Shown in pieces: positions 1-64,000 of a stretch of 64,000 nucleotides of DNA. Under the pieces are notes generated by a model, which was not told the DNA's origin, made no database searches, and was given only the letters and a program-made list of their open reading frames with translations. The stretch lies in contig NZ_JBDHZL010000003.1 of NCBI RefSeq assembly GCF_039811905.1, positions 3,355-67,354 on the forward strand, given 5' to 3'. Every line of letters begins with the position of its first letter. The first letter of the stretch is position 1. Source of the DNA: Nigerium sp. GTDB lineage: Bacteria > Actinomycetota > Actinomycetes > Propionibacteriales > Propionibacteriaceae. A program made the translations under genes and the position numbers.

Positions 1-965
1 GCCGGCGCGGCCGGCGCGCGTCGGGCCTTCACGCGCGTGCGCAGGCGCGGGTCGTTGAGGTCGTTCATCGACTCGCCCACGAGCGTCACGCCGAGCACGG
101 ACAGCACGATGGCGAGGCCGGGGAAGACCGACGTCCACCAGATGCCCGACGTGACGTCGGCCATCGAACGGTTCAGGTCGTAGCCCCACTCGGACGCCGA
201 CGTCGGCTCGATGCCGAAGCCGATGAAGCCCAGGCCGGCCAGCGTCAGGATCGCCTCGGAGGCGTTGAGGGTGAAGATGAGCGGCAGTGTCCGGGTGGCG
301 TTGCGGAACACGTGCCCGAACAGGATGCGCGGGACGCCGACCCCGATCACCTTCGCCGACTCGACGAACGGCTCGGCCTTCAGCCGGATCGTCTCGGCCC
401 GGATCACGCGGAAGTACTGCGGGATGAACACGACCGTGATCGACAGGGCGGCGGACAGGATGCCGCCCCAGGCGTCCGAGCGGCCGCCCGAGATCACGAT
501 CGACATGACGATCGCGAGCAGCAGCGACGGGAACGCGTAGACGGCGTCCGCGATCATCACGGCGAGGCGGTCGAACCAGCCGCCCAGGTAGCCCGACACC
601 AGGCCGAGCAGCACGCCCAGGAACAGCGAGAAGACGACGGCGCAGGCCATGACGGCGACGGCCGTCCGGGTGCCCCAGATCACCCGGCTGAGCACGTCGA
701 ACCCGGCGACGGTCGTGCCGAGCGGGTTGCGCGCGGAGGGCGGCTGCTGGCTGCCGAAGACGCCCGCGGCGTCCGTGGTCTGCGCCCACGAGTAGGGGGC
801 GAGCAGCGGCGCCAACGCGGCCGTGACGAGCAGGATCGCGGTCAGCGTCAGCCCGGCGATCAGCATGCCGCGCTGCAGCCCGTGGCTGCGGCGCAGGTCG
901 GCGACGACCGGCAGCCGCAGGTACCAGGGGTCGCGCGGGTCGGCGAGATGGGCTTGGTCGGCCAT
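1..965 (-). CDS. Peptide/nickel ABC transporter permease (DppC/OppC-like), 3' end runs off window
   Basis: Manually translated from ATG at 965: MADQAHLADPRDPWYLRLPVV..., hydrophobic TM segments, directly downstream of the DppB-like permease. Confidence 0.85.
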   Translation of the reverse strand, partial: MADQAHLADPRDPWYLRLPVVADLRRSHGLQRGMLIAGLTLTAILLVTAALAPLLAPYSWAQTTDAAGVFGSQQPPSARNPLGTTVAGFDVLSRVIWGTRTAVAVMACAVVFSLFLGVLLGLVSGYLGGWFDRLAVMIADAVYAFPSLLLAIVMSIVISGGRSDAWGGILSAALSITVVFIPQYFRVIRAETIRLKAEPFVESAKVIGVGVPRILFGHVFRNATRTLPLIFTLNASEAILTLAGLGFIGFGIEPTSASEWGYDLNRSMADVTSGIWWTSVFPGLAIVLSVLGVTLVGESMNDLNDPRLRTRVKARRAPAAP

Positions 966-968
966 GGG

Positions 969-2087
969 TCAGTACCTCACTCGCGGGTCGATGAGGGCCG
1001 CGACGACGTCGACCACGAAGTTGGTGACGGCCACGATCACGGCCATGAGCATCACGATGCCCTGCACGGCGACGTAGTCGCGGGCGCCCATGTACTGGGC
1101 GAGCATGAAGCCGAGGCCCTTCCACTCGAACGTGGTCTCGGTGAGCACCGCGCCGCCGAGGCTCATCGCGATCTGCATCCCCATCACGGTGATGATCGGG
1201 ATGAGGGCGGGCCGCAGCGCGTGCCGGCGCACGAGGCGCCCCTCTCCGACGCCGCGCGAGCGGGCGGACTCGATGTAGGGGCGCTCCAGGGTGCCGATCA
1301 GGTTCGTCCGGACGAGGCGCAGGAACACCCCGCCCGTCAGCAGGCCCAGCGCGACGCCAGGGAGGATCGCGTGCGAGAGGACGTCCGCGATCAGCGGCAG
1401 GCTGCCGAGGCGGAGGGCGTCCAGCAGGTAGAACGGCGACGGGTTGGTGATCGTGCCCATCGTGATCTCGCCCGAGGTCGAGATGCGTCCCGACACGGGC
1501 AGCCAGCCGAGGTTCACCGAGAAGATCAGCTTCAGCATGAGGCCGATGAAGAAGACGGGGGTCGCGTACCCGAGGATCGCGAAGACGCGCAGGGCGGCGT
1601 CCGGGGCGCGGTCGCGGCGCCGGGCCGCGACCATGCCGAGCGGGACGCCGATCGCCAGCGCGACGATCAGCGAGTAGAGCACGAGCTCGGCGGTCGCCGA
1701 GCCGTACCGCGTGAGGATCTGGGTGACGGGCTGGTTGTCGCTGAACGTCGTCCCGAAGTCGCCCCGCAGCATCCCGGCCAGGTATTCGCCGTACTGCACG
1801 AGCAGCGGCCGGTCGTACCCGGCCTCGTGGACGCGCTGGGCCAGCTGGTCGGGCGTCAGGCGTCCGCCGAGGGCCGCGGTGATCGGGTCGCCCGTGGACC
1901 GCATGAGAAAGAACACCACGGTGACCAAGATGAAGATCGTCGGGAAGATCAGCAGGAACCGGGTCGCCAGGTAGCGGCCAAGATTGCCGCCGCGGACCCG
2001 CGCGGCGGCCGTCCCGGGCATGGCGGCGTCCTGGGACGCCTCGGGTGCCGCGAGGTCGGGCCCCGCGCCGGTGTCGGTGTTCGTCAT
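969..2087 (-). CDS. Peptide ABC transporter permease (DppB/OppB-like)
   Basis: RYLATRFLLIFPTIFILVTVVF N-terminus, EAA loop (YIESARSRGVGE), ETTFEWKGLG, RDYVAVQG, DPRVRY; start set at MTNTD. Confidence 0.92.
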   Translation of the reverse strand: MTNTDTGAGPDLAAPEASQDAAMPGTAAARVRGGNLGRYLATRFLLIFPTIFILVTVVFFLMRSTGDPITAALGGRLTPDQLAQRVHEAGYDRPLLVQYGEYLAGMLRGDFGTTFSDNQPVTQILTRYGSATAELVLYSLIVALAIGVPLGMVAARRRDRAPDAALRVFAILGYATPVFFIGLMLKLIFSVNLGWLPVSGRISTSGEITMGTITNPSPFYLLDALRLGSLPLIADVLSHAILPGVALGLLTGGVFLRLVRTNLIGTLERPYIESARSRGVGEGRLVRRHALRPALIPIITVMGMQIAMSLGGAVLTETTFEWKGLGFMLAQYMGARDYVAVQGIVMLMAVIVAVTNFVVDVVAALIDPRVRY

Positions 2088-2158
2088 GTGCGCTCCGTCG
2101 CTCGGGGGAGGGCGCGGCGCCCCCGGCGAGGATGCCGGGAACGCCGCGCCCTGGGGAT

Positions 2159-3784
2159 CTACTTCGACAGCGTGCCGAGGCGCAGCTTGAACGAGGCGTC
2201 CAGCGTGACCCCCTTCACCGCCGTGCCCGCGATGGCGATCTGCTTGCCCTGCAGCAGCGGCAGGATCGACAGATCGTCGCTCAGGATGCCCTGGAGCTGG
2301 CCGAGCACCTTGTCGCGCTCGGCCTTGTCGGCGGTCGTGGCCTCCTTGCCGAGCAGCGACTGGACCTGCGCGTTGTCGTAGTGGTTCGCCAGGAAGTTGT
2401 TCTTGGCGAAGAACGGCGTCAGGTAGTTGTCGGGATCGGAGTAGTCCGGGAACCAGCCGAGCTGGTAGATCGGGTAGACGTCCTTCGTGCGGTCCTTGGA
2501 GTACTGCACCCACTCGGTCGACTGCAGGTTCACCTTGAACAGGTTCGACGACTCGAGCTGGGTCTTGACCATGGCGTACTCGTCACCCGAGCTGGGGCCG
2601 TAGTGGTCCGGGTTGTACTGGATGTTGAGCGTGACCGGCGTCTGGACGCCCGCCGCCGCGAGCACCTGGCGCGCCTTGTCGGCCGACGGCTTGCCCGACC
2701 CGTCGCCGTACTTCGTCTTGAGCTGGTCGCCCGAGCCCTCCAACCCCTCGGGGATGAAGCTGAACAGGGGCGTGTAGGTGTCCTTGTAGACCTGCGTCGA
2801 GATCGCCTGCCGGTCGACGAGGTTCGCCATCGCCTGCCGGACCGCCTGCGCCTTCTTCGCGTCGGCGCCCGACGCCTTCGCGCCGAACGGCATCGTGTTG
2901 AAGTTGAACACGATGTAGCGCATCTCGCCGCCGGGGCCCTCGTGCACGGTCACCTTGCTGTCGTTGCGCAGCGACGCGATGTCGGTGGCCGACAGGCTGC
3001 GGTGGGCCAGGTCGATGTTGCCCTGCTGGATGTCGAGCTTCATGTTGTTCGCGTCGGCGTAGTACTTCACGTTCACCGGCGACTTCGCCGCGCCCAGCAT
3101 GCCCTGGTAGCCGCCGTTCGGCGTGAGGCTCACGAGCTGGTTCAGGTTGTAGCTGGCGACGTCGTACTGGCCGGCGAACGGCTTGGCCTTGACGAGGCCG
3201 GCGTCCGGCATGACCTTGTCGGCGGGCAGCGACTCCTCGTCGACGATCGGGCCGGCCGGGCTGGAGAGGATCAGCGGCCAGGTCTGGTCGTTGGCACTCT
3301 TGAGGGTGAAGACGACGGTCGTCGGGTCGGGCGCGTCGGTCTTGGCCAGGTTGCCGAGCAGGGACGCCGGCCCGTTCGGGTCGTTGATCTTGAGCTGCCG
3401 GTCGAACGAGAACTTCACGTCGGAGCTCGTCAGATCGTGGCCGTTGGCGAACTTCAGCCCGGGCTTCAGCTTCACGGTGTAGGTGGTCGGGTTCGTGAAC
3501 TCCGCGGACGTCGCGATGTCGGGCTGCGGGGTCTGGTCGGCCGCGCCGGGCGCGGTGTTCACCAGGAACGGGTACACCTGGTTCATCAGGAAGAACGACC
3601 CGTTGTCGTAGCTGCCCGCCGGGTCGAGGGACGTCACCTTGTCGGTCGTGCCGGCCGTCAGCGGCGCCCCCTGGGACGCCCCCGATCCGGCCGTGTTCGT
3701 GGTGGTGGTCTGGGCGCAGCCAGCCGTCAGTGCCACGGCTGCACCCAGGGCGATCAGGACTTTGGTCCGTGGGAAGGGCCTCAT
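2159..3784 (-). CDS. ABC transporter substrate-binding lipoprotein, family 5
   Basis: Lipobox LTAGC, SLDPA, LKPGLKFANGHDLTSSDVKFSF, GWFPDYSDPD. Confidence 0.92.
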   Translation of the reverse strand: MRPFPRTKVLIALGAAVALTAGCAQTTTTNTAGSGASQGAPLTAGTTDKVTSLDPAGSYDNGSFFLMNQVYPFLVNTAPGAADQTPQPDIATSAEFTNPTTYTVKLKPGLKFANGHDLTSSDVKFSFDRQLKINDPNGPASLLGNLAKTDAPDPTTVVFTLKSANDQTWPLILSSPAGPIVDEESLPADKVMPDAGLVKAKPFAGQYDVASYNLNQLVSLTPNGGYQGMLGAAKSPVNVKYYADANNMKLDIQQGNIDLAHRSLSATDIASLRNDSKVTVHEGPGGEMRYIVFNFNTMPFGAKASGADAKKAQAVRQAMANLVDRQAISTQVYKDTYTPLFSFIPEGLEGSGDQLKTKYGDGSGKPSADKARQVLAAAGVQTPVTLNIQYNPDHYGPSSGDEYAMVKTQLESSNLFKVNLQSTEWVQYSKDRTKDVYPIYQLGWFPDYSDPDNYLTPFFAKNNFLANHYDNAQVQSLLGKEATTADKAERDKVLGQLQGILSDDLSILPLLQGKQIAIAGTAVKGVTLDASFKLRLGTLSK

Positions 3785-3927
3785 GGGTTCCTCTCTTGGT
3801 CAGGTGCCGACACCCGTCGTGGGGGCGCTGTCGTGGCGATGGGCACCGATCGTGCTCCGGCTCGTTGCCGGTGTGGTGAAAACTAATGGCCCTGTCAAGG
3901 TTGTGCCTTGATATTCACAGAACGAAA

Positions 3928-3967
3928 CCGCCGGCGTCCGGGCCGACGATGGCCCGGACGCCGGCGG
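3928..3967 (-). terminator. Intrinsic terminator after ldh; stem built from GGCGTCC/GGACGCC pair
   Basis: ccgccggcgtccgggcc-gacgat-ggcccggacgccggcgg, 17-bp perfect stem, followed by tttcgttct on minus strand. Confidence 0.8.
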
Positions 3968-4005
3968 CGTCCGTCAGGAAAAAGGGGTGGGAACCGATCG
4001 ACGGA

Positions 4006-4974
4006 TCAGAACCCGAGCGTGCTCAGCGTGTGCTTCAGCGCGGCGGCCGACGCCTTGAGCTTCACCAACTCCGTGTTGTTCAGCGGGACCTCCAGCACGC
4101 GCTCGATGCCCTTGTTCGACACGATGGAGGGTGCGGACAGGGCGACCCCCGAGACGCCGTAGTAGTCGTCGAGGACGCTGGACAGGGGCAGGATGACATC
4201 CTGATAACGCAGGATCGCCTCGGTGAGCCGGGCCCCGGTGAGGCCGATGGCGTAGTTCGTGGCGCCCTTGCCCTCGATGATCGAGTAGGCGGCGTGCACC
4301 GCGTCGTAGGCCAGCTCGTCGAGGACGTCTTCGCTGAACACTCGCTGGCCCGCCGCGTCCTTCCAATCCAGGATCGGGACGTGCCCGATCTCGGCGTTCG
4401 ACCAGGTCGGGAACTCGGAGTCGCCGTGCTCGCCCATGATCGTGGCGTGCACGTTGGCGAGGCCGACGCCGGCCTTCTGGGCGATCGCCCAGCGCAGCCG
4501 CGACGTGTCGAGCATGGTGCCGGTCGAGAAGACCTGGTTGGCGGGCAGGCCGCTCACCTTCTGGGCGACCACCGTGAGGACGTCACACGGGTTCGTGACG
4601 AGCACGTAGATCGCGTTCGGGGCCTGCTCGAGCAACTGCGGCATCAGGGACTTCATGATGTTCGCGTTGACGCCCGCCAACTCGAGGCGGGTCTGGCCGG
4701 GCTTCTGCCGGGCACCGGCGGTGATGATGACGATGGACGAATCCTTGACGACCTCGATGTCGGCGCCGCCGGTGACGTACGAGGTCGGCGTGAACTGGGT
4801 GCCGTGGGAGAGGTCAGCGACCTCGGCGTCGACCTTTTTCGCATTGATGTCGAACAGGGCGATCTCACGCGCGGAGCCTCGGATCAACGCCGCGTACGCG
4901 AGCGACGAACCGACGGAGCCGGCGCCGATGACGCTGAGCTTCAATGCATTCAGGTCTGGGAGTTGGGTGCTCAT
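4006..4974 (-). CDS. ldh: L-lactate dehydrogenase
   Basis: VIGAGSVG Rossmann motif, [45 protein letters not shown]; leaderless TAGGCT 7 nt before ATG 4974. Confidence 0.95.
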
Positions 4975-5148
4975 GCGGCCCAGCCTAGGGGCTGGACGCG
5001 GGTCGGTGCAGGGGGCCGGGAACAATCAGCGCGACCTTTCCGCGGCGCGCGTCGGCGACCCGTCGGCGACCCATCGGAGGCTGTTTCGGGCGCCTCGCCC
5101 GCGTCGCTGCCGGCTCGTCGCGCGGCGCGATGCGAAGCTGGGAGCATC

Positions 5149-5976
5149 ATGAAGCGAACCTCCCTAGCTTGCGCCAGCGCCGTGTTGCTGCTGGTGGGCG
5201 GCTGCTCCAGCACGAGCACCGCCACCGCGCCTGCGTGGACGCCGACCGAGGCCCCCACGCCGACGATCACCCCGTCTTCCCCGGCCCCCTCCGTGAGCCC
5301 CACCGAGACGGCGTCCCCCACCGCGTCCCCGTCGTCGGCGTCCGCGAGCCCGGGTGCGGATTCTGCGTCCCCGTCGCCGTCCGGGTCGGCGTCCCACTCG
5401 CCAAGCGGTTCGGCGACGCCGGCGGCGTCCGCGGCGCCCCGCGCGGCCACGGACGCCGGGTCGGTCGGCACGATGCCGTCCGGCTTCCGGCTGCCCGGCG
5501 GCCTGCGGGCCGACAACACGCTGCAGAACCTCGACCCGTGCCTCACGGTGACGGGCAAGACGGACGCCCTCGCGCAGCGCTCGGCGTCCCGGTTCAGCAG
5601 GACCGCGAACGCCCGCGCGTTCACCGGCAACGGCGGCATCGTCTTCGCCAGCGAGGACGCAGCCCGCGCCTTCATGCGCGACGCGATCGCCAAGTCGGAC
5701 GCCTGCCGCACGACCCGGACGCGGACGGGCGTGGGGCTGCTGGCGTCCCGCACGGCACCCACCAACGCGGCCTGGGACCGGTCGGTCTTCACCGCCAGCC
5801 AGGTGCCGAACGCGAGCGCCAACGGGCAGCCGTGGGGCCAGGGGACGCTCATCGTCCGCAAGGGCCAGTACGTCGCGGTCTACAACAAGGCGGGCATGAC
5901 CGACCGCGCGCCGGCCGGCCCGTCGAAGGAGGCCGTCGCGCAGGTGACCGAGATCCTGAAGGGCCTCGCTAGCTGA
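5149..5976 (+). CDS. Lipoprotein with Ser/Pro/Thr-rich linker and C-terminal globular domain, function unknown
   Basis: MKRTSLACASAVLLLVGGC lipobox, then PSASPS-rich linker. Confidence 0.75.
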   Translation: MKRTSLACASAVLLLVGGCSSTSTATAPAWTPTEAPTPTITPSSPAPSVSPTETASPTASPSSASASPGADSASPSPSGSASHSPSGSATPAASAAPRAATDAGSVGTMPSGFRLPGGLRADNTLQNLDPCLTVTGKTDALAQRSASRFSRTANARAFTGNGGIVFASEDAARAFMRDAIAKSDACRTTRTRTGVGLLASRTAPTNAAWDRSVFTASQVPNASANGQPWGQGTLIVRKGQYVAVYNKAGMTDRAPAGPSKEAVAQVTEILKGLAS

Positions 5977-6622
5977 GGCCGGCCGCCGTCGCGATGACGA
6001 CGAGCTGCACGCGATCGCGCGCGCCCAGCTTCAGCATGATGTGGCTGACGTGGGTGCGCGCGGTCGCCTTCGTGATCCAGAGCCGCTCGGCGATCTCGGC
6101 GTTGTTGAGGCCCTGACCCACGAGGCGCAGCACCTCGCGCTCCCGGTCGGTGAGGTCGCCCAGCTTGGGGTGCGTCGCCGGCTGCTCGCGCGGACGCGTC
6201 GCGAACGCGGCGATCACCCGCCGGGTCACCGTCGGCGACAGCAGCGACTCGCCGGCGGCCGCTGCGCGGATCGCGCGGACGATGTCGTCGGGATCGGATT
6301 CCTTCACCAGGAACCCCGCCGCCCCGCCCTCGAGGGCGGCGAACACGTACTCGTCGAGCTCGAACGTGGTCAGCATCACCACGTGGACGCCCGCCAGCGC
6401 GTCGTCGGCGGTGATCGCGCGGAGGGCGCCGAGGCCGTCCAGTTCGGGCATGCGGATGTCGAGCAGCACGACGTCCGGTCGCTCGCGTCGCACGAGGGCG
6501 AGCGCCGCGGCGCCGTCGTCAGCCTCGCCGACCAGTTCGAGGTCGGGCTCGGTGCGGATGAGGGCGCGCAGCCCCATCCGCACGAGCGCCTGATCGTCGG
6601 CGACGACGACGCGGATGGTCAC
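5969..6622 (-). CDS. NarL/LuxR-family response regulator
   Basis: IRVVVADDQALVR, VLLDIRMP, LTTF, GFLVK, LTDREREVLRLVGQGLNNAEIA HTH; GTG start overlaps kinase stop. Confidence 0.93.
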   Translation of the reverse strand: MTIRVVVADDQALVRMGLRALIRTEPDLELVGEADDGAAALALVRRERPDVVLLDIRMPELDGLGALRAITADDALAGVHVVMLTTFELDEYVFAALEGGAAGFLVKESDPDDIVRAIRAAAAGESLLSPTVTRRVIAAFATRPREQPATHPKLGDLTDREREVLRLVGQGLNNAEIAERLWITKATARTHVSHIMLKLGARDRVQLVVIATAAGLS

Positions 6623-7800
6623 GAGGGGTCCTCCTGGGAGGTGTGGGGATCGGGAGCGCTGAGGGGCAGCCGCGCGCTGACGACCGTGCCCGCGGGCGTC
6701 GAGGAGACGTCCAGCATCCCCCCGACGGACGCCGCCCGCTCGCGCATGCCGCGGATGCCGCCCCCCTCCACCAGGGACGCCGGGCCCCCATCGTCGCGGA
6801 CGTCCACCGTCAGGACGCCGCCGTCCGCCGCGACCGCGACGGCGACGGACGCCCCGGGCGCGTGCCGGACGGCGTTCGTCAGGGACTCCTGCACGATCCG
6901 GTAGGCCGCGGTCTGGACGCCGCGGGGCGCGACGGCCGCGGCGTCCGAGACCGCGAGGGTGACGGCGGGGCCGCCTGCGCGGGCGCGTCCGACGAGGGCG
7001 GGGAGCGCGTCCAGGGCCGGTGTGGGGGCGAGGAGGGCGGCGTCCGGGTCGGCGCCGAAGACGCCGAGCGCGGACCGGAGGTCGGCGAGCGACTCGCGCG
7101 CCGAGGCGCGGATCGCCTCCAGCGACGCGCGCGCCTGGGCCGGGTCGGCGTCCAGGACGCGCAGCGCGACGCCCGACTGCAGCGAGATGACGGATAGCGA
7201 GTGGCCGACGATGTCGTGGACGTCGCGGGCCATGCGCAGCCGTTCGTCGGTGGTGGCGCGGTGCAGTTCTTCGTCGCGCTCGCGACGTAGGCGCGCCCGG
7301 TGTGCGGAGCGCGCCGTCCAGATGGCGGCGGGCACGAGGATCCACAGGAGGGTGGAGCCGAGGCGTCCGAGTTCGAGCGCGTCGACAGGGTGCCCGGGCG
7401 CGAGGAAGCGCGCCCCGAGCATCGGGATCAGCAGCAGGAGCCACCGCCACGCGGACGTCCCGTACCGGCACGCGAGACCGATCACCGCGACCGCGGCCGC
7501 GACGGCCGCTCCCGGCACCGTGCCGCCCTGGGCGAGGTACGCGGCCAGGGCGACGGTGGCCGCCACGTAGCTCGCGCGCGGCCACCACTGGCGCAGCGCG
7601 ACGGCGAGGGTCGCGGCCATCGCGGCGGCGAGCAGCCCGGGCGGGATCGGGGGGTACTGGCCCAGGCGTCCCATCATCGGGCCACGCATCGCGGGATCGT
7701 CGGGCCAGGGGATCGAGCCGATCCGGGCGCCCGCCAGCAGCGCGAACGCGACGACCAGCGTCGCGAGCGCGTAGCGCGCGGTGCTGGCTGCCCGGTTCAT
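6619..7800 (-). CDS. Membrane sensor histidine kinase (HisKA_3 type)
   Basis: ERLRMARDVHDIVGHSLS H-box, YRIVQESLTNAVRHA, DDG, GGGIRGMRERA. Confidence 0.93.
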   Translation of the reverse strand: MNRAASTARYALATLVVAFALLAGARIGSIPWPDDPAMRGPMMGRLGQYPPIPPGLLAAAMAATLAVALRQWWPRASYVAATVALAAYLAQGGTVPGAAVAAAVAVIGLACRYGTSAWRWLLLLIPMLGARFLAPGHPVDALELGRLGSTLLWILVPAAIWTARSAHRARLRRERDEELHRATTDERLRMARDVHDIVGHSLSVISLQSGVALRVLDADPAQARASLEAIRASARESLADLRSALGVFGADPDAALLAPTPALDALPALVGRARAGGPAVTLAVSDAAAVAPRGVQTAAYRIVQESLTNAVRHAPGASVAVAVAADGGVLTVDVRDDGGPASLVEGGGIRGMRERAASVGGMLDVSSTPAGTVVSARLPLSAPDPHTSQEDPS

Positions 7801-7848
7801 GGACCCAGCCTACGAAGAGGTGGGCCGCCGGGCATCGGGCGACCGGCG

Positions 7849-7864
7849 TACGTCAGCGTGCGTA
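7849..7864. promoter_or_regulatory. Candidate response-regulator site in divergent intergenic region
   Basis: TACG-TCAGCGTG-CGTA inverted ends between kinase start and SHOCT gene. Confidence 0.3.
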
Positions 7865-7925
7865 GACGGGGCGCGCAGGTGTCGTCCGGGGGCCGATGGC
7901 CGCGACGTCGGCGCCGGGAACGCTG

Positions 7926-8303
7926 ATGGTCATGGACAACGCACTGACCGTGATTCCGGCTCTGATCCCGCTGCACATGATGGGCGCGGGCGGCTGCTTC
8001 GGCGGCTTCCTGCTGCTCCCGATCCTGCTGATCCTCTTCGCGGTGCTCGTCGGGCGGGGACGCCTCGGGCGGCTCGTCTGGCGCGACGGCTCCGGACGCC
8101 GCGGCTACCGGGGGGCCTGGCGTCCCGGCCCCTGGACGCCCGACGGCTCGGCCGACGTGACGCAGGGCGGGCCGGCGGGCCCGCAGTCACCGGCGGACCG
8201 TGCCCGAGCGGACGCCCTCGCCACGCTGCGCGACCGGTTGGCGTCCGGCGACATCACCCCTGAGGAGTACCGCGAGCGGGCCGCCGCGCTCGACCCGCGC
8301 TGA
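7926..8303 (+). CDS. Small single-TM SHOCT-domain protein
   Basis: Hydrophobic segment FGGFLLLPILLILFAVLV; C-terminal ALATLRDRLASGDITPEEYRERAAAL; start uncertain (7896/7926/7932). Confidence 0.8.
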   Translation: MVMDNALTVIPALIPLHMMGAGGCFGGFLLLPILLILFAVLVGRGRLGRLVWRDGSGRRGYRGAWRPGPWTPDGSADVTQGGPAGPQSPADRARADALATLRDRLASGDITPEEYRERAAALDPR

Positions 8304-8351
8304 CACCCGCGCTGACCCTCGCGCCCGGCTCCACCTTCACCCCTCCACAAC

Positions 8352-8389
8352 GTCAACCCTTGTCAACCCGGTATCGGTCCGGGTCAACC
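8352..8389 (+). promoter_or_regulatory. Three phased GTCAACC direct repeats
   Basis: Copies at 8352, 8362 and 8383 (10 and 21 bp apart), just upstream of RBS aaggaa. Confidence 0.4.
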
Positions 8390-8403
8390 GAAAGGAAACC
8401 ACC

Positions 8404-8619
8404 ATGATCGGACTGCTCATCATCGGCGTCATCGCCTTCTTCCTGCTGCGCGACGGACGCGTAGGGCCGCTGTCGATCGACCGCTCCGGCGCCCCCGGAC
8501 GCGGACCCGGCTGCTGGCGGCACCGCGACCCGGAAGCGCTGCTCGCCGAGCGGCTGGCGTCCGGGGACATCAGCGCCGACGAGTACCGCGAGCGCGTCGC
8601 CACCCTGCGCGAGGTGTGA
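8404..8619 (+). CDS. Second small single-TM SHOCT-domain protein
   Basis: RBS aaggaaacc-ATG; MIGLLIIGVIAFFLLR; PEALLAERLASGDISADEYRERVATL. Confidence 0.82.
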   Translation: MIGLLIIGVIAFFLLRDGRVGPLSIDRSGAPGRGPGCWRHRDPEALLAERLASGDISADEYRERVATLREV

Positions 8620-8700
8620 CGCGAGCGAGGCGTCCTGCCAGGCGAGCCAACCGACGGCCCCGGCGTCCCTGTGGCGCTGGGGCCCTACCCGTGCGCCGGG

Positions 8701-9339
8701 TCAGCCGTCGGACGGCGTCGGCGTCGGCGTCGGCGTCTGAGTCGGCTTGGGGCGGCGCCGCGTCCGAGGTTCGGGGTGGACGACCCGGTAGTGGGTCGTG
8801 AGGTAGCCGTGCTCGTTCCACGAGGTGCCGAGGTGGACGAACCGCAGGTCGTCGCGGACCGGCCCGAACAGCGCGATGCCGTCGCCGAGCACGACGGGGG
8901 CCCTGGTCAGGACGAGGTCGTCGATGAGTCCGCGGGCGAGCCAGTCGGAGACGACGCCGGCGCCGTCGACGTAGACGGCCTGGCTGTCGCGGTCGGTGAG
9001 CGTCCGGACGGCCTCGCTGGTGGAGCGGACGACCGTGATCCGGTCGTCGCCGTGGTTGAGGGTGTGGCTCAGCACGAGCACCTGATGGTCGGGGTAGGGC
9101 CACTCGTCGAATCGGCGGACGACCTCGTAGGTGCCGCGTCCCATGAGCACGTGGTCGACGCCGGCGAGGTGCTCGTCGTAGGAGGGGACGGCGTCGCTGG
9201 GTTGGGGCTCGACGTGGCCCGCGGAGGGCGGGGGGTCGGTCAACCAAGCGAGGTCGTGGTTGCGGCGGGCGACGTAGCCGTCGAGGCTCGTGGCGAGGAA
9301 CGCCCTGCCCTCCCACGTGCGGGGGTGGTGGATGCTCAT
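8701..9339 (-). CDS. Dihydrofolate reductase-family (RibD C-terminal-like) protein
   Basis: FLATSLDGYVA, LMGRGTYE, VYVDGAG, GLIDDLVLTRAPVVLGDGIALF. Confidence 0.88.
   Translation of the reverse strand: MSIHHPRTWEGRAFLATSLDGYVARRNHDLAWLTDPPPSAGHVEPQPSDAVPSYDEHLAGVDHVLMGRGTYEVVRRFDEWPYPDHQVLVLSHTLNHGDDRITVVRSTSEAVRTLTDRDSQAVYVDGAGVVSDWLARGLIDDLVLTRAPVVLGDGIALFGPVRDDLRFVHLGTSWNEHGYLTTHYRVVHPEPRTRRRPKPTQTPTPTPTPSDG
8713..8736. repeat. (CGGCGT)4 microsatellite encoding Thr-Pro tail
   Basis: cggcgtcggcgtcggcgtcggcgt in the 3' end of the DHFR-like gene. Confidence 0.7.
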
Positions 9340-9357
9340 GACGTCCTGACGTTCGGG

Positions 9358-9415
9358 GGAACCGAGGTCCTGAGAACCGAGGTGCTGGGAACCGTGATTC
9401 TAGGGAACCGTGAGG
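9358..9415. repeat. Four tandem 15-16 bp repeats with GAACCG core
   Basis: ggaaccgaggtcctg / agaaccgaggtgctg / ggaaccgtgattctag / ggaaccgtgagg. Confidence 0.75.
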
Positions 9416-9441
9416 CCCATGCTAGGCATCCGATGGCCCGC

Positions 9442-10107
9442 TCACCGGAACGTGATCAGGCAGATCGCGGCGAAATGGCAGCTCGCGGCGAGGATCGTGC
9501 ACGCGTGGAAGATCTCGTGGAAGCCGAACCAGGTGGGCCACGGGTCCGGACGCCGCCGCGCGTACACCAGCGCGCCCGCCGAGTAGATGAGCCCGCCGGC
9601 CAGGATCAAGCCGAGCACCAGCGGCCCGCCGCTCTCGTAGAACGGCCGGAGCCACCCGACCGCCGCCCAGCCGAGGCCCACGTAGAGCAGCGTGTAGAGC
9701 CAGCGCGGCGCCGACAGCCAGCAGACCCGGAACGCGACCCCCGCGATCGCCACCGACCAGACGACGGTCAGCAGGACGGCCCGGGTGCGCCCGGTGAGCA
9801 GCATCAGGGCTAGTGGGGTGTAGGTTCCGGCGATGAACAGGAAGATGTTCGCGTGGTCCATCCGGCGCAGCACCGCCTCGCCCCGGGGGCCCCAGTGGCC
9901 GCGGTGGTAGGTGGCGCTCGTCCCGAAGAGCAGCAGCGAGCAGGCGAGGTAGATCGCCCCGCCCACCTTTCCGGACGCCGTCGGCGCGAACACGATCAGC
10001 AGGATCCCCCCGACCAGGGCCAGGGGAGTCATGGCCAGATGTAACCAGCCGCGCAGCTTCGGCTTGACCGCCGAGAGCGGGCTGGTGAGGTCCTGGTGGA
10101 GAGGCAT
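9442..10107 (-). CDS. trhA: Hemolysin III / PAQR-family membrane protein
   Basis: KPKLRGWLH, SATYH, RRMDHANIFLFIAGTYTP, FGFHEIFH. Confidence 0.92.
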   Translation of the reverse strand: MPLHQDLTSPLSAVKPKLRGWLHLAMTPLALVGGILLIVFAPTASGKVGGAIYLACSLLLFGTSATYHRGHWGPRGEAVLRRMDHANIFLFIAGTYTPLALMLLTGRTRAVLLTVVWSVAIAGVAFRVCWLSAPRWLYTLLYVGLGWAAVGWLRPFYESGGPLVLGLILAGGLIYSAGALVYARRRPDPWPTWFGFHEIFHACTILAASCHFAAICLITFR

Positions 10108-10117
10108 GGCGTCCTAA

Positions 10118-10147
10118 CTACGGTTGCGTAAGCTACGGTAGCGTAGG
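10118..10147. promoter_or_regulatory. Tandem palindromic operator upstream of trhA
   Basis: CTACGGTTGCGTAAG + CTACGGTAGCGTAGG; each is TACG-N4-CGTA; begins 10 nt from start codon. Confidence 0.65.
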
Positions 10148-10495
10148 TTTGACGTGAGGGACGCGCAGGTCGCCCTGTGGGCCTGCGTGCGTCCGTCCGG
10201 ACCCCGCGGCGCCGGGCCGCGCGTCCACCTCGGCCCGCCCGGGCCCCGCGCGCGAACCAGTGCTCTCTGGTTGTCGAGAGATCCAGTGGGAACGGCGTTA
10301 TGACCGATCCCGTGCGCACCCGTTCGCGTGCGACAGCCCACACTCGCCGTGACGGAGCCGCGGCGGCCCCCTGTCGATGGTCGTCGCCCCCACGGGCGCG
10401 CGTGGGCGGGCTTCGGTCCGGCGACCCCGGCCCGCACCGCCGCAGGCGTTGTCGCCCAGGGCGGCCCGGGCGACAGGCGTCCCCGCTGATCACCT

Positions 10496-10542
10496 GTGTG
10501 ACGAAATCCCCCTCCCAGGGTGGACAACGTCGCATAGAAACG
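10496..10542. repeat. 47-bp dispersed palindromic repeat, copy 1
   Basis: GTGTGACG AAATCCCC CTCCCAG GGTGGACAACGTC GCAT AGAAACG; ungapped alignment with 30191 and 45019. Confidence 0.7.
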
Positions 10543-12915
10543 TCAGACGCGGGCGAACACGATCTCCTGGACCGCGGCGACGAGGTCGGCGTCCGCCCCG
10601 GAGACCTCCACGGCCCGGGCGCGCGCGGCGGGGTCGTCGTGCCCCCGGACGGCGTCGTACACCCGCTCCTTCGTCACGAGCTCCACCTGCGCCGCCTCCA
10701 GCAGGCGGTACACCCGCCCGACCACGTCGTTCTCGGCGAGCCGCAGCCCGGCGCCGAGCACCACCTCCGCCCCGGCGTCCGCGCTCACCTCGCCGAGGTC
10801 GACGACGAGGCGACCGTCGGCGTCCCATCGGCCCTGCGGCGCGTCGAACCGCTCGAGCCCGACGAACACCACGCTGATCCGCCGCCCGGCGGGCACCAGC
10901 TCGGACGCCCCCTGCGCCGGCCCCACCGTGAATCGCCCGGACGCCCACTCGAACGCCAGCGGCGTCCGGACGCTGCGCGGCCCGGCCGCCCCGTCGTCCT
11001 CGTACAGCACGAACCGCCCGTCGGCCCCGGCGAACACCCGGACCTCCAGGGTCTGCGGGTTCACGTCCGCCCGCAGGTCGTCGGGGCCCGTCAGCGGGAC
11101 GATCGCGCCGGCCTGGGCGAGCACCGGGTACTCCGCCAGCCCGCGGTGGAAGTCGACGATGCGGTCGCCGTCGTAGGCGAGCCCGGTGAAGAAGTCGATC
11201 CAGACCCCCGGCGGCAGCCACCCCCGTGCGGACGCCAGCCGCGTGCTCGCCACCCGCGGCGACGTGATGGGCGCGACCACGAGCTCCGACCCGAACGAGA
11301 ACTCGTTCAGCAGCCGCACGGTGTCGACGTCGACCTTGCGGTAGTAGATCGGCGTCACCAGCGGGACGCCCTCCCGGTGCGCCCGCTCGTTCATCGTGTA
11401 CAAGTACGGGACCAGCCGGTGCCGCAGCCGCAGGAACTCCTCCTGGACGCCCGCCGAGATCGCGTCGTAGCGCCACGGCTCCTTGCCGCCGAACTCACTG
11501 TTGGACGAGTGCAGCCGGTTGACCGGCGAGAACGCGCCGAGCTGCAGCCAGCGCGCCTCCAGCTCGTCGTCGCGCCGGCCCATCATGTGGCCGCCGATGT
11601 CGTGGCTCCACCAGCCGTAGCCGATGTTGGACGCCGTGGCCGTGAACCGCGGCTGGAACTCCAGCGATGCCCACGACACGACCGTGTCGCCCGAGAACCC
11701 CACGGGATACCGGTGCGAGCCCGGCCCCGCGTACCTGCTGAACGTGAGTGGACGCTCGCCGCGGCGGGCGGCGTCCAAGAAATGGAAGTGGTTCAACATC
11801 CACAGCGGGTCGAGCCCGCGGATCGACGTCACGCCGCCCTGCTGCCAGTCGATCCACCAGAAGTCGACGCCGTCGTCTTCGAGCGGGTGGTGTACGAGGT
11901 CGAAGTAGGCGGTCAGGAACCCCGGGTCCGCGATGTCGAACGGGACGGGCAGGTCGCTGGCCGGGTCGATACCGAGCGCCTTCGCGACGGCCGGATACGC
12001 CTCCTCGAACGGCCGGACGCCGTCGGCCGGGTGCACGTTGAGCGTCACCTTCATGCCCCGCCGGTGCAGCGCGGCCAGGAACGCGGGCGGGTCGGGGAAC
12101 AGCCGCCGGTTCCAGGTGTAGCCGGTCCACCCCGACCCGTACCGCTCCGGGACGTCGTCGACGAGATGCCAGTCCATGTCGATGACCGCGACGCTGAACG
12201 GGACACTCCGCTCGGCGAAGCGATCCATCAGCATCAGGTACTCGTCGGCCGAGTAGCGGTGGTAGCGGCTCCACCAGTTGCCGAGCGCGTAGCGGGGCAG
12301 CAGCGGCTGCGGCCCCGAGATCCGGTAGAAGTCGGCGAGGCAGCCGGCGAAGTCGGCGCCGTACCCGAAGTAGTACAGGTCGATCGCGCCCGGTTCGCGC
12401 TCGGCGACCCAGCCGTCGTCGGTGAGCGCGATGGACGCCGAATCGTCCAGCACCGCGTAGCCGCGCATGCTCATCAGCCCGTCTTCCAGCGGGACGGCCC
12501 CGTCGGCCTCATCGAGCGTGCGGGCCGTGCCGCCCATGTTCACCGGGAACCCGTAGTGCGAGCGGGGAGCCGGCTCGCCGTAGCGCCAGATGCCGCCGTA
12601 GTTGATGACGCTGCCGCGCGGCGCGATCGACAGCCCGTTCGTCGCGAACGGACCCCGGTCGTAGCGCAGGTGAGCGTGGTCGGTGACGATCTCCAGCAGC
12701 CGCTCGCCCTCCAGGACCTCGAACGACGGCACCGGGAGCCGGCGGTTCACGACGGTCTGGGTCGCCCGGTCCTCGAAGTGCCCGCTCGGCGAGTACTCCA
12801 GCCTGAAGAGGCGCGATGTCAGGACCGTGATGCGGTAGTGCTCGCCCGCGACGATCGCCGCGGGGTCGGCCTGTGGGGTCGTCGGGGGGCGGAACCGGGC
12901 GGGAAGTTCAGGCAT
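10543..12915 (-). CDS. Glycoside hydrolase family 31 (alpha-glucosidase/xylosidase-like)
   Basis: GNWWSRY, VIDMDWH, WWIDWQQG (nucleophile), FSGDT (acid/base), WWSHDIGGH; leaderless TAGACT 7 nt before ATG. Confidence 0.93.
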   Translation of the reverse strand: MPELPARFRPPTTPQADPAAIVAGEHYRITVLTSRLFRLEYSPSGHFEDRATQTVVNRRLPVPSFEVLEGERLLEIVTDHAHLRYDRGPFATNGLSIAPRGSVINYGGIWRYGEPAPRSHYGFPVNMGGTARTLDEADGAVPLEDGLMSMRGYAVLDDSASIALTDDGWVAEREPGAIDLYYFGYGADFAGCLADFYRISGPQPLLPRYALGNWWSRYHRYSADEYLMLMDRFAERSVPFSVAVIDMDWHLVDDVPERYGSGWTGYTWNRRLFPDPPAFLAALHRRGMKVTLNVHPADGVRPFEEAYPAVAKALGIDPASDLPVPFDIADPGFLTAYFDLVHHPLEDDGVDFWWIDWQQGGVTSIRGLDPLWMLNHFHFLDAARRGERPLTFSRYAGPGSHRYPVGFSGDTVVSWASLEFQPRFTATASNIGYGWWSHDIGGHMMGRRDDELEARWLQLGAFSPVNRLHSSNSEFGGKEPWRYDAISAGVQEEFLRLRHRLVPYLYTMNERAHREGVPLVTPIYYRKVDVDTVRLLNEFSFGSELVVAPITSPRVASTRLASARGWLPPGVWIDFFTGLAYDGDRIVDFHRGLAEYPVLAQAGAIVPLTGPDDLRADVNPQTLEVRVFAGADGRFVLYEDDGAAGPRSVRTPLAFEWASGRFTVGPAQGASELVPAGRRISVVFVGLERFDAPQGRWDADGRLVVDLGEVSADAGAEVVLGAGLRLAENDVVGRVYRLLEAAQVELVTKERVYDAVRGHDDPAARARAVEVSGADADLVAAVQEIVFARV

Positions 12916-13023
12916 GTGCCCGAGTCTAGGGTCGCGCTCCGACACGTCTGGACGCCCCCGGGCGGGTCGGCGTGGGCCCCGGAGTAGGGTCGCCGACGCA
13001 CCCCGTTCGTGAGGAGATCCCGC

Positions 13024-13938
13024 ATGGCTCGCCCGTCCGCCCGCGTCCCCCGCTCGCTCGCCGTCGGCGCCGCCTGGGCGGCCGGGGGCCTCGGCGCGAT
13101 CGTGGGCGCCGGTGCCGCGGGCGTGGCGTACGCGATCTCGGGGGCGTGGCGTCCGCAGTTCGACTACGGGTTCTCGCCGTTCGAGCTCGGCGTCCCGTGG
13201 GAGGACGTCGCCTTCGCCGCCCCCGACGGCGCCCGGCTCGCGGGCTGGTGGCTCGACCGTCCGGGCAGCGACCGCGTCGTGATCATCTGCCACGGCCACC
13301 GCGGCGGGAAGCAGGACATGCTGGGCCTCGGATCGGGGCTGTGGCGGGCCGGCAACACCGTGTTCCTGTTCGACTTCCGCGGCAGCGGCCAGTCGGGCGA
13401 CGGCGTCCAGTCGCTCGCGCACCACGAGCAAGGGGATCTGGAGGCCGCGATCGCGCTCGCGCGCCGCCGGCGTCCGGACGCCCGCCTCGCCGTCATCGGC
13501 TTCTCGATGGGTGGGGCCGTGACGATCCCCGTCGCCGCCCGGACGCCCGCCGTCGAGGCCGTCGTGCTCGACTCGCCGTTCGCCGACATGCGCGACGTCG
13601 TGGCGACCGCGCTGCGCCGCCACCACGTGCCGCCGTGGCCGGTGCTCGCGGCGTCCGATCGCGTGACGGGTCTGCTGTACGGCTACCGCTACCGCGACGT
13701 GCGCCCGGTCGAGGCGATCGCGCGGATTTCCCCGCGCCCGCTGCTGCTCATTCACGGCGCGGACGACCGCATCATTCCGGTCGCCCACGCGCGGGCCCTC
13801 TTCGAGGCGGCCGGGCAGCCGAAGCGGCTCGTGATCGTGCCCGGCGTCGACCATTGCGGCGCCTATTTCGTCGACCGTCCGGGCTATATCGAGCGTGTCG
13901 CCGAATTCCTGGCCGAGGCCCTTCCCGGAAAGAACTGA
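13024..13938 (+). CDS. Membrane-anchored alpha/beta hydrolase
   Basis: CHG oxyanion loop, FDFRGSG, GFSMGG nucleophile, HGADD, DHCG. Confidence 0.88.
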   Translation: MARPSARVPRSLAVGAAWAAGGLGAIVGAGAAGVAYAISGAWRPQFDYGFSPFELGVPWEDVAFAAPDGARLAGWWLDRPGSDRVVIICHGHRGGKQDMLGLGSGLWRAGNTVFLFDFRGSGQSGDGVQSLAHHEQGDLEAAIALARRRRPDARLAVIGFSMGGAVTIPVAARTPAVEAVVLDSPFADMRDVVATALRRHHVPPWPVLAASDRVTGLLYGYRYRDVRPVEAIARISPRPLLLIHGADDRIIPVAHARALFEAAGQPKRLVIVPGVDHCGAYFVDRPGYIERVAEFLAEALPGKN

Positions 13939-14176
13939 CGCGGGGGTCGCGTGCCCTTTCCCGCGCGGGCGACACCGCGTCCGCCCTTCTCATCCCTCGG
14001 ACGCCGTCGAGACCCGATTTGTCTCACCATGCGAATATCCGACGCTTTCCGGCGGTGTCCGCGAATGCGCGCCAGGCGCATTGCCTAGATTTCCTCGCGC
14101 AGGGGTCGCTCCCGGCCCCCCTCCGGTCTTTCGAGCGAAAGCGAATGCTCCTGCCGGAACAGAAAGAGAGAATGGC

Positions 14177-15649
14177 ATGTCGCCATCGACGACGACAGCC
14201 GGCCGCCGCCTCATCCTCATCGTGTGGATGCTGACCGCGGCCGTCTTCGCGGGGATGAACCCCGCGGTCGCGGAGGGAGCCCCCACCTCCACCCAGCCCA
14301 CGCTGACCTCGACAGCCTCCGCCGCCTCCGCGGCGCCCGCCCCCTCCTCGGCCCTCACGCCCGACTCGGCCCAGGGCCGGGCGGGCACGTCGGGCGCGGT
14401 GGTGATCGGCGTCACGCACGGCGCGGGCATCATGACCAAGAACGGCACCTGGTTCGGCCAGTGGCTCAACAAGGGCCGGGCGGGCTACTGCATCGACCCG
14501 AACATGAACGTCGCGAGCATGCCCTGGTGGACTTCGCCGGCCGTCGCCGGGTTCACGTCCGCCCAGGTCGCGCGCCTGTCGTACATCGTCACGACGTACG
14601 GAAACACGAAGGACAACGCCCGCGCGGCGTCCGTCCGGCTGGCGGCGCTGCTCATCGTGGCGCCGAACAGCACGGCCGTGAAGCGCGGCCTCGACGCCAA
14701 GAGCGGGCTGCCGGCCGCGGTGGTCGCGTCCGCCCGGGCGATGGTCGCGGCGTCCACGAAGCTGGCCGGGCCCTACAAGGTGACGGTCACCGTCACGAAG
14801 GCCGCGCTCCCCGGCGGGACGGGCACGGCGAGCGTCGTGGTGCGGTCGGCGTCCGGGACGCCGGTGCCGGCCACCCTGCAACTCTCCGCGACGAACGCGC
14901 GGCTCGCGGCGTCCAGCGTCTCGACCGGCGCGGGCGGCCAGGCCGCGACCGTCACGTTCACCCGTTCGGACGCCCCCGCGCCCGTCACGCTGCGCGCCAG
15001 CGCGCAGCTGGCGGCGGCGTCCGTGCTGATCACGCGGCCCCCGGCCGGGTTCCAGCGCCTGGTGCGCTGGGCGCCCAAGACCGCCGTCGTGGGCGGGGCC
15101 ACGTACCAGCAGACGTTCGGGGCGCCGACGATCACGTACTCCTGCGTGCAGGACTGCACTGGGACGCCGCCCGTGACCGTCCGCGCGTGCAACGCGGCGT
15201 CCGGGCCGGTCACCTACGTCGTGCGCGACAACGGCCGGGACGCCGCCCGCTTCACCGTCGCCGCCGGCCAGTGCGGGACGACCAGCGTCGCCGTCGCCGA
15301 CGGGCACACCGTCACGTCGGCCTGGCAGCTCGGGGCGAACGCCCCGACCGCCTTCGACGGACGCCTGCTCGTCGACTGCCCGCCGGCCCCGCTGATCAGG
15401 GCGAACGTCGACTTCAGTTGCACCGCCGGGAACGTCCGGCTCTCGCTGCCGACGAACACGACCGAGCGCGTCCAGCGGCTCACGGTCGACGGGCAGGTGC
15501 GGCAGACGGTGCAGCCGGGTCAGGAACTGCCGCCGTACGTCCTGTCCGTGCCGTGTGGGCGGAACACGACGGTGGCGTTCCAGTCGTCGATCCAGCGCGC
15601 CAACGGCACCTGGAACGCGGGCCTGGTCGGCAAGATCGTCGTTCCCTGA
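14177..15649 (+). CDS. Secreted Cys-containing surface protein with thioester-domain-like N-terminal module and beta-rich domains
   Basis: Signal peptide (RRLILIVWMLTAAVFAG...AVA), S/T linker, GYCIDP motif, helical segment, beta-sandwich-like repeats; no LPXTG seen. Confidence 0.7.
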   Translation: MSPSTTTAGRRLILIVWMLTAAVFAGMNPAVAEGAPTSTQPTLTSTASAASAAPAPSSALTPDSAQGRAGTSGAVVIGVTHGAGIMTKNGTWFGQWLNKGRAGYCIDPNMNVASMPWWTSPAVAGFTSAQVARLSYIVTTYGNTKDNARAASVRLAALLIVAPNSTAVKRGLDAKSGLPAAVVASARAMVAASTKLAGPYKVTVTVTKAALPGGTGTASVVVRSASGTPVPATLQLSATNARLAASSVSTGAGGQAATVTFTRSDAPAPVTLRASAQLAAASVLITRPPAGFQRLVRWAPKTAVVGGATYQQTFGAPTITYSCVQDCTGTPPVTVRACNAASGPVTYVVRDNGRDAARFTVAAGQCGTTSVAVADGHTVTSAWQLGANAPTAFDGRLLVDCPPAPLIRANVDFSCTAGNVRLSLPTNTTERVQRLTVDGQVRQTVQPGQELPPYVLSVPCGRNTTVAFQSSIQRANGTWNAGLVGKIVVP

Positions 15650-15673
15650 CGGCCGGTCGGTCCCTCATCTGAC

Positions 15674-15726
15674 GGACGCCGCGGGCGCCGGGCCGCAGGG
15701 CCCGGCGCCCGCGCGCGTCGGCGTCC
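15674..15726 (+). terminator. Hairpin after secreted-protein gene, bracketed by GGACGCC...GGCGTCC
   Basis: ggacgcc-gcgggcgccgggcc-gcag-ggcccggcgcccgc-gcgcgtc-ggcgtcc. Confidence 0.6.
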
Positions 15727-15845
15727 GGGGTTCGCGACGCCCGCCCGTCTCGCTGTCCGAAATCTCGCCCAGCGAATTCCGCTGCCCGGGGCCGGTGGGG
15801 GAGGGTTGCCCGGCGACCACCGAATCCTCTTCATCCGCGCCGGCG

Positions 15846-16781
15846 ATGAGCCGGGAGGACCGCAACGCGCGCGTCGCGGTCACCGTCTTCCCGATCCTCG
15901 TGCTGGCCGCCGCGCTGTTCGGCTTCTTCTTCGCGCCGACCGCCCGCGTGCTGACGCCGCACGTCAACACGCTGCTGATCGTCATCATGTTCGGGATGGG
16001 CCTGACGCTGACCCTGCCCGACTTCAAGCTCGTGCTGACCAGGCCGCTGCCGATCCTCATCGGGGTGATCGCCCAGTACGCGATCATGCCGCTCGCGGGC
16101 TGGGCCGTGGCCCGCGTCCTGGGGCTGCCGCCCGACCTGGCGGCCGGGCTCATCCTCGGCGGGTGCGCGCCGGGCGGCACGGCGTCCAACGTGGTCAGCT
16201 ACCTCGCGAAGGCGGACACGGCCCTGTCGGTGACGATGACGTCCATCTCGACGCTGATCGCGCCGATCATGACGCCCCTGCTCACGCTGTGGCTGGCCGG
16301 CGCCTACATGCCCGTGGACGGGCTCGGGATGGCGATGAGCATCGTGCAGATCGTGCTCGTCCCGGTGTTGGGCGGGCTGCTGCTGCGCCTGCTGCTGCCG
16401 CGGCTGACTGAGCCGCTGCTGCCCGCGATGCCGTGGGTGTCGGTCATCGCGATCTCGGGCGTCGTGGCGGCCGTGGTGTCGGGGTCGGCGTCCCGGGTGC
16501 TGCTCGCGGGCCCGATCGTCTTCCTGGCGGTCGTGCTGCACAACGGCATCGGCTACCTGCTGGGCTACTGGTCCGGACGCCTGACCGGCCAGACCGTCCG
16601 GGCCAGCCGGACGATCGCGATCGAGGTCGGCATGCAGAACTCCGGGCTGGCCGCGGGGCTGGCGTCCCTGTACTTCAACCCGACCGCCGCGCTGCCCGGG
16701 GCCGTGTTCTCGATCTGGCACAACCTGTCGGGCGCGCTGCTGGCGATGTTCTTCCGGAGGTCCGGCGAGCTCCACCGGTGA
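15846..16781 (+). CDS. Bile acid:sodium symporter (BASS) family transporter
   Basis: IMFGMGLTL, CAPGGTASNV, TIAIEVGMQNSGLA, PGAVFSIWHNLSG. Confidence 0.92.
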   Translation: MSREDRNARVAVTVFPILVLAAALFGFFFAPTARVLTPHVNTLLIVIMFGMGLTLTLPDFKLVLTRPLPILIGVIAQYAIMPLAGWAVARVLGLPPDLAAGLILGGCAPGGTASNVVSYLAKADTALSVTMTSISTLIAPIMTPLLTLWLAGAYMPVDGLGMAMSIVQIVLVPVLGGLLLRLLLPRLTEPLLPAMPWVSVIAISGVVAAVVSGSASRVLLAGPIVFLAVVLHNGIGYLLGYWSGRLTGQTVRASRTIAIEVGMQNSGLAAGLASLYFNPTAALPGAVFSIWHNLSGALLAMFFRRSGELHR

Positions 16782-16840
16782 CCGCCGTGGCGGCGGAGTT
16801 GCCAGATTGCACCGTTCGCCTGCGGAATACTGGTCGCCCG

Positions 16841-16868
16841 GACTATCGTTGAACCATCAACGATAGTC
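16841..16868. promoter_or_regulatory. Perfect 12-bp inverted repeat, candidate repressor operator
   Basis: GACTATCGTTGA-ACCA-TCAACGATAGTC, 19 nt upstream of FMN reductase ATG. Confidence 0.65.
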
Positions 16869-16887
16869 ACGAGCACGGAGGAAGAGC

Positions 16888-17442
16888 ATGAAGATCGGGA
16901 TCATCGCCGGGTCGGTCCGCGAGGGCCGCGTCGCCGACAAGGTGGCGACCTGGGTCGCGGACCTGGCCGCCGAGAAGAACCCCGAGGCGACGTTCGAGGT
17001 CGTCGACCTGAAGGAGTTCGACGTCCCGCTGCTGACGTCGGCCACCGTCCCCGGCGCTGCGCAGGGCAAGTACGACGACCCGAAGGTGCAGGCCTGGGGC
17101 GACAAGATCGCCGAGTTCGACGGCTACATCTTCGTGACGCCCGAGTACAACCACTCGGTTCCGGGCGCGTTCAAGAACGCGTTCGACAGCCTGGGCGTCG
17201 AGTGGACCGGGAAGCCGGTCGCGTTCGTCTCCTACGGCGCCGACAACGGCGTCCGGGCGGTCGAGCACTGGCGGACGATCGTCGCGAACTTCCAGATGTT
17301 CGGCGTCCGGCAGCAGGTGTCCTTCAACCGCTTCATGGAGTTCCCCGAGGGCGGCTTCGCGCCGCTCGAGCGGCGTCCGGACGAGCTGGGCGTCCTGCTC
17401 GACCAGCTGCTGACCGCCGTCTGGCGGTCGCAGCAGGCCTGA
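16888..17442 (+). CDS. NAD(P)H-dependent FMN reductase
   Basis: IIAGSVREGR, FVTPEYNHSVPGAFKNAFD, KPVAFVSYG. Confidence 0.92.
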   Translation: MKIGIIAGSVREGRVADKVATWVADLAAEKNPEATFEVVDLKEFDVPLLTSATVPGAAQGKYDDPKVQAWGDKIAEFDGYIFVTPEYNHSVPGAFKNAFDSLGVEWTGKPVAFVSYGADNGVRAVEHWRTIVANFQMFGVRQQVSFNRFMEFPEGGFAPLERRPDELGVLLDQLLTAVWRSQQA

Positions 17443-17606
17443 GCGCAGGTCAGCGCCGAGCGGCGCGGACGCCGATGTCGGGCTGGTCGGTGAAGAAGTC
17501 GTCCATCGGGCCGGAGGAGAAGCGCCTCATCGAGCATCACCGGTCGCTCGGCCAGCGCTGAGCCGGCCGGACAGGGTCATCGCGGACCCTTCCCCGGGGG
17601 AAAGAC

Positions 17607-17635
17607 GAGGGGACGCCGCTGTGCGGCGTCCCCTC
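17607..17635. terminator. Terminator between convergent genes; stem is GGACGCC/GGCGTCC pair
   Basis: gaggggacgccgc-tgt-gcggcgtcccctc, 13-bp perfect stem. Confidence 0.75.
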
Positions 17636-17657
17636 GGCCCGTCCGGCGCCGGGCGCG

Positions 17658-18260
17658 TCAGAGCCCCCGGCACTGATCCTGCTTGTCGCCGGCGACCGTG
17701 TTCGCCTCGCCGGTCGGGGCGGGCTGGTTGCCCGTGCACTGCAGGTTGCCGCCGATCGTGTTGTCGGCGAAGCGCTGGGCGTCGCGGTTGTTCGTCGACT
17801 GGAGGTCGCCGTCGATGCGGACGCCCTCGATGTCGGCGGAGCCGCCCCGGTCGAGCTGGATGTTCCCGTCGACCTGGCCGCCGGTCATGGTGACGTCCTC
17901 GTGGCGCTCGCCCACGATGTTGCCGTTGACCGTCACGTCGTTGGCGGTCAACGCCGCCCCCTCGCGGACGGTGATGTTGCCGGAGACCGTCACGCGCGAC
18001 AGCCCGCACGTCTCCCCGCGCCGCACCTCGAGGTCGCCGTCGACCCGGTTCTCCTGGACCTGCGCCTCGCACCCGGTCGCGGCGGGCTGGGCGTCGGAGG
18101 GCTGGGCGTCGGAGGGCTGGGCGGTGGTGGGGGCGGCGGTCGTCGTCGCGGCGGGCGGTGATGTGGTGGCCGGCGGCTGCGTGGCCGGCGCGCCGGGGGC
18201 GCACCCGGCGAGCAGTGCGAGCAGGGCGGCGGCGGGCAGGATCGTCGTTGAGTAGCGCAC
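17658..18260 (-). CDS. Lipoprotein with beta-helix-like (G-N/D-I/L) repeats
   Basis: GTG start after ggag RBS, lipobox LLAGC, AQPSD repeats, repeated VxGNI/DGNI/DGDL/GGNL units; ORF track start 18293 also possible. Confidence 0.72.
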   Translation of the reverse strand: MRYSTTILPAAALLALLAGCAPGAPATQPPATTSPPAATTTAAPTTAQPSDAQPSDAQPAATGCEAQVQENRVDGDLEVRRGETCGLSRVTVSGNITVREGAALTANDVTVNGNIVGERHEDVTMTGGQVDGNIQLDRGGSADIEGVRIDGDLQSTNNRDAQRFADNTIGGNLQCTGNQPAPTGEANTVAGDKQDQCRGL

Positions 18261-18396
18261 GTCGTAGCTCCAGGTCGTGAGGATTCGCTTCACATCGTGG
18301 GGTTCGTTCGACCCTACCGGCGCACGCTCGCGGACGCCTCCCCCCGGGGTGGGTGTGGCGCCCCCGCCGGCACGCCACCGGGAGGCCGCCGGCCGC

Positions 18397-19407
18397 TCAG
18401 GCGACCGGCGTGCTGGTGATGACCTTCATGTAGGCGTCCCGCTCGTACGCGCCGGGGTCGCCGACGGAGGCGAAGTTCATCGAGCCCCGCAGCTGCTCCA
18501 CCGAGTCGTACCCGCGCTCGGCGAGCCACGACCGCAGCCCGTCGAGCATGCCGGTCACCGCCTCGGGGCCGCCCTGCAGCACGGCCGACGTCGTGCAGAC
18601 CACGTTCGCGCCCACGAGCAGCAGCTTCAGGGCGTCCTCCCACGTGTGCACCCCGGACGACGCGGCCAGGTCGAGCCCCTTCTGCTGCGCGCTGACGATG
18701 CCGATCCAGCGCATGGGCAGCCGGATCCGGTCGGACGACGACAGCGTCACCCGCGGCACCATCGTCAGCTCGTCGAGGTCGATGTCGGTGCCGTACACGT
18801 TGCTGAACAGCACGAGCGCGTCGGCGCCGGCGTCCCGGGCGCGGCTGGCGAAGTTCGACACCGACGTGAAGTGGCTCGACATCTTCACCGCCAACGGCAC
18901 GCTCAACGCGGACTTCACCCCGGCGATCACGCGGAGGTAGCGGTCCTCGATGTCGGCGGGCAGTGCCTGGGGGTCGGCGTTCACCGAGTGCAGGTTCAGC
19001 TCGACGGCGTCGGCGCCGGCGTCCTGCAGCAGCGTCGCGTACCGCTGCCACCCGCCCTCGGTGGAGCCGTTCACGCTGCCGATCACCGGGATCGTCAGCG
19101 CCTGCTTCGCCGCCTTCACGAGGTTCACGTGCCGGTTGGGACCGACGTCGTCCAGGTCGGCGGGCGGCAGCGGGGCCGAGTCGAACTCGGCGAAGCCGTC
19201 GCCGATCTCGGCCATGTCGAAGGCCTGCATCTCCTCCGCCTCGGCCTCCTCCTGGAACAGGCTCGGCAGGACGACGGCCGCCGCGCCGGCGTCCTGCAGC
19301 GCCAGCATGTCCTCGGGGGTCCGCGTCAGCGGGCCCGCCGAGGCGATCACCGGCCCGGCCAGCGACAGCCCGAGGTAGGTGGTGGACAGATCCGGACGCT
19401 CGCTCAT
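18397..19407 (-). CDS. Dihydroorotate dehydrogenase-like FMN protein, co-transcribed with PFOR
   Basis: LSTTYLGLSLAGPVIASAGP, PVIGSVNG, GADAVELN, PLAVKMS; 4 bp downstream of PFOR stop. Confidence 0.88.
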   Translation of the reverse strand: MSERPDLSTTYLGLSLAGPVIASAGPLTRTPEDMLALQDAGAAAVVLPSLFQEEAEAEEMQAFDMAEIGDGFAEFDSAPLPPADLDDVGPNRHVNLVKAAKQALTIPVIGSVNGSTEGGWQRYATLLQDAGADAVELNLHSVNADPQALPADIEDRYLRVIAGVKSALSVPLAVKMSSHFTSVSNFASRARDAGADALVLFSNVYGTDIDLDELTMVPRVTLSSSDRIRLPMRWIGIVSAQQKGLDLAASSGVHTWEDALKLLLVGANVVCTTSAVLQGGPEAVTGMLDGLRSWLAERGYDSVEQLRGSMNFASVGDPGAYERDAYMKVITSTPVA

Positions 19408-19411
19408 CGCC

Positions 19412-22400
19412 TCACTTCTCCGTTCCCTGGACGCCGCCGGCGCCGGTCGCGCCGTCGGCGGGCGCCGGGCGCTCGGCCGTGACCGCGCGCTCGACGGACG
19501 ACATCTGATCGTAGTAACGCCAGCGCTCCGAGACGTCGTCGCCGGCGAGGTCCCACAGCGTGCCGGCCCGCTCGGGGTCGGACCGCCGCAGCATCGCGAA
19601 CCGCGGCTCGCTGGCGAGGAAGCGTTCGATCGACCCGTCGGGGGCCTTCGAGTCGAGCGTCAGCGGGGTCGTCGATTCGCTCTCGCTCGGGCGGAAGCGG
19701 TACAGCGGCCAGTACCCGGACGCCACCGCGTCCCCCTGATGGCTCATCGACGTCGTCATGTCGATGCCGTGGCTGATGCACGTGCTGTAGGCGATCACGA
19801 CGCTCGGGCCGTCCCACGCCTCGGCCTCCAGCAGAGCGCGGACGGCCTGCTGCTGGTTCGCGCCCATCGCGATCTGCGCGACGTAGACGTTGCCGTAGGT
19901 CTGCGCGATGAGCCCCAGGTCCTTCTTGGCGGTCTTCTTGCCGCCCGTCGCGAACTTCGCGACGGCCCCGCGCGGCGTCGCCTTGGACGACTGCCCGCCC
20001 GTGTTGCTGTACACCTCCGTGTCGAGCACCAGGATGTTCACGTTCGCCCCCGACGCCAGCACGTGGTCGAGGCCGCCGTACCCGATGTCGTAGGCCCAGC
20101 CGTCGCCGCCGATGATCCAGACCGACTTCGTGACCAGCTCGTCGGCGACCGACTCGAGCAGCCGCGCGTCCGGCGCGTCGAGGCCCGCGAGGGCCTCCTT
20201 CAGGGACGCCACCCGCGCGCGCTGGGCGGCGATGCCCTCCTCGGTGGACTGGTCGGCGTCCAGGAGGCCGGCGACCAGACCGGCGTCGAGGGAGGCGTCC
20301 GGCTGGGACGCCAGCGCTGAGAGCAGGCGGCGCGCCTCGGCGTTCTGCTGCTCCCAGGCCAGCCGCATGCCGAGGCCGAACTCGGCGTTGTCCTCGAACA
20401 GCGAGTTGCTCCAGGCCGGGCCGCGCCCGTCGGGGTTCGTCGCGTAGGGCGTCGTCGGCAGGTTGCCGGAGTAGATCGACGAGCAGCCGGTCGCGTTCGC
20501 GACGACCATCCGGTCGCCGAAGAGTTGCGTGATCGCCCGGATGTACGGCGTCTCGCCGCAGCCGGAGCACGCCCCCGAGAACTCGAACAGCGGCTGGAGT
20601 TGCGCGGCGCCCTTCACCTGATCGTGCCGGACGGCCGTCCGGTCGATCTCGGGGATGCCGAGGAAGAAGTCGAAGTTGGCCCGCTCGGCGTCCAGGTGCT
20701 CCAGGCGGTTCTCCATGTTGATCGACTTGTGCTTCACCTCGGTCTTCGAGTGCGCCGGGCAGATGTCGACGCACACCCCGCAGCCGGTGCAGTCGTCGGG
20801 GGCGACCTGCACGATGAGCTGGTGGTTGGGGAGGTTCCGCGCCTTGTACTGCTTGTGGGAGAGGGTTTCGGGCGCGCCCTCGAGGTCGGAGTCGGGCATG
20901 ATCTTCACCCGGATCGCCGCGTGCGGGCACACCATCGCGCACTTGCCGCAGTCGATGCAGAGGGACGCGTCCCAGATCGGGATCTCCTCCGCGATGCCAC
21001 GCTTTTCGTACTTGCCCGTGCCGGTCGGCCAGACACCCCCGGTGGGCATCGCGCTCACGGGGATCGCGTCGCCCTCGCCGTGCAGCATCTTCTGGGTGAC
21101 GAGTTTCACGAAGTCGGGGGCCTCGTCGGGCACGGCGGGCATCCGATGCCGGACGCCGGCCGCGGCATCCGGGACCTCCAGCCGGTGCAGCGCTGCGATC
21201 GCGCCGTCGATGGCCGCCCAGTTGCGCTCGACGATCACGCGCCCCTTGCGTCCGTAGGTCTCCTCGACCGACTTCTTGATCTTCGCGAGGGCCTCCTCCT
21301 GCGGGACGACCCCCGACAGGTAGAAGAAGCACGGCTGCATGACCGTGTTGATCCGCTTGCCCATGCCGGCCGCCTTCGCGACGTCGAGGGCGTTGATGAC
21401 GTAGGGCTGGAGCCTCTTGTCGATGATGATCTGCTGCACCTCGACGGGGAGGTGCGCCCACGTCTCCTCGGCCGGGTAGGGGCTGTTGATGAGCACCGTC
21501 GCGCCCGGCTTCGCGATGTCGAGCGTCGGCATCTGCGCCAGCAGGTTGAACTGATGGACGGCCACGAAGTCGGCCTCCTCGATGAGGTAGGCCGAGTGGA
21601 TCGGCCGGTCGCCGAACCGCAGGTGGCTGATCGTGCTCGACCCAGACTTGCGCGAGTCGTACACGAAGTAGCCCTGCGCGTAGCGGCCCTCGTCGCTGCC
21701 GATGATCTTCACCGAGTTCTTGGACGCCCCGACCGTCCCGTCGGAGCCGAGCCCGTAGAAGACGGCCGTGAGGGCGTCCGACTCGGGCCGGAACGACGCG
21801 TCGACCGGCAGCGACAGGCCCGTCACGTCGTCCGTGATGCCGACCGTGAAGCGCGGGCGCGGGGACTCGGTCGCCAGCTCGGTGTAGACGGCGGCGGCCA
21901 TCGCGGGCGTGTAGTCCTTGCTGCCGAGCCCGAACCGCCCGCCGATGACGAGCGGCAGGCCGCCGTCGAAATGGCCGGCGTTCTCGGCGAGCGCCACGAG
22001 CACGTCGCTGTGCAGCGGCTCCGCGGACGCCCCCGGCTCCTTCGTGCGGTCCAAGACGGCGATCCGGCGCACGGACGCCGGCAGCGCGGCGACCAGGTCG
22101 GCGACCGGGAACGGCCGGTACAGGCGCAGCGTCACCGCCCCGACCTTCTCGCCCCGGCGGTTCAGCTCGTCGACGGCCTCCACGGTCGTCCCCCAACCGG
22201 AGCCGAGCACGACGACGACGCGGTCGGCGTCCGGGGCGCCGTGGTACTCGACGAGCGAGTACCGGCGTCCGGTGCGCTCGGCGAGCTCGTCGAAGCACTC
22301 CGCGACGACGCCGGGCACGGCGTCGTAGAACGCGTTGACCGCCTCGCGGCCCTGGAAGTAGGTGTCGGGGTTGTGCGCGGTGCCGCGGACGTCCGGCCGG

Positions 22401-23062
22401 TCGGGCGTGAGCCCGCGCGCGCGGTAGTCGAGGACGTCTTCGTCGCGCACGAGCGCGCGCAGATCCTCGGGGGAGAGCAGGTTGATCTTGCTCTCCTCGT
22501 GGCTGGTCCGGAAGCCGTCGAAGAAGTGGAGGAACGGGACGCGCGTCCGCAGCGTCGCCGCGTGCGAGACGAGCGCGAAGTCGTGGGCCTCCTGCACGGT
22601 CGTCGAGTCGAGCATCGCGAAGCCGGTGCCGCGGCAGAGCATGACGTCGGAGTGGTCGCCGAAGATGCTCAATGCGTGCGTCGCGACCGCGCGCGCCGCG
22701 ACGTGAATCACGGTCGGCGTCAGTTCGCCCGCGATCTTGAACATGTTCGGGATCATCAGCAGCAGCCCCTGGGACGCCGTGAACGTCGTCCCCAGCGCGC
22801 CCTTCGTGACCGCGCCGTGCAACGCGCCCGCGGCCCCGCCCTCGGACTGCATCTCGACCACCGTCGGCACCGAGCCCCAGATGTTCGGACGCCCGGCGGA
22901 GCTCCACGTGTCCGCCGCCTCGGCCATCGCCGAGCTGGGCGTGATCGGGTAGATCGCGATCACCTCGCTGAGCGCGTGCGCGACGCGCGCGGCGGCCTCG
23001 TTTCCGTCCATCGTGGCCGACCGCTGCGTCGGGTGGGAGGGGTGCGTCTGATCCGGCTCCAT
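19412..23062 (-). CDS. nifJ: Pyruvate:ferredoxin/flavodoxin oxidoreductase (single chain)
   Basis: MDGNEAAA, IYPITPSS, EMQSEGGAAG, CIDCGKCAMVCP, CTGCGVCVDICP, ACSGCGETPY, GGDGWAYDIG; RBS agagg before ATG 23062. Confidence 0.96.
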   Translation of the reverse strand: MEPDQTHPSHPTQRSATMDGNEAAARVAHALSEVIAIYPITPSSAMAEAADTWSSAGRPNIWGSVPTVVEMQSEGGAAGALHGAVTKGALGTTFTASQGLLLMIPNMFKIAGELTPTVIHVAARAVATHALSIFGDHSDVMLCRGTGFAMLDSTTVQEAHDFALVSHAATLRTRVPFLHFFDGFRTSHEESKINLLSPEDLRALVRDEDVLDYRARGLTPDRPDVRGTAHNPDTYFQGREAVNAFYDAVPGVVAECFDELAERTGRRYSLVEYHGAPDADRVVVVLGSGWGTTVEAVDELNRRGEKVGAVTLRLYRPFPVADLVAALPASVRRIAVLDRTKEPGASAEPLHSDVLVALAENAGHFDGGLPLVIGGRFGLGSKDYTPAMAAAVYTELATESPRPRFTVGITDDVTGLSLPVDASFRPESDALTAVFYGLGSDGTVGASKNSVKIIGSDEGRYAQGYFVYDSRKSGSSTISHLRFGDRPIHSAYLIEEADFVAVHQFNLLAQMPTLDIAKPGATVLINSPYPAEETWAHLPVEVQQIIIDKRLQPYVINALDVAKAAGMGKRINTVMQPCFFYLSGVVPQEEALAKIKKSVEETYGRKGRVIVERNWAAIDGAIAALHRLEVPDAAAGVRHRMPAVPDEAPDFVKLVTQKMLHGEGDAIPVSAMPTGGVWPTGTGKYEKRGIAEEIPIWDASLCIDCGKCAMVCPHAAIRVKIMPDSDLEGAPETLSHKQYKARNLPNHQLIVQVAPDDCTGCGVCVDICPAHSKTEVKHKSINMENRLEHLDAERANFDFFLGIPEIDRTAVRHDQVKGAAQLQPLFEFSGACSGCGETPYIRAITQLFGDRMVVANATGCSSIYSGNLPTTPYATNPDGRGPAWSNSLFEDNAEFGLGMRLAWEQQNAEARRLLSALASQPDASLDAGLVAGLLDADQSTEEGIAAQRARVASLKEALAGLDAPDARLLESVADELVTKSVWIIGGDGWAYDIGYGGLDHVLASGANVNILVLDTEVYSNTGGQSSKATPRGAVAKFATGGKKTAKKDLGLIAQTYGNVYVAQIAMGANQQQAVRALLEAEAWDGPSVVIAYSTCISHGIDMTTSMSHQGDAVASGYWPLYRFRPSESESTTPLTLDSKAPDGSIERFLASEPRFAMLRRSDPERAGTLWDLAGDDVSERWRYYDQMSSVERAVTAERPAPADGATGAGGVQGTEK

Positions 23063-23569
23063 GGGTGCCTCTTCTCGCTGCTGTGGTTCCGCTCGGGCGT
23101 CGGTGCGGGTGCGTCCGTCGTGGGCGTCCGTGGAGGGCGGTCGGCGGCGACGGCCGCGGACACCGGTCGCTGCCGAGTTCGCCTCACTGTAAGCGCGGAC
23201 GCCGCCCGCCGCGGCCGGCGTCCATCGTGCGGTGGCGGGCGAGGTCAGTGGCGGGGAGACGGTGGTCTCACCCGGCGACCGCGCCGGGTGCGCCGGGTGG
23301 CGGCAGGCGTCCCGGCGCACCTGGCTTCCGCATCGATGTCGCCCGCGGATCGGGTACAGAAAAGCGCGAAATGTCACGCCCGCACAATGCGACAAACCGC
23401 GATACAAAGGTTCGGTGACATATCGTCCGGCCCGCCGGAATCGCGCGAAAAGGCGTGCCTGCCGCAGGCGAGAAGTCCGGGCGGAAATCGGCGCAAAGCG
23501 GATGGCTGCGGCGTCGGGACCCCGGAATAGCTCCCACGAGCTCAACTTCTGACAAGGAAAGATGCATTT

Positions 23570-23589
23570 CTACACCCTTGACGGTGTAG
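23570..23589. promoter_or_regulatory. Palindromic operator enclosing TTGAC upstream of BCCT gene
   Basis: CTACACC-CTTGAC-GGTGTAG. Confidence 0.5.
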
Positions 23590-23625
23590 CTAAGGTGGTG
23601 CGGTCCGATCACTAGGAGGTAACGG

Positions 23626-25527
23626 ATGACCCCGAACGGGACTTCCATCAGGGACGTACGCGAGCGCAGCGCGGCACGCGCGAGAAAGAATGCGCTCCGT
23701 GCTTCCGCTCGCCAGCCCGGACGTGGATTGCTGCAATCCAGCGGCGCGTCCGGGGTGGCCCGGCTCACCGGCCAGGGGCGGGTGCTGGACTCCAGCCACC
23801 CCGCCCTCGAGCCCGCCCCCGAGGCCCTCGAGAACGAACCGCCAGGCAGCCTCGACAAGGTCGTCTTCGGCGTGACGGCCGCGGTGTCGATCGCGTTCGT
23901 CCTCTGGGGCGCCCTCGACCGCGCGTCGCTGATGAACGCCTCGAACGCCGGCCTGAAGTGGGTGATCACGAACACCGGGTGGCTGTTCACGACGGCCGCG
24001 ACCGGCTTCGTCTTCTTCGTGCTGTGGCTGGCGTTCAGCAAGTATGGGGCCATCCCCCTCGGGCGCGACGGCGAGGAGACGGAGTTCAACACCACCTCCT
24101 GGATCGCGATGATGTTCAGCGCCGGCATGGGCATCGGCCTGGTCTTCTACGGCGCGGCCGAGCCGATCGCGCACTTTCTCACGCCGCCGCCGGGCACGGG
24201 CGCCCCGGGCAACGAGAACGCGATCCAGACGGCGATGGCGACGACCCTCTTCCACTGGGGGCTGCACCCCTGGGCGATCTACGCCGTGGCCGGCATCGCG
24301 ATCGCGTACGGCGTCTTCCGGCGCGGCCGTGCCCTGACGATCAGCGCGGTGTTCGAGCCGCTGCTCGGCAAACGCCACGCGCACGGCCCGGCCGGCAAGG
24401 TCATCGACATGTTCGCGATCTTCGCGACGCTGTTCGGCTCGGCGACGTCGCTCGGCCTCGGCGCGTTGCAGATCGCCCACGGCGCGACGATCGTGGGCTG
24501 GATCGGGGATGTGGGCAACACGTTCCTCGTGCTGCTGATCACCGGGCTGACGATCTGCTTCGTCCTGTCGGCCGTGTCGGGCGTGGCCCGCGGTATCCAG
24601 TACCTGTCGAACATCAACATGGTGCTCGCGGTGCTGCTGGCGGCGTTCGTGTTCGTCGCCGGACCGACCGTCCTGATCCTGAACCTCATGCCCACGACGC
24701 TGGGCACCTACCTGCAGAACCTGATGCAGATGTCGGCGCGGACGGCGGTGACCGGGCAGGACTCGGTCGATTGGCTCTCGAGCTGGACGATCTTCTACTG
24801 GGCCTGGTGGGTCAGCTGGACGCCGTTCGTCGGCATGTTCATCGCCCGCATCTCCCGCGGCCGGACGATCCGGCAGTTCGTCGGCGGCGTCCTGCTGCTG
24901 CCGAGCCTGGTCAGCCTCGTGTGGTTCTGCGTGTTCGGCGGGGCCGCGATCGACGCGGAGCGGTCCGGGGCGAACCTGGGTGCGGTCGAGTCGTCGGAGG
25001 GCATGCTGTTCGGCCTGCTCGAGACCATGCCGATCCCGGCGGTCACGTCGGTGCTCGTCATGATCCTGGTCGGCATCTTCTTCGTCTCCGGCGCCGACGC
25101 GGCGTCCATCGTGATGGGCACCCTCAGCGAGAACGGCACGATCGAGCCGCGGCGTCCGGTCGTCATCTTCTGGGGCGTCGCGACCGGGGCGGCCGCGGCG
25201 ATCATGCTGGTCGCGGGCGGCTCGGACGCCCTGAGCGGGCTGCAGACCGTCACGATCATCGCCGCGCTGCCGTTCGTGCTGATCATGATCGGGATGTGCG
25301 TCGCGCTGGTGCGCGACCTCAGCCAGGACCCGATGATGGTCCGGAGGAAGTACGCGGCGAAGGCCATCGACGCGGCCGTCGTCGCGGGCGTGTCGGCCCA
25401 CGGCGACGACTTCGCGCTGTCGGTCGACCCCACCGCCCCGGGCGAGGGCGTCGGCGCGCTCGTCACGCTGCCCGATTCTCTGGCCGGCACCGACGCGGAC
25501 GTCCAGGAGCCGCCCGCCGGCAAGTGA
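23626..25527 (+). CDS. BCCT-family (betaine/carnitine/choline) transporter
   Basis: WIAMMFSAGMGIGLVFYG, FHWGLHPWAIY, WTIFYWAWWVSWTPFVGMFIARISRGRT; RBS ggaggt. Confidence 0.95.
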   Translation: MTPNGTSIRDVRERSAARARKNALRASARQPGRGLLQSSGASGVARLTGQGRVLDSSHPALEPAPEALENEPPGSLDKVVFGVTAAVSIAFVLWGALDRASLMNASNAGLKWVITNTGWLFTTAATGFVFFVLWLAFSKYGAIPLGRDGEETEFNTTSWIAMMFSAGMGIGLVFYGAAEPIAHFLTPPPGTGAPGNENAIQTAMATTLFHWGLHPWAIYAVAGIAIAYGVFRRGRALTISAVFEPLLGKRHAHGPAGKVIDMFAIFATLFGSATSLGLGALQIAHGATIVGWIGDVGNTFLVLLITGLTICFVLSAVSGVARGIQYLSNINMVLAVLLAAFVFVAGPTVLILNLMPTTLGTYLQNLMQMSARTAVTGQDSVDWLSSWTIFYWAWWVSWTPFVGMFIARISRGRTIRQFVGGVLLLPSLVSLVWFCVFGGAAIDAERSGANLGAVESSEGMLFGLLETMPIPAVTSVLVMILVGIFFVSGADAASIVMGTLSENGTIEPRRPVVIFWGVATGAAAAIMLVAGGSDALSGLQTVTIIAALPFVLIMIGMCVALVRDLSQDPMMVRRKYAAKAIDAAVVAGVSAHGDDFALSVDPTAPGEGVGALVTLPDSLAGTDADVQEPPAGK

Positions 25528-25566
25528 CGCCCCGTCGACCGGCCCGCGGGTGACGACCGGCCAAGC

Positions 25567-25601
25567 GGACGCCGCCCGCCGCTCAGCGGCGGGCGGCGTC
25601 C
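25567..25601. terminator. Bidirectional terminator; stem is GGACGCC/GGCGTCC pair
   Basis: ggacgccgcccgccgc-tca-gcggcgggcggcgtcc, 16-bp stem; loop is the stop codon of the convergent ORF. Confidence 0.75.
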
Positions 25602-26008
25602 CCGGTCGGCTCGGCGATGACGTCGGCGAACAGCCCGGCGATCTCCCGCTCGAGGCGACGCCCGGTGGAGGCGCGCCCGTCGGCGGGCATGGCCCCGAGT
25701 AGGTGGACCCGCTTGCGCAGGGCGGCGCTGCGGTCGCGGAACGTGCCCGCCTTGAACGCGGGCAGCGGCGCGTCCCGCAGGTAGGAGTCGATCGCGGTGA
25801 GTTGACGGCCCAGTCGGCGGCTCGGGTCGCGCTCGATCACCGCCTGCCGCATCTGCCGGATGAGGGCCCCCGCGGCGTCCGTGAGTCGGCCGTCCTTGTT
25901 GGCGAGGCGCCACAGCTTCCCGGCGCCGCGCGCGCCCGTGGCGACCGCCCGGGCGAGGCGCGCGAGTTCGTCCCGGCGCGGGTTCCGCGGGGATTCGGCG
26001 TTCGTCAT
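25583..26008 (-). CDS. Hypothetical helical basic protein (141 aa)
   Basis: RBS aaggagg and TAGGGT -10 upstream, GC-rich third positions; no recognisable family. Confidence 0.65.
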   Translation of the reverse strand: MTNAESPRNPRRDELARLARAVATGARGAGKLWRLANKDGRLTDAAGALIRQMRQAVIERDPSRRLGRQLTAIDSYLRDAPLPAFKAGTFRDRSAALRKRVHLLGAMPADGRASTGRRLEREIAGLFADVIAEPTGDAARR

Positions 26009-26047
26009 GCGTCCTCCTTCGGCTCTCACCCTAGTGGACGCAGAAAA

Positions 26048-26081
26048 ACAGGGACGCCGCCCGCGCGGGCGGCGTCCCTGT
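26048..26081 (-). terminator. Intrinsic terminator after dcuA; stem is GGACGCC/GGCGTCC pair
   Basis: acagggacgccgcccg-cg-cgggcggcgtccctgt followed by ttttctg on minus strand. Confidence 0.8.
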
Positions 26082-26101
26082 CGTGAGGGAGGGCCGGGCT
26101 T

Positions 26102-27415
26102 TTAGAGGATGAAGGGCCCGATCAGGAAGCCGAGGGCGACACAGACGATGATCGCGGCCGTTCCCGGGATGACGAACGGGTGGTCGAACACGATCTTGCC
26201 GACCCTCGTGGAGCCAGTGTCGTCCATCTCGATCGCGGCGACCGTGGTCGGGTAGTTCGGCAGCAGGTAGTAGTTCGCGACGGCCGGGTAGCTCGCGACG
26301 AGCGCGACGGCCGGCAGCCCGAGGGTGACCATGAGCGGCATGAACGCCGTCGTCGTGGCCGCGTGGGAGAACATCAGCGGCGCGGCGAAGTAGAAGAACA
26401 CGGCGGCGAGCCACGGCTGGGCCTGCAGGGGAGCGGCCAGCGCCTGCTGGATCGTGGCCTCGTAGTGGTTCACGAACGCGTTGCCGAGCCAGGCCAGGCC
26501 CATGATGCAGATGGCGGCGGTCATGCCGGCGCGGAAGGTGTCCTGCGCCGCGATGGACGCGGTCGGCTTCTTCGCGACCAGGCCGATGATCGCGGCCGTG
26601 GTGAGCATGATCGTCATGATCGCGGCCGTGGAGTCCATCGGCGGGTTGGCGATGATGCCGAGCTGCTTGGAGGTGAGCGTCGCGTACAGGACGACGAGCA
26701 CCAGCGCGGTGAGGAAGATCAGCAGGCTGGGGACCGCGCTGCGGGCGGGCGTGTACTCGGCGGTGCTCGCGACGCTCTTCTTCACCAGCCCCTGGGCGAG
26801 GCGCTCCTGGTAGACCGGGTCGTCCTTGAGTTCCTTGCCCTGCCGCGACGCCACGACCGCGCCGACCGCGCAGCCGATGAACGTGGTCGGGATCACGATC
26901 GCCAGGCACTGCAGGTACCCGACGTGCAGAGGAGCCATGATGAGCGCCAGGGCGACCATCGCCGCCGAGATCGGGGACGCCGCGACCGCGACCTGCGACG
27001 CGACCACCGCGATCGACAGGGGCCTGGAGGGCCGGATGCCGCGCTCCTTGGCGACGTCGACGATGACCGGGATCACCGAGTAGGCCGTGTGGCCCGTGCC
27101 GCACAGCAGCGACAGCATGTAGGTGACGAACGGGGCGAGATAGACGATTTGCTTGGGGTGTTTGCGCAGGAGCACCTCGGTGAGGTGCACCAGGTGGTCC
27201 ATGCCGCCGGCGACCTGCAGGGCGGCGACCGTGCAGATGACCGGCATGATGATGCCGATCACGGACCAGGGGACGTCTTTCGCCGCGGTGGTGTGGACGC
27301 CCGTCGCGGCGAGCACGAGGACGCCCGCCCCGCCGGCCAGACCGATGCCGATGCCGCCGAGACGCGCCCCGATGACGATGAACAACAACACCACGATCAG
27401 GTGAAACCAGATCAT
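26102..27415 (-). CDS. dcuA: Anaerobic C4-dicarboxylate transporter (Dcu family)
   Basis: GARLGGIGIGLAGG, LQVAGGMD, CGTGH, VASQVAVAASPISAA, DDTGSTRVGK, FDHPF; DcuA versus DcuB not certain. Confidence 0.9.
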   Translation of the reverse strand: MIWFHLIVVLLFIVIGARLGGIGIGLAGGAGVLVLAATGVHTTAAKDVPWSVIGIIMPVICTVAALQVAGGMDHLVHLTEVLLRKHPKQIVYLAPFVTYMLSLLCGTGHTAYSVIPVIVDVAKERGIRPSRPLSIAVVASQVAVAASPISAAMVALALIMAPLHVGYLQCLAIVIPTTFIGCAVGAVVASRQGKELKDDPVYQERLAQGLVKKSVASTAEYTPARSAVPSLLIFLTALVLVVLYATLTSKQLGIIANPPMDSTAAIMTIMLTTAAIIGLVAKKPTASIAAQDTFRAGMTAAICIMGLAWLGNAFVNHYEATIQQALAAPLQAQPWLAAVFFYFAAPLMFSHAATTTAFMPLMVTLGLPAVALVASYPAVANYYLLPNYPTTVAAIEMDDTGSTRVGKIVFDHPFVIPGTAAIIVCVALGFLIGPFIL

Positions 27416-27545
27416 CCGAATCTCCTCAACCTCGGGCGCATGGTCGTACCCGAACGGCTGGATCCTATTGGGCGGATTGCCACCGGAATGGAGCTTTTCG
27501 CACGTTCGTAACGAACTCGGGCGGGTGCCAGTCGGCGGGGGTTCG

Positions 27546-28364
27546 CTAACCCACCAGGGCCGCGCTCGCGGCCCAGAAATCGTCGAGCAGCCCGGCGTCC
27601 CGAGCCGCCCGGGGCAGCCGGTGGGGGCGGCGTTTGACGAAGAAATTGCCGGGCGCCCAGTCGCGCGGCGGGCGTCCGGTGGCGAGCCAGACGAGCGTGT
27701 CGGCACCCCGGTCGGGGGTGATCATCACGCGCTGTCCGAAGCGGGAGGAGTAGAACCACCGCGTCGCGCCGGTGGCGCCGGCGCCGAAGCTGCTCGCCAC
27801 GACGCCCGGGTGAAACGCCGCCGCGCTGAGCCCGTCCAGCGCGTGGTGCCGGTGCAGGGCGCGGGTGAAGAGCAGGTTCATGAGCTTGCTGTCGGCATAG
27901 GCGTGCCACATCGACCAGCCCTTCTCGAGGCCGGGATCGGCCAGGTCGATGCGCCCGACGCGCGCGGCCGCGCTCGAGGTCGCGATCACCGACGCCCGCG
28001 AGGCGACGAGCTTCGCCAACAGCAGGTTGGTCAGGAGGAACGGCGCGAGGTGGTTCACCTGGAGCGTCAGCTCGTGGCCGTCCTCGGTGAGGCGGTGCTC
28101 GTGCGCGATCGCGCCGGCGTTGTTGGCGAGGACGTCGATGCGCTCGTACGTCCGGGAGAGCTGGTGGGCGAGCCGATGCACGTCGCCGAGCCGGGAGAAG
28201 TCGGCCACGAACGGGTCGGCGCCCGTGTCGGCGGCGACCGCCTCGACCTTGCGCGGGTTGCGGCCGACCACGGCGACGCGGTCGCCGGCGGCCGCGAGTC
28301 GTCGGGCCGCGGCGGCCCCGATGCCGTCGCTGGCGCCGGTGATGACGATGGTGCGGGGCGACAT
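27546..28364 (-). CDS. SDR family oxidoreductase
   Basis: ITGASDGIG, LANNAG, VNHLAPF, YADSK, HPGVVAS. Confidence 0.92.
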   Translation of the reverse strand: MSPRTIVITGASDGIGAAAARRLAAAGDRVAVVGRNPRKVEAVAADTGADPFVADFSRLGDVHRLAHQLSRTYERIDVLANNAGAIAHEHRLTEDGHELTLQVNHLAPFLLTNLLLAKLVASRASVIATSSAAARVGRIDLADPGLEKGWSMWHAYADSKLMNLLFTRALHRHHALDGLSAAAFHPGVVASSFGAGATGATRWFYSSRFGQRVMITPDRGADTLVWLATGRPPRDWAPGNFFVKRRPHRLPRAARDAGLLDDFWAASAALVG

Positions 28365-28482
28365 GATTCCTCCGTCGGTCGGGCGTGGGCGGTGGCTTTC
28401 GGCCCACGCTACCGGCCGGCGGACGCGACTGGCCGCCGTCGGATGCGTTCCGTCGGGCGCGGGGCGGGGTACCGTCCGGGGT

Positions 28483-29898
28483 ATGCCGGTCTACGAGCAC
28501 GCGACGCACCTGCCCCATTCGCGGGCGGACGTCTTCGCCTGGCACGAGCGACCGGGGGCCTTCGTCCGGCTGACGCCGCCCGGCATGGCGACCATCGTGG
28601 AGCCGCCCTCCGACGGGTTGCGCGCCGGGTCCACCGTCAGGCTGCGCGTCTCGCATCCCGTGGTCGCGGGCGGGTCGTCCCTCGTCGCGGGGCGGTCGGT
28701 CGGGGTGCCGTGGGCGCTCACGCACGTCGAGTACGCGCCGGGGGAGGGGTTCGTCGACGAGCAGACGTCCGGGCCGTTCCGCCGGTGGCGGCACGAGCAC
28801 GAGTTCGCGGACGCCCCCGACGGGGGCACCACGATCACCGACCGGGTCCACTGGGAGACGCCTGTTCCGGTGCCGCGCGGGCTCGTGGAGGGGCGGCTGG
28901 CCGGCCTGTTCCGCTTCCGGGCGGCCCAGTTGCGCGGCGACCTCGCGCTGCACGCACGGCTGGGCGAGCGACTGCGCGTCGCGGTGGCGGGGTCGAGTGG
29001 GCTCGTCGGGACGCAGCTGTGCGCGCTGCTGGCGTCCGGGGGGCACGAGGTGACGCGGCTGGTGCGCCGGGAGGCCGGGCCCGGCGAGGCGTCCTGGGAC
29101 CCGGGTGCGGCCGACACCGGCCGCACGATCGCGCGCGACGGACGCCTCGACCCGCGCGTCCTCGAGCCGATGGACGCCGTCGTGAACCTGGCCGGACGCA
29201 GCATCGGCGGCCGGTTCACGCGGAGGGCGAAGCAGGAGATCCACCACTCGCGCGTGCTGGCGTCCTCGACGCTGGCGCGGGCCCTGGCCGGTCTCGCCGA
29301 CGGACGCCCGCGGGCGCTCGTCCAGGCGTCCGCGGTGGGGCTGTACGGGGCGCGGCGTCCGGGTGAGACGCTGCGGGAGGACGCGGTGCCGGGGCGCGGT
29401 TTCCTCGCGGACGTCGTCCGGCACTGGGAAGCCGCCGCCGCGCCCGCGGAGGCGGCAGGCGTCCGGGTGGCGCATCTGCGGACGGGCATCGCGCTGTGTG
29501 CGTCCGGAGGGGCGCTGCTGCCGATGCTGCCCCTGTTCGCGGTCGGGCTCGGAGGCCCGCTGACCAACCCTGACGCCACCGTGAGCTGGATCACCCTCGA
29601 CGACCTCGCGCGCGCCTATCTGTACGCGGTGGCGGAGCCGCTGTCGGGGCCGTACAACGCCGTCGCGCCCGATCCGGCCACGTGGGGCGAGTTCGCCGCG
29701 GGGCTGGGGCGGGTGATGAACCGTCCGGCGGCCGTCCCGACGCCTGGCTTCGGCCCGCGCCTCCTGCTCGGGCGCGGCGCCTACGACCAGCTCGTCCGCA
29801 CCGATCAGCGGGTCTCGTGCGAGCGGCTCCAGGATGCCGGCTTCGCCTTCGAACAGTCCGCCCTCCGCGGCGCGCTGGCGCACGTGCTCGCGCACTGA
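28483..29898 (+). CDS. TIGR01777-family protein (SRPBCC + NAD-dependent epimerase-like)
   Basis: WHERPGAFVRLTPP, DEQTSGPFRRWRHEH, VAGSSGLVG, VVNLAG, LRTGIAL, WITLDD. Confidence 0.9.
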   Translation: MPVYEHATHLPHSRADVFAWHERPGAFVRLTPPGMATIVEPPSDGLRAGSTVRLRVSHPVVAGGSSLVAGRSVGVPWALTHVEYAPGEGFVDEQTSGPFRRWRHEHEFADAPDGGTTITDRVHWETPVPVPRGLVEGRLAGLFRFRAAQLRGDLALHARLGERLRVAVAGSSGLVGTQLCALLASGGHEVTRLVRREAGPGEASWDPGAADTGRTIARDGRLDPRVLEPMDAVVNLAGRSIGGRFTRRAKQEIHHSRVLASSTLARALAGLADGRPRALVQASAVGLYGARRPGETLREDAVPGRGFLADVVRHWEAAAAPAEAAGVRVAHLRTGIALCASGGALLPMLPLFAVGLGGPLTNPDATVSWITLDDLARAYLYAVAEPLSGPYNAVAPDPATWGEFAAGLGRVMNRPAAVPTPGFGPRLLLGRGAYDQLVRTDQRVSCERLQDAGFAFEQSALRGALAHVLAH

Positions 29899-29918
29899 CG
29901 CGCGTCCCGAGGACGGTC

Positions 29919-30143
29919 TCAGCGGGTGGGCCAGCGCAGCAGCCAGTCATCGATCATGCGGTGCACGGGGTCCTCCAGCGCCGGGTCGACGGCGTGGGCC
30001 TCCCCGGACGTCAGGTCGAACCAGCCCACCGGCGAGCCGTCGGCGTCCCGGACGTACAGGCGGTCGTAGCGGTGACGCTGCCACCGCTCGACGTGCCAGC
30101 CCTCGGGCGGCGCGGAGCGGTGGTCGCGGGCGAGATCTGACAT
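29919..30143 (-). CDS. Small protein resembling the N-terminal module of actinobacterial NERD proteins
   Basis: WHVERWQRHRYDRLYVRDADGSPVGWFDLTSG; family resemblance recalled, not searched. Confidence 0.6.
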   Translation of the reverse strand: MSDLARDHRSAPPEGWHVERWQRHRYDRLYVRDADGSPVGWFDLTSGEAHAVDPALEDPVHRMIDDWLLRWPTR

Positions 30144-30190
30144 GGGCACCCCCTCGCACGGTCGGACGGTCTTTTCCTGGGCACGTGTCC

Positions 30191-30237
30191 GTGTGACGTT
30201 CTCCACCCCCCGCGGTGGAGAACGTCAGGTAGAAACG
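30191..30237. repeat. 47-bp dispersed palindromic repeat, copy 2
   Basis: GTGTGACG TTCTCCAC CCCCCGC GGTGGAGAACGTC AGGT AGAAACG; perfect stem tgacgttctccacc/ggtggagaacgtca. Confidence 0.75.
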
Positions 30238-30373
30238 CCCACGGGGGAGTGATGTGGAGCCCTTATTCTTGGCACTCCCGGAGGTGACACGCCAGGGCGG
30301 ATGCGCAACGACACCGTTTCGCGACCTTTGCGCCGGAAACGTCCAGCCTCGGCCCGGCCGGTACGCTGCCCGC

Positions 30374-32230
30374 ATGAACCCCCGACAGACCCGTCGACGT
30401 CGGGCGCGGCGTCTGAGCCGGCTCGTGGGCGTCTCGCTGGCGACGCTGCTGCTGTCGCTCGTCTCGGCCGCGTTCCTGGCGACGCCCGCCTCCGCCGACG
30501 ACACCCCCGACTCCTGGCGCATCACCCGCTATGACGTCGATGCGCAGGTGGCCTCCGACGGCACGACCCGCGTCCGGCTCGACCTCGACTTCGACTTCGC
30601 CGGCGACGAGGGGCACGGGCCGCACCTCTGGTTCCCCGAGCGCCAGCGCGTCGAGGGCAACCCCGACCTGTGGCGCACGCTCGACGTGACGCTCGGCCAG
30701 GTGAGCAGCCCCTCCGGCGCGGCCGCCGACGTCAAGATCGATCACGACGACGGCAACCTCAAGGTCCGCATCGGCAACGAGAACCGGCAGTACACCGGCG
30801 TCCAGCAGTACCGCATCGAGTACACGGTCCGGGGGCTCGTCGCGCCGCGCGTCGCGGGCAGCGGCCTCGACGAGTTCAACGACAACGTCGTCGGGCCCGG
30901 CTGGGAGGTGCCGATTTCGGGGGCGACCGCCACCGTGACCGGGCCGGCCGACATCCAGCGCGCCGCCTGCTTCCGCGGCGAGCGCTACGACACCCCGTGC
31001 GCAGCCAGCGAGAACGGGCGCTCGGCCGTGTTCTCCGCGCCGGGTCTCGCCGCGCACGAGCCCGTGCAGATCGTCGCCGGCTTCCCCGCCGGCACGTTCG
31101 TGGGGGCCGAACCGCAATTCACCAAGCGGTACCACCCCGGCAACATGTTCCCCCTCACGCCGGTCACCGGCGGCGCGACCGCCCTGCTCATGGCGCTGGG
31201 TGTGGGCGGGGTCGCGCTGGCGGTCCGCCGCGCGGGCCGCGACCAGGCCTACCTCGGTCTCACGCCCGGCCTGCGGCCGGCGTCGGGGCAGGACGCTCTG
31301 GTGGGGGACGCCGACGGTGCCGCCCCCGTCGCCGTCCAGTTCACGCCGCCCGCCGGGGCTACGCCCGGGGAGGTCGGCGTCCTGCAGGACGCGACGGCCG
31401 ACAACGAGGATGTGACGGCGACCGTCATCGACCTGGCCGTGCGCGGGCACCTGCGCATCACGCCGGAGGACGACGAGGTCTGGCGCTTCACCCGGCTCGA
31501 CTCGGCCGAGCCGCGGCTCGCCTACGAACAGGCCGTGCTCGACCAACTCTTCTGGCAGGGCGACGAGGTCACGACCGAGGAGCTGCAGGGCGGCGACTAT
31601 GCGCAGCTCGTCCCCGAGACTCGCGACGGGCTGATGAAGCGCACGACCGACGAGTTGCACTGGTTCACGCGCAACCCCGTCGCCGTGCGCGCCGGCGCGA
31701 TCGCCGTCGGCGTCGGCCTGGTCGTCGTGGGCGTCCTGGCGGGGCTCGCGCTGTCGATGGTCGGCTGGGGCCTGCTGGGGCTCGCCGGCATCGTGGCCGG
31801 CATCGCCGTGATCGCGGTCTGCAACCGCTTCGGACGCCGCACCGCCGAGGGCTCGGCGGTGCTGGCCGAGTCGAAGGGCTTCGAGTTGTACCTGAGGACC
31901 GCGGAGGCCGACCAGATCCGCTTCGAGGAGGGCATCGACGTGTTCTCGCGCTACCTGCCCTACGCCATCGTGTTCGGCGTCGCCGAGCGCTGGTCGGCGA
32001 TCTTCGAGGAGCTCGCCCGGCAGGGCCGCTACGAGCCCGACCTCGGGTGGTACGGCAGCCCCGTGGGCACGTTCACGGGCTGGGGCCTCGCCGGCGCGAT
32101 GGGGGGCCTCGGCGACTCGATCGGCGGGGCCGTGTCGGCGTCCGCCCAGGCCTCGACGTCCGCCACGGGCGGCGGCTCTGGCTTCGGCGGGGGCGGCGGC
32201 TTCGGCGGCGGGGGCGGCGGCGGCTGGTGA
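30374..32230 (+). CDS. DUF2207-family membrane protein
   Basis: Signal peptide, WRITRYDVDAQV, ATVIDLAVRGHL, GFELYLRTAE, FSRYLPYAIVFGVAERW, GGGGFGGGGGGGW end. Confidence 0.9.
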   Translation: MNPRQTRRRRARRLSRLVGVSLATLLLSLVSAAFLATPASADDTPDSWRITRYDVDAQVASDGTTRVRLDLDFDFAGDEGHGPHLWFPERQRVEGNPDLWRTLDVTLGQVSSPSGAAADVKIDHDDGNLKVRIGNENRQYTGVQQYRIEYTVRGLVAPRVAGSGLDEFNDNVVGPGWEVPISGATATVTGPADIQRAACFRGERYDTPCAASENGRSAVFSAPGLAAHEPVQIVAGFPAGTFVGAEPQFTKRYHPGNMFPLTPVTGGATALLMALGVGGVALAVRRAGRDQAYLGLTPGLRPASGQDALVGDADGAAPVAVQFTPPAGATPGEVGVLQDATADNEDVTATVIDLAVRGHLRITPEDDEVWRFTRLDSAEPRLAYEQAVLDQLFWQGDEVTTEELQGGDYAQLVPETRDGLMKRTTDELHWFTRNPVAVRAGAIAVGVGLVVVGVLAGLALSMVGWGLLGLAGIVAGIAVIAVCNRFGRRTAEGSAVLAESKGFELYLRTAEADQIRFEEGIDVFSRYLPYAIVFGVAERWSAIFEELARQGRYEPDLGWYGSPVGTFTGWGLAGAMGGLGDSIGGAVSASAQASTSATGGGSGFGGGGGFGGGGGGGW

Positions 32231-32338
32231 CGCCGCTGAGGCGGTGTGGCAGGGTGGCGGCCATGTGCCGCCACCTGCGTCCGCTGTCCGACGTCGAACC
32301 GTCCGTCACTCCGGCGCGCGACGGCGTCCCGGCCTGAC

Positions 32339-32920
32339 GTGGGTGCCGGAACGCCGGCCCCCGACCTTTCCCGCCCGGGCCTGGAGGTCGCGCCGCTGCT
32401 GCTGGGGTGTGTGCTGCGGGTCGGCGACGTCGCCGCGCGGCTCGTCGAGGTCGAGGCCTACGAGGGGGAGCGCGACCCGGCGTCCCACGCCTGGAAGGGC
32501 CCGAGCCGCCGCAACGCCGTGATGTTCGGCGGACCCGGACACCTCTACGTGTACGCCATGCACGGGCACCACTGCTGTAACATCGCCTGCCGCGAGGAGG
32601 GGGTGGCGAGCGCGGTCCTCCTGCGCGGCGCCGAGATCGTCGACGGTCTGGACGCCGCCCGCGCCCGGCGTCCCGGGGTGGCGGACACCGCCCTCGCCCG
32701 CGGGCCCGGCAACCTGTGCCGGGCGCTCGGGATCACGTCCGCCGACAACGGGGCGTCCCTGTTCGGCCCGCGTCTGCTGCTCTCGGGGCGTGCGGCCCCG
32801 GTCGAGGTGGCCGCGGGCCCCCGCGTGAACGTCTCGCGCGCCGGGGAGTGGCCCTGGCGGTTCTGGGTGCCGGGCAGCCCCTCGGTGTCGGCGTACAAGC
32901 GGCACGCGGGGTCTGCTTAA
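32339..32920 (+). CDS. mpg: DNA-3-methyladenine glycosylase (MPG/AAG family)
   Basis: RLVEVEAY, DPASH, MFGGPGHLYVY, CCNI, AVLLRG, RGPGNLCRALGI, GPRVNVS; start uncertain. Confidence 0.92.
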   Translation: MGAGTPAPDLSRPGLEVAPLLLGCVLRVGDVAARLVEVEAYEGERDPASHAWKGPSRRNAVMFGGPGHLYVYAMHGHHCCNIACREEGVASAVLLRGAEIVDGLDAARARRPGVADTALARGPGNLCRALGITSADNGASLFGPRLLLSGRAAPVEVAAGPRVNVSRAGEWPWRFWVPGSPSVSAYKRHAGSA

Positions 32921-32925
32921 ACGAC

Positions 32926-32962
32926 GGCGGGTCGCGGGTGTTCAAGACACCCGCGACCCGCC
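32926..32962. terminator. Terminator after mpg
   Basis: ggcgggtcgcgggtgt-tcaag-acacccgcgacccgcc, 16-bp stem. Confidence 0.75.
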
Positions 32963-32974
32963 TTGCGACCCGCG

Positions 32975-33571
32975 GGGGGAATGCGAGTCGCTCCCCAGGG
33001 GGACCAATCCCGGGGGCTGAAGCGCTCTCGTGCCGGTCGGTCACTGAGTCGACGACAAGAGAACGCTCCGTCTAGGTGAGTTCCTGGCGATTGGGCCAGG
33101 TTCCCAAGACCACCATATCGGTGCTGAGCACTCTACTCATAACCGATCGCTACTATTCTGCCTCACAAGGAGACGGATGTCTCTATGTTTCGGGGGTCGA
33201 CTTGTTCACAACAAAGTTGTCCCGGTGTTTATGGGATCCCCCCGCCTTCGACGTCTCGTCATCTGAACTATCCGCGCGGTCGCGTCCCCCGCGCGGGGGG
33301 TCGTCCGGCTGACGGATGCCGCTCTCGCTAGGGGCCTTTCCGGTCACCCCCGCAGGGGACCGGGGAAGTGCGTCAGGAATGAGACGGTCCCGGCCAATGG
33401 GCGGGGCAACCCATCAACATTCGTTGATTAGATGTCCAGGAATGTCCAAGACACCGGTCGTCCGGTCGACAAAAGGACGCCGATGGCACTTTAGGGGGAG
33501 ACGGCATCGTCCGTTGGTATTGAGAGATCTCGCAATAGCGGGCGACACGCGGAGCCCGGCGGAATCGCGGT
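32975..33571. other. Lower-GC, hairpin-rich intergenic segment; candidate structured RNA or regulatory region
   Basis: Visibly AT-richer than flanks, no convincing long ORF, multiple stems and palindromes. Confidence 0.45.
33177..33266 (+). CDS. Putative 29-aa small ORF MSLCFGGRLVHNKVVPVFMGSPRLRRLVI
   Basis: AAGGAG RBS 4 nt before ATG; TACTAT -10-like hexamer at 33151; codon usage atypical. Confidence 0.3.
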   Translation: MSLCFGGRLVHNKVVPVFMGSPRLRRLVI

Positions 33572-34414
33572 TCAGGGCCGCAGGCGGGCGGCGTCCTCGG
33601 GGGAGATGACGTTGTGGACCAACCGGCCGCGCTCCAGCCCGACGAGCGTCGACTGCACGGCGTCGGGGTAGATCTGCACGAGGCTGAAGCCCTGCGCCGC
33701 GTCCTGGCCGCGCAGCGTGCGGCCCTCCGTCAGGTCCTGGGTGTAGGCGAGCGACGTCGCCCCCGCCACCGGGACGCCCGCGAACGTGCCCATGCTCGGT
33801 TGATGGAAGTGCCCGCCCAGGATCAGCCGGACGCCCGAGCCGGCCAGCAGCGGCGCGACCTCCTCGGGGTTGGTGAGCGGCCACAGGGCCGCCGCGTCCT
33901 GCACTGGCGGGAGGGGCGTGTGGTGCATCACCAGCACGGTCGGCCCGGACGCCTCACCGAGCCGGTCGGCGAGCCAGGCGAGCGATGCGGGCGCGACGCG
34001 CCCCTCCGGACGCCCCGGCAGGTTCGTGTCGAGCAGCAGAAACCGGACGCCGCCCACCTCGCGCTCGGCGTTGTACGGCTCGTCGGTGGCCGGCAGCCCG
34101 AGCAGCCCGGCGCGGAACGCCGCCCGGTCGTCGTGGTTGCCGTTGGCCCAGATGACCTCGACGCCCCGGGACGCGGCGGCCGGCTCCACCAACGCGCGCA
34201 GCCAGGCGTACGCCTCGACGTCGCCCTCGTCGGCCAGGTCGCCCGAGAAGAGCCAGGCGGCGCAGTCGGCGTCCCACGATGTCAGGACGCCGACCGCCCG
34301 CTCGACCAGCGCGCGGCTGTCGGCCACACCGGAGACCAGCGGATCCGCGGCGGTGCGGATGTGCGTGTCGCTCAGGTGGGCAAAGGTGACCAAAGGCGTG
34401 CCGAAACCCGTCAC
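33572..34414 (-). CDS. Calcineurin-like metallophosphoesterase (CpdA-type phosphodiesterase)
   Basis: HLSDTH, SGDLAD, GNHD, MHH, GHFH motifs. Confidence 0.9.
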   Translation of the reverse strand: MTGFGTPLVTFAHLSDTHIRTAADPLVSGVADSRALVERAVGVLTSWDADCAAWLFSGDLADEGDVEAYAWLRALVEPAAASRGVEVIWANGNHDDRAAFRAGLLGLPATDEPYNAEREVGGVRFLLLDTNLPGRPEGRVAPASLAWLADRLGEASGPTVLVMHHTPLPPVQDAAALWPLTNPEEVAPLLAGSGVRLILGGHFHQPSMGTFAGVPVAGATSLAYTQDLTEGRTLRGQDAAQGFSLVQIYPDAVQSTLVGLERGRLVHNVISPEDAARLRP

Positions 34415-34427
34415 GTCGCCGTCGGGC

Positions 34428-34991
34428 TCAGGACTCGAGCTGAGGCTTCGGGGTGAACTCGTTCGCGTAGTCGGTGCCGCGAGCCCGCTCCCAGCTCGCC
34501 TGGATCTCCTTCTCGGCCTCGGACCGGCCGACCCAGGTAGCGCCCTCGACGGACTTGCCCGGCTCCAGGTCCTTGTACACGGAGAAGAAGTGCTCGATCT
34601 CGAGCAGCGAGAGCGCGGGCAGGTCGTCGAGCTCGGTGACGTGCTCCTGCCGCTGGTCGGCGGTCGCGATGCACAGCACCTTGTCGTCGCCGCCCATCTC
34701 GTCCTTCATCCGGAACATGCCGATCGCGCGGCACTCGATGAGCGCGCCGGGGAAGGTGGGCTCGGGGACGATCACCATCGCGTCGAGCGGGTCGCCGTCT
34801 TGCCCCAGGGTGCCCTCGATGAAGCCGTAGTCGTTGGGGTACTGGGTGGAGGTGAACAGCGTCCGGTCAAGCCGAATGCGGCCCGTGTGATGGTCCATTT
34901 CGTACTTGTTCTTCGTGCCCTTCGGGATCTCGACGGTGACGTCGAAGCGGAGGTTCGGCTTGATCCGGGGGCGGGAGAAGGATTGGCTCAT
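34428..34991 (-). CDS. ppa: Inorganic pyrophosphatase (family I)
   Basis: [38 protein letters not shown]. Confidence 0.96.
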
Positions 34992-35089
34992 CGGGCTCAC
35001 CTTTGTGTCGTGGCTTTGGTCTACGTTGGCGAAAAGCAGCCTATCGTTTGGTCCATGGCCACGGTATCGCCGGAGAACGGAGTTGGCAC

Positions 35090-36418
35090 GTGACATTGCG
35101 AGGCCCACGCGGCGCGTGCATCGCGGGCGCCCTGGTGCTCGGGCTTGCGGTCGCTCCGGCGGCGCCGGTGTGGGGCGCGCCCGCCGCCGAGATGCCCGCG
35201 GCGACCACGCTGCCCGCGCCCGTTCTGCCGGTCCTGACGCCGGCGTCCGGGGCCGTCAACGACGCGACGATCGCGGCGCGCATGCGCGCCGTCAAGACCG
35301 ACAAGCTGCCCGACATCGGGGCCGTCGTGCTCGACGGGACGGGCCGCGTGGTCTACCAGTCGAAGAACACGCCGAAGGTGCCGGCGTCCACGATGAAGGT
35401 GCTGACGTCCCTGGTCGCGCTCGATGTGCTGGGGCCCGACTCGCGCTTCGAGACGAAGGTCGTGCAGGGTGCGTCGCCGTCGCAGATCGTGCTCGTCGGC
35501 GGCGGCGACCCGCTGATGACGTCGACGGCCGCGCAGCGTCCGGGTGGCTCCAGCATGGAGGCGCTGGCCGCTCGGACGGCCGCGGCGCTCGCGCAGCAGA
35601 AGGTGACGTCGGTCACGTTGCAGCTCGACGCGACGCTGTTCGGCGGCCCGGCCTGGGAGGCCGATTGGCCCGACCGCTTCAAGTGGTCGGTCGCGCCGAT
35701 CACGGCGCTCAAGGTCGATCACGCGCTCGCGACGCCGGGCAGCCTGAACCGCGACGTGTCGCCGAACGCCCACGCCGGGCGCGTGTTCGCGGCCCAGCTC
35801 GCGGCCAGGGGCATCAAGGTCACCGCGACGGCGTACGGCAAGGCCCCCGCCGACGCGCCCAAGCTCGCCGGCGTCTCGTCGCTGCCGGTCGCGGCCATCG
35901 TGGAGGAGACGCTCGCGCAGAGCGACAACGACGCCGCCGAGACGCTGGCCTGGCAGCTCGCGCTCAAGCGCGGCCAGCCGGCGAACTTCGACACGTCCCG
36001 GGACGTCCTCACCGCCGAACTCAAGGCGCGCGGCCTCTTCGACGAGGGGATGGTCATCGACGACGGCAACGGCATCTCGCCGAAGAACCGGGTCACGCCG
36101 GGCGCGTTGGCGCGGGCGATCCGGCAGGGCATCGAGACGCCGACGCTGCGCAACCTTCTCACCGGCCTGCCGGTCGCCGGGGCGACCGGCACGCTGGCCG
36201 GTCGGTTCGCCGCCCCGACGGCGGCCGCCGCCCGGGGCAAGGTGCGCGCGAAGACCGGCTCGATCACGGGGGTCGATTCGCTGGCCGGCTACGTCGTGAG
36301 CAACGATGGGCACGTGTTCTCCTACGCGTTCGTCCTGAACGGCACGCCGACGCCGGCCAAGGGCCGCGCGTGGATCGACGACGCCAGCGCCGTCCTGGCG
36401 GCCTGCGGGTGCTCGTGA
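35090..36418 (+). CDS. dacB: D-alanyl-D-alanine carboxypeptidase/endopeptidase (PBP4, S13)
   Basis: PASTMK (SxxK), SDN, KTGS, DGNGIS; canonical synteny with tilS-hpt-ftsH. Confidence 0.93.
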
Positions 36419-37410
36419 GCGCCGCAGGAACGCCGATCCCGCCGATCGACTTCGCGACGGCGCAGGCGTCCGGGCGCCGGGTGACCCCGGCCGGCCCGCG
36501 CCTGTCGGGGCCGGAGATGGCCGAGATCGTCGCGGGCCTGCAGGCCGCGGCGGAGGCGTCCGTCGGGCCGGTGGCCGAGGTGACCCGGCTGGGCGCCGAC
36601 GCGCCCGGGCCCATGCTGGTCGTCGACCGGGCGAACTGGGTGGACGCCAACTGCGCGATGGTCTCCCGCCTGCTCGCCGAGGCCGGCGGGGGCGTCGGCC
36701 CGCGGCCGGCCGGGCTGACGGGACGCCTCGAGGCGCACGCCAACGGCGTCCAGCTGGGTGGGGCGATGGCCTTCCTGGCGACGCGGGTACTCGGCCAGTA
36801 CCTGCCGTTCGCGGCCGAGCCGGCGCTGCTGATCGTGGCGCCGAACGTGGCCGCGGTCGAGCGGGCGCTCGGCGTCGACCGGCCCGACTTCCGGCTGTGG
36901 GTGTGCCTGCACGAGCAGACGCACCGGCTGCAGTTCGCCCGCGCACCCTGGCTGCGCGACTACCTCGTGCGGGCCACCGGGCAGTTGCTGTCCGCGCCGC
37001 AGACGTTCGCGCCGCAGGCGCTGTTGCGCGGCGGCTCTCTCGTGGACGCCGTGACGAGCCCCGAGCAGCGGGGCACCTTCGACCGGATCAGCGGCGTGAT
37101 GGCCCTGCTGGAGGGCTACGCCGACGTGATGATGGACCGGGTCGGCCCCGACGTCGTCCCGACGGTCGCCGAGATCCGGCGCCGCTTCGAGCGCCGGCGG
37201 TCGCGCGGGGGGCTGTACGCGGCCCTGAACCGCCTCATCGGCATGGATCTGAAGCTCGCCCAGTACCGCGACGGCGCCGCGTTCTGCACGGCCGTCATCG
37301 GCCGGGTCGGCGTCGACGGACTCAACGCCGTCTACGAGGGGCCCGGGCTGCTGCCGAGCCTGGACGAGATCCACGACCCGCAGCGCTGGGTGGCGCGCGT
37401 CCACGGCTGA
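36415..37410 (+). CDS. Zinc-dependent metalloprotease (DUF2342-like)
   Basis: WVCLHEQTH, MALLEGYAD, KLAQYRDG; GTG overlaps dacB stop. Confidence 0.88.
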   Translation: MSAAGTPIPPIDFATAQASGRRVTPAGPRLSGPEMAEIVAGLQAAAEASVGPVAEVTRLGADAPGPMLVVDRANWVDANCAMVSRLLAEAGGGVGPRPAGLTGRLEAHANGVQLGGAMAFLATRVLGQYLPFAAEPALLIVAPNVAAVERALGVDRPDFRLWVCLHEQTHRLQFARAPWLRDYLVRATGQLLSAPQTFAPQALLRGGSLVDAVTSPEQRGTFDRISGVMALLEGYADVMMDRVGPDVVPTVAEIRRRFERRRSRGGLYAALNRLIGMDLKLAQYRDGAAFCTAVIGRVGVDGLNAVYEGPGLLPSLDEIHDPQRWVARVHG

Positions 37411-38471
37411 TGGCCCGCCGCGCGCTCACGGACGCCTGCCTCGCCGTCGTCCAGGCCGTCCGGGCTCTTCCGGCGGCGCCTTGGGCGGTGGCCTGCTCCG
37501 GCGGCGCCGACTCCCTGGCCCTCGCGTGGGCGGCCGCGCACGTCGCGTCCCGCCGCGGGACGCCGTGCCGCGCGGTCGTCGTCGACCACGGCCTTCAACC
37601 GGGTTCGGACGCCGTCGCCGCGGGCGTCGCGGCGCGGTTGGCCGCGTTGCCCGACCCGGGCGGGCGGGCCGGGGGAACGCTGTCGCTGCCGGCGGCGGTC
37701 GTCCGGGTGAGCGTTCCGGACGCCGGCGACGGGCCGGAGGCGTCCGCGCGGCGGGCCCGGTATGCGGCGCTGGAGGCGGCGTCCGCGGGCCGGGGGGCGC
37801 CGGAGGGCGAGCGGGTCCTGCTCGGGCACACCCGCTCCGACCAGGCCGAGACCGTGCTGCTCGGCCTGGCGCGTGGCTCGGGGACGCGGTCGCTGGCGGG
37901 CATGCCGGCCGAGCGGGGGGTGTTCGTCCGGCCGCTGCTCGGGCTCGACCGGGCCGTCACCGCGGCCGCCTGCGCCGACCTGGGCCTCACGCCCTGGACC
38001 GACCCGCACAACGCCGAGCGCCGCTTCGCGCGCGTCCGCGTCCGGGAGTCGGTGCTGCCGCTCCTGGAGGCCGAGCTCGGGCCGGGGGTCGCGCAGGCCC
38101 TCGTCCGGACGGCGGCCCTCGCCCGCGCGGACGCCGACCTCCTCGACTCCCTCGCGGCGGGCGTCCTGGCGGCCGCGCCGCGGCGGGAGGCGTCCGACCG
38201 CGGGCCGATCCCCGCCGAACTGGACGCCGCCTGGCTGGCCGGTCTGCCGCCGGCCCTGCGCGATCGGGCGCTGCGGGCCTGGCTCGCGGAGCGGGGGTAC
38301 GCGGAGGCGTCCTTCGGGCACGTCGCGGCGGTCGCCGCGCTCGTGACCGGCTGGCACGGGCAGAAGGGCGCCGACGTGCCCGGCGCACGTGTGGTCAGGA
38401 GGAACGGATGGCTGGGCACGCGTCCGGACGCCGGCGCGGACGACTACGATGCCAGCCGTGGACGCTGCTGA
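37410..38471 (+). CDS. tilS: tRNA(Ile)-lysidine synthetase
   Basis: ACSGGADSLAL, VDHGLQ, LGHTRSDQAETVLL, RPLL, DPHN. Confidence 0.95.
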   Translation: MARRALTDACLAVVQAVRALPAAPWAVACSGGADSLALAWAAAHVASRRGTPCRAVVVDHGLQPGSDAVAAGVAARLAALPDPGGRAGGTLSLPAAVVRVSVPDAGDGPEASARRARYAALEAASAGRGAPEGERVLLGHTRSDQAETVLLGLARGSGTRSLAGMPAERGVFVRPLLGLDRAVTAAACADLGLTPWTDPHNAERRFARVRVRESVLPLLEAELGPGVAQALVRTAALARADADLLDSLAAGVLAAAPRREASDRGPIPAELDAAWLAGLPPALRDRALRAWLAERGYAEASFGHVAAVAALVTGWHGQKGADVPGARVVRRNGWLGTRPDAGADDYDASRGRC

Positions 38472-39009
38472 CATCCCCGGTGATCTGACACGAGTGCTCT
38501 ATACCAAGGACGACGTCGCCGCCCGGTTGGCCGAGGTGGCCGCCGAGATCGACCGCGACTACGCGAGCAAGGATCTGCTGTGCGTGGGCGTCCTGAACGG
38601 GGCGATCATGGTGATGGCCGACCTGACCCGCGCCCTCCACTGTCACGTGGAGATGGACTGGATGGCGATCTCCTCCTACGGGTCCGGCACGCAGAGTTCG
38701 GGCGTCGTGCGCATCCTCAAAGACCTCAGCGTCGACCTGGAGGATCGCCACGTGCTCGTGGTGGAGGACATCATCGACACCGGGCTCACGCTGTCGTACC
38801 TGATGCAGAACCTGCGCTCGCGGCGTCCGGCGAGCCTGGAGATCATGACCGCGTTCCGCAAGCCCGAGGCGAAGGCGAGCGACGTGCACGTCAAATACGT
38901 GGGCTTCGACATCCCCGACGAGTTCGTCGTCGGCTACGGGCTCGACTACGCGGGCCGCTACCGCAACCTCACCGACGTCGGCACGCTCGCCCCGCACGTC
39001 TACAGCTGA
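38458..39009 (+). CDS. hpt: Hypoxanthine phosphoribosyltransferase
   Basis: VGVLNGA, ISSYG, LVVEDIIDTGLTL, FVVGYGLDY; GTG 38458 lies 7 nt after TACGAT (leaderless), ATG 38449 alternative. Confidence 0.96.
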   Translation: MDAADIPGDLTRVLYTKDDVAARLAEVAAEIDRDYASKDLLCVGVLNGAIMVMADLTRALHCHVEMDWMAISSYGSGTQSSGVVRILKDLSVDLEDRHVLVVEDIIDTGLTLSYLMQNLRSRRPASLEIMTAFRKPEAKASDVHVKYVGFDIPDEFVVGYGLDYAGRYRNLTDVGTLAPHVYS

Positions 39010-39127
39010 GCCGGACGCCGGGGTCCGGGGGTGTCCGCCCTGCACGAACAAGCGGGGCCGGTCTGGGGGCCTTCACACCGCGTCGGGTAGTCTCGCCCGT
39101 GCACTATTGGCCCAGCCGAGGTAGGCA

Positions 39128-41530
<2,403 letters not shown>

Positions 41531-41531
41531 C

Positions 41532-42095
41532 ATGGCGATCGATCACCCCCGTATCGAGGCGGCCGTCCGGGAGTTCCTGATCGGCATCGGGGAAGACCCG
41601 GACCGGGAGGGGCTCGTCGCCACGCCCGGCCGCGTCGCCCGCGCCTGCGAGGAGCTGTTCGCCGGCATGGAGACCGACGCCGCGAGCGTGCTCGCCACGA
41701 CGTTCGACCTCGAGCACGAGGAGATGGTGCTCGTGAAAGACATCGAGCTGGTGAGCACCTGCGAGCACCACCTGCTGCCGTTCACCGGCGTGGCGCACGT
41801 CGCCTACATCCCGTCGCGGGACGGCCGGGTGACCGGCCTGTCGAAGCTCGCGCGCCTCGTGGACTGCTTCGCCCGGCGTCCGCAGGTGCAGGAGCGCCTG
41901 ACCGGCCAGATCGCGGACGCCCTCGTGGAGCACCTCAAGGCCCAGGGCGTCATGGTCGTCATCGAGGCCGAGCATCAGTGCATGACGATGCGAGGCGTCC
42001 GGAAGCCGGGGTCGAAGACCGTGACCAGCGCCGTCCGGGGTGGCCTGCGCAACCCGGCGACGCGCGCCGAGGCCATGAGCCTCATCATCGGCTGA
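41532..42095 (+). CDS. folE: GTP cyclohydrolase I
   Basis: [37 protein letters not shown]. Confidence 0.97.
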
Positions 42096-42925
42096 TGGCC
42101 GGCCACGAAGCCCCGGCGCGCACGCTCGTCATGGGCGTGCTGAACGTCACCGAGGATTCGTTCTCCGACGGCGGCCTGTGGGCCGACGCCGACGCCGCGA
42201 TCGCGCACGCCTTCGACATGGTCGCCGAGGGGGCCGACATCCTCGACGTGGGCGGGGAGTCCACGCGGCCCGGCTCGGCGCGGGTGCCCGAACGGGTGGA
42301 GCTCGAGCGGGTCGTCCCGGTCGTCCGGGCGCTCGCGGACGCCGGCGTCGCGGTCTCGGTCGACACCACGCGGGCGACGGTCGCGGAGGCGTCCATCGCG
42401 GGCGGGGCGTCCTGGATCAACGACGTGTCCGGCGGCCTCGCCGACCCGGCGATGCTGCCGGCCGTCGCCGACGGCGGGTGCGGGTACATCACGATGCACT
42501 GGCGCGGTCACGCCACCGAGATGGACTCACGGGCCGTCTACACCGACGTCGTCGCGGAGGTGCGCGACGAGCTCGCCGAGCGCCGGGACGCCGCCCTCGC
42601 GGCCGGCATCGACGCCGGACGCCTCGTGCTCGACCCGGGCTTCGGCTTCGCCAAGACCGGCGAACACAACTGGGCCCTGCTGGCCCACCTGGACGCCCTC
42701 ATGGCGCTCGGCTTCCCGCTGCTCGTCGCGGTGTCGCGCAAGCGCTTCCTCGGGTCGCTGCTCGCGGACGCCGACGGCCCGCGCCCGCCGCGCGAGCGTG
42801 ACGACGCGACCGCCGCGCTGACGGCCCTGGTCGCCCAGCGCGGCGTCTGGGGCGTCCGGACGCACTCGGTACGCCAGCACCGCGACGCGATCGAGGTCGT
42901 CGAGCGGCTGCGCCGAGAACCCTAG
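42095..42925 (+). CDS. folP: Dihydropteroate synthase
   Basis: MGVLNVTEDSFSDGG, DVGGESTRPG, DPGFGF, SRKRF. Confidence 0.96.
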   Translation: MAGHEAPARTLVMGVLNVTEDSFSDGGLWADADAAIAHAFDMVAEGADILDVGGESTRPGSARVPERVELERVVPVVRALADAGVAVSVDTTRATVAEASIAGGASWINDVSGGLADPAMLPAVADGGCGYITMHWRGHATEMDSRAVYTDVVAEVRDELAERRDAALAAGIDAGRLVLDPGFGFAKTGEHNWALLAHLDALMALGFPLLVAVSRKRFLGSLLADADGPRPPRERDDATAALTALVAQRGVWGVRTHSVRQHRDAIEVVERLRREP

Positions 42926-43002
42926 TCGGCGCCCGATCGCGGCGGGCAGCCCGGCCGCGCTCGCGACGCCCAGCGCAACGAACAGGAAGGACCCTCACCC
43001 CC

Positions 43003-43392
43003 ATGACCGCAGACCTCACCGGAGCGCTCCTCGGCACGAACGCCGACCTCGTCACCCTGACGGGCGTCAGCGCGGTCGGCCATCACGGCGTCTTCGCGCA
43101 CGAGAAACGGGACGGCCAGACGTTCGTCGTCGACGTGACCTGCCGGCTGCGGCGTCCGGCGCGCGAGGACCGCCTGGAGACCACCGTCGACTACGGGGCC
43201 CTCGCCGGTCAGGTGGTCGCGCTCATCGAGGGCGGCCCGTACGACCTCATCGAGACGCTCGCCGACGTCATCGCGGACGCCTGCCTCGCGCAGCCGCTCG
43301 TGGACGCCGCGGTCGTCACCGTGCACAAGCCCGAGGCCCCGATGCCGGTGCGGGTCGCCGACGCGGCCGTCACCGTCGCGAGGGTGCGATGA
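43003..43392 (+). CDS. folB: Dihydroneopterin aldolase
   Basis: GHHGVFAHE, TVDYG, LIETLA, VHKPEAP. Confidence 0.95.
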   Translation: MTADLTGALLGTNADLVTLTGVSAVGHHGVFAHEKRDGQTFVVDVTCRLRRPAREDRLETTVDYGALAGQVVALIEGGPYDLIETLADVIADACLAQPLVDAAVVTVHKPEAPMPVRVADAAVTVARVR

Positions 43393-43901
43393 GGTTCGCG
43401 CTCTCGCTCGGCTCGAACGTGGGGGACAGCCTCGCCACCCTGCGGGCGGCGGTCGCCGAGCTCGCGGCCGTCCCCGGGCTCACGCTGGACGCCGTTTCCG
43501 GCGTCTACCGCACCGCCCCCGTGGGCGGCGTGGAGCAGGCCGACTTCTTCAACATCGTCGTCACCGGCACCACCGACCTGCCGCCCCGCGCGGTCTCGGA
43601 CGCCGCCCACGCCGTCGAGGACGCCCACGGCCGCACCCGCGAGGTGCGCTGGGGCCCGCGGACGCTCGACGTGGACGTCCTCGTGTGCGGCGACGTCGTC
43701 TCGGACGACCCGGAGCTCACCCTCCCGCACCCCCGCGCGCACGAGCGCGCGTTCGTGCTCGTCCCCTGGGCGAACGCCGACCCCGACGCCGTCCTCCCGG
43801 GCCACGGGCGCGTCGCCGACCTGGCCGCGCGGACCGGCGCCGAGGGCGTCCGGCTGACCGGGGACGCGGTGCCGCTGTCCGGCGGGGAGGCCGGCCGATG
43901 A
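43389..43901 (+). CDS. folK: 2-amino-4-hydroxy-6-hydroxymethyldihydropteridine pyrophosphokinase
   Basis: LSLGSNVGD, YRTAPVG, FFNIV, WGPRTLDVDVL, LPHPRAHERAFVLVP. Confidence 0.95.
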   Translation: MRFALSLGSNVGDSLATLRAAVAELAAVPGLTLDAVSGVYRTAPVGGVEQADFFNIVVTGTTDLPPRAVSDAAHAVEDAHGRTREVRWGPRTLDVDVLVCGDVVSDDPELTLPHPRAHERAFVLVPWANADPDAVLPGHGRVADLAARTGAEGVRLTGDAVPLSGGEAGR

Positions 43902-44449
43902 CCGCGCCCGAGGGCCCGCGGCAGCCCACGGTGGAGCCGACCCGGCCCGGGTGGGTGGCGCTGGCGGTCGTGCTGGGCGGGGGCGCGTGCGCGCTGCTGA
44001 TGACCGCCCTCGTGCGGTTCGGCTTGTCGCTGCCGCGCGTCGAGCCCGTGGCCTGGCTCTCGGTGGGGCTGCTGGCCGGCGGGGTCGGGTACCTCGCCGT
44101 CGTCACGAGGCGCTTGGTCCGCGACCGGCGCGCCGACCTCGACGCGAAGTCGGCGCTCTACCGGCTGCTGCTGGGCAAGACGTCGATCCTGGCCGGGGCG
44201 GGACTGGGGGCGGCGTATGTGGTCCTCGTCGCGTTCTCGCTGCCCGGCTGGCCCGCGCCGTTCGCGCAGGGCCGGGTCGTCCACGGCGGCGTAGCCGCCG
44301 TGTTGTGCGCGGTCTGGGCGGTCGCGGGCTGGCGGCTGGAGCGGGCGTGCCGGATCCCCGACGACCCCGATGACGGCGAGTCCGACGACGAGGCGTCCGG
44401 CGACACGCGGCCAGATCACGAGGAGGGCGGCGGCCCCGCGTTAAGGTGA
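43898..44449 (+). CDS. DUF3180-like membrane protein
   Basis: Four TM segments, LERACRIPDD; usual position after folK. Confidence 0.8.
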   Translation: MTAPEGPRQPTVEPTRPGWVALAVVLGGGACALLMTALVRFGLSLPRVEPVAWLSVGLLAGGVGYLAVVTRRLVRDRRADLDAKSALYRLLLGKTSILAGAGLGAAYVVLVAFSLPGWPAPFAQGRVVHGGVAAVLCAVWAVAGWRLERACRIPDDPDDGESDDEASGDTRPDHEEGGGPALR

Positions 44450-44453
44450 GCCG

Positions 44454-45011
44454 GTGAGTATCGCCCCCGCACACGCCCTGACCGCCTCCCCGCGCCGCCG
44501 GCTGGCGCGCGCCGTGATGGCGACGGGCAGCGTCGCGGCGGTGCTGTTGAGCATGGGCCCCCTGGCGCTGGTCCGGGCCGGGGTGGTCGTGGCGGTCCTG
44601 ACCGCGATCGTGGCGTGCGTCGCCGCGTGGCGCGAGGTCGCCGACGTCCGCCGCCGGGCCGCCAAGCTGGCCGGCGATGCCCTGGTCGCCCACGGCGCGA
44701 AGCTGCGCGAGCAGCGCGAGACCCACCTGCGCGTCCTGGCCGTCCTGCAGCGGCGCCACGACCGCCTGGCCGAGCGTCTCGACGACGCCCGGCACGACAG
44801 CGCCCGCCTCCGCGCCGACGCCGGACGCCTCGCGGGCGAGCGGGACGCCGCCCGCCATGAGCGGGACGCACTGCGGGTGGAGCGCGACGGGCTTCTGCTG
44901 GAGCGGGACGAGCTTCGCCTCGAGCGCGACGTCCTGGAGATCCAGCGCGACGAACTCGCCGGCACGGCGTCCTCCGGCGCCGTCGTGCTGCCGCTGCGGC
45001 GCCGAGCCTGA
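44454..45011 (+). CDS. Membrane-anchored coiled-coil protein
   Basis: Two N-terminal TM segments; six ERD-led heptads at about 44838-44963. Confidence 0.7.
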   Translation: MSIAPAHALTASPRRRLARAVMATGSVAAVLLSMGPLALVRAGVVVAVLTAIVACVAAWREVADVRRRAAKLAGDALVAHGAKLREQRETHLRVLAVLQRRHDRLAERLDDARHDSARLRADAGRLAGERDAARHERDALRVERDGLLLERDELRLERDVLEIQRDELAGTASSGAVVLPLRRRA

Positions 45012-45065
45012 CGTTTCTGTGCGACGTTTCCCACCGCCCAGTGTGGAGAACGTCGCAGAGAAACG
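45012..45065. repeat. Dispersed palindromic repeat, copy 3 (most complete, 54 bp)
   Basis: CGTTTCT-G-TGCGACGTT-TC-CCAC-cgcccagt-GTGG-AG-AACGTCGCA-G-AGAAACG. Confidence 0.75.
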
Positions 45066-45081
45066 CACACGCCCCGGCTAC

Positions 45082-46251
45082 TTACTTGTCGAGGTCGCCC
45101 GTCACATAGCCGAGGGACGCGATCATCACCGGGAGATCCTCGATCGCCCCGATGCCCGCTGTCGCCCACGCCGAGACGTTCGCGAGCGACGGCGTCCGCA
45201 GCCGCATGCGCCACGGGGTCTTGTCGGCCCGGGACACCACGAACACCCCGGCCCGCCCCAGCGGCGCCTCGATCTCGGCGTAGCTGTCGCCCTCGGGCAG
45301 CTTGGCCACCTTGGGCAGCCGCACCGCGAGCTCGCCGCTCGGCATCCCGGACGCACACCGGGCCACCACATCCGCCGACTGGCCCACTTCGGCGGCCAGC
45401 CAGCACAGGCGCGCGTGGGCGTCCCCCGTTGTCGGGGTGGTGGGCGGCGCGAGCGCGTCGCCCAGCTCGGCGTACGCCAGCCCCGGGACACCGCCCCCCG
45501 CGTCCCGACGGAGATCCTCGTCGAGGCCGCTCGCCCGCGCGACGACGCCCGACAACCCGTAGCCGGCGGCGTCCTCGGCGTTGAGAACCGCGATGTCGCG
45601 GCCGAGCCCGGAGGCGTCCAGGGCTTCGGCGATGCGTCCGGCCAGGGACGCCGCCTCGCGGTGCGTCGCGACGGTCGCGTCGAGCCAGCCGGCGTCCGGG
45701 TCGACGGCGACACCGCCCAGCCGGGTGGCCATCGGGTGCAGCCGGTTTCCGGTGAGGTCGAGCGTGCGCCGGCGCAATTCCTCGCGGACGACGCCCGTGG
45801 CCAGGTCGTCGCGTCCCAGCCGGTTGCTCACGAACGAGAGCTGCGCCAGGTGGCTCTGCACGCGCTGGTGCTCGGCGAGAAACGTCCGTAGCCACGCGGC
45901 CCTTGGCGGAATCTCGATGCCCAACTCGCGCTCCACGACGGACGCCACGAGCAGTTCGCCGAACACGGGCGCCTGCCAGTCGTGCCTATTCGCCAGGGAC
46001 AGGATCTGTCGGTAGTCCCGCACCTCGAACAGCATTTCCGCACCACGGTGCAGGGCCCCCGGGAGGACGTCCAAGGCTTGGATCTTTTCGCCGTCCACCT
46101 GGGCCGTCAGCCATACGAGACCGCCATTGCTCGGATGGTCAGGACCCATGTCGATGTGGTAATAGGATACGCCGTCTTTATTGTCGCCCATGGCGATAGA
46201 ACCGAGGGCGAGCAGGAGGGAATCGGTCACCCCGTGAATCCTAATGGTCAC
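45082..46251 (-). CDS. Orphan NuoD-like (complex I 49-kDa subunit family) protein
   Basis: DMGPDHP, LHRGAE, NRHDW, EAPLG, PWRMRLRTPS, TGDLDK; start uncertain (46251 or 46191). Confidence 0.85.
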   Translation of the reverse strand: MTIRIHGVTDSLLLALGSIAMGDNKDGVSYYHIDMGPDHPSNGGLVWLTAQVDGEKIQALDVLPGALHRGAEMLFEVRDYRQILSLANRHDWQAPVFGELLVASVVERELGIEIPPRAAWLRTFLAEHQRVQSHLAQLSFVSNRLGRDDLATGVVREELRRRTLDLTGNRLHPMATRLGGVAVDPDAGWLDATVATHREAASLAGRIAEALDASGLGRDIAVLNAEDAAGYGLSGVVARASGLDEDLRRDAGGGVPGLAYAELGDALAPPTTPTTGDAHARLCWLAAEVGQSADVVARCASGMPSGELAVRLPKVAKLPEGDSYAEIEAPLGRAGVFVVSRADKTPWRMRLRTPSLANVSAWATAGIGAIEDLPVMIASLGYVTGDLDK

Positions 46252-46272
46252 AAGATGTAATTGCCGACCCGT

Positions 46273-46281
46273 TGGTATAGT
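46273..46281 (+). promoter_or_regulatory. Extended -10 promoter for lsr2
   Basis: TG-G-TATAGT about 90 nt upstream of lsr2 ATG. Confidence 0.55.
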
Positions 46282-46367
46282 CTGGACGCGTTCTCGGTAT
46301 CACGAGAGCGGGGGGCCAGAAAGCGCCGGCTTTGCGGCAACACCGTTTACTTTGGAAGGACCACCAG

Positions 46368-46694
46368 ATGGCTCAGCGAGTTCATATCGTCTTGACCGAT
46401 GACCTTGATGGCAGCGACGCCACCGAGAGTGTCACGTTCGGTCTGGATGGAAGTACTTATGAGATCGACCTGTCGGAAAACAATGCCGGGCGTCTGCGCG
46501 ACGCTTTGGCCCCGTTTGTCGCGGTCGGTCGTAAGGTCGGCACGAAGCAGCGCACGGCGTCCAAGTCGCGCCGTTCGTCCGGTGGCAACGCCACCGATAT
46601 TCGCGCGTGGGCCCAAGAACAGGGCATGACGGTCTCGGCGCGAGGCCGCGTCCCTGCTGAGATCCGTCAGGCCTACGAGGCCGCCCACAGCTGA
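46368..46694 (+). CDS. lsr2: Nucleoid-associated protein Lsr2
   Basis: MAQRVHIVLTDDLDG, FGLDGSTYEIDLS, IRAWAQEQG, RGRVP. Confidence 0.96.
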   Translation: MAQRVHIVLTDDLDGSDATESVTFGLDGSTYEIDLSENNAGRLRDALAPFVAVGRKVGTKQRTASKSRRSSGGNATDIRAWAQEQGMTVSARGRVPAEIRQAYEAAHS

Positions 46695-46806
46695 GCAGGC
46701 CGCGGGCGTCCCCCCGGTCGCCCGCCGCTGGATGGTCCGCGCGGCCGCCCGGAAGGGTGGCCGCGCGACGCTGTCTGGACGCCTGTTGTGCGCCGGGGGC
46801 GAACAG

Positions 46807-46842
46807 GGAACAACGGGGACGCCGCCGACGGTTAAGTAGACT
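46807..46842 (+). promoter_or_regulatory. Candidate SigR/SigH-type promoter (GGAAC...GTT) plus TAGACT -10 upstream of clpC
   Basis: GGAAC at 46807, GTT at 46831, TAGACT at 46837; clpC is a known target of these sigma factors in other actinobacteria. Confidence 0.4.
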
Positions 46843-46901
46843 GAACGCGTGCCCCGCCCCGGGGCCCGCACACCAGCGTTGCTGGAATGAAGGAGAGTCC
46901 A

Positions 46902-49415
<2,514 letters not shown>

Positions 49416-49443
49416 GCTCCGGCTCGTCCCCGACCGCTCAACT

Positions 49444-49477
49444 AGGACGCCCACGGCCCATCGGCCGGGGGCGTCCT
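49444..49477 (+). terminator. Terminator after clpC; outer stem is GGACGCC/GGCGTCC pair
   Basis: aggacgccc-a-cggcc-catc-ggccg-g-gggcgtcct followed by ggcttttct. Confidence 0.78.
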
Positions 49478-49497
49478 GGCTTTTCTGCGCGTGAGCC

Positions 49498-49908
49498 TCA
49501 GCGCGCGTCGGCCTGGTTCGTGACGAGTTCCACGGGGCACGTCGGGCCCGGAGCCCGGGCGATCCGGCGGTCGCCGGTGAGCAGGGGCGCCTGCAGCGCC
49601 TCGGCCAGGGCCACGTAGGACGCGCCGTACACCGTCAGGTTGTCTCGCAGTTCCCAGCACCGCGCGATGAGCGGCACGTGATCGACCCGTCGCAGCGGCA
49701 GAACGCGGAGGTCTTCCAGGGCGAGGGCCGCCCGGCGGGCGTCGACCTGCCCGCTGCGCGCAAGACCCCGCCACACCGAGACGACCTCCAGATCGATGAT
49801 GCTGGGTGCCGCCAGGTCCTCACCGCGCAGCCTGGCGCGGAGCGCGTCGCCCTCCGCGCCGTCGTCGAGCAGCGCGACGGCGAGGACGCTCGCGTCAACG
49901 ACGAGCAC
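49498..49908 (-). CDS. vapC: VapC PIN-domain toxin
   Basis: (M)LVVDASVL, LAAPSIIDLEV, NLTVYGASYVALAE, LLTGDRR. Confidence 0.88.
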   Translation of the reverse strand: MLVVDASVLAVALLDDGAEGDALRARLRGEDLAAPSIIDLEVVSVWRGLARSGQVDARRAALALEDLRVLPLRRVDHVPLIARCWELRDNLTVYGASYVALAEALQAPLLTGDRRIARAPGPTCPVELVTNQADAR

Positions 49909-50125
49909 GCTCGAACCGCAGCGCGCTGACCGCGTCCGCGAGGGCGAGCTGGCCTCCCGCTCGGCCGCCGGCCTGGTCGAGGACCTCCTCCAGCGTCGGT
50001 TGCGCGGCCTCCCGGATGAGCCGCGTCCGGAGGTATTCCTGCAGCGACTGGTGCGCCGCGGCGGCACGTTCGCGGAGGACGGCGTGCGTCTCCTCGGGGA
50101 CGTCCTTGATCTGAATATTCGGCAT
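49895..50125 (-). CDS. FitA/VapB-like ribbon-helix-helix antitoxin
   Basis: MPNIQIKDVPEETHAVLRERAAAAHQSLQEYLR; overlaps toxin start. Confidence 0.88.
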   Translation of the reverse strand: MPNIQIKDVPEETHAVLRERAAAAHQSLQEYLRTRLIREAAQPTLEEVLDQAGGRAGGQLALADAVSALRFERARR

Positions 50126-50245
50126 GGAGCCAGTTTGGCGCCAATCAAGCCAGAATGGAACCGTCGGGCAACCGCGACGGGGTTCGTTTCCGGTCCCCGC
50201 ACGACGTGCCCACGGGCCCGTGGCGGCCGACTGGGGCCGCCGCCC

Positions 50246-51202
50246 TCAGAGGCTCAGCGAGCCGGCGGCGTCCCGGGTGACCAGCGCGTCCGCGAGCAGG
50301 GACTCCAGCGCGCGGCGCGCCTGGGCGGCGTCCACCGGCCACGCTCCGAGGAGGTCGTTCTCGGCGACCGGCCCGGACGCCTCACGCAGCACCCCCAGCA
50401 GGACGCCGCGGCACTGCCGGTCGGTGCCGGCGTACGTCTGGGCGCGCCGCTCGGGGCCGTCCCAGGCCGGGTAGCCCCCCAGCCGCCACGCGCAGTCTCC
50501 GGCCACGGGGCACACCCCGCACCGGGGCTCGGTGGTGGCGACGCACACCTGCGCGCCGAGCTCCATCGCGGCCACCGACCAGAGCGGCGCCCCCTCCTCG
50601 GGCAGCCAGGACGCCGCGAGCTCCCGCTCCGCACGCGTCACGGACGCCGCCGGGTACGCCCGCCCGGACGCCAACCGGGCCAGCACGCGCCGCACGTTCG
50701 TGTCGAGGACGACGTGCCGGCGTCCGTACGCGAACGACGCCACCGCGGCCGCCGTGTACTCGCCGACGCCCGGCAGCGAGCGCAGGTCGTCCAGGTCGGC
50801 CGGAACCTCACCGCCGAACCGCTCCGCGATCGCCACGGACGCCGCCCACAGCCGCTGTGCGCGGCGTGGGTAGCCGAGACGTCCCCAGGCGCGCACGGCC
50901 TCGGCGGCCGGTTCGGCGGCGAGCGCGGCCGGCGTGGGCCAGCGCCCGAGCCATTCGAGCCACCGCGGCAGCACGCGCGTCACCGGCGTCTGCTGCAGCA
51001 TGAACTCGCTGACCAGGACGCCCCACGGGCTCGCGCCCGCCGCCCGCCAGGGCAGGTCGCGGGCGTGGGCGGCGTACCAGGCGCAGACGTCCGCGACGAT
51101 CTGCGCGCGGGGGCGGGGGGCTGGGTGCGTCTCGGGCCGTCCTGGGGCGGGAGGGTCTGGCATCCCGTCGCCCGCGGGGCCGCGGCGCGCGTCGGGGCTC
51201 AC
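50246..51202 (-). CDS. mutY: A/G-specific adenine glycosylase (HhH-GPD)
   Basis: RDLPWR, VSEFMLQQT, WGRLGYPRRA, LPGVGEYTA, DTNVRRV, 4Fe-4S C..C..C..C; GTG overlaps disA stop. Confidence 0.93.
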   Translation of the reverse strand: MSPDARRGPAGDGMPDPPAPGRPETHPAPRPRAQIVADVCAWYAAHARDLPWRAAGASPWGVLVSEFMLQQTPVTRVLPRWLEWLGRWPTPAALAAEPAAEAVRAWGRLGYPRRAQRLWAASVAIAERFGGEVPADLDDLRSLPGVGEYTAAAVASFAYGRRHVVLDTNVRRVLARLASGRAYPAASVTRAERELAASWLPEEGAPLWSVAAMELGAQVCVATTEPRCGVCPVAGDCAWRLGGYPAWDGPERRAQTYAGTDRQCRGVLLGVLREASGPVAENDLLGAWPVDAAQARRALESLLADALVTRDAAGSLSL

Positions 51203-52272
51203 TGGTCGTATGCGGACGACTCGACGAGCCGCACCAGGCCGTCCCGGACGCGGCGCGCGGTGGCGAGCGAGACGCCGTCGACCGCGGCCAGCTCGGCCGC
51301 GCTCACGCCGAACAGGTTGTACAGCGACCCGAAGTGCTCGATGAGCCGGTCGATCGTGCGCGCCTGCAGCCGGGGGATCGTCGCCAACTGCCGAAGCCCC
51401 AGCGGACGCCGCGGGCCGTCGAGCGGCGCGCCCGGGTCGAGCGCGCGGGCGACCCGGACGAGGTCGAGGACCGCGTCGGGGTCGAGGGCGGCCAGCCGGC
51501 GTCCGAGCTCGGGGTCGCCCGGGTCGCGCCCGTAGTCGCGCAGGAGAAGGGTCACGAGGTCGTCCACGCCGGTCATCAGCTCGCGCACCTGCATGGAGAC
51601 GAGCCGGCCGTCGGCGCCGAGCTCGACGAGGTAGGCGTCCAGTTCGGCTTCGAGCCGCCGCAGCAGCTCGACGCGCTGAGCCACGAGCGCGAGCTCGTGG
51701 AGGGTGACCTGGTCGGCGAGCTCGAGCAGGTTCAGCCGCTCGAGCTCCTCGTCGAGACGCCCCCGATAGCGCCCGAGTGCGGCGACGGCCTGGTTCGCCC
51801 TGACCATCAGGTGCTCGGGGTGCTCGATCGTCCGCCGGACGCTGGGCGTGAAGAGCGTGATCGTCGCCATGGACGCCGAGACCGTCACCACCGGCAGGCC
51901 GGTCTGGCGCGCGACGCGGTCGGCCGTGCGGTGCCTCGTGCCGGTCTCGGCGGTCTCGATCTCGGCGCGCGGCATGAGGTGGACGCTCGCCGCCCGGATG
52001 CGCGTCAGGTCGCCGCTGAGGGTGATCGCCCCGTCCATCTTCGCGAGTTCGCGCAGGGCGGTGGGGGTGAACGGGGCGTCGATGGCGAACCCGCCGGTGC
52101 TCAGCCCGCGCAGCTCGTCGTTCTCGCCGAGCACGATGAGCGCGCCGGTGTGCCCGTTGACGATGCGGTCGAGGCCGTCGCGCAGCGTGGTGCCGGGGGC
52201 GATCAGGGCGATGCGTGCCAGCAACGCGGGGTCGCTCGGGACGGGCTGGGCGCCGGGCGACGGGCTGGACAC
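51199..52272 (-). CDS. disA: DNA integrity scanning diadenylate cyclase DisA
   Basis: APGTTLRDGL, ELAKMDGA, GTRHRTA, C-terminal HhH; RBS ggagg before GTG 52272. Confidence 0.93.
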   Translation of the reverse strand: MSSPSPGAQPVPSDPALLARIALIAPGTTLRDGLDRIVNGHTGALIVLGENDELRGLSTGGFAIDAPFTPTALRELAKMDGAITLSGDLTRIRAASVHLMPRAEIETAETGTRHRTADRVARQTGLPVVTVSASMATITLFTPSVRRTIEHPEHLMVRANQAVAALGRYRGRLDEELERLNLLELADQVTLHELALVAQRVELLRRLEAELDAYLVELGADGRLVSMQVRELMTGVDDLVTLLLRDYGRDPGDPELGRRLAALDPDAVLDLVRVARALDPGAPLDGPRRPLGLRQLATIPRLQARTIDRLIEHFGSLYNLFGVSAAELAAVDGVSLATARRVRDGLVRLVESSAYDQ

Positions 52273-52321
52273 GGGCGAACCTCCGAGGGTGGGACGGGTG
52301 CGCCCCAGCATAATCGGGCGT

Positions 52322-53761
52322 TCAGCGGGCGAGCTTCGGCGGCTGGTTCTGATCTTCCCGCGTCTGCCAGGCGCGCAGGTGCGTCACCGCGCCCATCGAG
52401 TGGGTGTACTCGCTGTAGACCACGTCGAGCGCCTCGGCGACCGTCGGCGTCTCGATCACCCGGAGCTCACCGGCGGACGCCAGCCGCTCCGACCCCGTCG
52501 GCACGATCGCCGCCCGGAACCCGAGCCGCTGCGCCTCGGCCAGCCGCCGCGCCGTCCCCGGAACGCGGCGCAACTCGCCCGACAGGCCCACCTCGCCGAG
52601 CGCGACGATGCGCTGCTTCGGCGTCCAATCCAGCGTCGCCGACGCCACGGCCACGGCCGTGGCCAGGTCGGCCGCAGGGTCGGCCACCCGGACGCCGCCC
52701 ACCGTCGAGACGAACACGTCGCGGTGGTGCAGCTTCACCCGCGCCCGCCGCTCGAGCACGGCCAGCCCCATCGTCACGCGGCCGAACTCGAGGCCCTGCG
52801 TCACCCGCCGCGGCACCTGCAGGGCGCTCGGCGCGACGAGGGCCTGCACCTCGGCCAGCAGCGGACGCCGCCCCTCCAGCGTCACCGTCACGCACGTGCC
52901 CCCGCTCGGACGGCTCTGCGACGACGTGAACAGCCCCGACGGGTCGGCCACCTCGTGGATGCCCCGCTCGGACATCTCGAAGCACCCCACCTCGTCGGCT
53001 GGCCCGAAGCGGTTCTTCGCCGCCCGGACCATCCGGAACCCCGAGTGCCGCTCGCCCTCGAACGAGAGCACCACGTCGACCAGATGCTCGAGGGTACGGG
53101 GCCCGGCGATCGACCCCTCTTTGGTGACGTGCCCGATGATCAGTACCGCCATGCCGCGCTGCTTCGCCACCCTCACCAGGGCGTTCGTCACCTCCCGCAC
53201 CTGCGACACCCCGCCCGCGGAGCCGTCGGTGTCGCCGGCGGCGACGGTCTGCACCGAGTCGAGCACCAGCAGGCTGGGGGAGAGCTGTTCGATGTGGCCG
53301 AGGATCGTGCCGAGGTCGTTCTCGGCGGCCAGATACAGCTCGCGCGTCACGGCGCCCGTGCGGTCGGCCCGCCGGCGCACCTGGGACGCCGACTCTTCCG
53401 CCGTCACGTACAACGTCGGACGCCCGCCCCGCGCCCATTGGGCCGCCACCTCGAGCAGCAATGTCGACTTGCCGACCCCGGGCTCGCCCGCCAGCAGGAT
53501 GACCGCCCCCGGGACCAGGCCGTCGCCCAGCACCCGGTCGAGTTCGGCGATGCCCGTGGGCACCCCCGCCGCCTCGTCGGCCGGGACCTCGGCGATGCTC
53601 ACCGCGCGTGCGGTGGGGCTCTGCGCCCGGGTCTGGGACGCGGTGCCGCCGACCGGGGCGATGCTGCCCCAGGCCTGGCACTCTTTGCAGCGGCCCACCC
53701 AGCGCGGCGTGGTCCACCCGCACTCGGTGCAGCGGAGTTGGGAAGTCGGGGTCTTGGCCAT
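52322..53761 (-). CDS. radA: DNA repair protein RadA/Sms
   Basis: CTECG...WVGRCKECQAW zinc finger, [14 protein letters not shown], Lon-like C-terminus. Confidence 0.96.
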   Translation of the reverse strand: MAKTPTSQLRCTECGWTTPRWVGRCKECQAWGSIAPVGGTASQTRAQSPTARAVSIAEVPADEAAGVPTGIAELDRVLGDGLVPGAVILLAGEPGVGKSTLLLEVAAQWARGGRPTLYVTAEESASQVRRRADRTGAVTRELYLAAENDLGTILGHIEQLSPSLLVLDSVQTVAAGDTDGSAGGVSQVREVTNALVRVAKQRGMAVLIIGHVTKEGSIAGPRTLEHLVDVVLSFEGERHSGFRMVRAAKNRFGPADEVGCFEMSERGIHEVADPSGLFTSSQSRPSGGTCVTVTLEGRRPLLAEVQALVAPSALQVPRRVTQGLEFGRVTMGLAVLERRARVKLHHRDVFVSTVGGVRVADPAADLATAVAVASATLDWTPKQRIVALGEVGLSGELRRVPGTARRLAEAQRLGFRAAIVPTGSERLASAGELRVIETPTVAEALDVVYSEYTHSMGAVTHLRAWQTREDQNQPPKLAR

Positions 53762-53810
53762 GCACCCCACGCTAGAGGGCGGCCCCGACAGTTTTTCTCG
53801 CGGCGCTCGG

Positions 53811-54458
53811 CTACAGCCGCACGAGCCCGTTGGGCGTCTCGAACGTGACGGCGTCGATGCCGGGCTGGCCGTTCGGGGCGGTGAACTCGAACTCGACCCC
53901 GTCGAAGGTGTCGCCCAGCTCGAAACCGAGCCAGGCGTCGACCCGGTGGCGGCTGCCCGCGATCTCGATCTTGCGCAGTTCCACCGACCCCTGACCGAGG
54001 GCCGACGGCCGGACGTCCGGCTCGCTGATCCACCGGATGAAGTACGGCAGCTGCGGGTCGTTCAGCAGGCCCCTCACGCCGATCTGCTCCCACTCGAGCC
54101 GGCGGCCGTCGGGGAACTGCCGCGAGCCGTGCACGGCCTCGCGGCCCAGCCGCTCCTCGAACGGGCGCAGGTCGTCCACCTCCATGACCCAGGCCATCCA
54201 CCCGCCACCCATCGCGGTGCGGGCGCGCACGGCCTGCCCGAACGGCGCCTTGTCGGCGGCCGGGTGCTCCAGCACCTCGACGACCTCCAGGTATTGGGAA
54301 TGCGTGAGCGGCAAGACGTGATTCCTGGTCCCGAAGCGGGGGTGGAATCCACCGTCCTTAAACTTCGCGCCGAGCTTTTCCTCCAGGCTCGCGACGGCGG
54401 GCAGCAGGCCCTCCGGTCCGGCCGCGAAGGACAGATTCGCGATGTTCATGACCGCCAT
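53811..54458 (-). CDS. VOC/glyoxalase-like family protein
   Basis: GGFHPRFGTRN, YLEVV, GRRLEW, LPYFIRW; start may be 54449. Confidence 0.85.
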   Translation of the reverse strand: MAVMNIANLSFAAGPEGLLPAVASLEEKLGAKFKDGGFHPRFGTRNHVLPLTHSQYLEVVEVLEHPAADKAPFGQAVRARTAMGGGWMAWVMEVDDLRPFEERLGREAVHGSRQFPDGRRLEWEQIGVRGLLNDPQLPYFIRWISEPDVRPSALGQGSVELRKIEIAGSRHRVDAWLGFELGDTFDGVEFEFTAPNGQPGIDAVTFETPNGLVRL

Positions 54459-54522
54459 TCAAGACCATGAACGCGTGAGTCGTGAAATCGGGCCCCTCTG
54501 CGCCGTTTCACGTCCGCTCTAG

Positions 54523-57274
<2,752 letters not shown>

Positions 57275-57278
<4 letters not shown>

Positions 57279-58456
57279 GCCCCGACAACCTGTCTGCGGC
57301 GTCCGGCCGGGCGCCGGACGCGCACGAGCGCACCGCCGGGGGTTCCGGCGGCGAAGAAGGTCGGCGCGACCTCGATCTGCTGCCCAAGGCGCACCTCCAC
57401 CTGCACTTCACCGGGTCGATGAGCGTCGACACGCTGCGCGACGTCGCGGCCATCGCGGGCCTCGACATGCCCGACTCCCTGCTGGACACGATCGCGCTTG
57501 AACTGCCTCCCGACAAGCGGGGATGGTTCCGCTTCCAGCACCTGTACGAGACCGCCCGGCGAGCCGTGCGCACCGAGGAGGCGATGCGGCTCGTCATGCG
57601 CCGCGCCGTCGAGGACGACGCCCGCGAGGGCTCCCGGCGCCTGGAGTTGCAGATCGACCCGTCCGGCTACGCGCCCTACGTCGGCGGGCTCTCCCGCGCC
57701 CTGGACATCGCGATCGACGAGGCGCGGCAGGCGTCCGAGGCGACCGGGGTGAGCGTCGCGCTGATCGTCGCGGCGTCCCGGCGCCGGCACCCGCTGGACG
57801 CCCGCACCCTCGCCCGCCTCGCCGCCCGCTACGTGGGTGACGGCCCGGGGGAGGTCGTCGGGTTCGGGCTCAGCAACGACGAGCGCGCCGGCGACACCGC
57901 CGAGTGGGGTCACGCGTTCCGGCTCGCCGAGCGGGCCGGGCTGGCGAGCGTGCCGCACGGGGGCGAGCTGCTGGGGCCCTCGCACATCCGGCGGGTCATC
58001 GAGCACCTCGACCCGGTGCGGCTGGGGCACGGCGTCCGGGCGTCGGAGGACCCGGCGCTGGTCGCCGAGATCGTCCGGCGCGGCATCGCCCTGGAGCTCT
58101 GCCCGACGTCGAACGTGAACATGGGCGTGTTCGCCGAGCAGGCGAACGTGCCGCTGCGGCCGCTCGTGGACGCCGGCGTCCGCATCGCGCTGTCGGCCGA
58201 CGATCCGCTGCTGTTCCTGTCGCGGCTGACCGACCAGTACCGCGTCGCGCGGGACGTCCACGGCTTCTCGGACGCCGAGCTGGCCGGGCTCGCGAAGGCG
58301 AGCTTCGCGGCGTCCACGGCCGGAGACGACGACAAGCGCCGCTGGGACGCCGAGGTGGACGCCTGGCTCGCCGGCGGCCCGAGCGAACCGCAGGCGCCGC
58401 CTGAGGGCGGCGTCCGGGCTGCCCGCATTTCGACAACGCCGACGGACGCCGGGTAA
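57275..58456 (+). CDS. Adenosine deaminase-family protein; no canonical start codon upstream of the metal-binding motif
   Basis: LPKAHLHLHFTGSM, PHGGE, RLGHG, ELCPTSN, SADDP; start shown is a CTG overlapping the proC stop and is uncertain. Confidence 0.85.
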
Positions 58457-58558
58457 GATCTGGTTCTTGGGCTGCCCAACGCGGTGCCCGACAAGATCTA
58501 CAACAACTATTGGCAATCCCCGATCCGAGCGCCGGGTCGGAGGCAGAGGGGTCGACAC

Positions 58559-58660
58559 GTGGGTTCGGTCATCAAGAAGCGCCGCAAGCGGATGGCGAAG
58601 AAGAAGCACCGCAAGCTGCTGAAGAAGACGCGTATTCAGCGCCGCCGCGCCGGCAAGTAG
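58559..58660 (+). CDS. 30S ribosomal protein bS22 (AURKAIP1/COX24-domain peptide)
   Basis: GTG-start [33 protein letters not shown]; too short for the ORF track. Confidence 0.95.
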
Positions 58661-58677
58661 GCCGGGGCGCACCCGTC

Positions 58678-58923
58678 GTGAGCGCTGAGCTACGCGTCGT
58701 CGTGCTCGTGCGCGACGGGTGCCACCTGTGCGAGGAGGCGCTGCGCATCATCGACGCGGTCTGCCGGGACGCGGAGGCGTCCTGGCAGGCCGTTGACGTC
58801 GATGGCGATGCGTCTCTTCGCGCTCGCTACACCGATCACGTCCCGGTGACGTTCGTCGACGGGGAGCAGTTGTCCTTGTGGTTCGTGGACGCGGACGCCC
58901 TGCGCGCCGCGCTCGCCGGGTAG
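58678..58923 (+). CDS. Glutaredoxin-like protein (DUF836)
   Basis: RDGCHLCE, VDVD, DHVPVTFVDG. Confidence 0.88.
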   Translation: MSAELRVVVLVRDGCHLCEEALRIIDAVCRDAEASWQAVDVDGDASLRARYTDHVPVTFVDGEQLSLWFVDADALRAALAG

Positions 58924-59014
58924 CGTCCATGCTCGCCGTGCCCAGTGCGCCGGGGCTGCGGCCGTCACGTACAGTAGGGGCGATCACGCGCCTCGACCGT
59001 CCCCAAGGAGAACC

Positions 59015-59662
59015 ATGCAGCCCACCGTCGTGCATGTCTGCCGACACGGTCAGGTCGAGAACCCCGACCACGTCCTCTACGGGCGATCCCCGGGCTACCA
59101 CCTCTCCGAGCTTGGGTTTCGCATGGCCGACCAGCTGGGTGAGTACTTCGCCGACGTCCCGGTGACGCACCTGCGCTGCTCCCCGCTGGAGCGGGCGCGC
59201 GAGACGATGGCCCCGATCGCGGCGAACTTCCCGGGGCAGGAGATCACGATCGATCCGCGGCTCATCGAGGCCGCGAACGCGCTCGAGGGGCAGAGCTTCG
59301 GCCGCTACAACCAGCGGCTGCTGCTGCCGAAGAACCTGCGGCATCTGTGGAACCCGCTGCGGCCGAGCTGGGGCGAGCCCTACACGACGATCCGCGACCG
59401 CATGCTCGCGGCGATCAGGGACGCGGCGGCGGCCACGCCGGGCGGCCAGGCCGTCGTCGTCAGCCATCAGTTGCCGATCTACATGGCTCGTCTGGCCACC
59501 GAGGGCCGCCGCCTGCAGCACAACCCGGCGACGCGTGAGTGCCGGCTGGCGTCCGTGACGTCGTTCACCTTCCACGGCGACCACATCGTCCGGGTCGACT
59601 ATGCCGAGCCGGCGGCGTCGCTGTACCCGCCGAAGAAGAAGATGTTCCGTCCGGGGATGTGA
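59015..59662 (+). CDS. Histidine phosphatase family protein
   Basis: CRHGQVENP, SPLERARET, VVVSHQLP. Confidence 0.92.
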   Translation: MQPTVVHVCRHGQVENPDHVLYGRSPGYHLSELGFRMADQLGEYFADVPVTHLRCSPLERARETMAPIAANFPGQEITIDPRLIEAANALEGQSFGRYNQRLLLPKNLRHLWNPLRPSWGEPYTTIRDRMLAAIRDAAAATPGGQAVVVSHQLPIYMARLATEGRRLQHNPATRECRLASVTSFTFHGDHIVRVDYAEPAASLYPPKKKMFRPGM

Positions 59663-60219
59663 GCGTGCGTCGCCTCGTCCCGTCACTGCTCGCCGCCTGC
59701 CTGCTGCTGGCCGGCTGCGGGGCGCGTCCGTCCGGTGAGGGCGGGTTCGTGTCGGGCGATGGGGCCCTCACCCGCGTCCCGGTCGCGCAGCGGTCGGACG
59801 CCCCGGCGATCGCCGGGCCGACCCTCGGCGGCGGCTCGTTCGACGCGTCCCGGCACCGGGGGAAGGTGATCGTCTACAACGTGTGGGGCTCGTGGTGCGC
59901 GCCCTGCCGCAAGGAGGCGCCGGCGCTCGTCGCGGCGTCCGAGCGTACGAAGGAGCAGGCGGTCTTCGTCGGCATCAACACCCGCGACCTCGACCAGGCG
60001 CCGGCGGAGGCGTTCGTCCGGGCGTTCGGCGTCCCGTACGCGAACGTGTTCGATCCACAAGGCCAGTTGCTGCTGAAGTTCGGCAGCGAGCTGCCGCCGT
60101 CGGCGATCCCGAGCACGATCGTGGTCGATCCGCAGGGGCGCGTCGCGGCGCGTATTCTCGGCGAGACCACGGAGGCGACGCTCGTCGGCCTCGTGGACGA
60201 CGTGGCGAAGGGGGAGTGA
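59659..60219 (+). CDS. resA: TlpA/ResA thiol-disulfide oxidoreductase lipoprotein
   Basis: Lipobox LLAGC, NVWGSWCAPCR, AIPSTIV. Confidence 0.9.
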   Translation: MSVRRLVPSLLAACLLLAGCGARPSGEGGFVSGDGALTRVPVAQRSDAPAIAGPTLGGGSFDASRHRGKVIVYNVWGSWCAPCRKEAPALVAASERTKEQAVFVGINTRDLDQAPAEAFVRAFGVPYANVFDPQGQLLLKFGSELPPSAIPSTIVVDPQGRVAARILGETTEATLVGLVDDVAKGE

Positions 60220-60989
60220 TGACGCCGCTCGACATCGGGGCCTGGGCCCAGGAGGCCGTCGGCGGCTCGATGCTGCTCGCGATGCCCGTGGCGCTGCTCG
60301 CCGGGCTCGTGTCGTTCTTCAGCCCGTGCGTCCTGCCGCTGCTCCCGGGCTATCTGTCGTACGCGACCGGGCTGGCGGCGTCCCAGATCGTCTCGGGGGA
60401 GACGCGGGCGGCCCGCGGCCGCATCGTGGCCGGCACGAGCCTGTTCGTGGCCGGTTTCGCCGTGGTGTTCGTGAGCTCGGGCGCCCTCTTCGGCGGGCTG
60501 GGCAGCCTGCTGAAGACGTACCAGTCGGTGATCAACGTGGTCGTGGGCGGGCTGTCGATCGTGCTGGGGCTGATCTTCGCCGACGTCCTGAGGTTCGGAC
60601 GCCGCACCGTGCGGCTCAACAGCGCTCCCCGCGTCGGGGTGGCGAGCGCGCCGCTGCTCGGGCTCGTGTTCGGGCTGGGCTGGACGCCGTGCATCGGCCC
60701 CGCGCTGTCGGTGGTGCTGAACCTGGCGCTGAACGAGGCGACGGCCGTCCGCGGGGCGATCCTCGCGCTGGTGTACGCCCTGGGGCTCGGGCTGCCCTTC
60801 CTGGCGTTCGGGCTCGCGTTCACGAAGCTGTCGGGCACGCTCGCCTGGGTGCGGGCGCGCGGGCCGCTGCTGCAGCGCGTCGGCGGGGCGTTGATGATCG
60901 CCGTCGGCATCCTGCTCGTCACGGGGTGGTGGGACGTGCTGATGGCCTACGCCCGCTCGTGGGCGTCCGGCTGGGGTCTGCCGATCTGA
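60219..60989 (+). CDS. ccdA: Cytochrome c biogenesis protein CcdA
   Basis: SFFSPCVLPLLPGY, GWTPCIGP. Confidence 0.94.
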   Translation: MTPLDIGAWAQEAVGGSMLLAMPVALLAGLVSFFSPCVLPLLPGYLSYATGLAASQIVSGETRAARGRIVAGTSLFVAGFAVVFVSSGALFGGLGSLLKTYQSVINVVVGGLSIVLGLIFADVLRFGRRTVRLNSAPRVGVASAPLLGLVFGLGWTPCIGPALSVVLNLALNEATAVRGAILALVYALGLGLPFLAFGLAFTKLSGTLAWVRARGPLLQRVGGALMIAVGILLVTGWWDVLMAYARSWASGWGLPI

Positions 60990-62566
60990 TGGCGCGCCGC
61001 GACGCCGCGCCGCTGTCGGCGGCCGAATTCCTCCGCTTCTGCTGGACGCAGCTCACGAGCATGCGCACCGCGCTCGTCCTGCTGTTCGCGTTCGCGCTGG
61101 CGGCGCTGCCGGGGTCGCTGATCCCGCAGCGTCCGGTGAACCCGGTGCGCGTGACCGACTTCATCCGCGACAACCCGACGCTCGGCCGGTTCTACGACGC
61201 GGTCGGGCTGTTCGACGTCTACGCGTCGTGGTGGTTCGCCGGCATCTACCTGCTGCTGCTCGTCTCGCTGGTCGGGTGCATCGTCCCGCGGATCGGCACG
61301 TACGTCCGCGCCCTGCGCACCCCGCCGCCCCGGACGCCCCGGCGGCTCTCCCGCCTCCCCGAGAGCGTCGCGGGCGCGTCCGCCCTGGCGCCCGGCGAGG
61401 CCCTGGACGCCGCGGAGTCCTGGCTGACCAAGCGGCGGTTCCGCGTCCGCCGGCAGGACGACTCCGTTTCCGCCGAGCGCGGTTACCTGCGCGAGTTCGG
61501 CAACCTGCTCTTTCATGTGAGCCTCGTGTTCGTGCTGGCCGGCATCGCCTGGAGCAGCCTGTTCGGCTACAAGGGCTCGGTGATCGTCGTCGAGGGGCAG
61601 GCGTTCAGCAACAACCTGTCGCAGTACGACGACTTCAGCGCCGGCGGGGCGTTCAATCCGAGCCAGCTCGTGCCCTTCACGATCTGGGTCGACCGGTTCG
61701 ACGCCAAGTTCGAGCTGGGCCGCGTCCAGCGCGGGGCGGCGCGGCAGTTCACGGCCCACGTCCGGACGGCGGAGGGCGCCGGCGCGCCCGTCCCCAGCAC
61801 GATCGAGGTGAACCACCCGCTCACGTTCGGCGGCACGTCGGTCCATCTGATCGGGCACGGCTACGCCCCGGTCGTCACGGTGACGGACGCCTCCGGCCAG
61901 ACCGCGTTCTCCGGCCCGGTCGTCTTCCTGCCGCAGGACGGCAACTTCACCTCCCAGGGCGCCATCAAGGCCCCGGACGCCCGCCCCCAGCGGCTCGGGT
62001 TCGAGTGCTTCTTCCTGCCCACGGCCGTCGTCGACGAGCGCGGCCCGCACTCCGTCTTCCCGGACGCCTTCGCGCCGCAGCTGTTCTGCAACGCCTGGTC
62101 GGGGGCGCCGCGCCAGGAGACGGGGCGTCCGGAGAGCGTGTACTCCCTCGACAAGGCCGGGCTCACGCAGTTGTCGCAGAACGGGCGCGTCGTGAACTTC
62201 CGGCTCGAGCCCGGCCAGGTCGTCGACCTGCCCGGCGGCGCGAAGCTCGAGTTCCGCGACTGGAAGCGCTGGACCAAGCTGCAGGTCTCCTCGACCCCGG
62301 GCCTGCCACTGACGTTCGGGGCGATCGTCGTCGCGGTGACCGGCCTGTGCCTGTCGCTGTTCGTGCGGCCGCGGCGCCTGTTCGTCCGGGTGGGCGAGCG
62401 GACCGAGGTCGGCGGCCTCGATCGCGCGGACGCCCGCGTCGGCCTCGCCGACGACGTGGCCGCCCTCGCGGCCGCGGTGGGCCTGCCCGACGCGCGACCC
62501 GCGCACGAACCCGCGCACGAACCCGCGGGGGACCCGCAGCACGAACCCGAGAAGGAGGACGCGTGA
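60989..62566 (+). CDS. resB: Cytochrome c biogenesis protein ResB/Ccs1
   Basis: LTSMRTALVLL, PGSLIPQ, GNLLFH, IEVNHPL. Confidence 0.93.
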   Translation: MARRDAAPLSAAEFLRFCWTQLTSMRTALVLLFAFALAALPGSLIPQRPVNPVRVTDFIRDNPTLGRFYDAVGLFDVYASWWFAGIYLLLLVSLVGCIVPRIGTYVRALRTPPPRTPRRLSRLPESVAGASALAPGEALDAAESWLTKRRFRVRRQDDSVSAERGYLREFGNLLFHVSLVFVLAGIAWSSLFGYKGSVIVVEGQAFSNNLSQYDDFSAGGAFNPSQLVPFTIWVDRFDAKFELGRVQRGAARQFTAHVRTAEGAGAPVPSTIEVNHPLTFGGTSVHLIGHGYAPVVTVTDASGQTAFSGPVVFLPQDGNFTSQGAIKAPDARPQRLGFECFFLPTAVVDERGPHSVFPDAFAPQLFCNAWSGAPRQETGRPESVYSLDKAGLTQLSQNGRVVNFRLEPGQVVDLPGGAKLEFRDWKRWTKLQVSSTPGLPLTFGAIVVAVTGLCLSLFVRPRRLFVRVGERTEVGGLDRADARVGLADDVAALAAAVGLPDARPAHEPAHEPAGDPQHEPEKEDA

Positions 62567-63474
62567 CCGCGGACGTCATGGGCTACTACTCGTTCCTCGC
62601 GATGGTCACCTCGGCGGTGATCTACCTGGTCGCGTTCGCGGCGTTCAGCGCCGAGTGGGCGAGCGCGCGCAACCTGGACGCCGGGGGCCACGAGCCCGAC
62701 GCGGCGCGGGAGAGCGCCGACCGCCTGCGCGTCGACAAGTACGGGCGCATCGGCCTCGCGCTCACGTGCGTGGGGCTGCTCAGCCACGTCGCCGGGGTGG
62801 TGCTCCGTGGGGTGGCCGGACGCCGGGCCCCCTGGGGCAACATGTACGAGTTCGTGACCGTGTCGCTCGCGTTCGCGGCGGCGGCCATGCTCGTGCTCGC
62901 GATGCGCCGCGGGCAGCGCTGGCTCGGCCTGCCGACGACGCTGCTTCTGACGATCGGGCAGGGCCTGGCCGTGACGGTCTTCTACGTCGACGTCGCCCCG
63001 CTGGTGCCGGCGCTGCACTCGGTGTGGTTCGTCGTCCACATCGTCGCGGCGTGTGCGTCGGGGGCGATGTTCAACCTGGGCGCGATCGCGTCCGTCCTCT
63101 ACCTGATCCGGACGCGCGCGGAGGCGCGCGGCGGCGTCCGGGGTTATCTGGCGCGCGTGCCCGACTCGCGCGCGCTCGATCGCTTCGCTTACCGCGTGCA
63201 CGCGTTCGCGTTCCCGCTGTGGACGTTCACGATCGCCGCCGGCTCGATCTGGGCCGAGTACGCGTGGGGGCGCTACTGGGGGTGGGACCCGAAGGAGACG
63301 TGTTCCCTGGTCACGTGGGTGGTCTACGCGGCCTACCTGCACGCGCGCGCCACCGCCGGGTGGCAGGGGCGTCCGGCCGCGTGGCTGGCGGTCGTCGGCG
63401 TGGTGAGCTTCTGGTTCAACTTCGTCGGCATCAACCTGCTCGTGAGCGGCCTGCATTCCTACGCGGGGATCTGA
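62563..63474 (+). CDS. ccsB: Cytochrome c biogenesis protein CcsB/ResC
   Basis: PWGNMYEF, PALHSVWFVVH, WAEYAWGRYWGWDPKET, GLHSYA. Confidence 0.94.
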   Translation: MTADVMGYYSFLAMVTSAVIYLVAFAAFSAEWASARNLDAGGHEPDAARESADRLRVDKYGRIGLALTCVGLLSHVAGVVLRGVAGRRAPWGNMYEFVTVSLAFAAAAMLVLAMRRGQRWLGLPTTLLLTIGQGLAVTVFYVDVAPLVPALHSVWFVVHIVAACASGAMFNLGAIASVLYLIRTRAEARGGVRGYLARVPDSRALDRFAYRVHAFAFPLWTFTIAAGSIWAEYAWGRYWGWDPKETCSLVTWVVYAAYLHARATAGWQGRPAAWLAVVGVVSFWFNFVGINLLVSGLHSYAGI

Positions 63475-63510
63475 GCGGAGCCGCTATCCCCGCGTGAAAG
63501 AATGCGGTTT

Positions 63511-64000
63511 ATGCAGCATTTTGATCTGTGCATCATCGGCTCCGGTTCGGGTAATTCCCTGATCGACGAGCGCCTCGACGACCAGACGATCGCGCTGGTC
63601 GACGACGGCCGCTGGTTCGGCGGGACCTGCCTGAACGCCGGCTGCATCCCCACGAAGATGCTCGCGCTCCCGGCCGACGTCTGCCGGACGCCCGAGCTGG
63701 GCGCCCGCGTCAACGTCGCCGTCGACCCGCCGCGCGTCGACTGGCCCGGGCTGCGCGACCGGGTCTTCGGCCGCACGGACGGCATCTCGCAGGCGGGCGA
63801 GCGGTGGCGCGAGCAGGCGTCCAACGTGACGCTGTTCCGCGAGACCGCGGAGTTCGTCGGCGAGAAGACGCTGCGTGTCGGCGAGGAGACGATCACGGCC
63901 GACCAGTTCGTGATCGCGGCCGGCTCGCGGCCGCGGGTGCCCGACCTGCCGGGCATGGACGACCCGGCGCTGACGGGCCGGCTGCACACGTCCGACACGA
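63511..64000 (+). CDS. mtr: Mycothione reductase, partial (runs off window)
   Basis: FDLCIIGSGSGNS, GGTCLNAGCIPTKM, IAAGSRP. Confidence 0.88.
   Translation, partial: MQHFDLCIIGSGSGNSLIDERLDDQTIALVDDGRWFGGTCLNAGCIPTKMLALPADVCRTPELGARVNVAVDPPRVDWPGLRDRVFGRTDGISQAGERWREQASNVTLFRETAEFVGEKTLRVGEETITADQFVIAAGSRPRVPDLPGMDDPALTGRLHTSDT

Follow-up and report, generated by a model that had tools for sequence, protein, structure and literature searches.

A strongly over-represented heptamer in Nigerium and related Propionibacteriaceae, a possible DNA uptake signal

Genome-wide iterated words are rare, and those known have each given access to an area of DNA biology. DUS and USS provide uptake specificity, Chi controls recombination, and the role of HIP1 is still being worked out. 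DUS of Neisseriaceae (core GCCGTCTGAA) and USS of Pasteurellaceae (core AAGTGCGGT) are 9-12 bases long and occur about once per kb; the enrichment of DUS, USS and HIP1 exceeds 100-fold, and the receptor of the Neisseria DUS is the minor pilin ComP. Chi words are in general short, asymmetric, lineage-specific and over-represented on the core genome, and co-orientation with replication reaches about 75% for Chi of E. coli and >90% for KOPS. We know of no genome-wide iterated word described in Actinomycetota. Full-text literature searches for the words and topics treated here yielded no description of the heptamer GGCGTCC or of another such word in that phylum, in line with the initial annotation of this DNA, which knew of no such motif in the lineage.

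The DNA analysed here, hereafter the window, is a 64-kb stretch of ordinary core genome from Nigerium sp.; its host, called an actinobacterium in the initial annotation, belongs to the Propionibacteriaceae, with Nigerium massiliense as nearest named relative. Direct counting yielded 309 copies of GGCGTCC/GGACGCC, 159 of them GGCGTCC (+) and 150 GGACGCC (-), and a frequency of about 1 per 200 bases is found both here and in close relatives. From base composition alone (72.0% G+C), 39 copies would be expected in 64 kb (about 6 in 10 kb), and Markov models of order 0-3 predict 39-67. Among the heptamers of the window, GGCGTCC has both the highest raw count and the highest z-score (z = 30-42 relative to Markov models of order 2 and 3) and is the sole outlier, its one-mismatch neighbours being at background (about 790 observed in total for about 730 expected). 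The copies are split between coding (273) and non-coding DNA (37), at equal density. Synonymous-codon shuffling predicts 85.6 +/- 7.8 coding copies, a 3.2-fold excess, and codon-order shuffling 56 +/- 7. The fold excess is 6-8 overall and about 3 over the codon null. These figures bear out the initial annotation, which had counted about 48 copies (25 + 23) in bases 1-10,000, where we recounted 51 (27 + 24), and about 11 copies of the control CGCGTCC/GGACGCG, where we found 13 (6 + 7); its compositional expectation of about 6 per 10 kb, calculated at about 73% GC, holds at the measured G+C. The excess survives both Markov and codon-preserving nulls, and a similar enrichment of many GC-rich heptamers, which that annotation had raised as a possible objection, was not seen.

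Like DUS and USS, GGCGTCC is non-palindromic, is equally frequent in both orientations and occurs in all coding frames as well as in non-coding DNA. It differs from them in being 7 bases long, about five times denser (about 4.8 per kb) and far less enriched. Copies are spread evenly over the window, at 10-26 per 4 kb, and the spacing between copies is near-exponential (CV 1.14, gaps up to 1.5 kb), with no helical or regular phasing and no quasi-periodicity in the window. The flanking sequences hold at most 0.17 bit per position, with only a weak C at -1 (58%) and a weak G at +1 (51%). As these flanks are nearly information-free, the bare heptamer is the whole unit, not part of a dispersed repeat; REP- or MITE-type elements are not supported, there being no conserved sequence beyond the core.

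We took the + strand as the inferred leading strand, based on the tilS-ftsH gene order and on a cumulative GC skew that climbs through most of the window. Strand skew, which the initial annotation had singled out as a distinguishing feature, showed no leading-strand polarity, with 159 copies versus 150 in the window and 337 versus 326 in six clade loci (156 kb). GGCGTCC shares with Chi, KOPS and architecture-imparting sequences its short, asymmetric, species-specific character and its over-representation on the core genome, a profile that could suit a Chi-like signal for AdnAB or RecBCD, marking self DNA and switching degradation to recombination. However, Chi and KOPS are co-oriented with replication, while the 51:49 split of GGCGTCC argues against either, as do its inverted pairs, which together with equal orientations are unexpected for a one-sided signal. 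Its density is also 10-50 times higher. One paper describes a Chi response of the actinobacterial AdnAB as unknown, which leaves room for such a signal, and also argues that AdnAB may be Chi-independent, which counts against it (PMC5314763). Altogether, a Chi- or KOPS-like explanation is not supported, and we regard a Chi-like role as quite improbable.

The excess of GGCGTCC is present in six of the six reading frames. It peaks at 13-14-fold in the frames that make a rare CGT or GGA codon necessary, and the word accounts for 21% of the CGT codons and 29% of the GGA codons. Most copies are found in the three frames that use only preferred codons (GCG-TCC, GAC-GCC and GGC-GTC). Enrichment in six frames and in non-coding DNA, together with these codon shares, indicates that the signal acts on DNA, not on protein, as the initial annotation had proposed. 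The readings that it had given as examples, CGG-CGT-CCG in hpt, folE and ftsH and GGA-CGC in the BASS gene, were all located (Table 1), and its gene names are consistent with Pfam. Its per-gene counts of 10 for tilS, 9 for mutY, 10 for the TIGR01777 gene and 14 for nifJ were exact for the third only; we found 12 copies in tilS, 10 in mutY, 10 in the DUF1731/TIGR01777-type gene and 16 in nifJ. Protein sequences and rare-codon usage are visibly shaped by the heptamer.

Table 1. Coordinates of the heptamer field, of hairpins with the word in both arms and of selected coding copies in the window
Feature	Position	Strand	Remarks
GGCGTCC/GGACGCC field	1..64000	both	309 copies, 4.8 per kb
Three copies (+, -, +), two forming an 18-bp stem, then UUU	3933..3972	-	-46 kcal/mol, z = -6.6; downstream of ldh/mdh gene
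Bile-acid/sodium symporter family gene, GGA-CGC-CTG	16575..16583	+	rare Gly codon GGA; Pfam
Inverted pair, hairpin	17611..17631	.	-32.5 kcal/mol, z = -5.5; between convergent genes, one being the FMN reductase gene
Inverted pair GGACGCC...GGCGTCC, 16-bp stem	25567..25601	.	-50 kcal/mol, z = -6.0; terminator-like; between the BCCT transporter gene and its convergent neighbour
Inverted pair, hairpin then U-run	26052..26077	-	-36 kcal/mol, z = -6.8; intrinsic-terminator-like; downstream of dcuA/B-type transporter gene
tilS, fast-evolving	37410..38471	+	12 copies, 11.3 per kb; Pfam; high density under weak constraint
hpt codons 110-112, CGG-CGT-CCG	38821..38829	+	rare Arg codon CGT
ftsH codons 605-607, CGG-CGT-CCG	40997..41005	+	rare CGT codon
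folE codons 115-117, CGG-CGT-CCG	41874..41882	+	rare CGT codon
Inverted pair, hairpin then U-run	49445..49476	+	-34 kcal/mol, z = -6.0; downstream of clpC

GGCGTCC likewise ranks first among heptamers in five further lineages, Nigerium massiliense and four related ones, with observed/expected ratios (O/E) of 4.2-8.1, and it is the most clade-enriched (5.9-fold) of 3,596 heptamers. In the sister, Propionicimonas-like clade the word is weak or lacking (O/E 1.5-4.7), and in 80 other actinobacterial ftsH loci it is at background (O/E 0.2-2.7). This survey of relatives, an approach already put forward in the initial annotation, thus restricts the word to the Nigerium-like clade, the O/E being about 1 in the 80 other loci. 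In the sister lineage L090 (71.5% G+C), which served as outgroup, the O/E is 0.7 relative to its own synonymous null. Mismatches to this outgroup amount to 37-58% at each of the seven positions, indicating that the word does not arise from a one-step mutation hotspot. Bias in codons, dipeptides or context-dependent mutation at very high G+C could have produced the word as a by-product, with no recognising machinery required. This would agree with the prevalence of the three preferred-codon frames, and synonymous shuffling does not preserve codon-pair context. Nevertheless, codon bias is contradicted by the 80 loci, which have similar G+C and codon usage, by the rare-codon frames, by the outgroup mismatches and by L090; equal density in non-coding DNA and neighbour words at background also speak against a bias by-product, which we consider very improbable.

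Sites common to different genera represent 34% for GGCGTCC, whereas comparable heptamers reach 15%. L090, a relative in which the word is not enriched, shares no site, for a baseline of 10-18%, and 83 of 120 sites belong to a single lineage. GGCGTCC sites are kept above comparable heptamers, yet most are lineage-specific, which amounts to maintenance with turnover. Within species, SNPs fall in the word in 2 of 148 cases versus 6.1 expected, only a trend towards avoidance (P = 0.057).

The cyanobacterial HIP1 (GCGATCGC) is similarly hyper-abundant, lineage-restricted and independent of codon usage, with orthologous sites kept and a function long unknown. One report describes the maintenance of HIP1 sites at orthologous positions (10.64898/2026.06.24.733823). 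According to the same source, HIP1 is a quasi-periodic palindrome served by the methylases DmtA and DmtC, whereas GGCGTCC is asymmetric, near-exponentially spaced and without known methylase. The HIP-like label proposed in the initial annotation therefore fits poorly. On a HIP1-like model, the heptamer would be recognised by a methyltransferase, either orphan or part of a restriction-modification system (e.g., one producing m6A on one strand at GGACGCC), or by an enzyme of repair or nicking with sequence specificity, and its frequency would be raised by repair or gene conversion biased to the recognised form, or by selection for methylated sites. With seven bases, no symmetry and just one A, on one of its strands, the word is similar in size and shape to the short, asymmetric recognition sites of type IIG, IIL and III systems; its sites are kept at more than the neutral rate, a property also reported for HIP1, its occurrence among relatives is patchy, and words differ between lineages by one or two bases, as do methyltransferase specificities. 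However, restriction recognition sites are usually avoided in genomes, not enriched, the window contains no methyltransferase gene, and GGCGTCC sites were built from changes at all seven positions. Its reverse complement, GGACGCC, rules out a palindrome, and the spacing (CV 1.14) is not quasi-periodic. No deamination-product neighbour is depleted, or stands out relative to control genomes: observed versus expected counts are 10 and 9.6 for GGTGTCC, 33 and 33.5 for GGCGTTC, 21 and 18 for GGCGTCT, 17 and 17.6 for AGCGTCC, and 18 and 15 for GGCATCC. Embedded GGCGCC (224 observed, 211 expected) and GACGTC (184 and 171) likewise give no enrichment beyond the heptamer, contrary to the earlier suggestion of methylation or repair acting via embedded GRCGYC or GACGC. 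We thus judge a HIP1-like mechanism rather unlikely.

All 21 one-mismatch neighbours are at 0.47-1.78 times expectation and 0.31-1.87 times the level of control genomes, with no transition-specific pattern. VSP repair (Dcm/Vsr, CCWGG in E. coli) also generates a short-word excess at the DNA level through a recognition-dependent fixation bias, but it is associated with a depleted T-containing neighbour and a methylated palindrome, whereas GGCGTCC has no depleted neighbour and itself carries the T. With the six transition-derived neighbours at 0.97-1.78 times expectation and none depleted, a VSP-repair-like excess is not supported.

The even, orientation-independent density in coding and non-coding DNA and the maintenance of sites could also reflect the binding word of an abundant, clade-specific nucleoid-associated or chromosome-organising protein, with selection keeping the density high and even. 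However, the nucleoid proteins known to be sequence-specific have tens to hundreds of sites, not about 5 per kb. Near-random spacing with long gaps and no phasing, the turnover of most sites between genera and the lack of a candidate protein also argue against this role, which we consider unlikely.

Regarding protein constraint, the outgroup has the same peptide at 24% of motif windows and at 35% elsewhere (p = 0.004), and GGCGTCC copies favour less conserved protein positions. Few or no copies are found in the strongly conserved ldh/mdh, ppa and clpC: ldh/mdh and ppa have none, like the RibD_C and glyoxalase-like genes, and the density in clpC is 1.6 per kb. At the gene level, conservation and GGCGTCC density are not correlated among nine aligned genes (Spearman -0.03). 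Immediately downstream of stop codons the word reaches 9.2 per kb, compared with 3.1 per kb upstream of starts, and five strong hairpins harbour the word in both arms (z from -5.5 to -6.8), three of which are followed by a U-run (Table 1).

In its anatomy, GGCGTCC closely matches DUS and USS. They share with it the preference for weakly constrained protein positions, inverted pairs that form terminator stems, and a distribution common to related genera and absent from neighbouring clades, possibly with a one-base dialect elsewhere. Clade restriction, maintenance with turnover, weakly conserved positions and terminator pairs all support the initial view that the pattern best fits a DUS-like signal. 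We therefore tentatively propose, at well below even confidence, that GGCGTCC may be a lineage-specific signal of DUS/USS type for uptake or transformation specificity. The heptamer would be recognised as a whole, most likely by an orientation-blind machine that handles the organism's own DNA and prefers DNA bearing the word. Word-bearing fragments would be taken up and recombined more often, so that word-creating mutations would spread and word-destroying ones be lost. Such a fixation bias, by molecular drive or weak genome-wide density selection, could hold about 5 copies per kb wherever the sequence tolerates them, and copies would accumulate at codons under weak constraint, outside coding DNA and, pairwise, in terminator stems. 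Unlike DUS and USS hosts, this actinobacterium is without known competence, and an uptake machine and competence of the organism are inferred from the likeness to those systems. Pfam analysis revealed no competence, pilus, receptor or methyltransferase gene within the 64-kb window, and the 21-kb pieces of relatives contain no competence or pilin gene. In a full-text literature search, natural transformation was unreported in Propionibacteriaceae, the two papers naming both being metagenome surveys.

Should GGCGTCC prove to be an uptake signal, no Gram-positive, high-G+C lineage would have provided one before, and natural transformation would have gone unrecognised in bacteria that inhabit wastewater, anaerobic digesters and dairy. 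The clade includes at least one named, sequenced species, Nigerium massiliense, making this sharply defined heptamer open to direct experiment. It is also a strong taxon marker for metagenome binning and for spotting foreign DNA in clade genomes. The toxin-antitoxin region at 49498-50245 has no copy in about 750 bp, and a viral-contig scan revealed no phage with host-like GGCGTCC density among the matches listed, irrespective of phage host.

Similar words are present in Streptomyces, Kribbella, Nocardioides and Micromonospora, and if they stem from the same process, a phylum-wide housekeeping function would be more economical than competence. It is conceivable, if doubtful, that GGCGTCC belongs to a set of dialects in a system so far undescribed but widespread among actinobacteria, each lineage keeping a particular 7-8-base word built on GGC-R-T-M-C as skeleton. 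This would imply a single conserved machine that recognises DNA and drifts in specificity from lineage to lineage; it could serve in uptake or transfer, or mark self DNA for repair or defence. The one-base variant GGCATCC shows a frame-independent excess in Microbacteriaceae, reminiscent of DUS dialects, GGCGTAC is enriched in Nocardioides, Kribbella and Micromonospora, and CGGCATAC is enriched in Humibacillus. For all these dialect candidates the excess extends to each of the reading frames and peaks where rare codons are forced.

At a G+C content of 72.0%, the window harbours 309 copies of the heptamer (159 GGCGTCC and 150 GGACGCC), i.e., one per 207 bases, making it the commonest heptamer of the window. 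The next most frequent heptamers either overlap it (CGGCGTC, 249 copies; GCGTCCG, 205 copies) or consist solely of G and C (no more than 175 copies). Markov models of orders 0 to 3 predict 39, 49, 41 and 67 copies, respectively, and with z-scores of 42 (order 2) and 30 (order 3) the heptamer leaves all other well-populated words far behind. Its copies are evenly distributed (10 to 26 per 4 kb), with near-exponential spacing (CV 1.14) and a slight surplus of pairs 20-50 bases apart. Our counts agree with those of the initial annotation, which had claimed an abundant word: the first 10 kb contain 51 copies, where ~6 are expected, and 13 copies of its control word CGCGTCC/GGACGCG, and the densities that it had described for single genes are also recovered (12 copies in tilS, 10 in mutY, 10 in a DUF1731-type gene and 16 in nifJ), as are the in-frame readings CGG-CGT-CCG and GGA-CGC.

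Coding regions (55, with a mean third-position G+C of ~0.96) were called using our own GC3-based heuristic; at least one of these calls is doubtful (see table), and the Markov and cross-genome results are independent of them. Shuffling synonymous codons within genes yielded 85.6 +/- 7.8 coding copies (maximum 112 in 300 shuffles), compared with 273 observed, and 56 +/- 7 were expected after shuffling of the codon order. All six frames exceed the synonymous null, by 2.2- to 5.5-fold for the three preferred-codon frames, 1.9-fold for the xGG-ACG-CCx frame, and 13.8- and 12.7-fold for the frames requiring the rare codons CGT or GGA. Over the whole window, 22 of the 106 CGT codons and 21 of the 73 GGA codons are found within the word. 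Non-coding DNA has 37 copies in 7.8 kb, a density equal to that of coding DNA. The codon shuffles, the six frames and the non-coding density bear out the earlier proposal that the signal is in the DNA rather than the protein, and codon or context bias as the source of the word is contradicted by the data. The flanks contain at most 0.17 bit of information per position, the sole preferences being C at -1 (58%) and G at +1 (51%). Because they are nearly uninformative, the unit is the bare heptamer rather than a fragment of an extended repeat; the data also contradict a dispersed repeat as its origin.

The cumulative GC skew climbs over most of the window, and in actinobacteria the tilS-ftsH-fol cluster runs in the direction of replication, as in the Mycobacterium tuberculosis map. 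The + strand was therefore taken as the leading strand. The word is present in 159 leading and 150 lagging orientations in the window, and in 337 and 326, respectively, in six loci of the clade, showing no replication polarity in either set. Polarity, according to the initial annotation, would have meant a Chi or KOPS element, and no such leading-strand bias was seen. A Chi-like signal, for which polarity is missing, is thus a very improbable identity for the word; whether AdnAB is Chi-responsive at all is left open in PMC5314763. Five intergenic inverted pairs of the word are predicted to form strong hairpins (-32 to -50 kcal/mol, z -5.5 to -6.8), all of them at 3' ends of genes and three followed by a U-run. 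The non-coding DNA up to 80 bases downstream of stop codons contains 9.2 copies per kb, versus 3.1 per kb in the 80 bases preceding start codons.

We collected 80 control ftsH loci from other actinobacteria and from a handful of further phyla (FtsH identity 52-74% among the matches listed). The observed/expected (O/E) ratio of the word ranges from 0.2 to 2.7 in these loci, with at most 2.0 in those larger than 10 kb, and it is the top heptamer in none of the 80. It is the top heptamer in Nigerium massiliense (59 copies versus 14.1 expected), in loci L082 and L083 (85 versus 10.8 and 80 versus 9.8), L084 and L087 (86 versus 13.5 and 48 versus 7.6) and in L089 from a Nigerium sp. MAG (76 versus 11.4). 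These lineages and the window group in one clade, whose members are 73-81% identical over TilS, Hpt, FtsH and FolE. In the sister clade, O/E ratios are 4.7 (L088), 1.5 (L090), 1.5 (L091), 2.4 (L092) and 2.9 (L093), and L090 has a ratio of 0.7 relative to its own synonymous null. When 3,596 heptamers were ranked by their enrichment in the clade over 238 kb of control loci with comparable G+C, the word came first (5.9-fold), and its neighbours stay within the general spread. A separate observation concerns the AvaII/SinI-type site GGWCC: its density per kb in the window, L082, L089 and L088 is ~2-fold below that of control actinobacterial loci, and the words most depleted in the clade are heptamers that include it (0.19-0.23-fold). 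This rarity may reflect restriction avoidance, and the Markov depletion of GGWCC is partly an artefact because the motif inflates GGAC in the expectation.

When nine syntenic genes of seven genomes were codon-aligned, 120 distinct sites emerged, 83 of which are present in a single lineage. Clade members share the word in the same column in 34% of cases, versus 15% for heptamers with one A/T and 22% for all other heptamers, and sharing with the non-motif relative L090 is 0%, against a baseline of 10-18%. This distribution indicates that the sites arose inside the clade and have been kept since. At clade word sites, mismatches in L090 run from 37 to 58% at each of the seven positions, and neither a dominant single change nor a C-to-T excess was found relative to L090. 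Differences at every position rule out a one-step mutational hotspot and argue for recognition of the whole word. The peptide matches that of L090 exactly in 24% of the three-codon windows spanning the motif, versus 35% elsewhere (p = 0.004). Several strongly conserved genes lack the word (ldh/mdh, ppa, the RibD_C gene and a glyoxalase-like gene) or have few copies (clpC, 1.6 per kb), and tilS, mutY and add harbour 10-12 per kb; across the nine aligned genes, density and conservation are uncorrelated (Spearman -0.03).

The 21 one-mismatch neighbours of the word total ~790 copies, versus ~730 expected, and no depletion is seen in the window for any of the six deamination-type neighbours. The neighbour words, the counts of GGCGCC and GACGTC, and the outgroup states led us to reject a VSP/deamination model. 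A methyltransferase- or repair-linked mechanism similar to that of HIP1, the iterated palindrome of cyanobacteria, is ranked second among our explanations and considered rather unlikely, as both neighbour depletion and palindromy of the word are missing.

Polymorphism was analysed by comparing the window with four metagenome strains from wastewater, sludge, food fermentation and dairy (runs X1, X4, X12 and X20), which differ from it by ~0.5-1%, over stretches 27001-47000, 5001-9400, 9401-13800 and 56001-60400. Among the 148 SNPs in the differences listed, 2 affect motif bases, versus 6.1 expected (Poisson P = 0.057). Each of these two removes a copy in a single strain, and 0 of the 148 listed SNPs create one. 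SNPs thus tend to avoid the word, as expected, but the trend falls short of proof. Among the differences listed, T in the window versus C in the strain is the commonest class in the first stretch (21-22 per run) and among the commonest, not always first, in the three 4.4-kb stretches.

What these data require is a process that reads the heptamer as a whole, regardless of orientation and frame, genome-wide, and that has persisted in one clade across genus-level divergence while being weak or absent next door. As our favoured but tentative explanation, the word may be a signal similar to the uptake words of Neisseriaceae (DUS) and Pasteurellaceae (USS), which molecular drive would spread; this possibility stems from its anatomy, which fits each sequence-level criterion tested. 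However, it is shorter than DUS/USS and much denser, and its fold enrichment is much lower. Of the DUS-like or HIP-like interpretation first proposed, the former part is consistent with this anatomy and the latter suffers from the absence of palindromy. Recognition by a nucleoid protein, of which the word would be the binding site, appears improbable, and the rest of the probability belongs to mechanisms not yet imagined. The initial annotation knew of no such motif in this lineage; similarly, our full-text literature search found no paper treating GGCGTCC/GGACGCC or related words as a genomic motif, and none on uptake sequences in Actinobacteria. We file the word as a genome-wide iterated word and do not regard its membership of the DUS/USS family as proven.

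The same synonymous-shuffle test was applied to other loci, of which the top words alone were examined. GGCATCC/GGATGCC, one base off the window's word, is enriched 2- to 5-fold over the synonymous null, and 15- to 20-fold in the rare-GCA frame, in Microbacteriaceae ftsH loci (L037, L039, L036, L026, L027, L041) and in L086; the two words may be dialects of one phenomenon. CGGCATAC is enriched in all frames in Humibacillus xanthopallidus (L060; 16 copies versus ~1), as are GGCGTAC in Nocardioides (L012), Kribbella (L017) and Micromonospora (L031) (79 versus 21.5, ~9-fold in GTA-codon frames) and GCCGTAC and CCGTACG in Streptomyces (L007, L008, L010, L034; 2.3-fold). Four of the actinobacterial words, GGCGTCC and GGCATCC among them, have the skeleton GGC-R-T-M-C in common. 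This likeness could denote dialects of one machine, or could partly be a selection effect because only top words were looked at. In MAG loci of Solirubrobacterales, whose phylum is not that of the cyanobacteria (L054, L056, L063, L072, L073), the top DNA-level heptamer is GGCGATC/CGATCGC (e.g., 50 versus 17), the core of the HIP1 palindrome GCGATCGC.

Judging from TilS homologues, the organism is a member of Propionibacteriaceae. Its nearest named relative is N. massiliense (68% identity in TilS; 75% at the amino-acid level across nine syntenic genes), followed by Propionicimonas. Near-identical DNA is present in wastewater, activated-sludge, anaerobic-digester, food-fermentation and dairy metagenomes, and a TilS metagenome scan yielded two loci. 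Pfam signatures in the window correspond to ordinary core genes, including the tilS-hpt-ftsH-folE-folP-folB-folK cluster, clpC, mutY, disA, radA, asd, proC, add, ppa, ldh/mdh and genes for a PIN toxin, cytochrome c biogenesis, an oligopeptide ABC transporter, a GH31 glycosidase, pyruvate:ferredoxin oxidoreductase, a two-component system, BCCT and DcuA/B transporters and a 3-methyladenine glycosylase. No methyltransferase, restriction, competence or pilus genes were detected by Pfam within the 64 kb, and an Rfam search of the window returned zero matches. In all relatives, the position equivalent to the gap upstream of clpC is occupied by an lsr2 gene of 108-114 codons, so that this gap probably holds an lsr2 gene missed by the gene caller.

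Coordinates of individual features in the window
Position	Feature	Observations	Assignment
14177-15649	Coding call	No Pfam hit; second-position G+C 0.62	Doubtful
14997-15072	ARAGORN tRNA-Ile(GAT) call	G+C-rich, coding-like, within long overlapping ORFs; no tRNA by Rfam	Probably false
29669-30335	Intergenic, upstream of DUF2207 gene	Depth 6-20x that of neighbours in four metagenome assemblies; 12-bp inverted repeat GACGTTCTCCAC...GTGGAGAACGTC; no Rfam match	May be a short multi-copy or widely conserved element
30215-30247	Start of many divergent contig continuations
46099-46940	842-bp gap upstream of clpC	Lower G+C (0.64)	Putative lsr2
58500-58646		Depth 6-20x that of neighbours in four metagenome assemblies; no match in the whole-window gathering-threshold Rfam search	May be a short multi-copy or widely conserved element
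~58559	Start of many divergent contig continuations

Viral contigs were scanned for three copies of the word within ~80 bases, which returned at least 120 loci, and the cluster responsible for each finding was masked before counting. Among the matches listed, no viral locus of 5 kb or longer has the word as its top heptamer after masking. Two genuine phage fragments show moderate enrichment, L108 with tail genes (18 copies versus 3.6) and L178 with portal and capsid genes (21 versus 7.4). In viral contigs L213 and L208, 9-12 copies are found within ~500 bases of one ~890-codon gene (positions ~500-1000), a local repeat-like concentration rather than a contig-wide enrichment.
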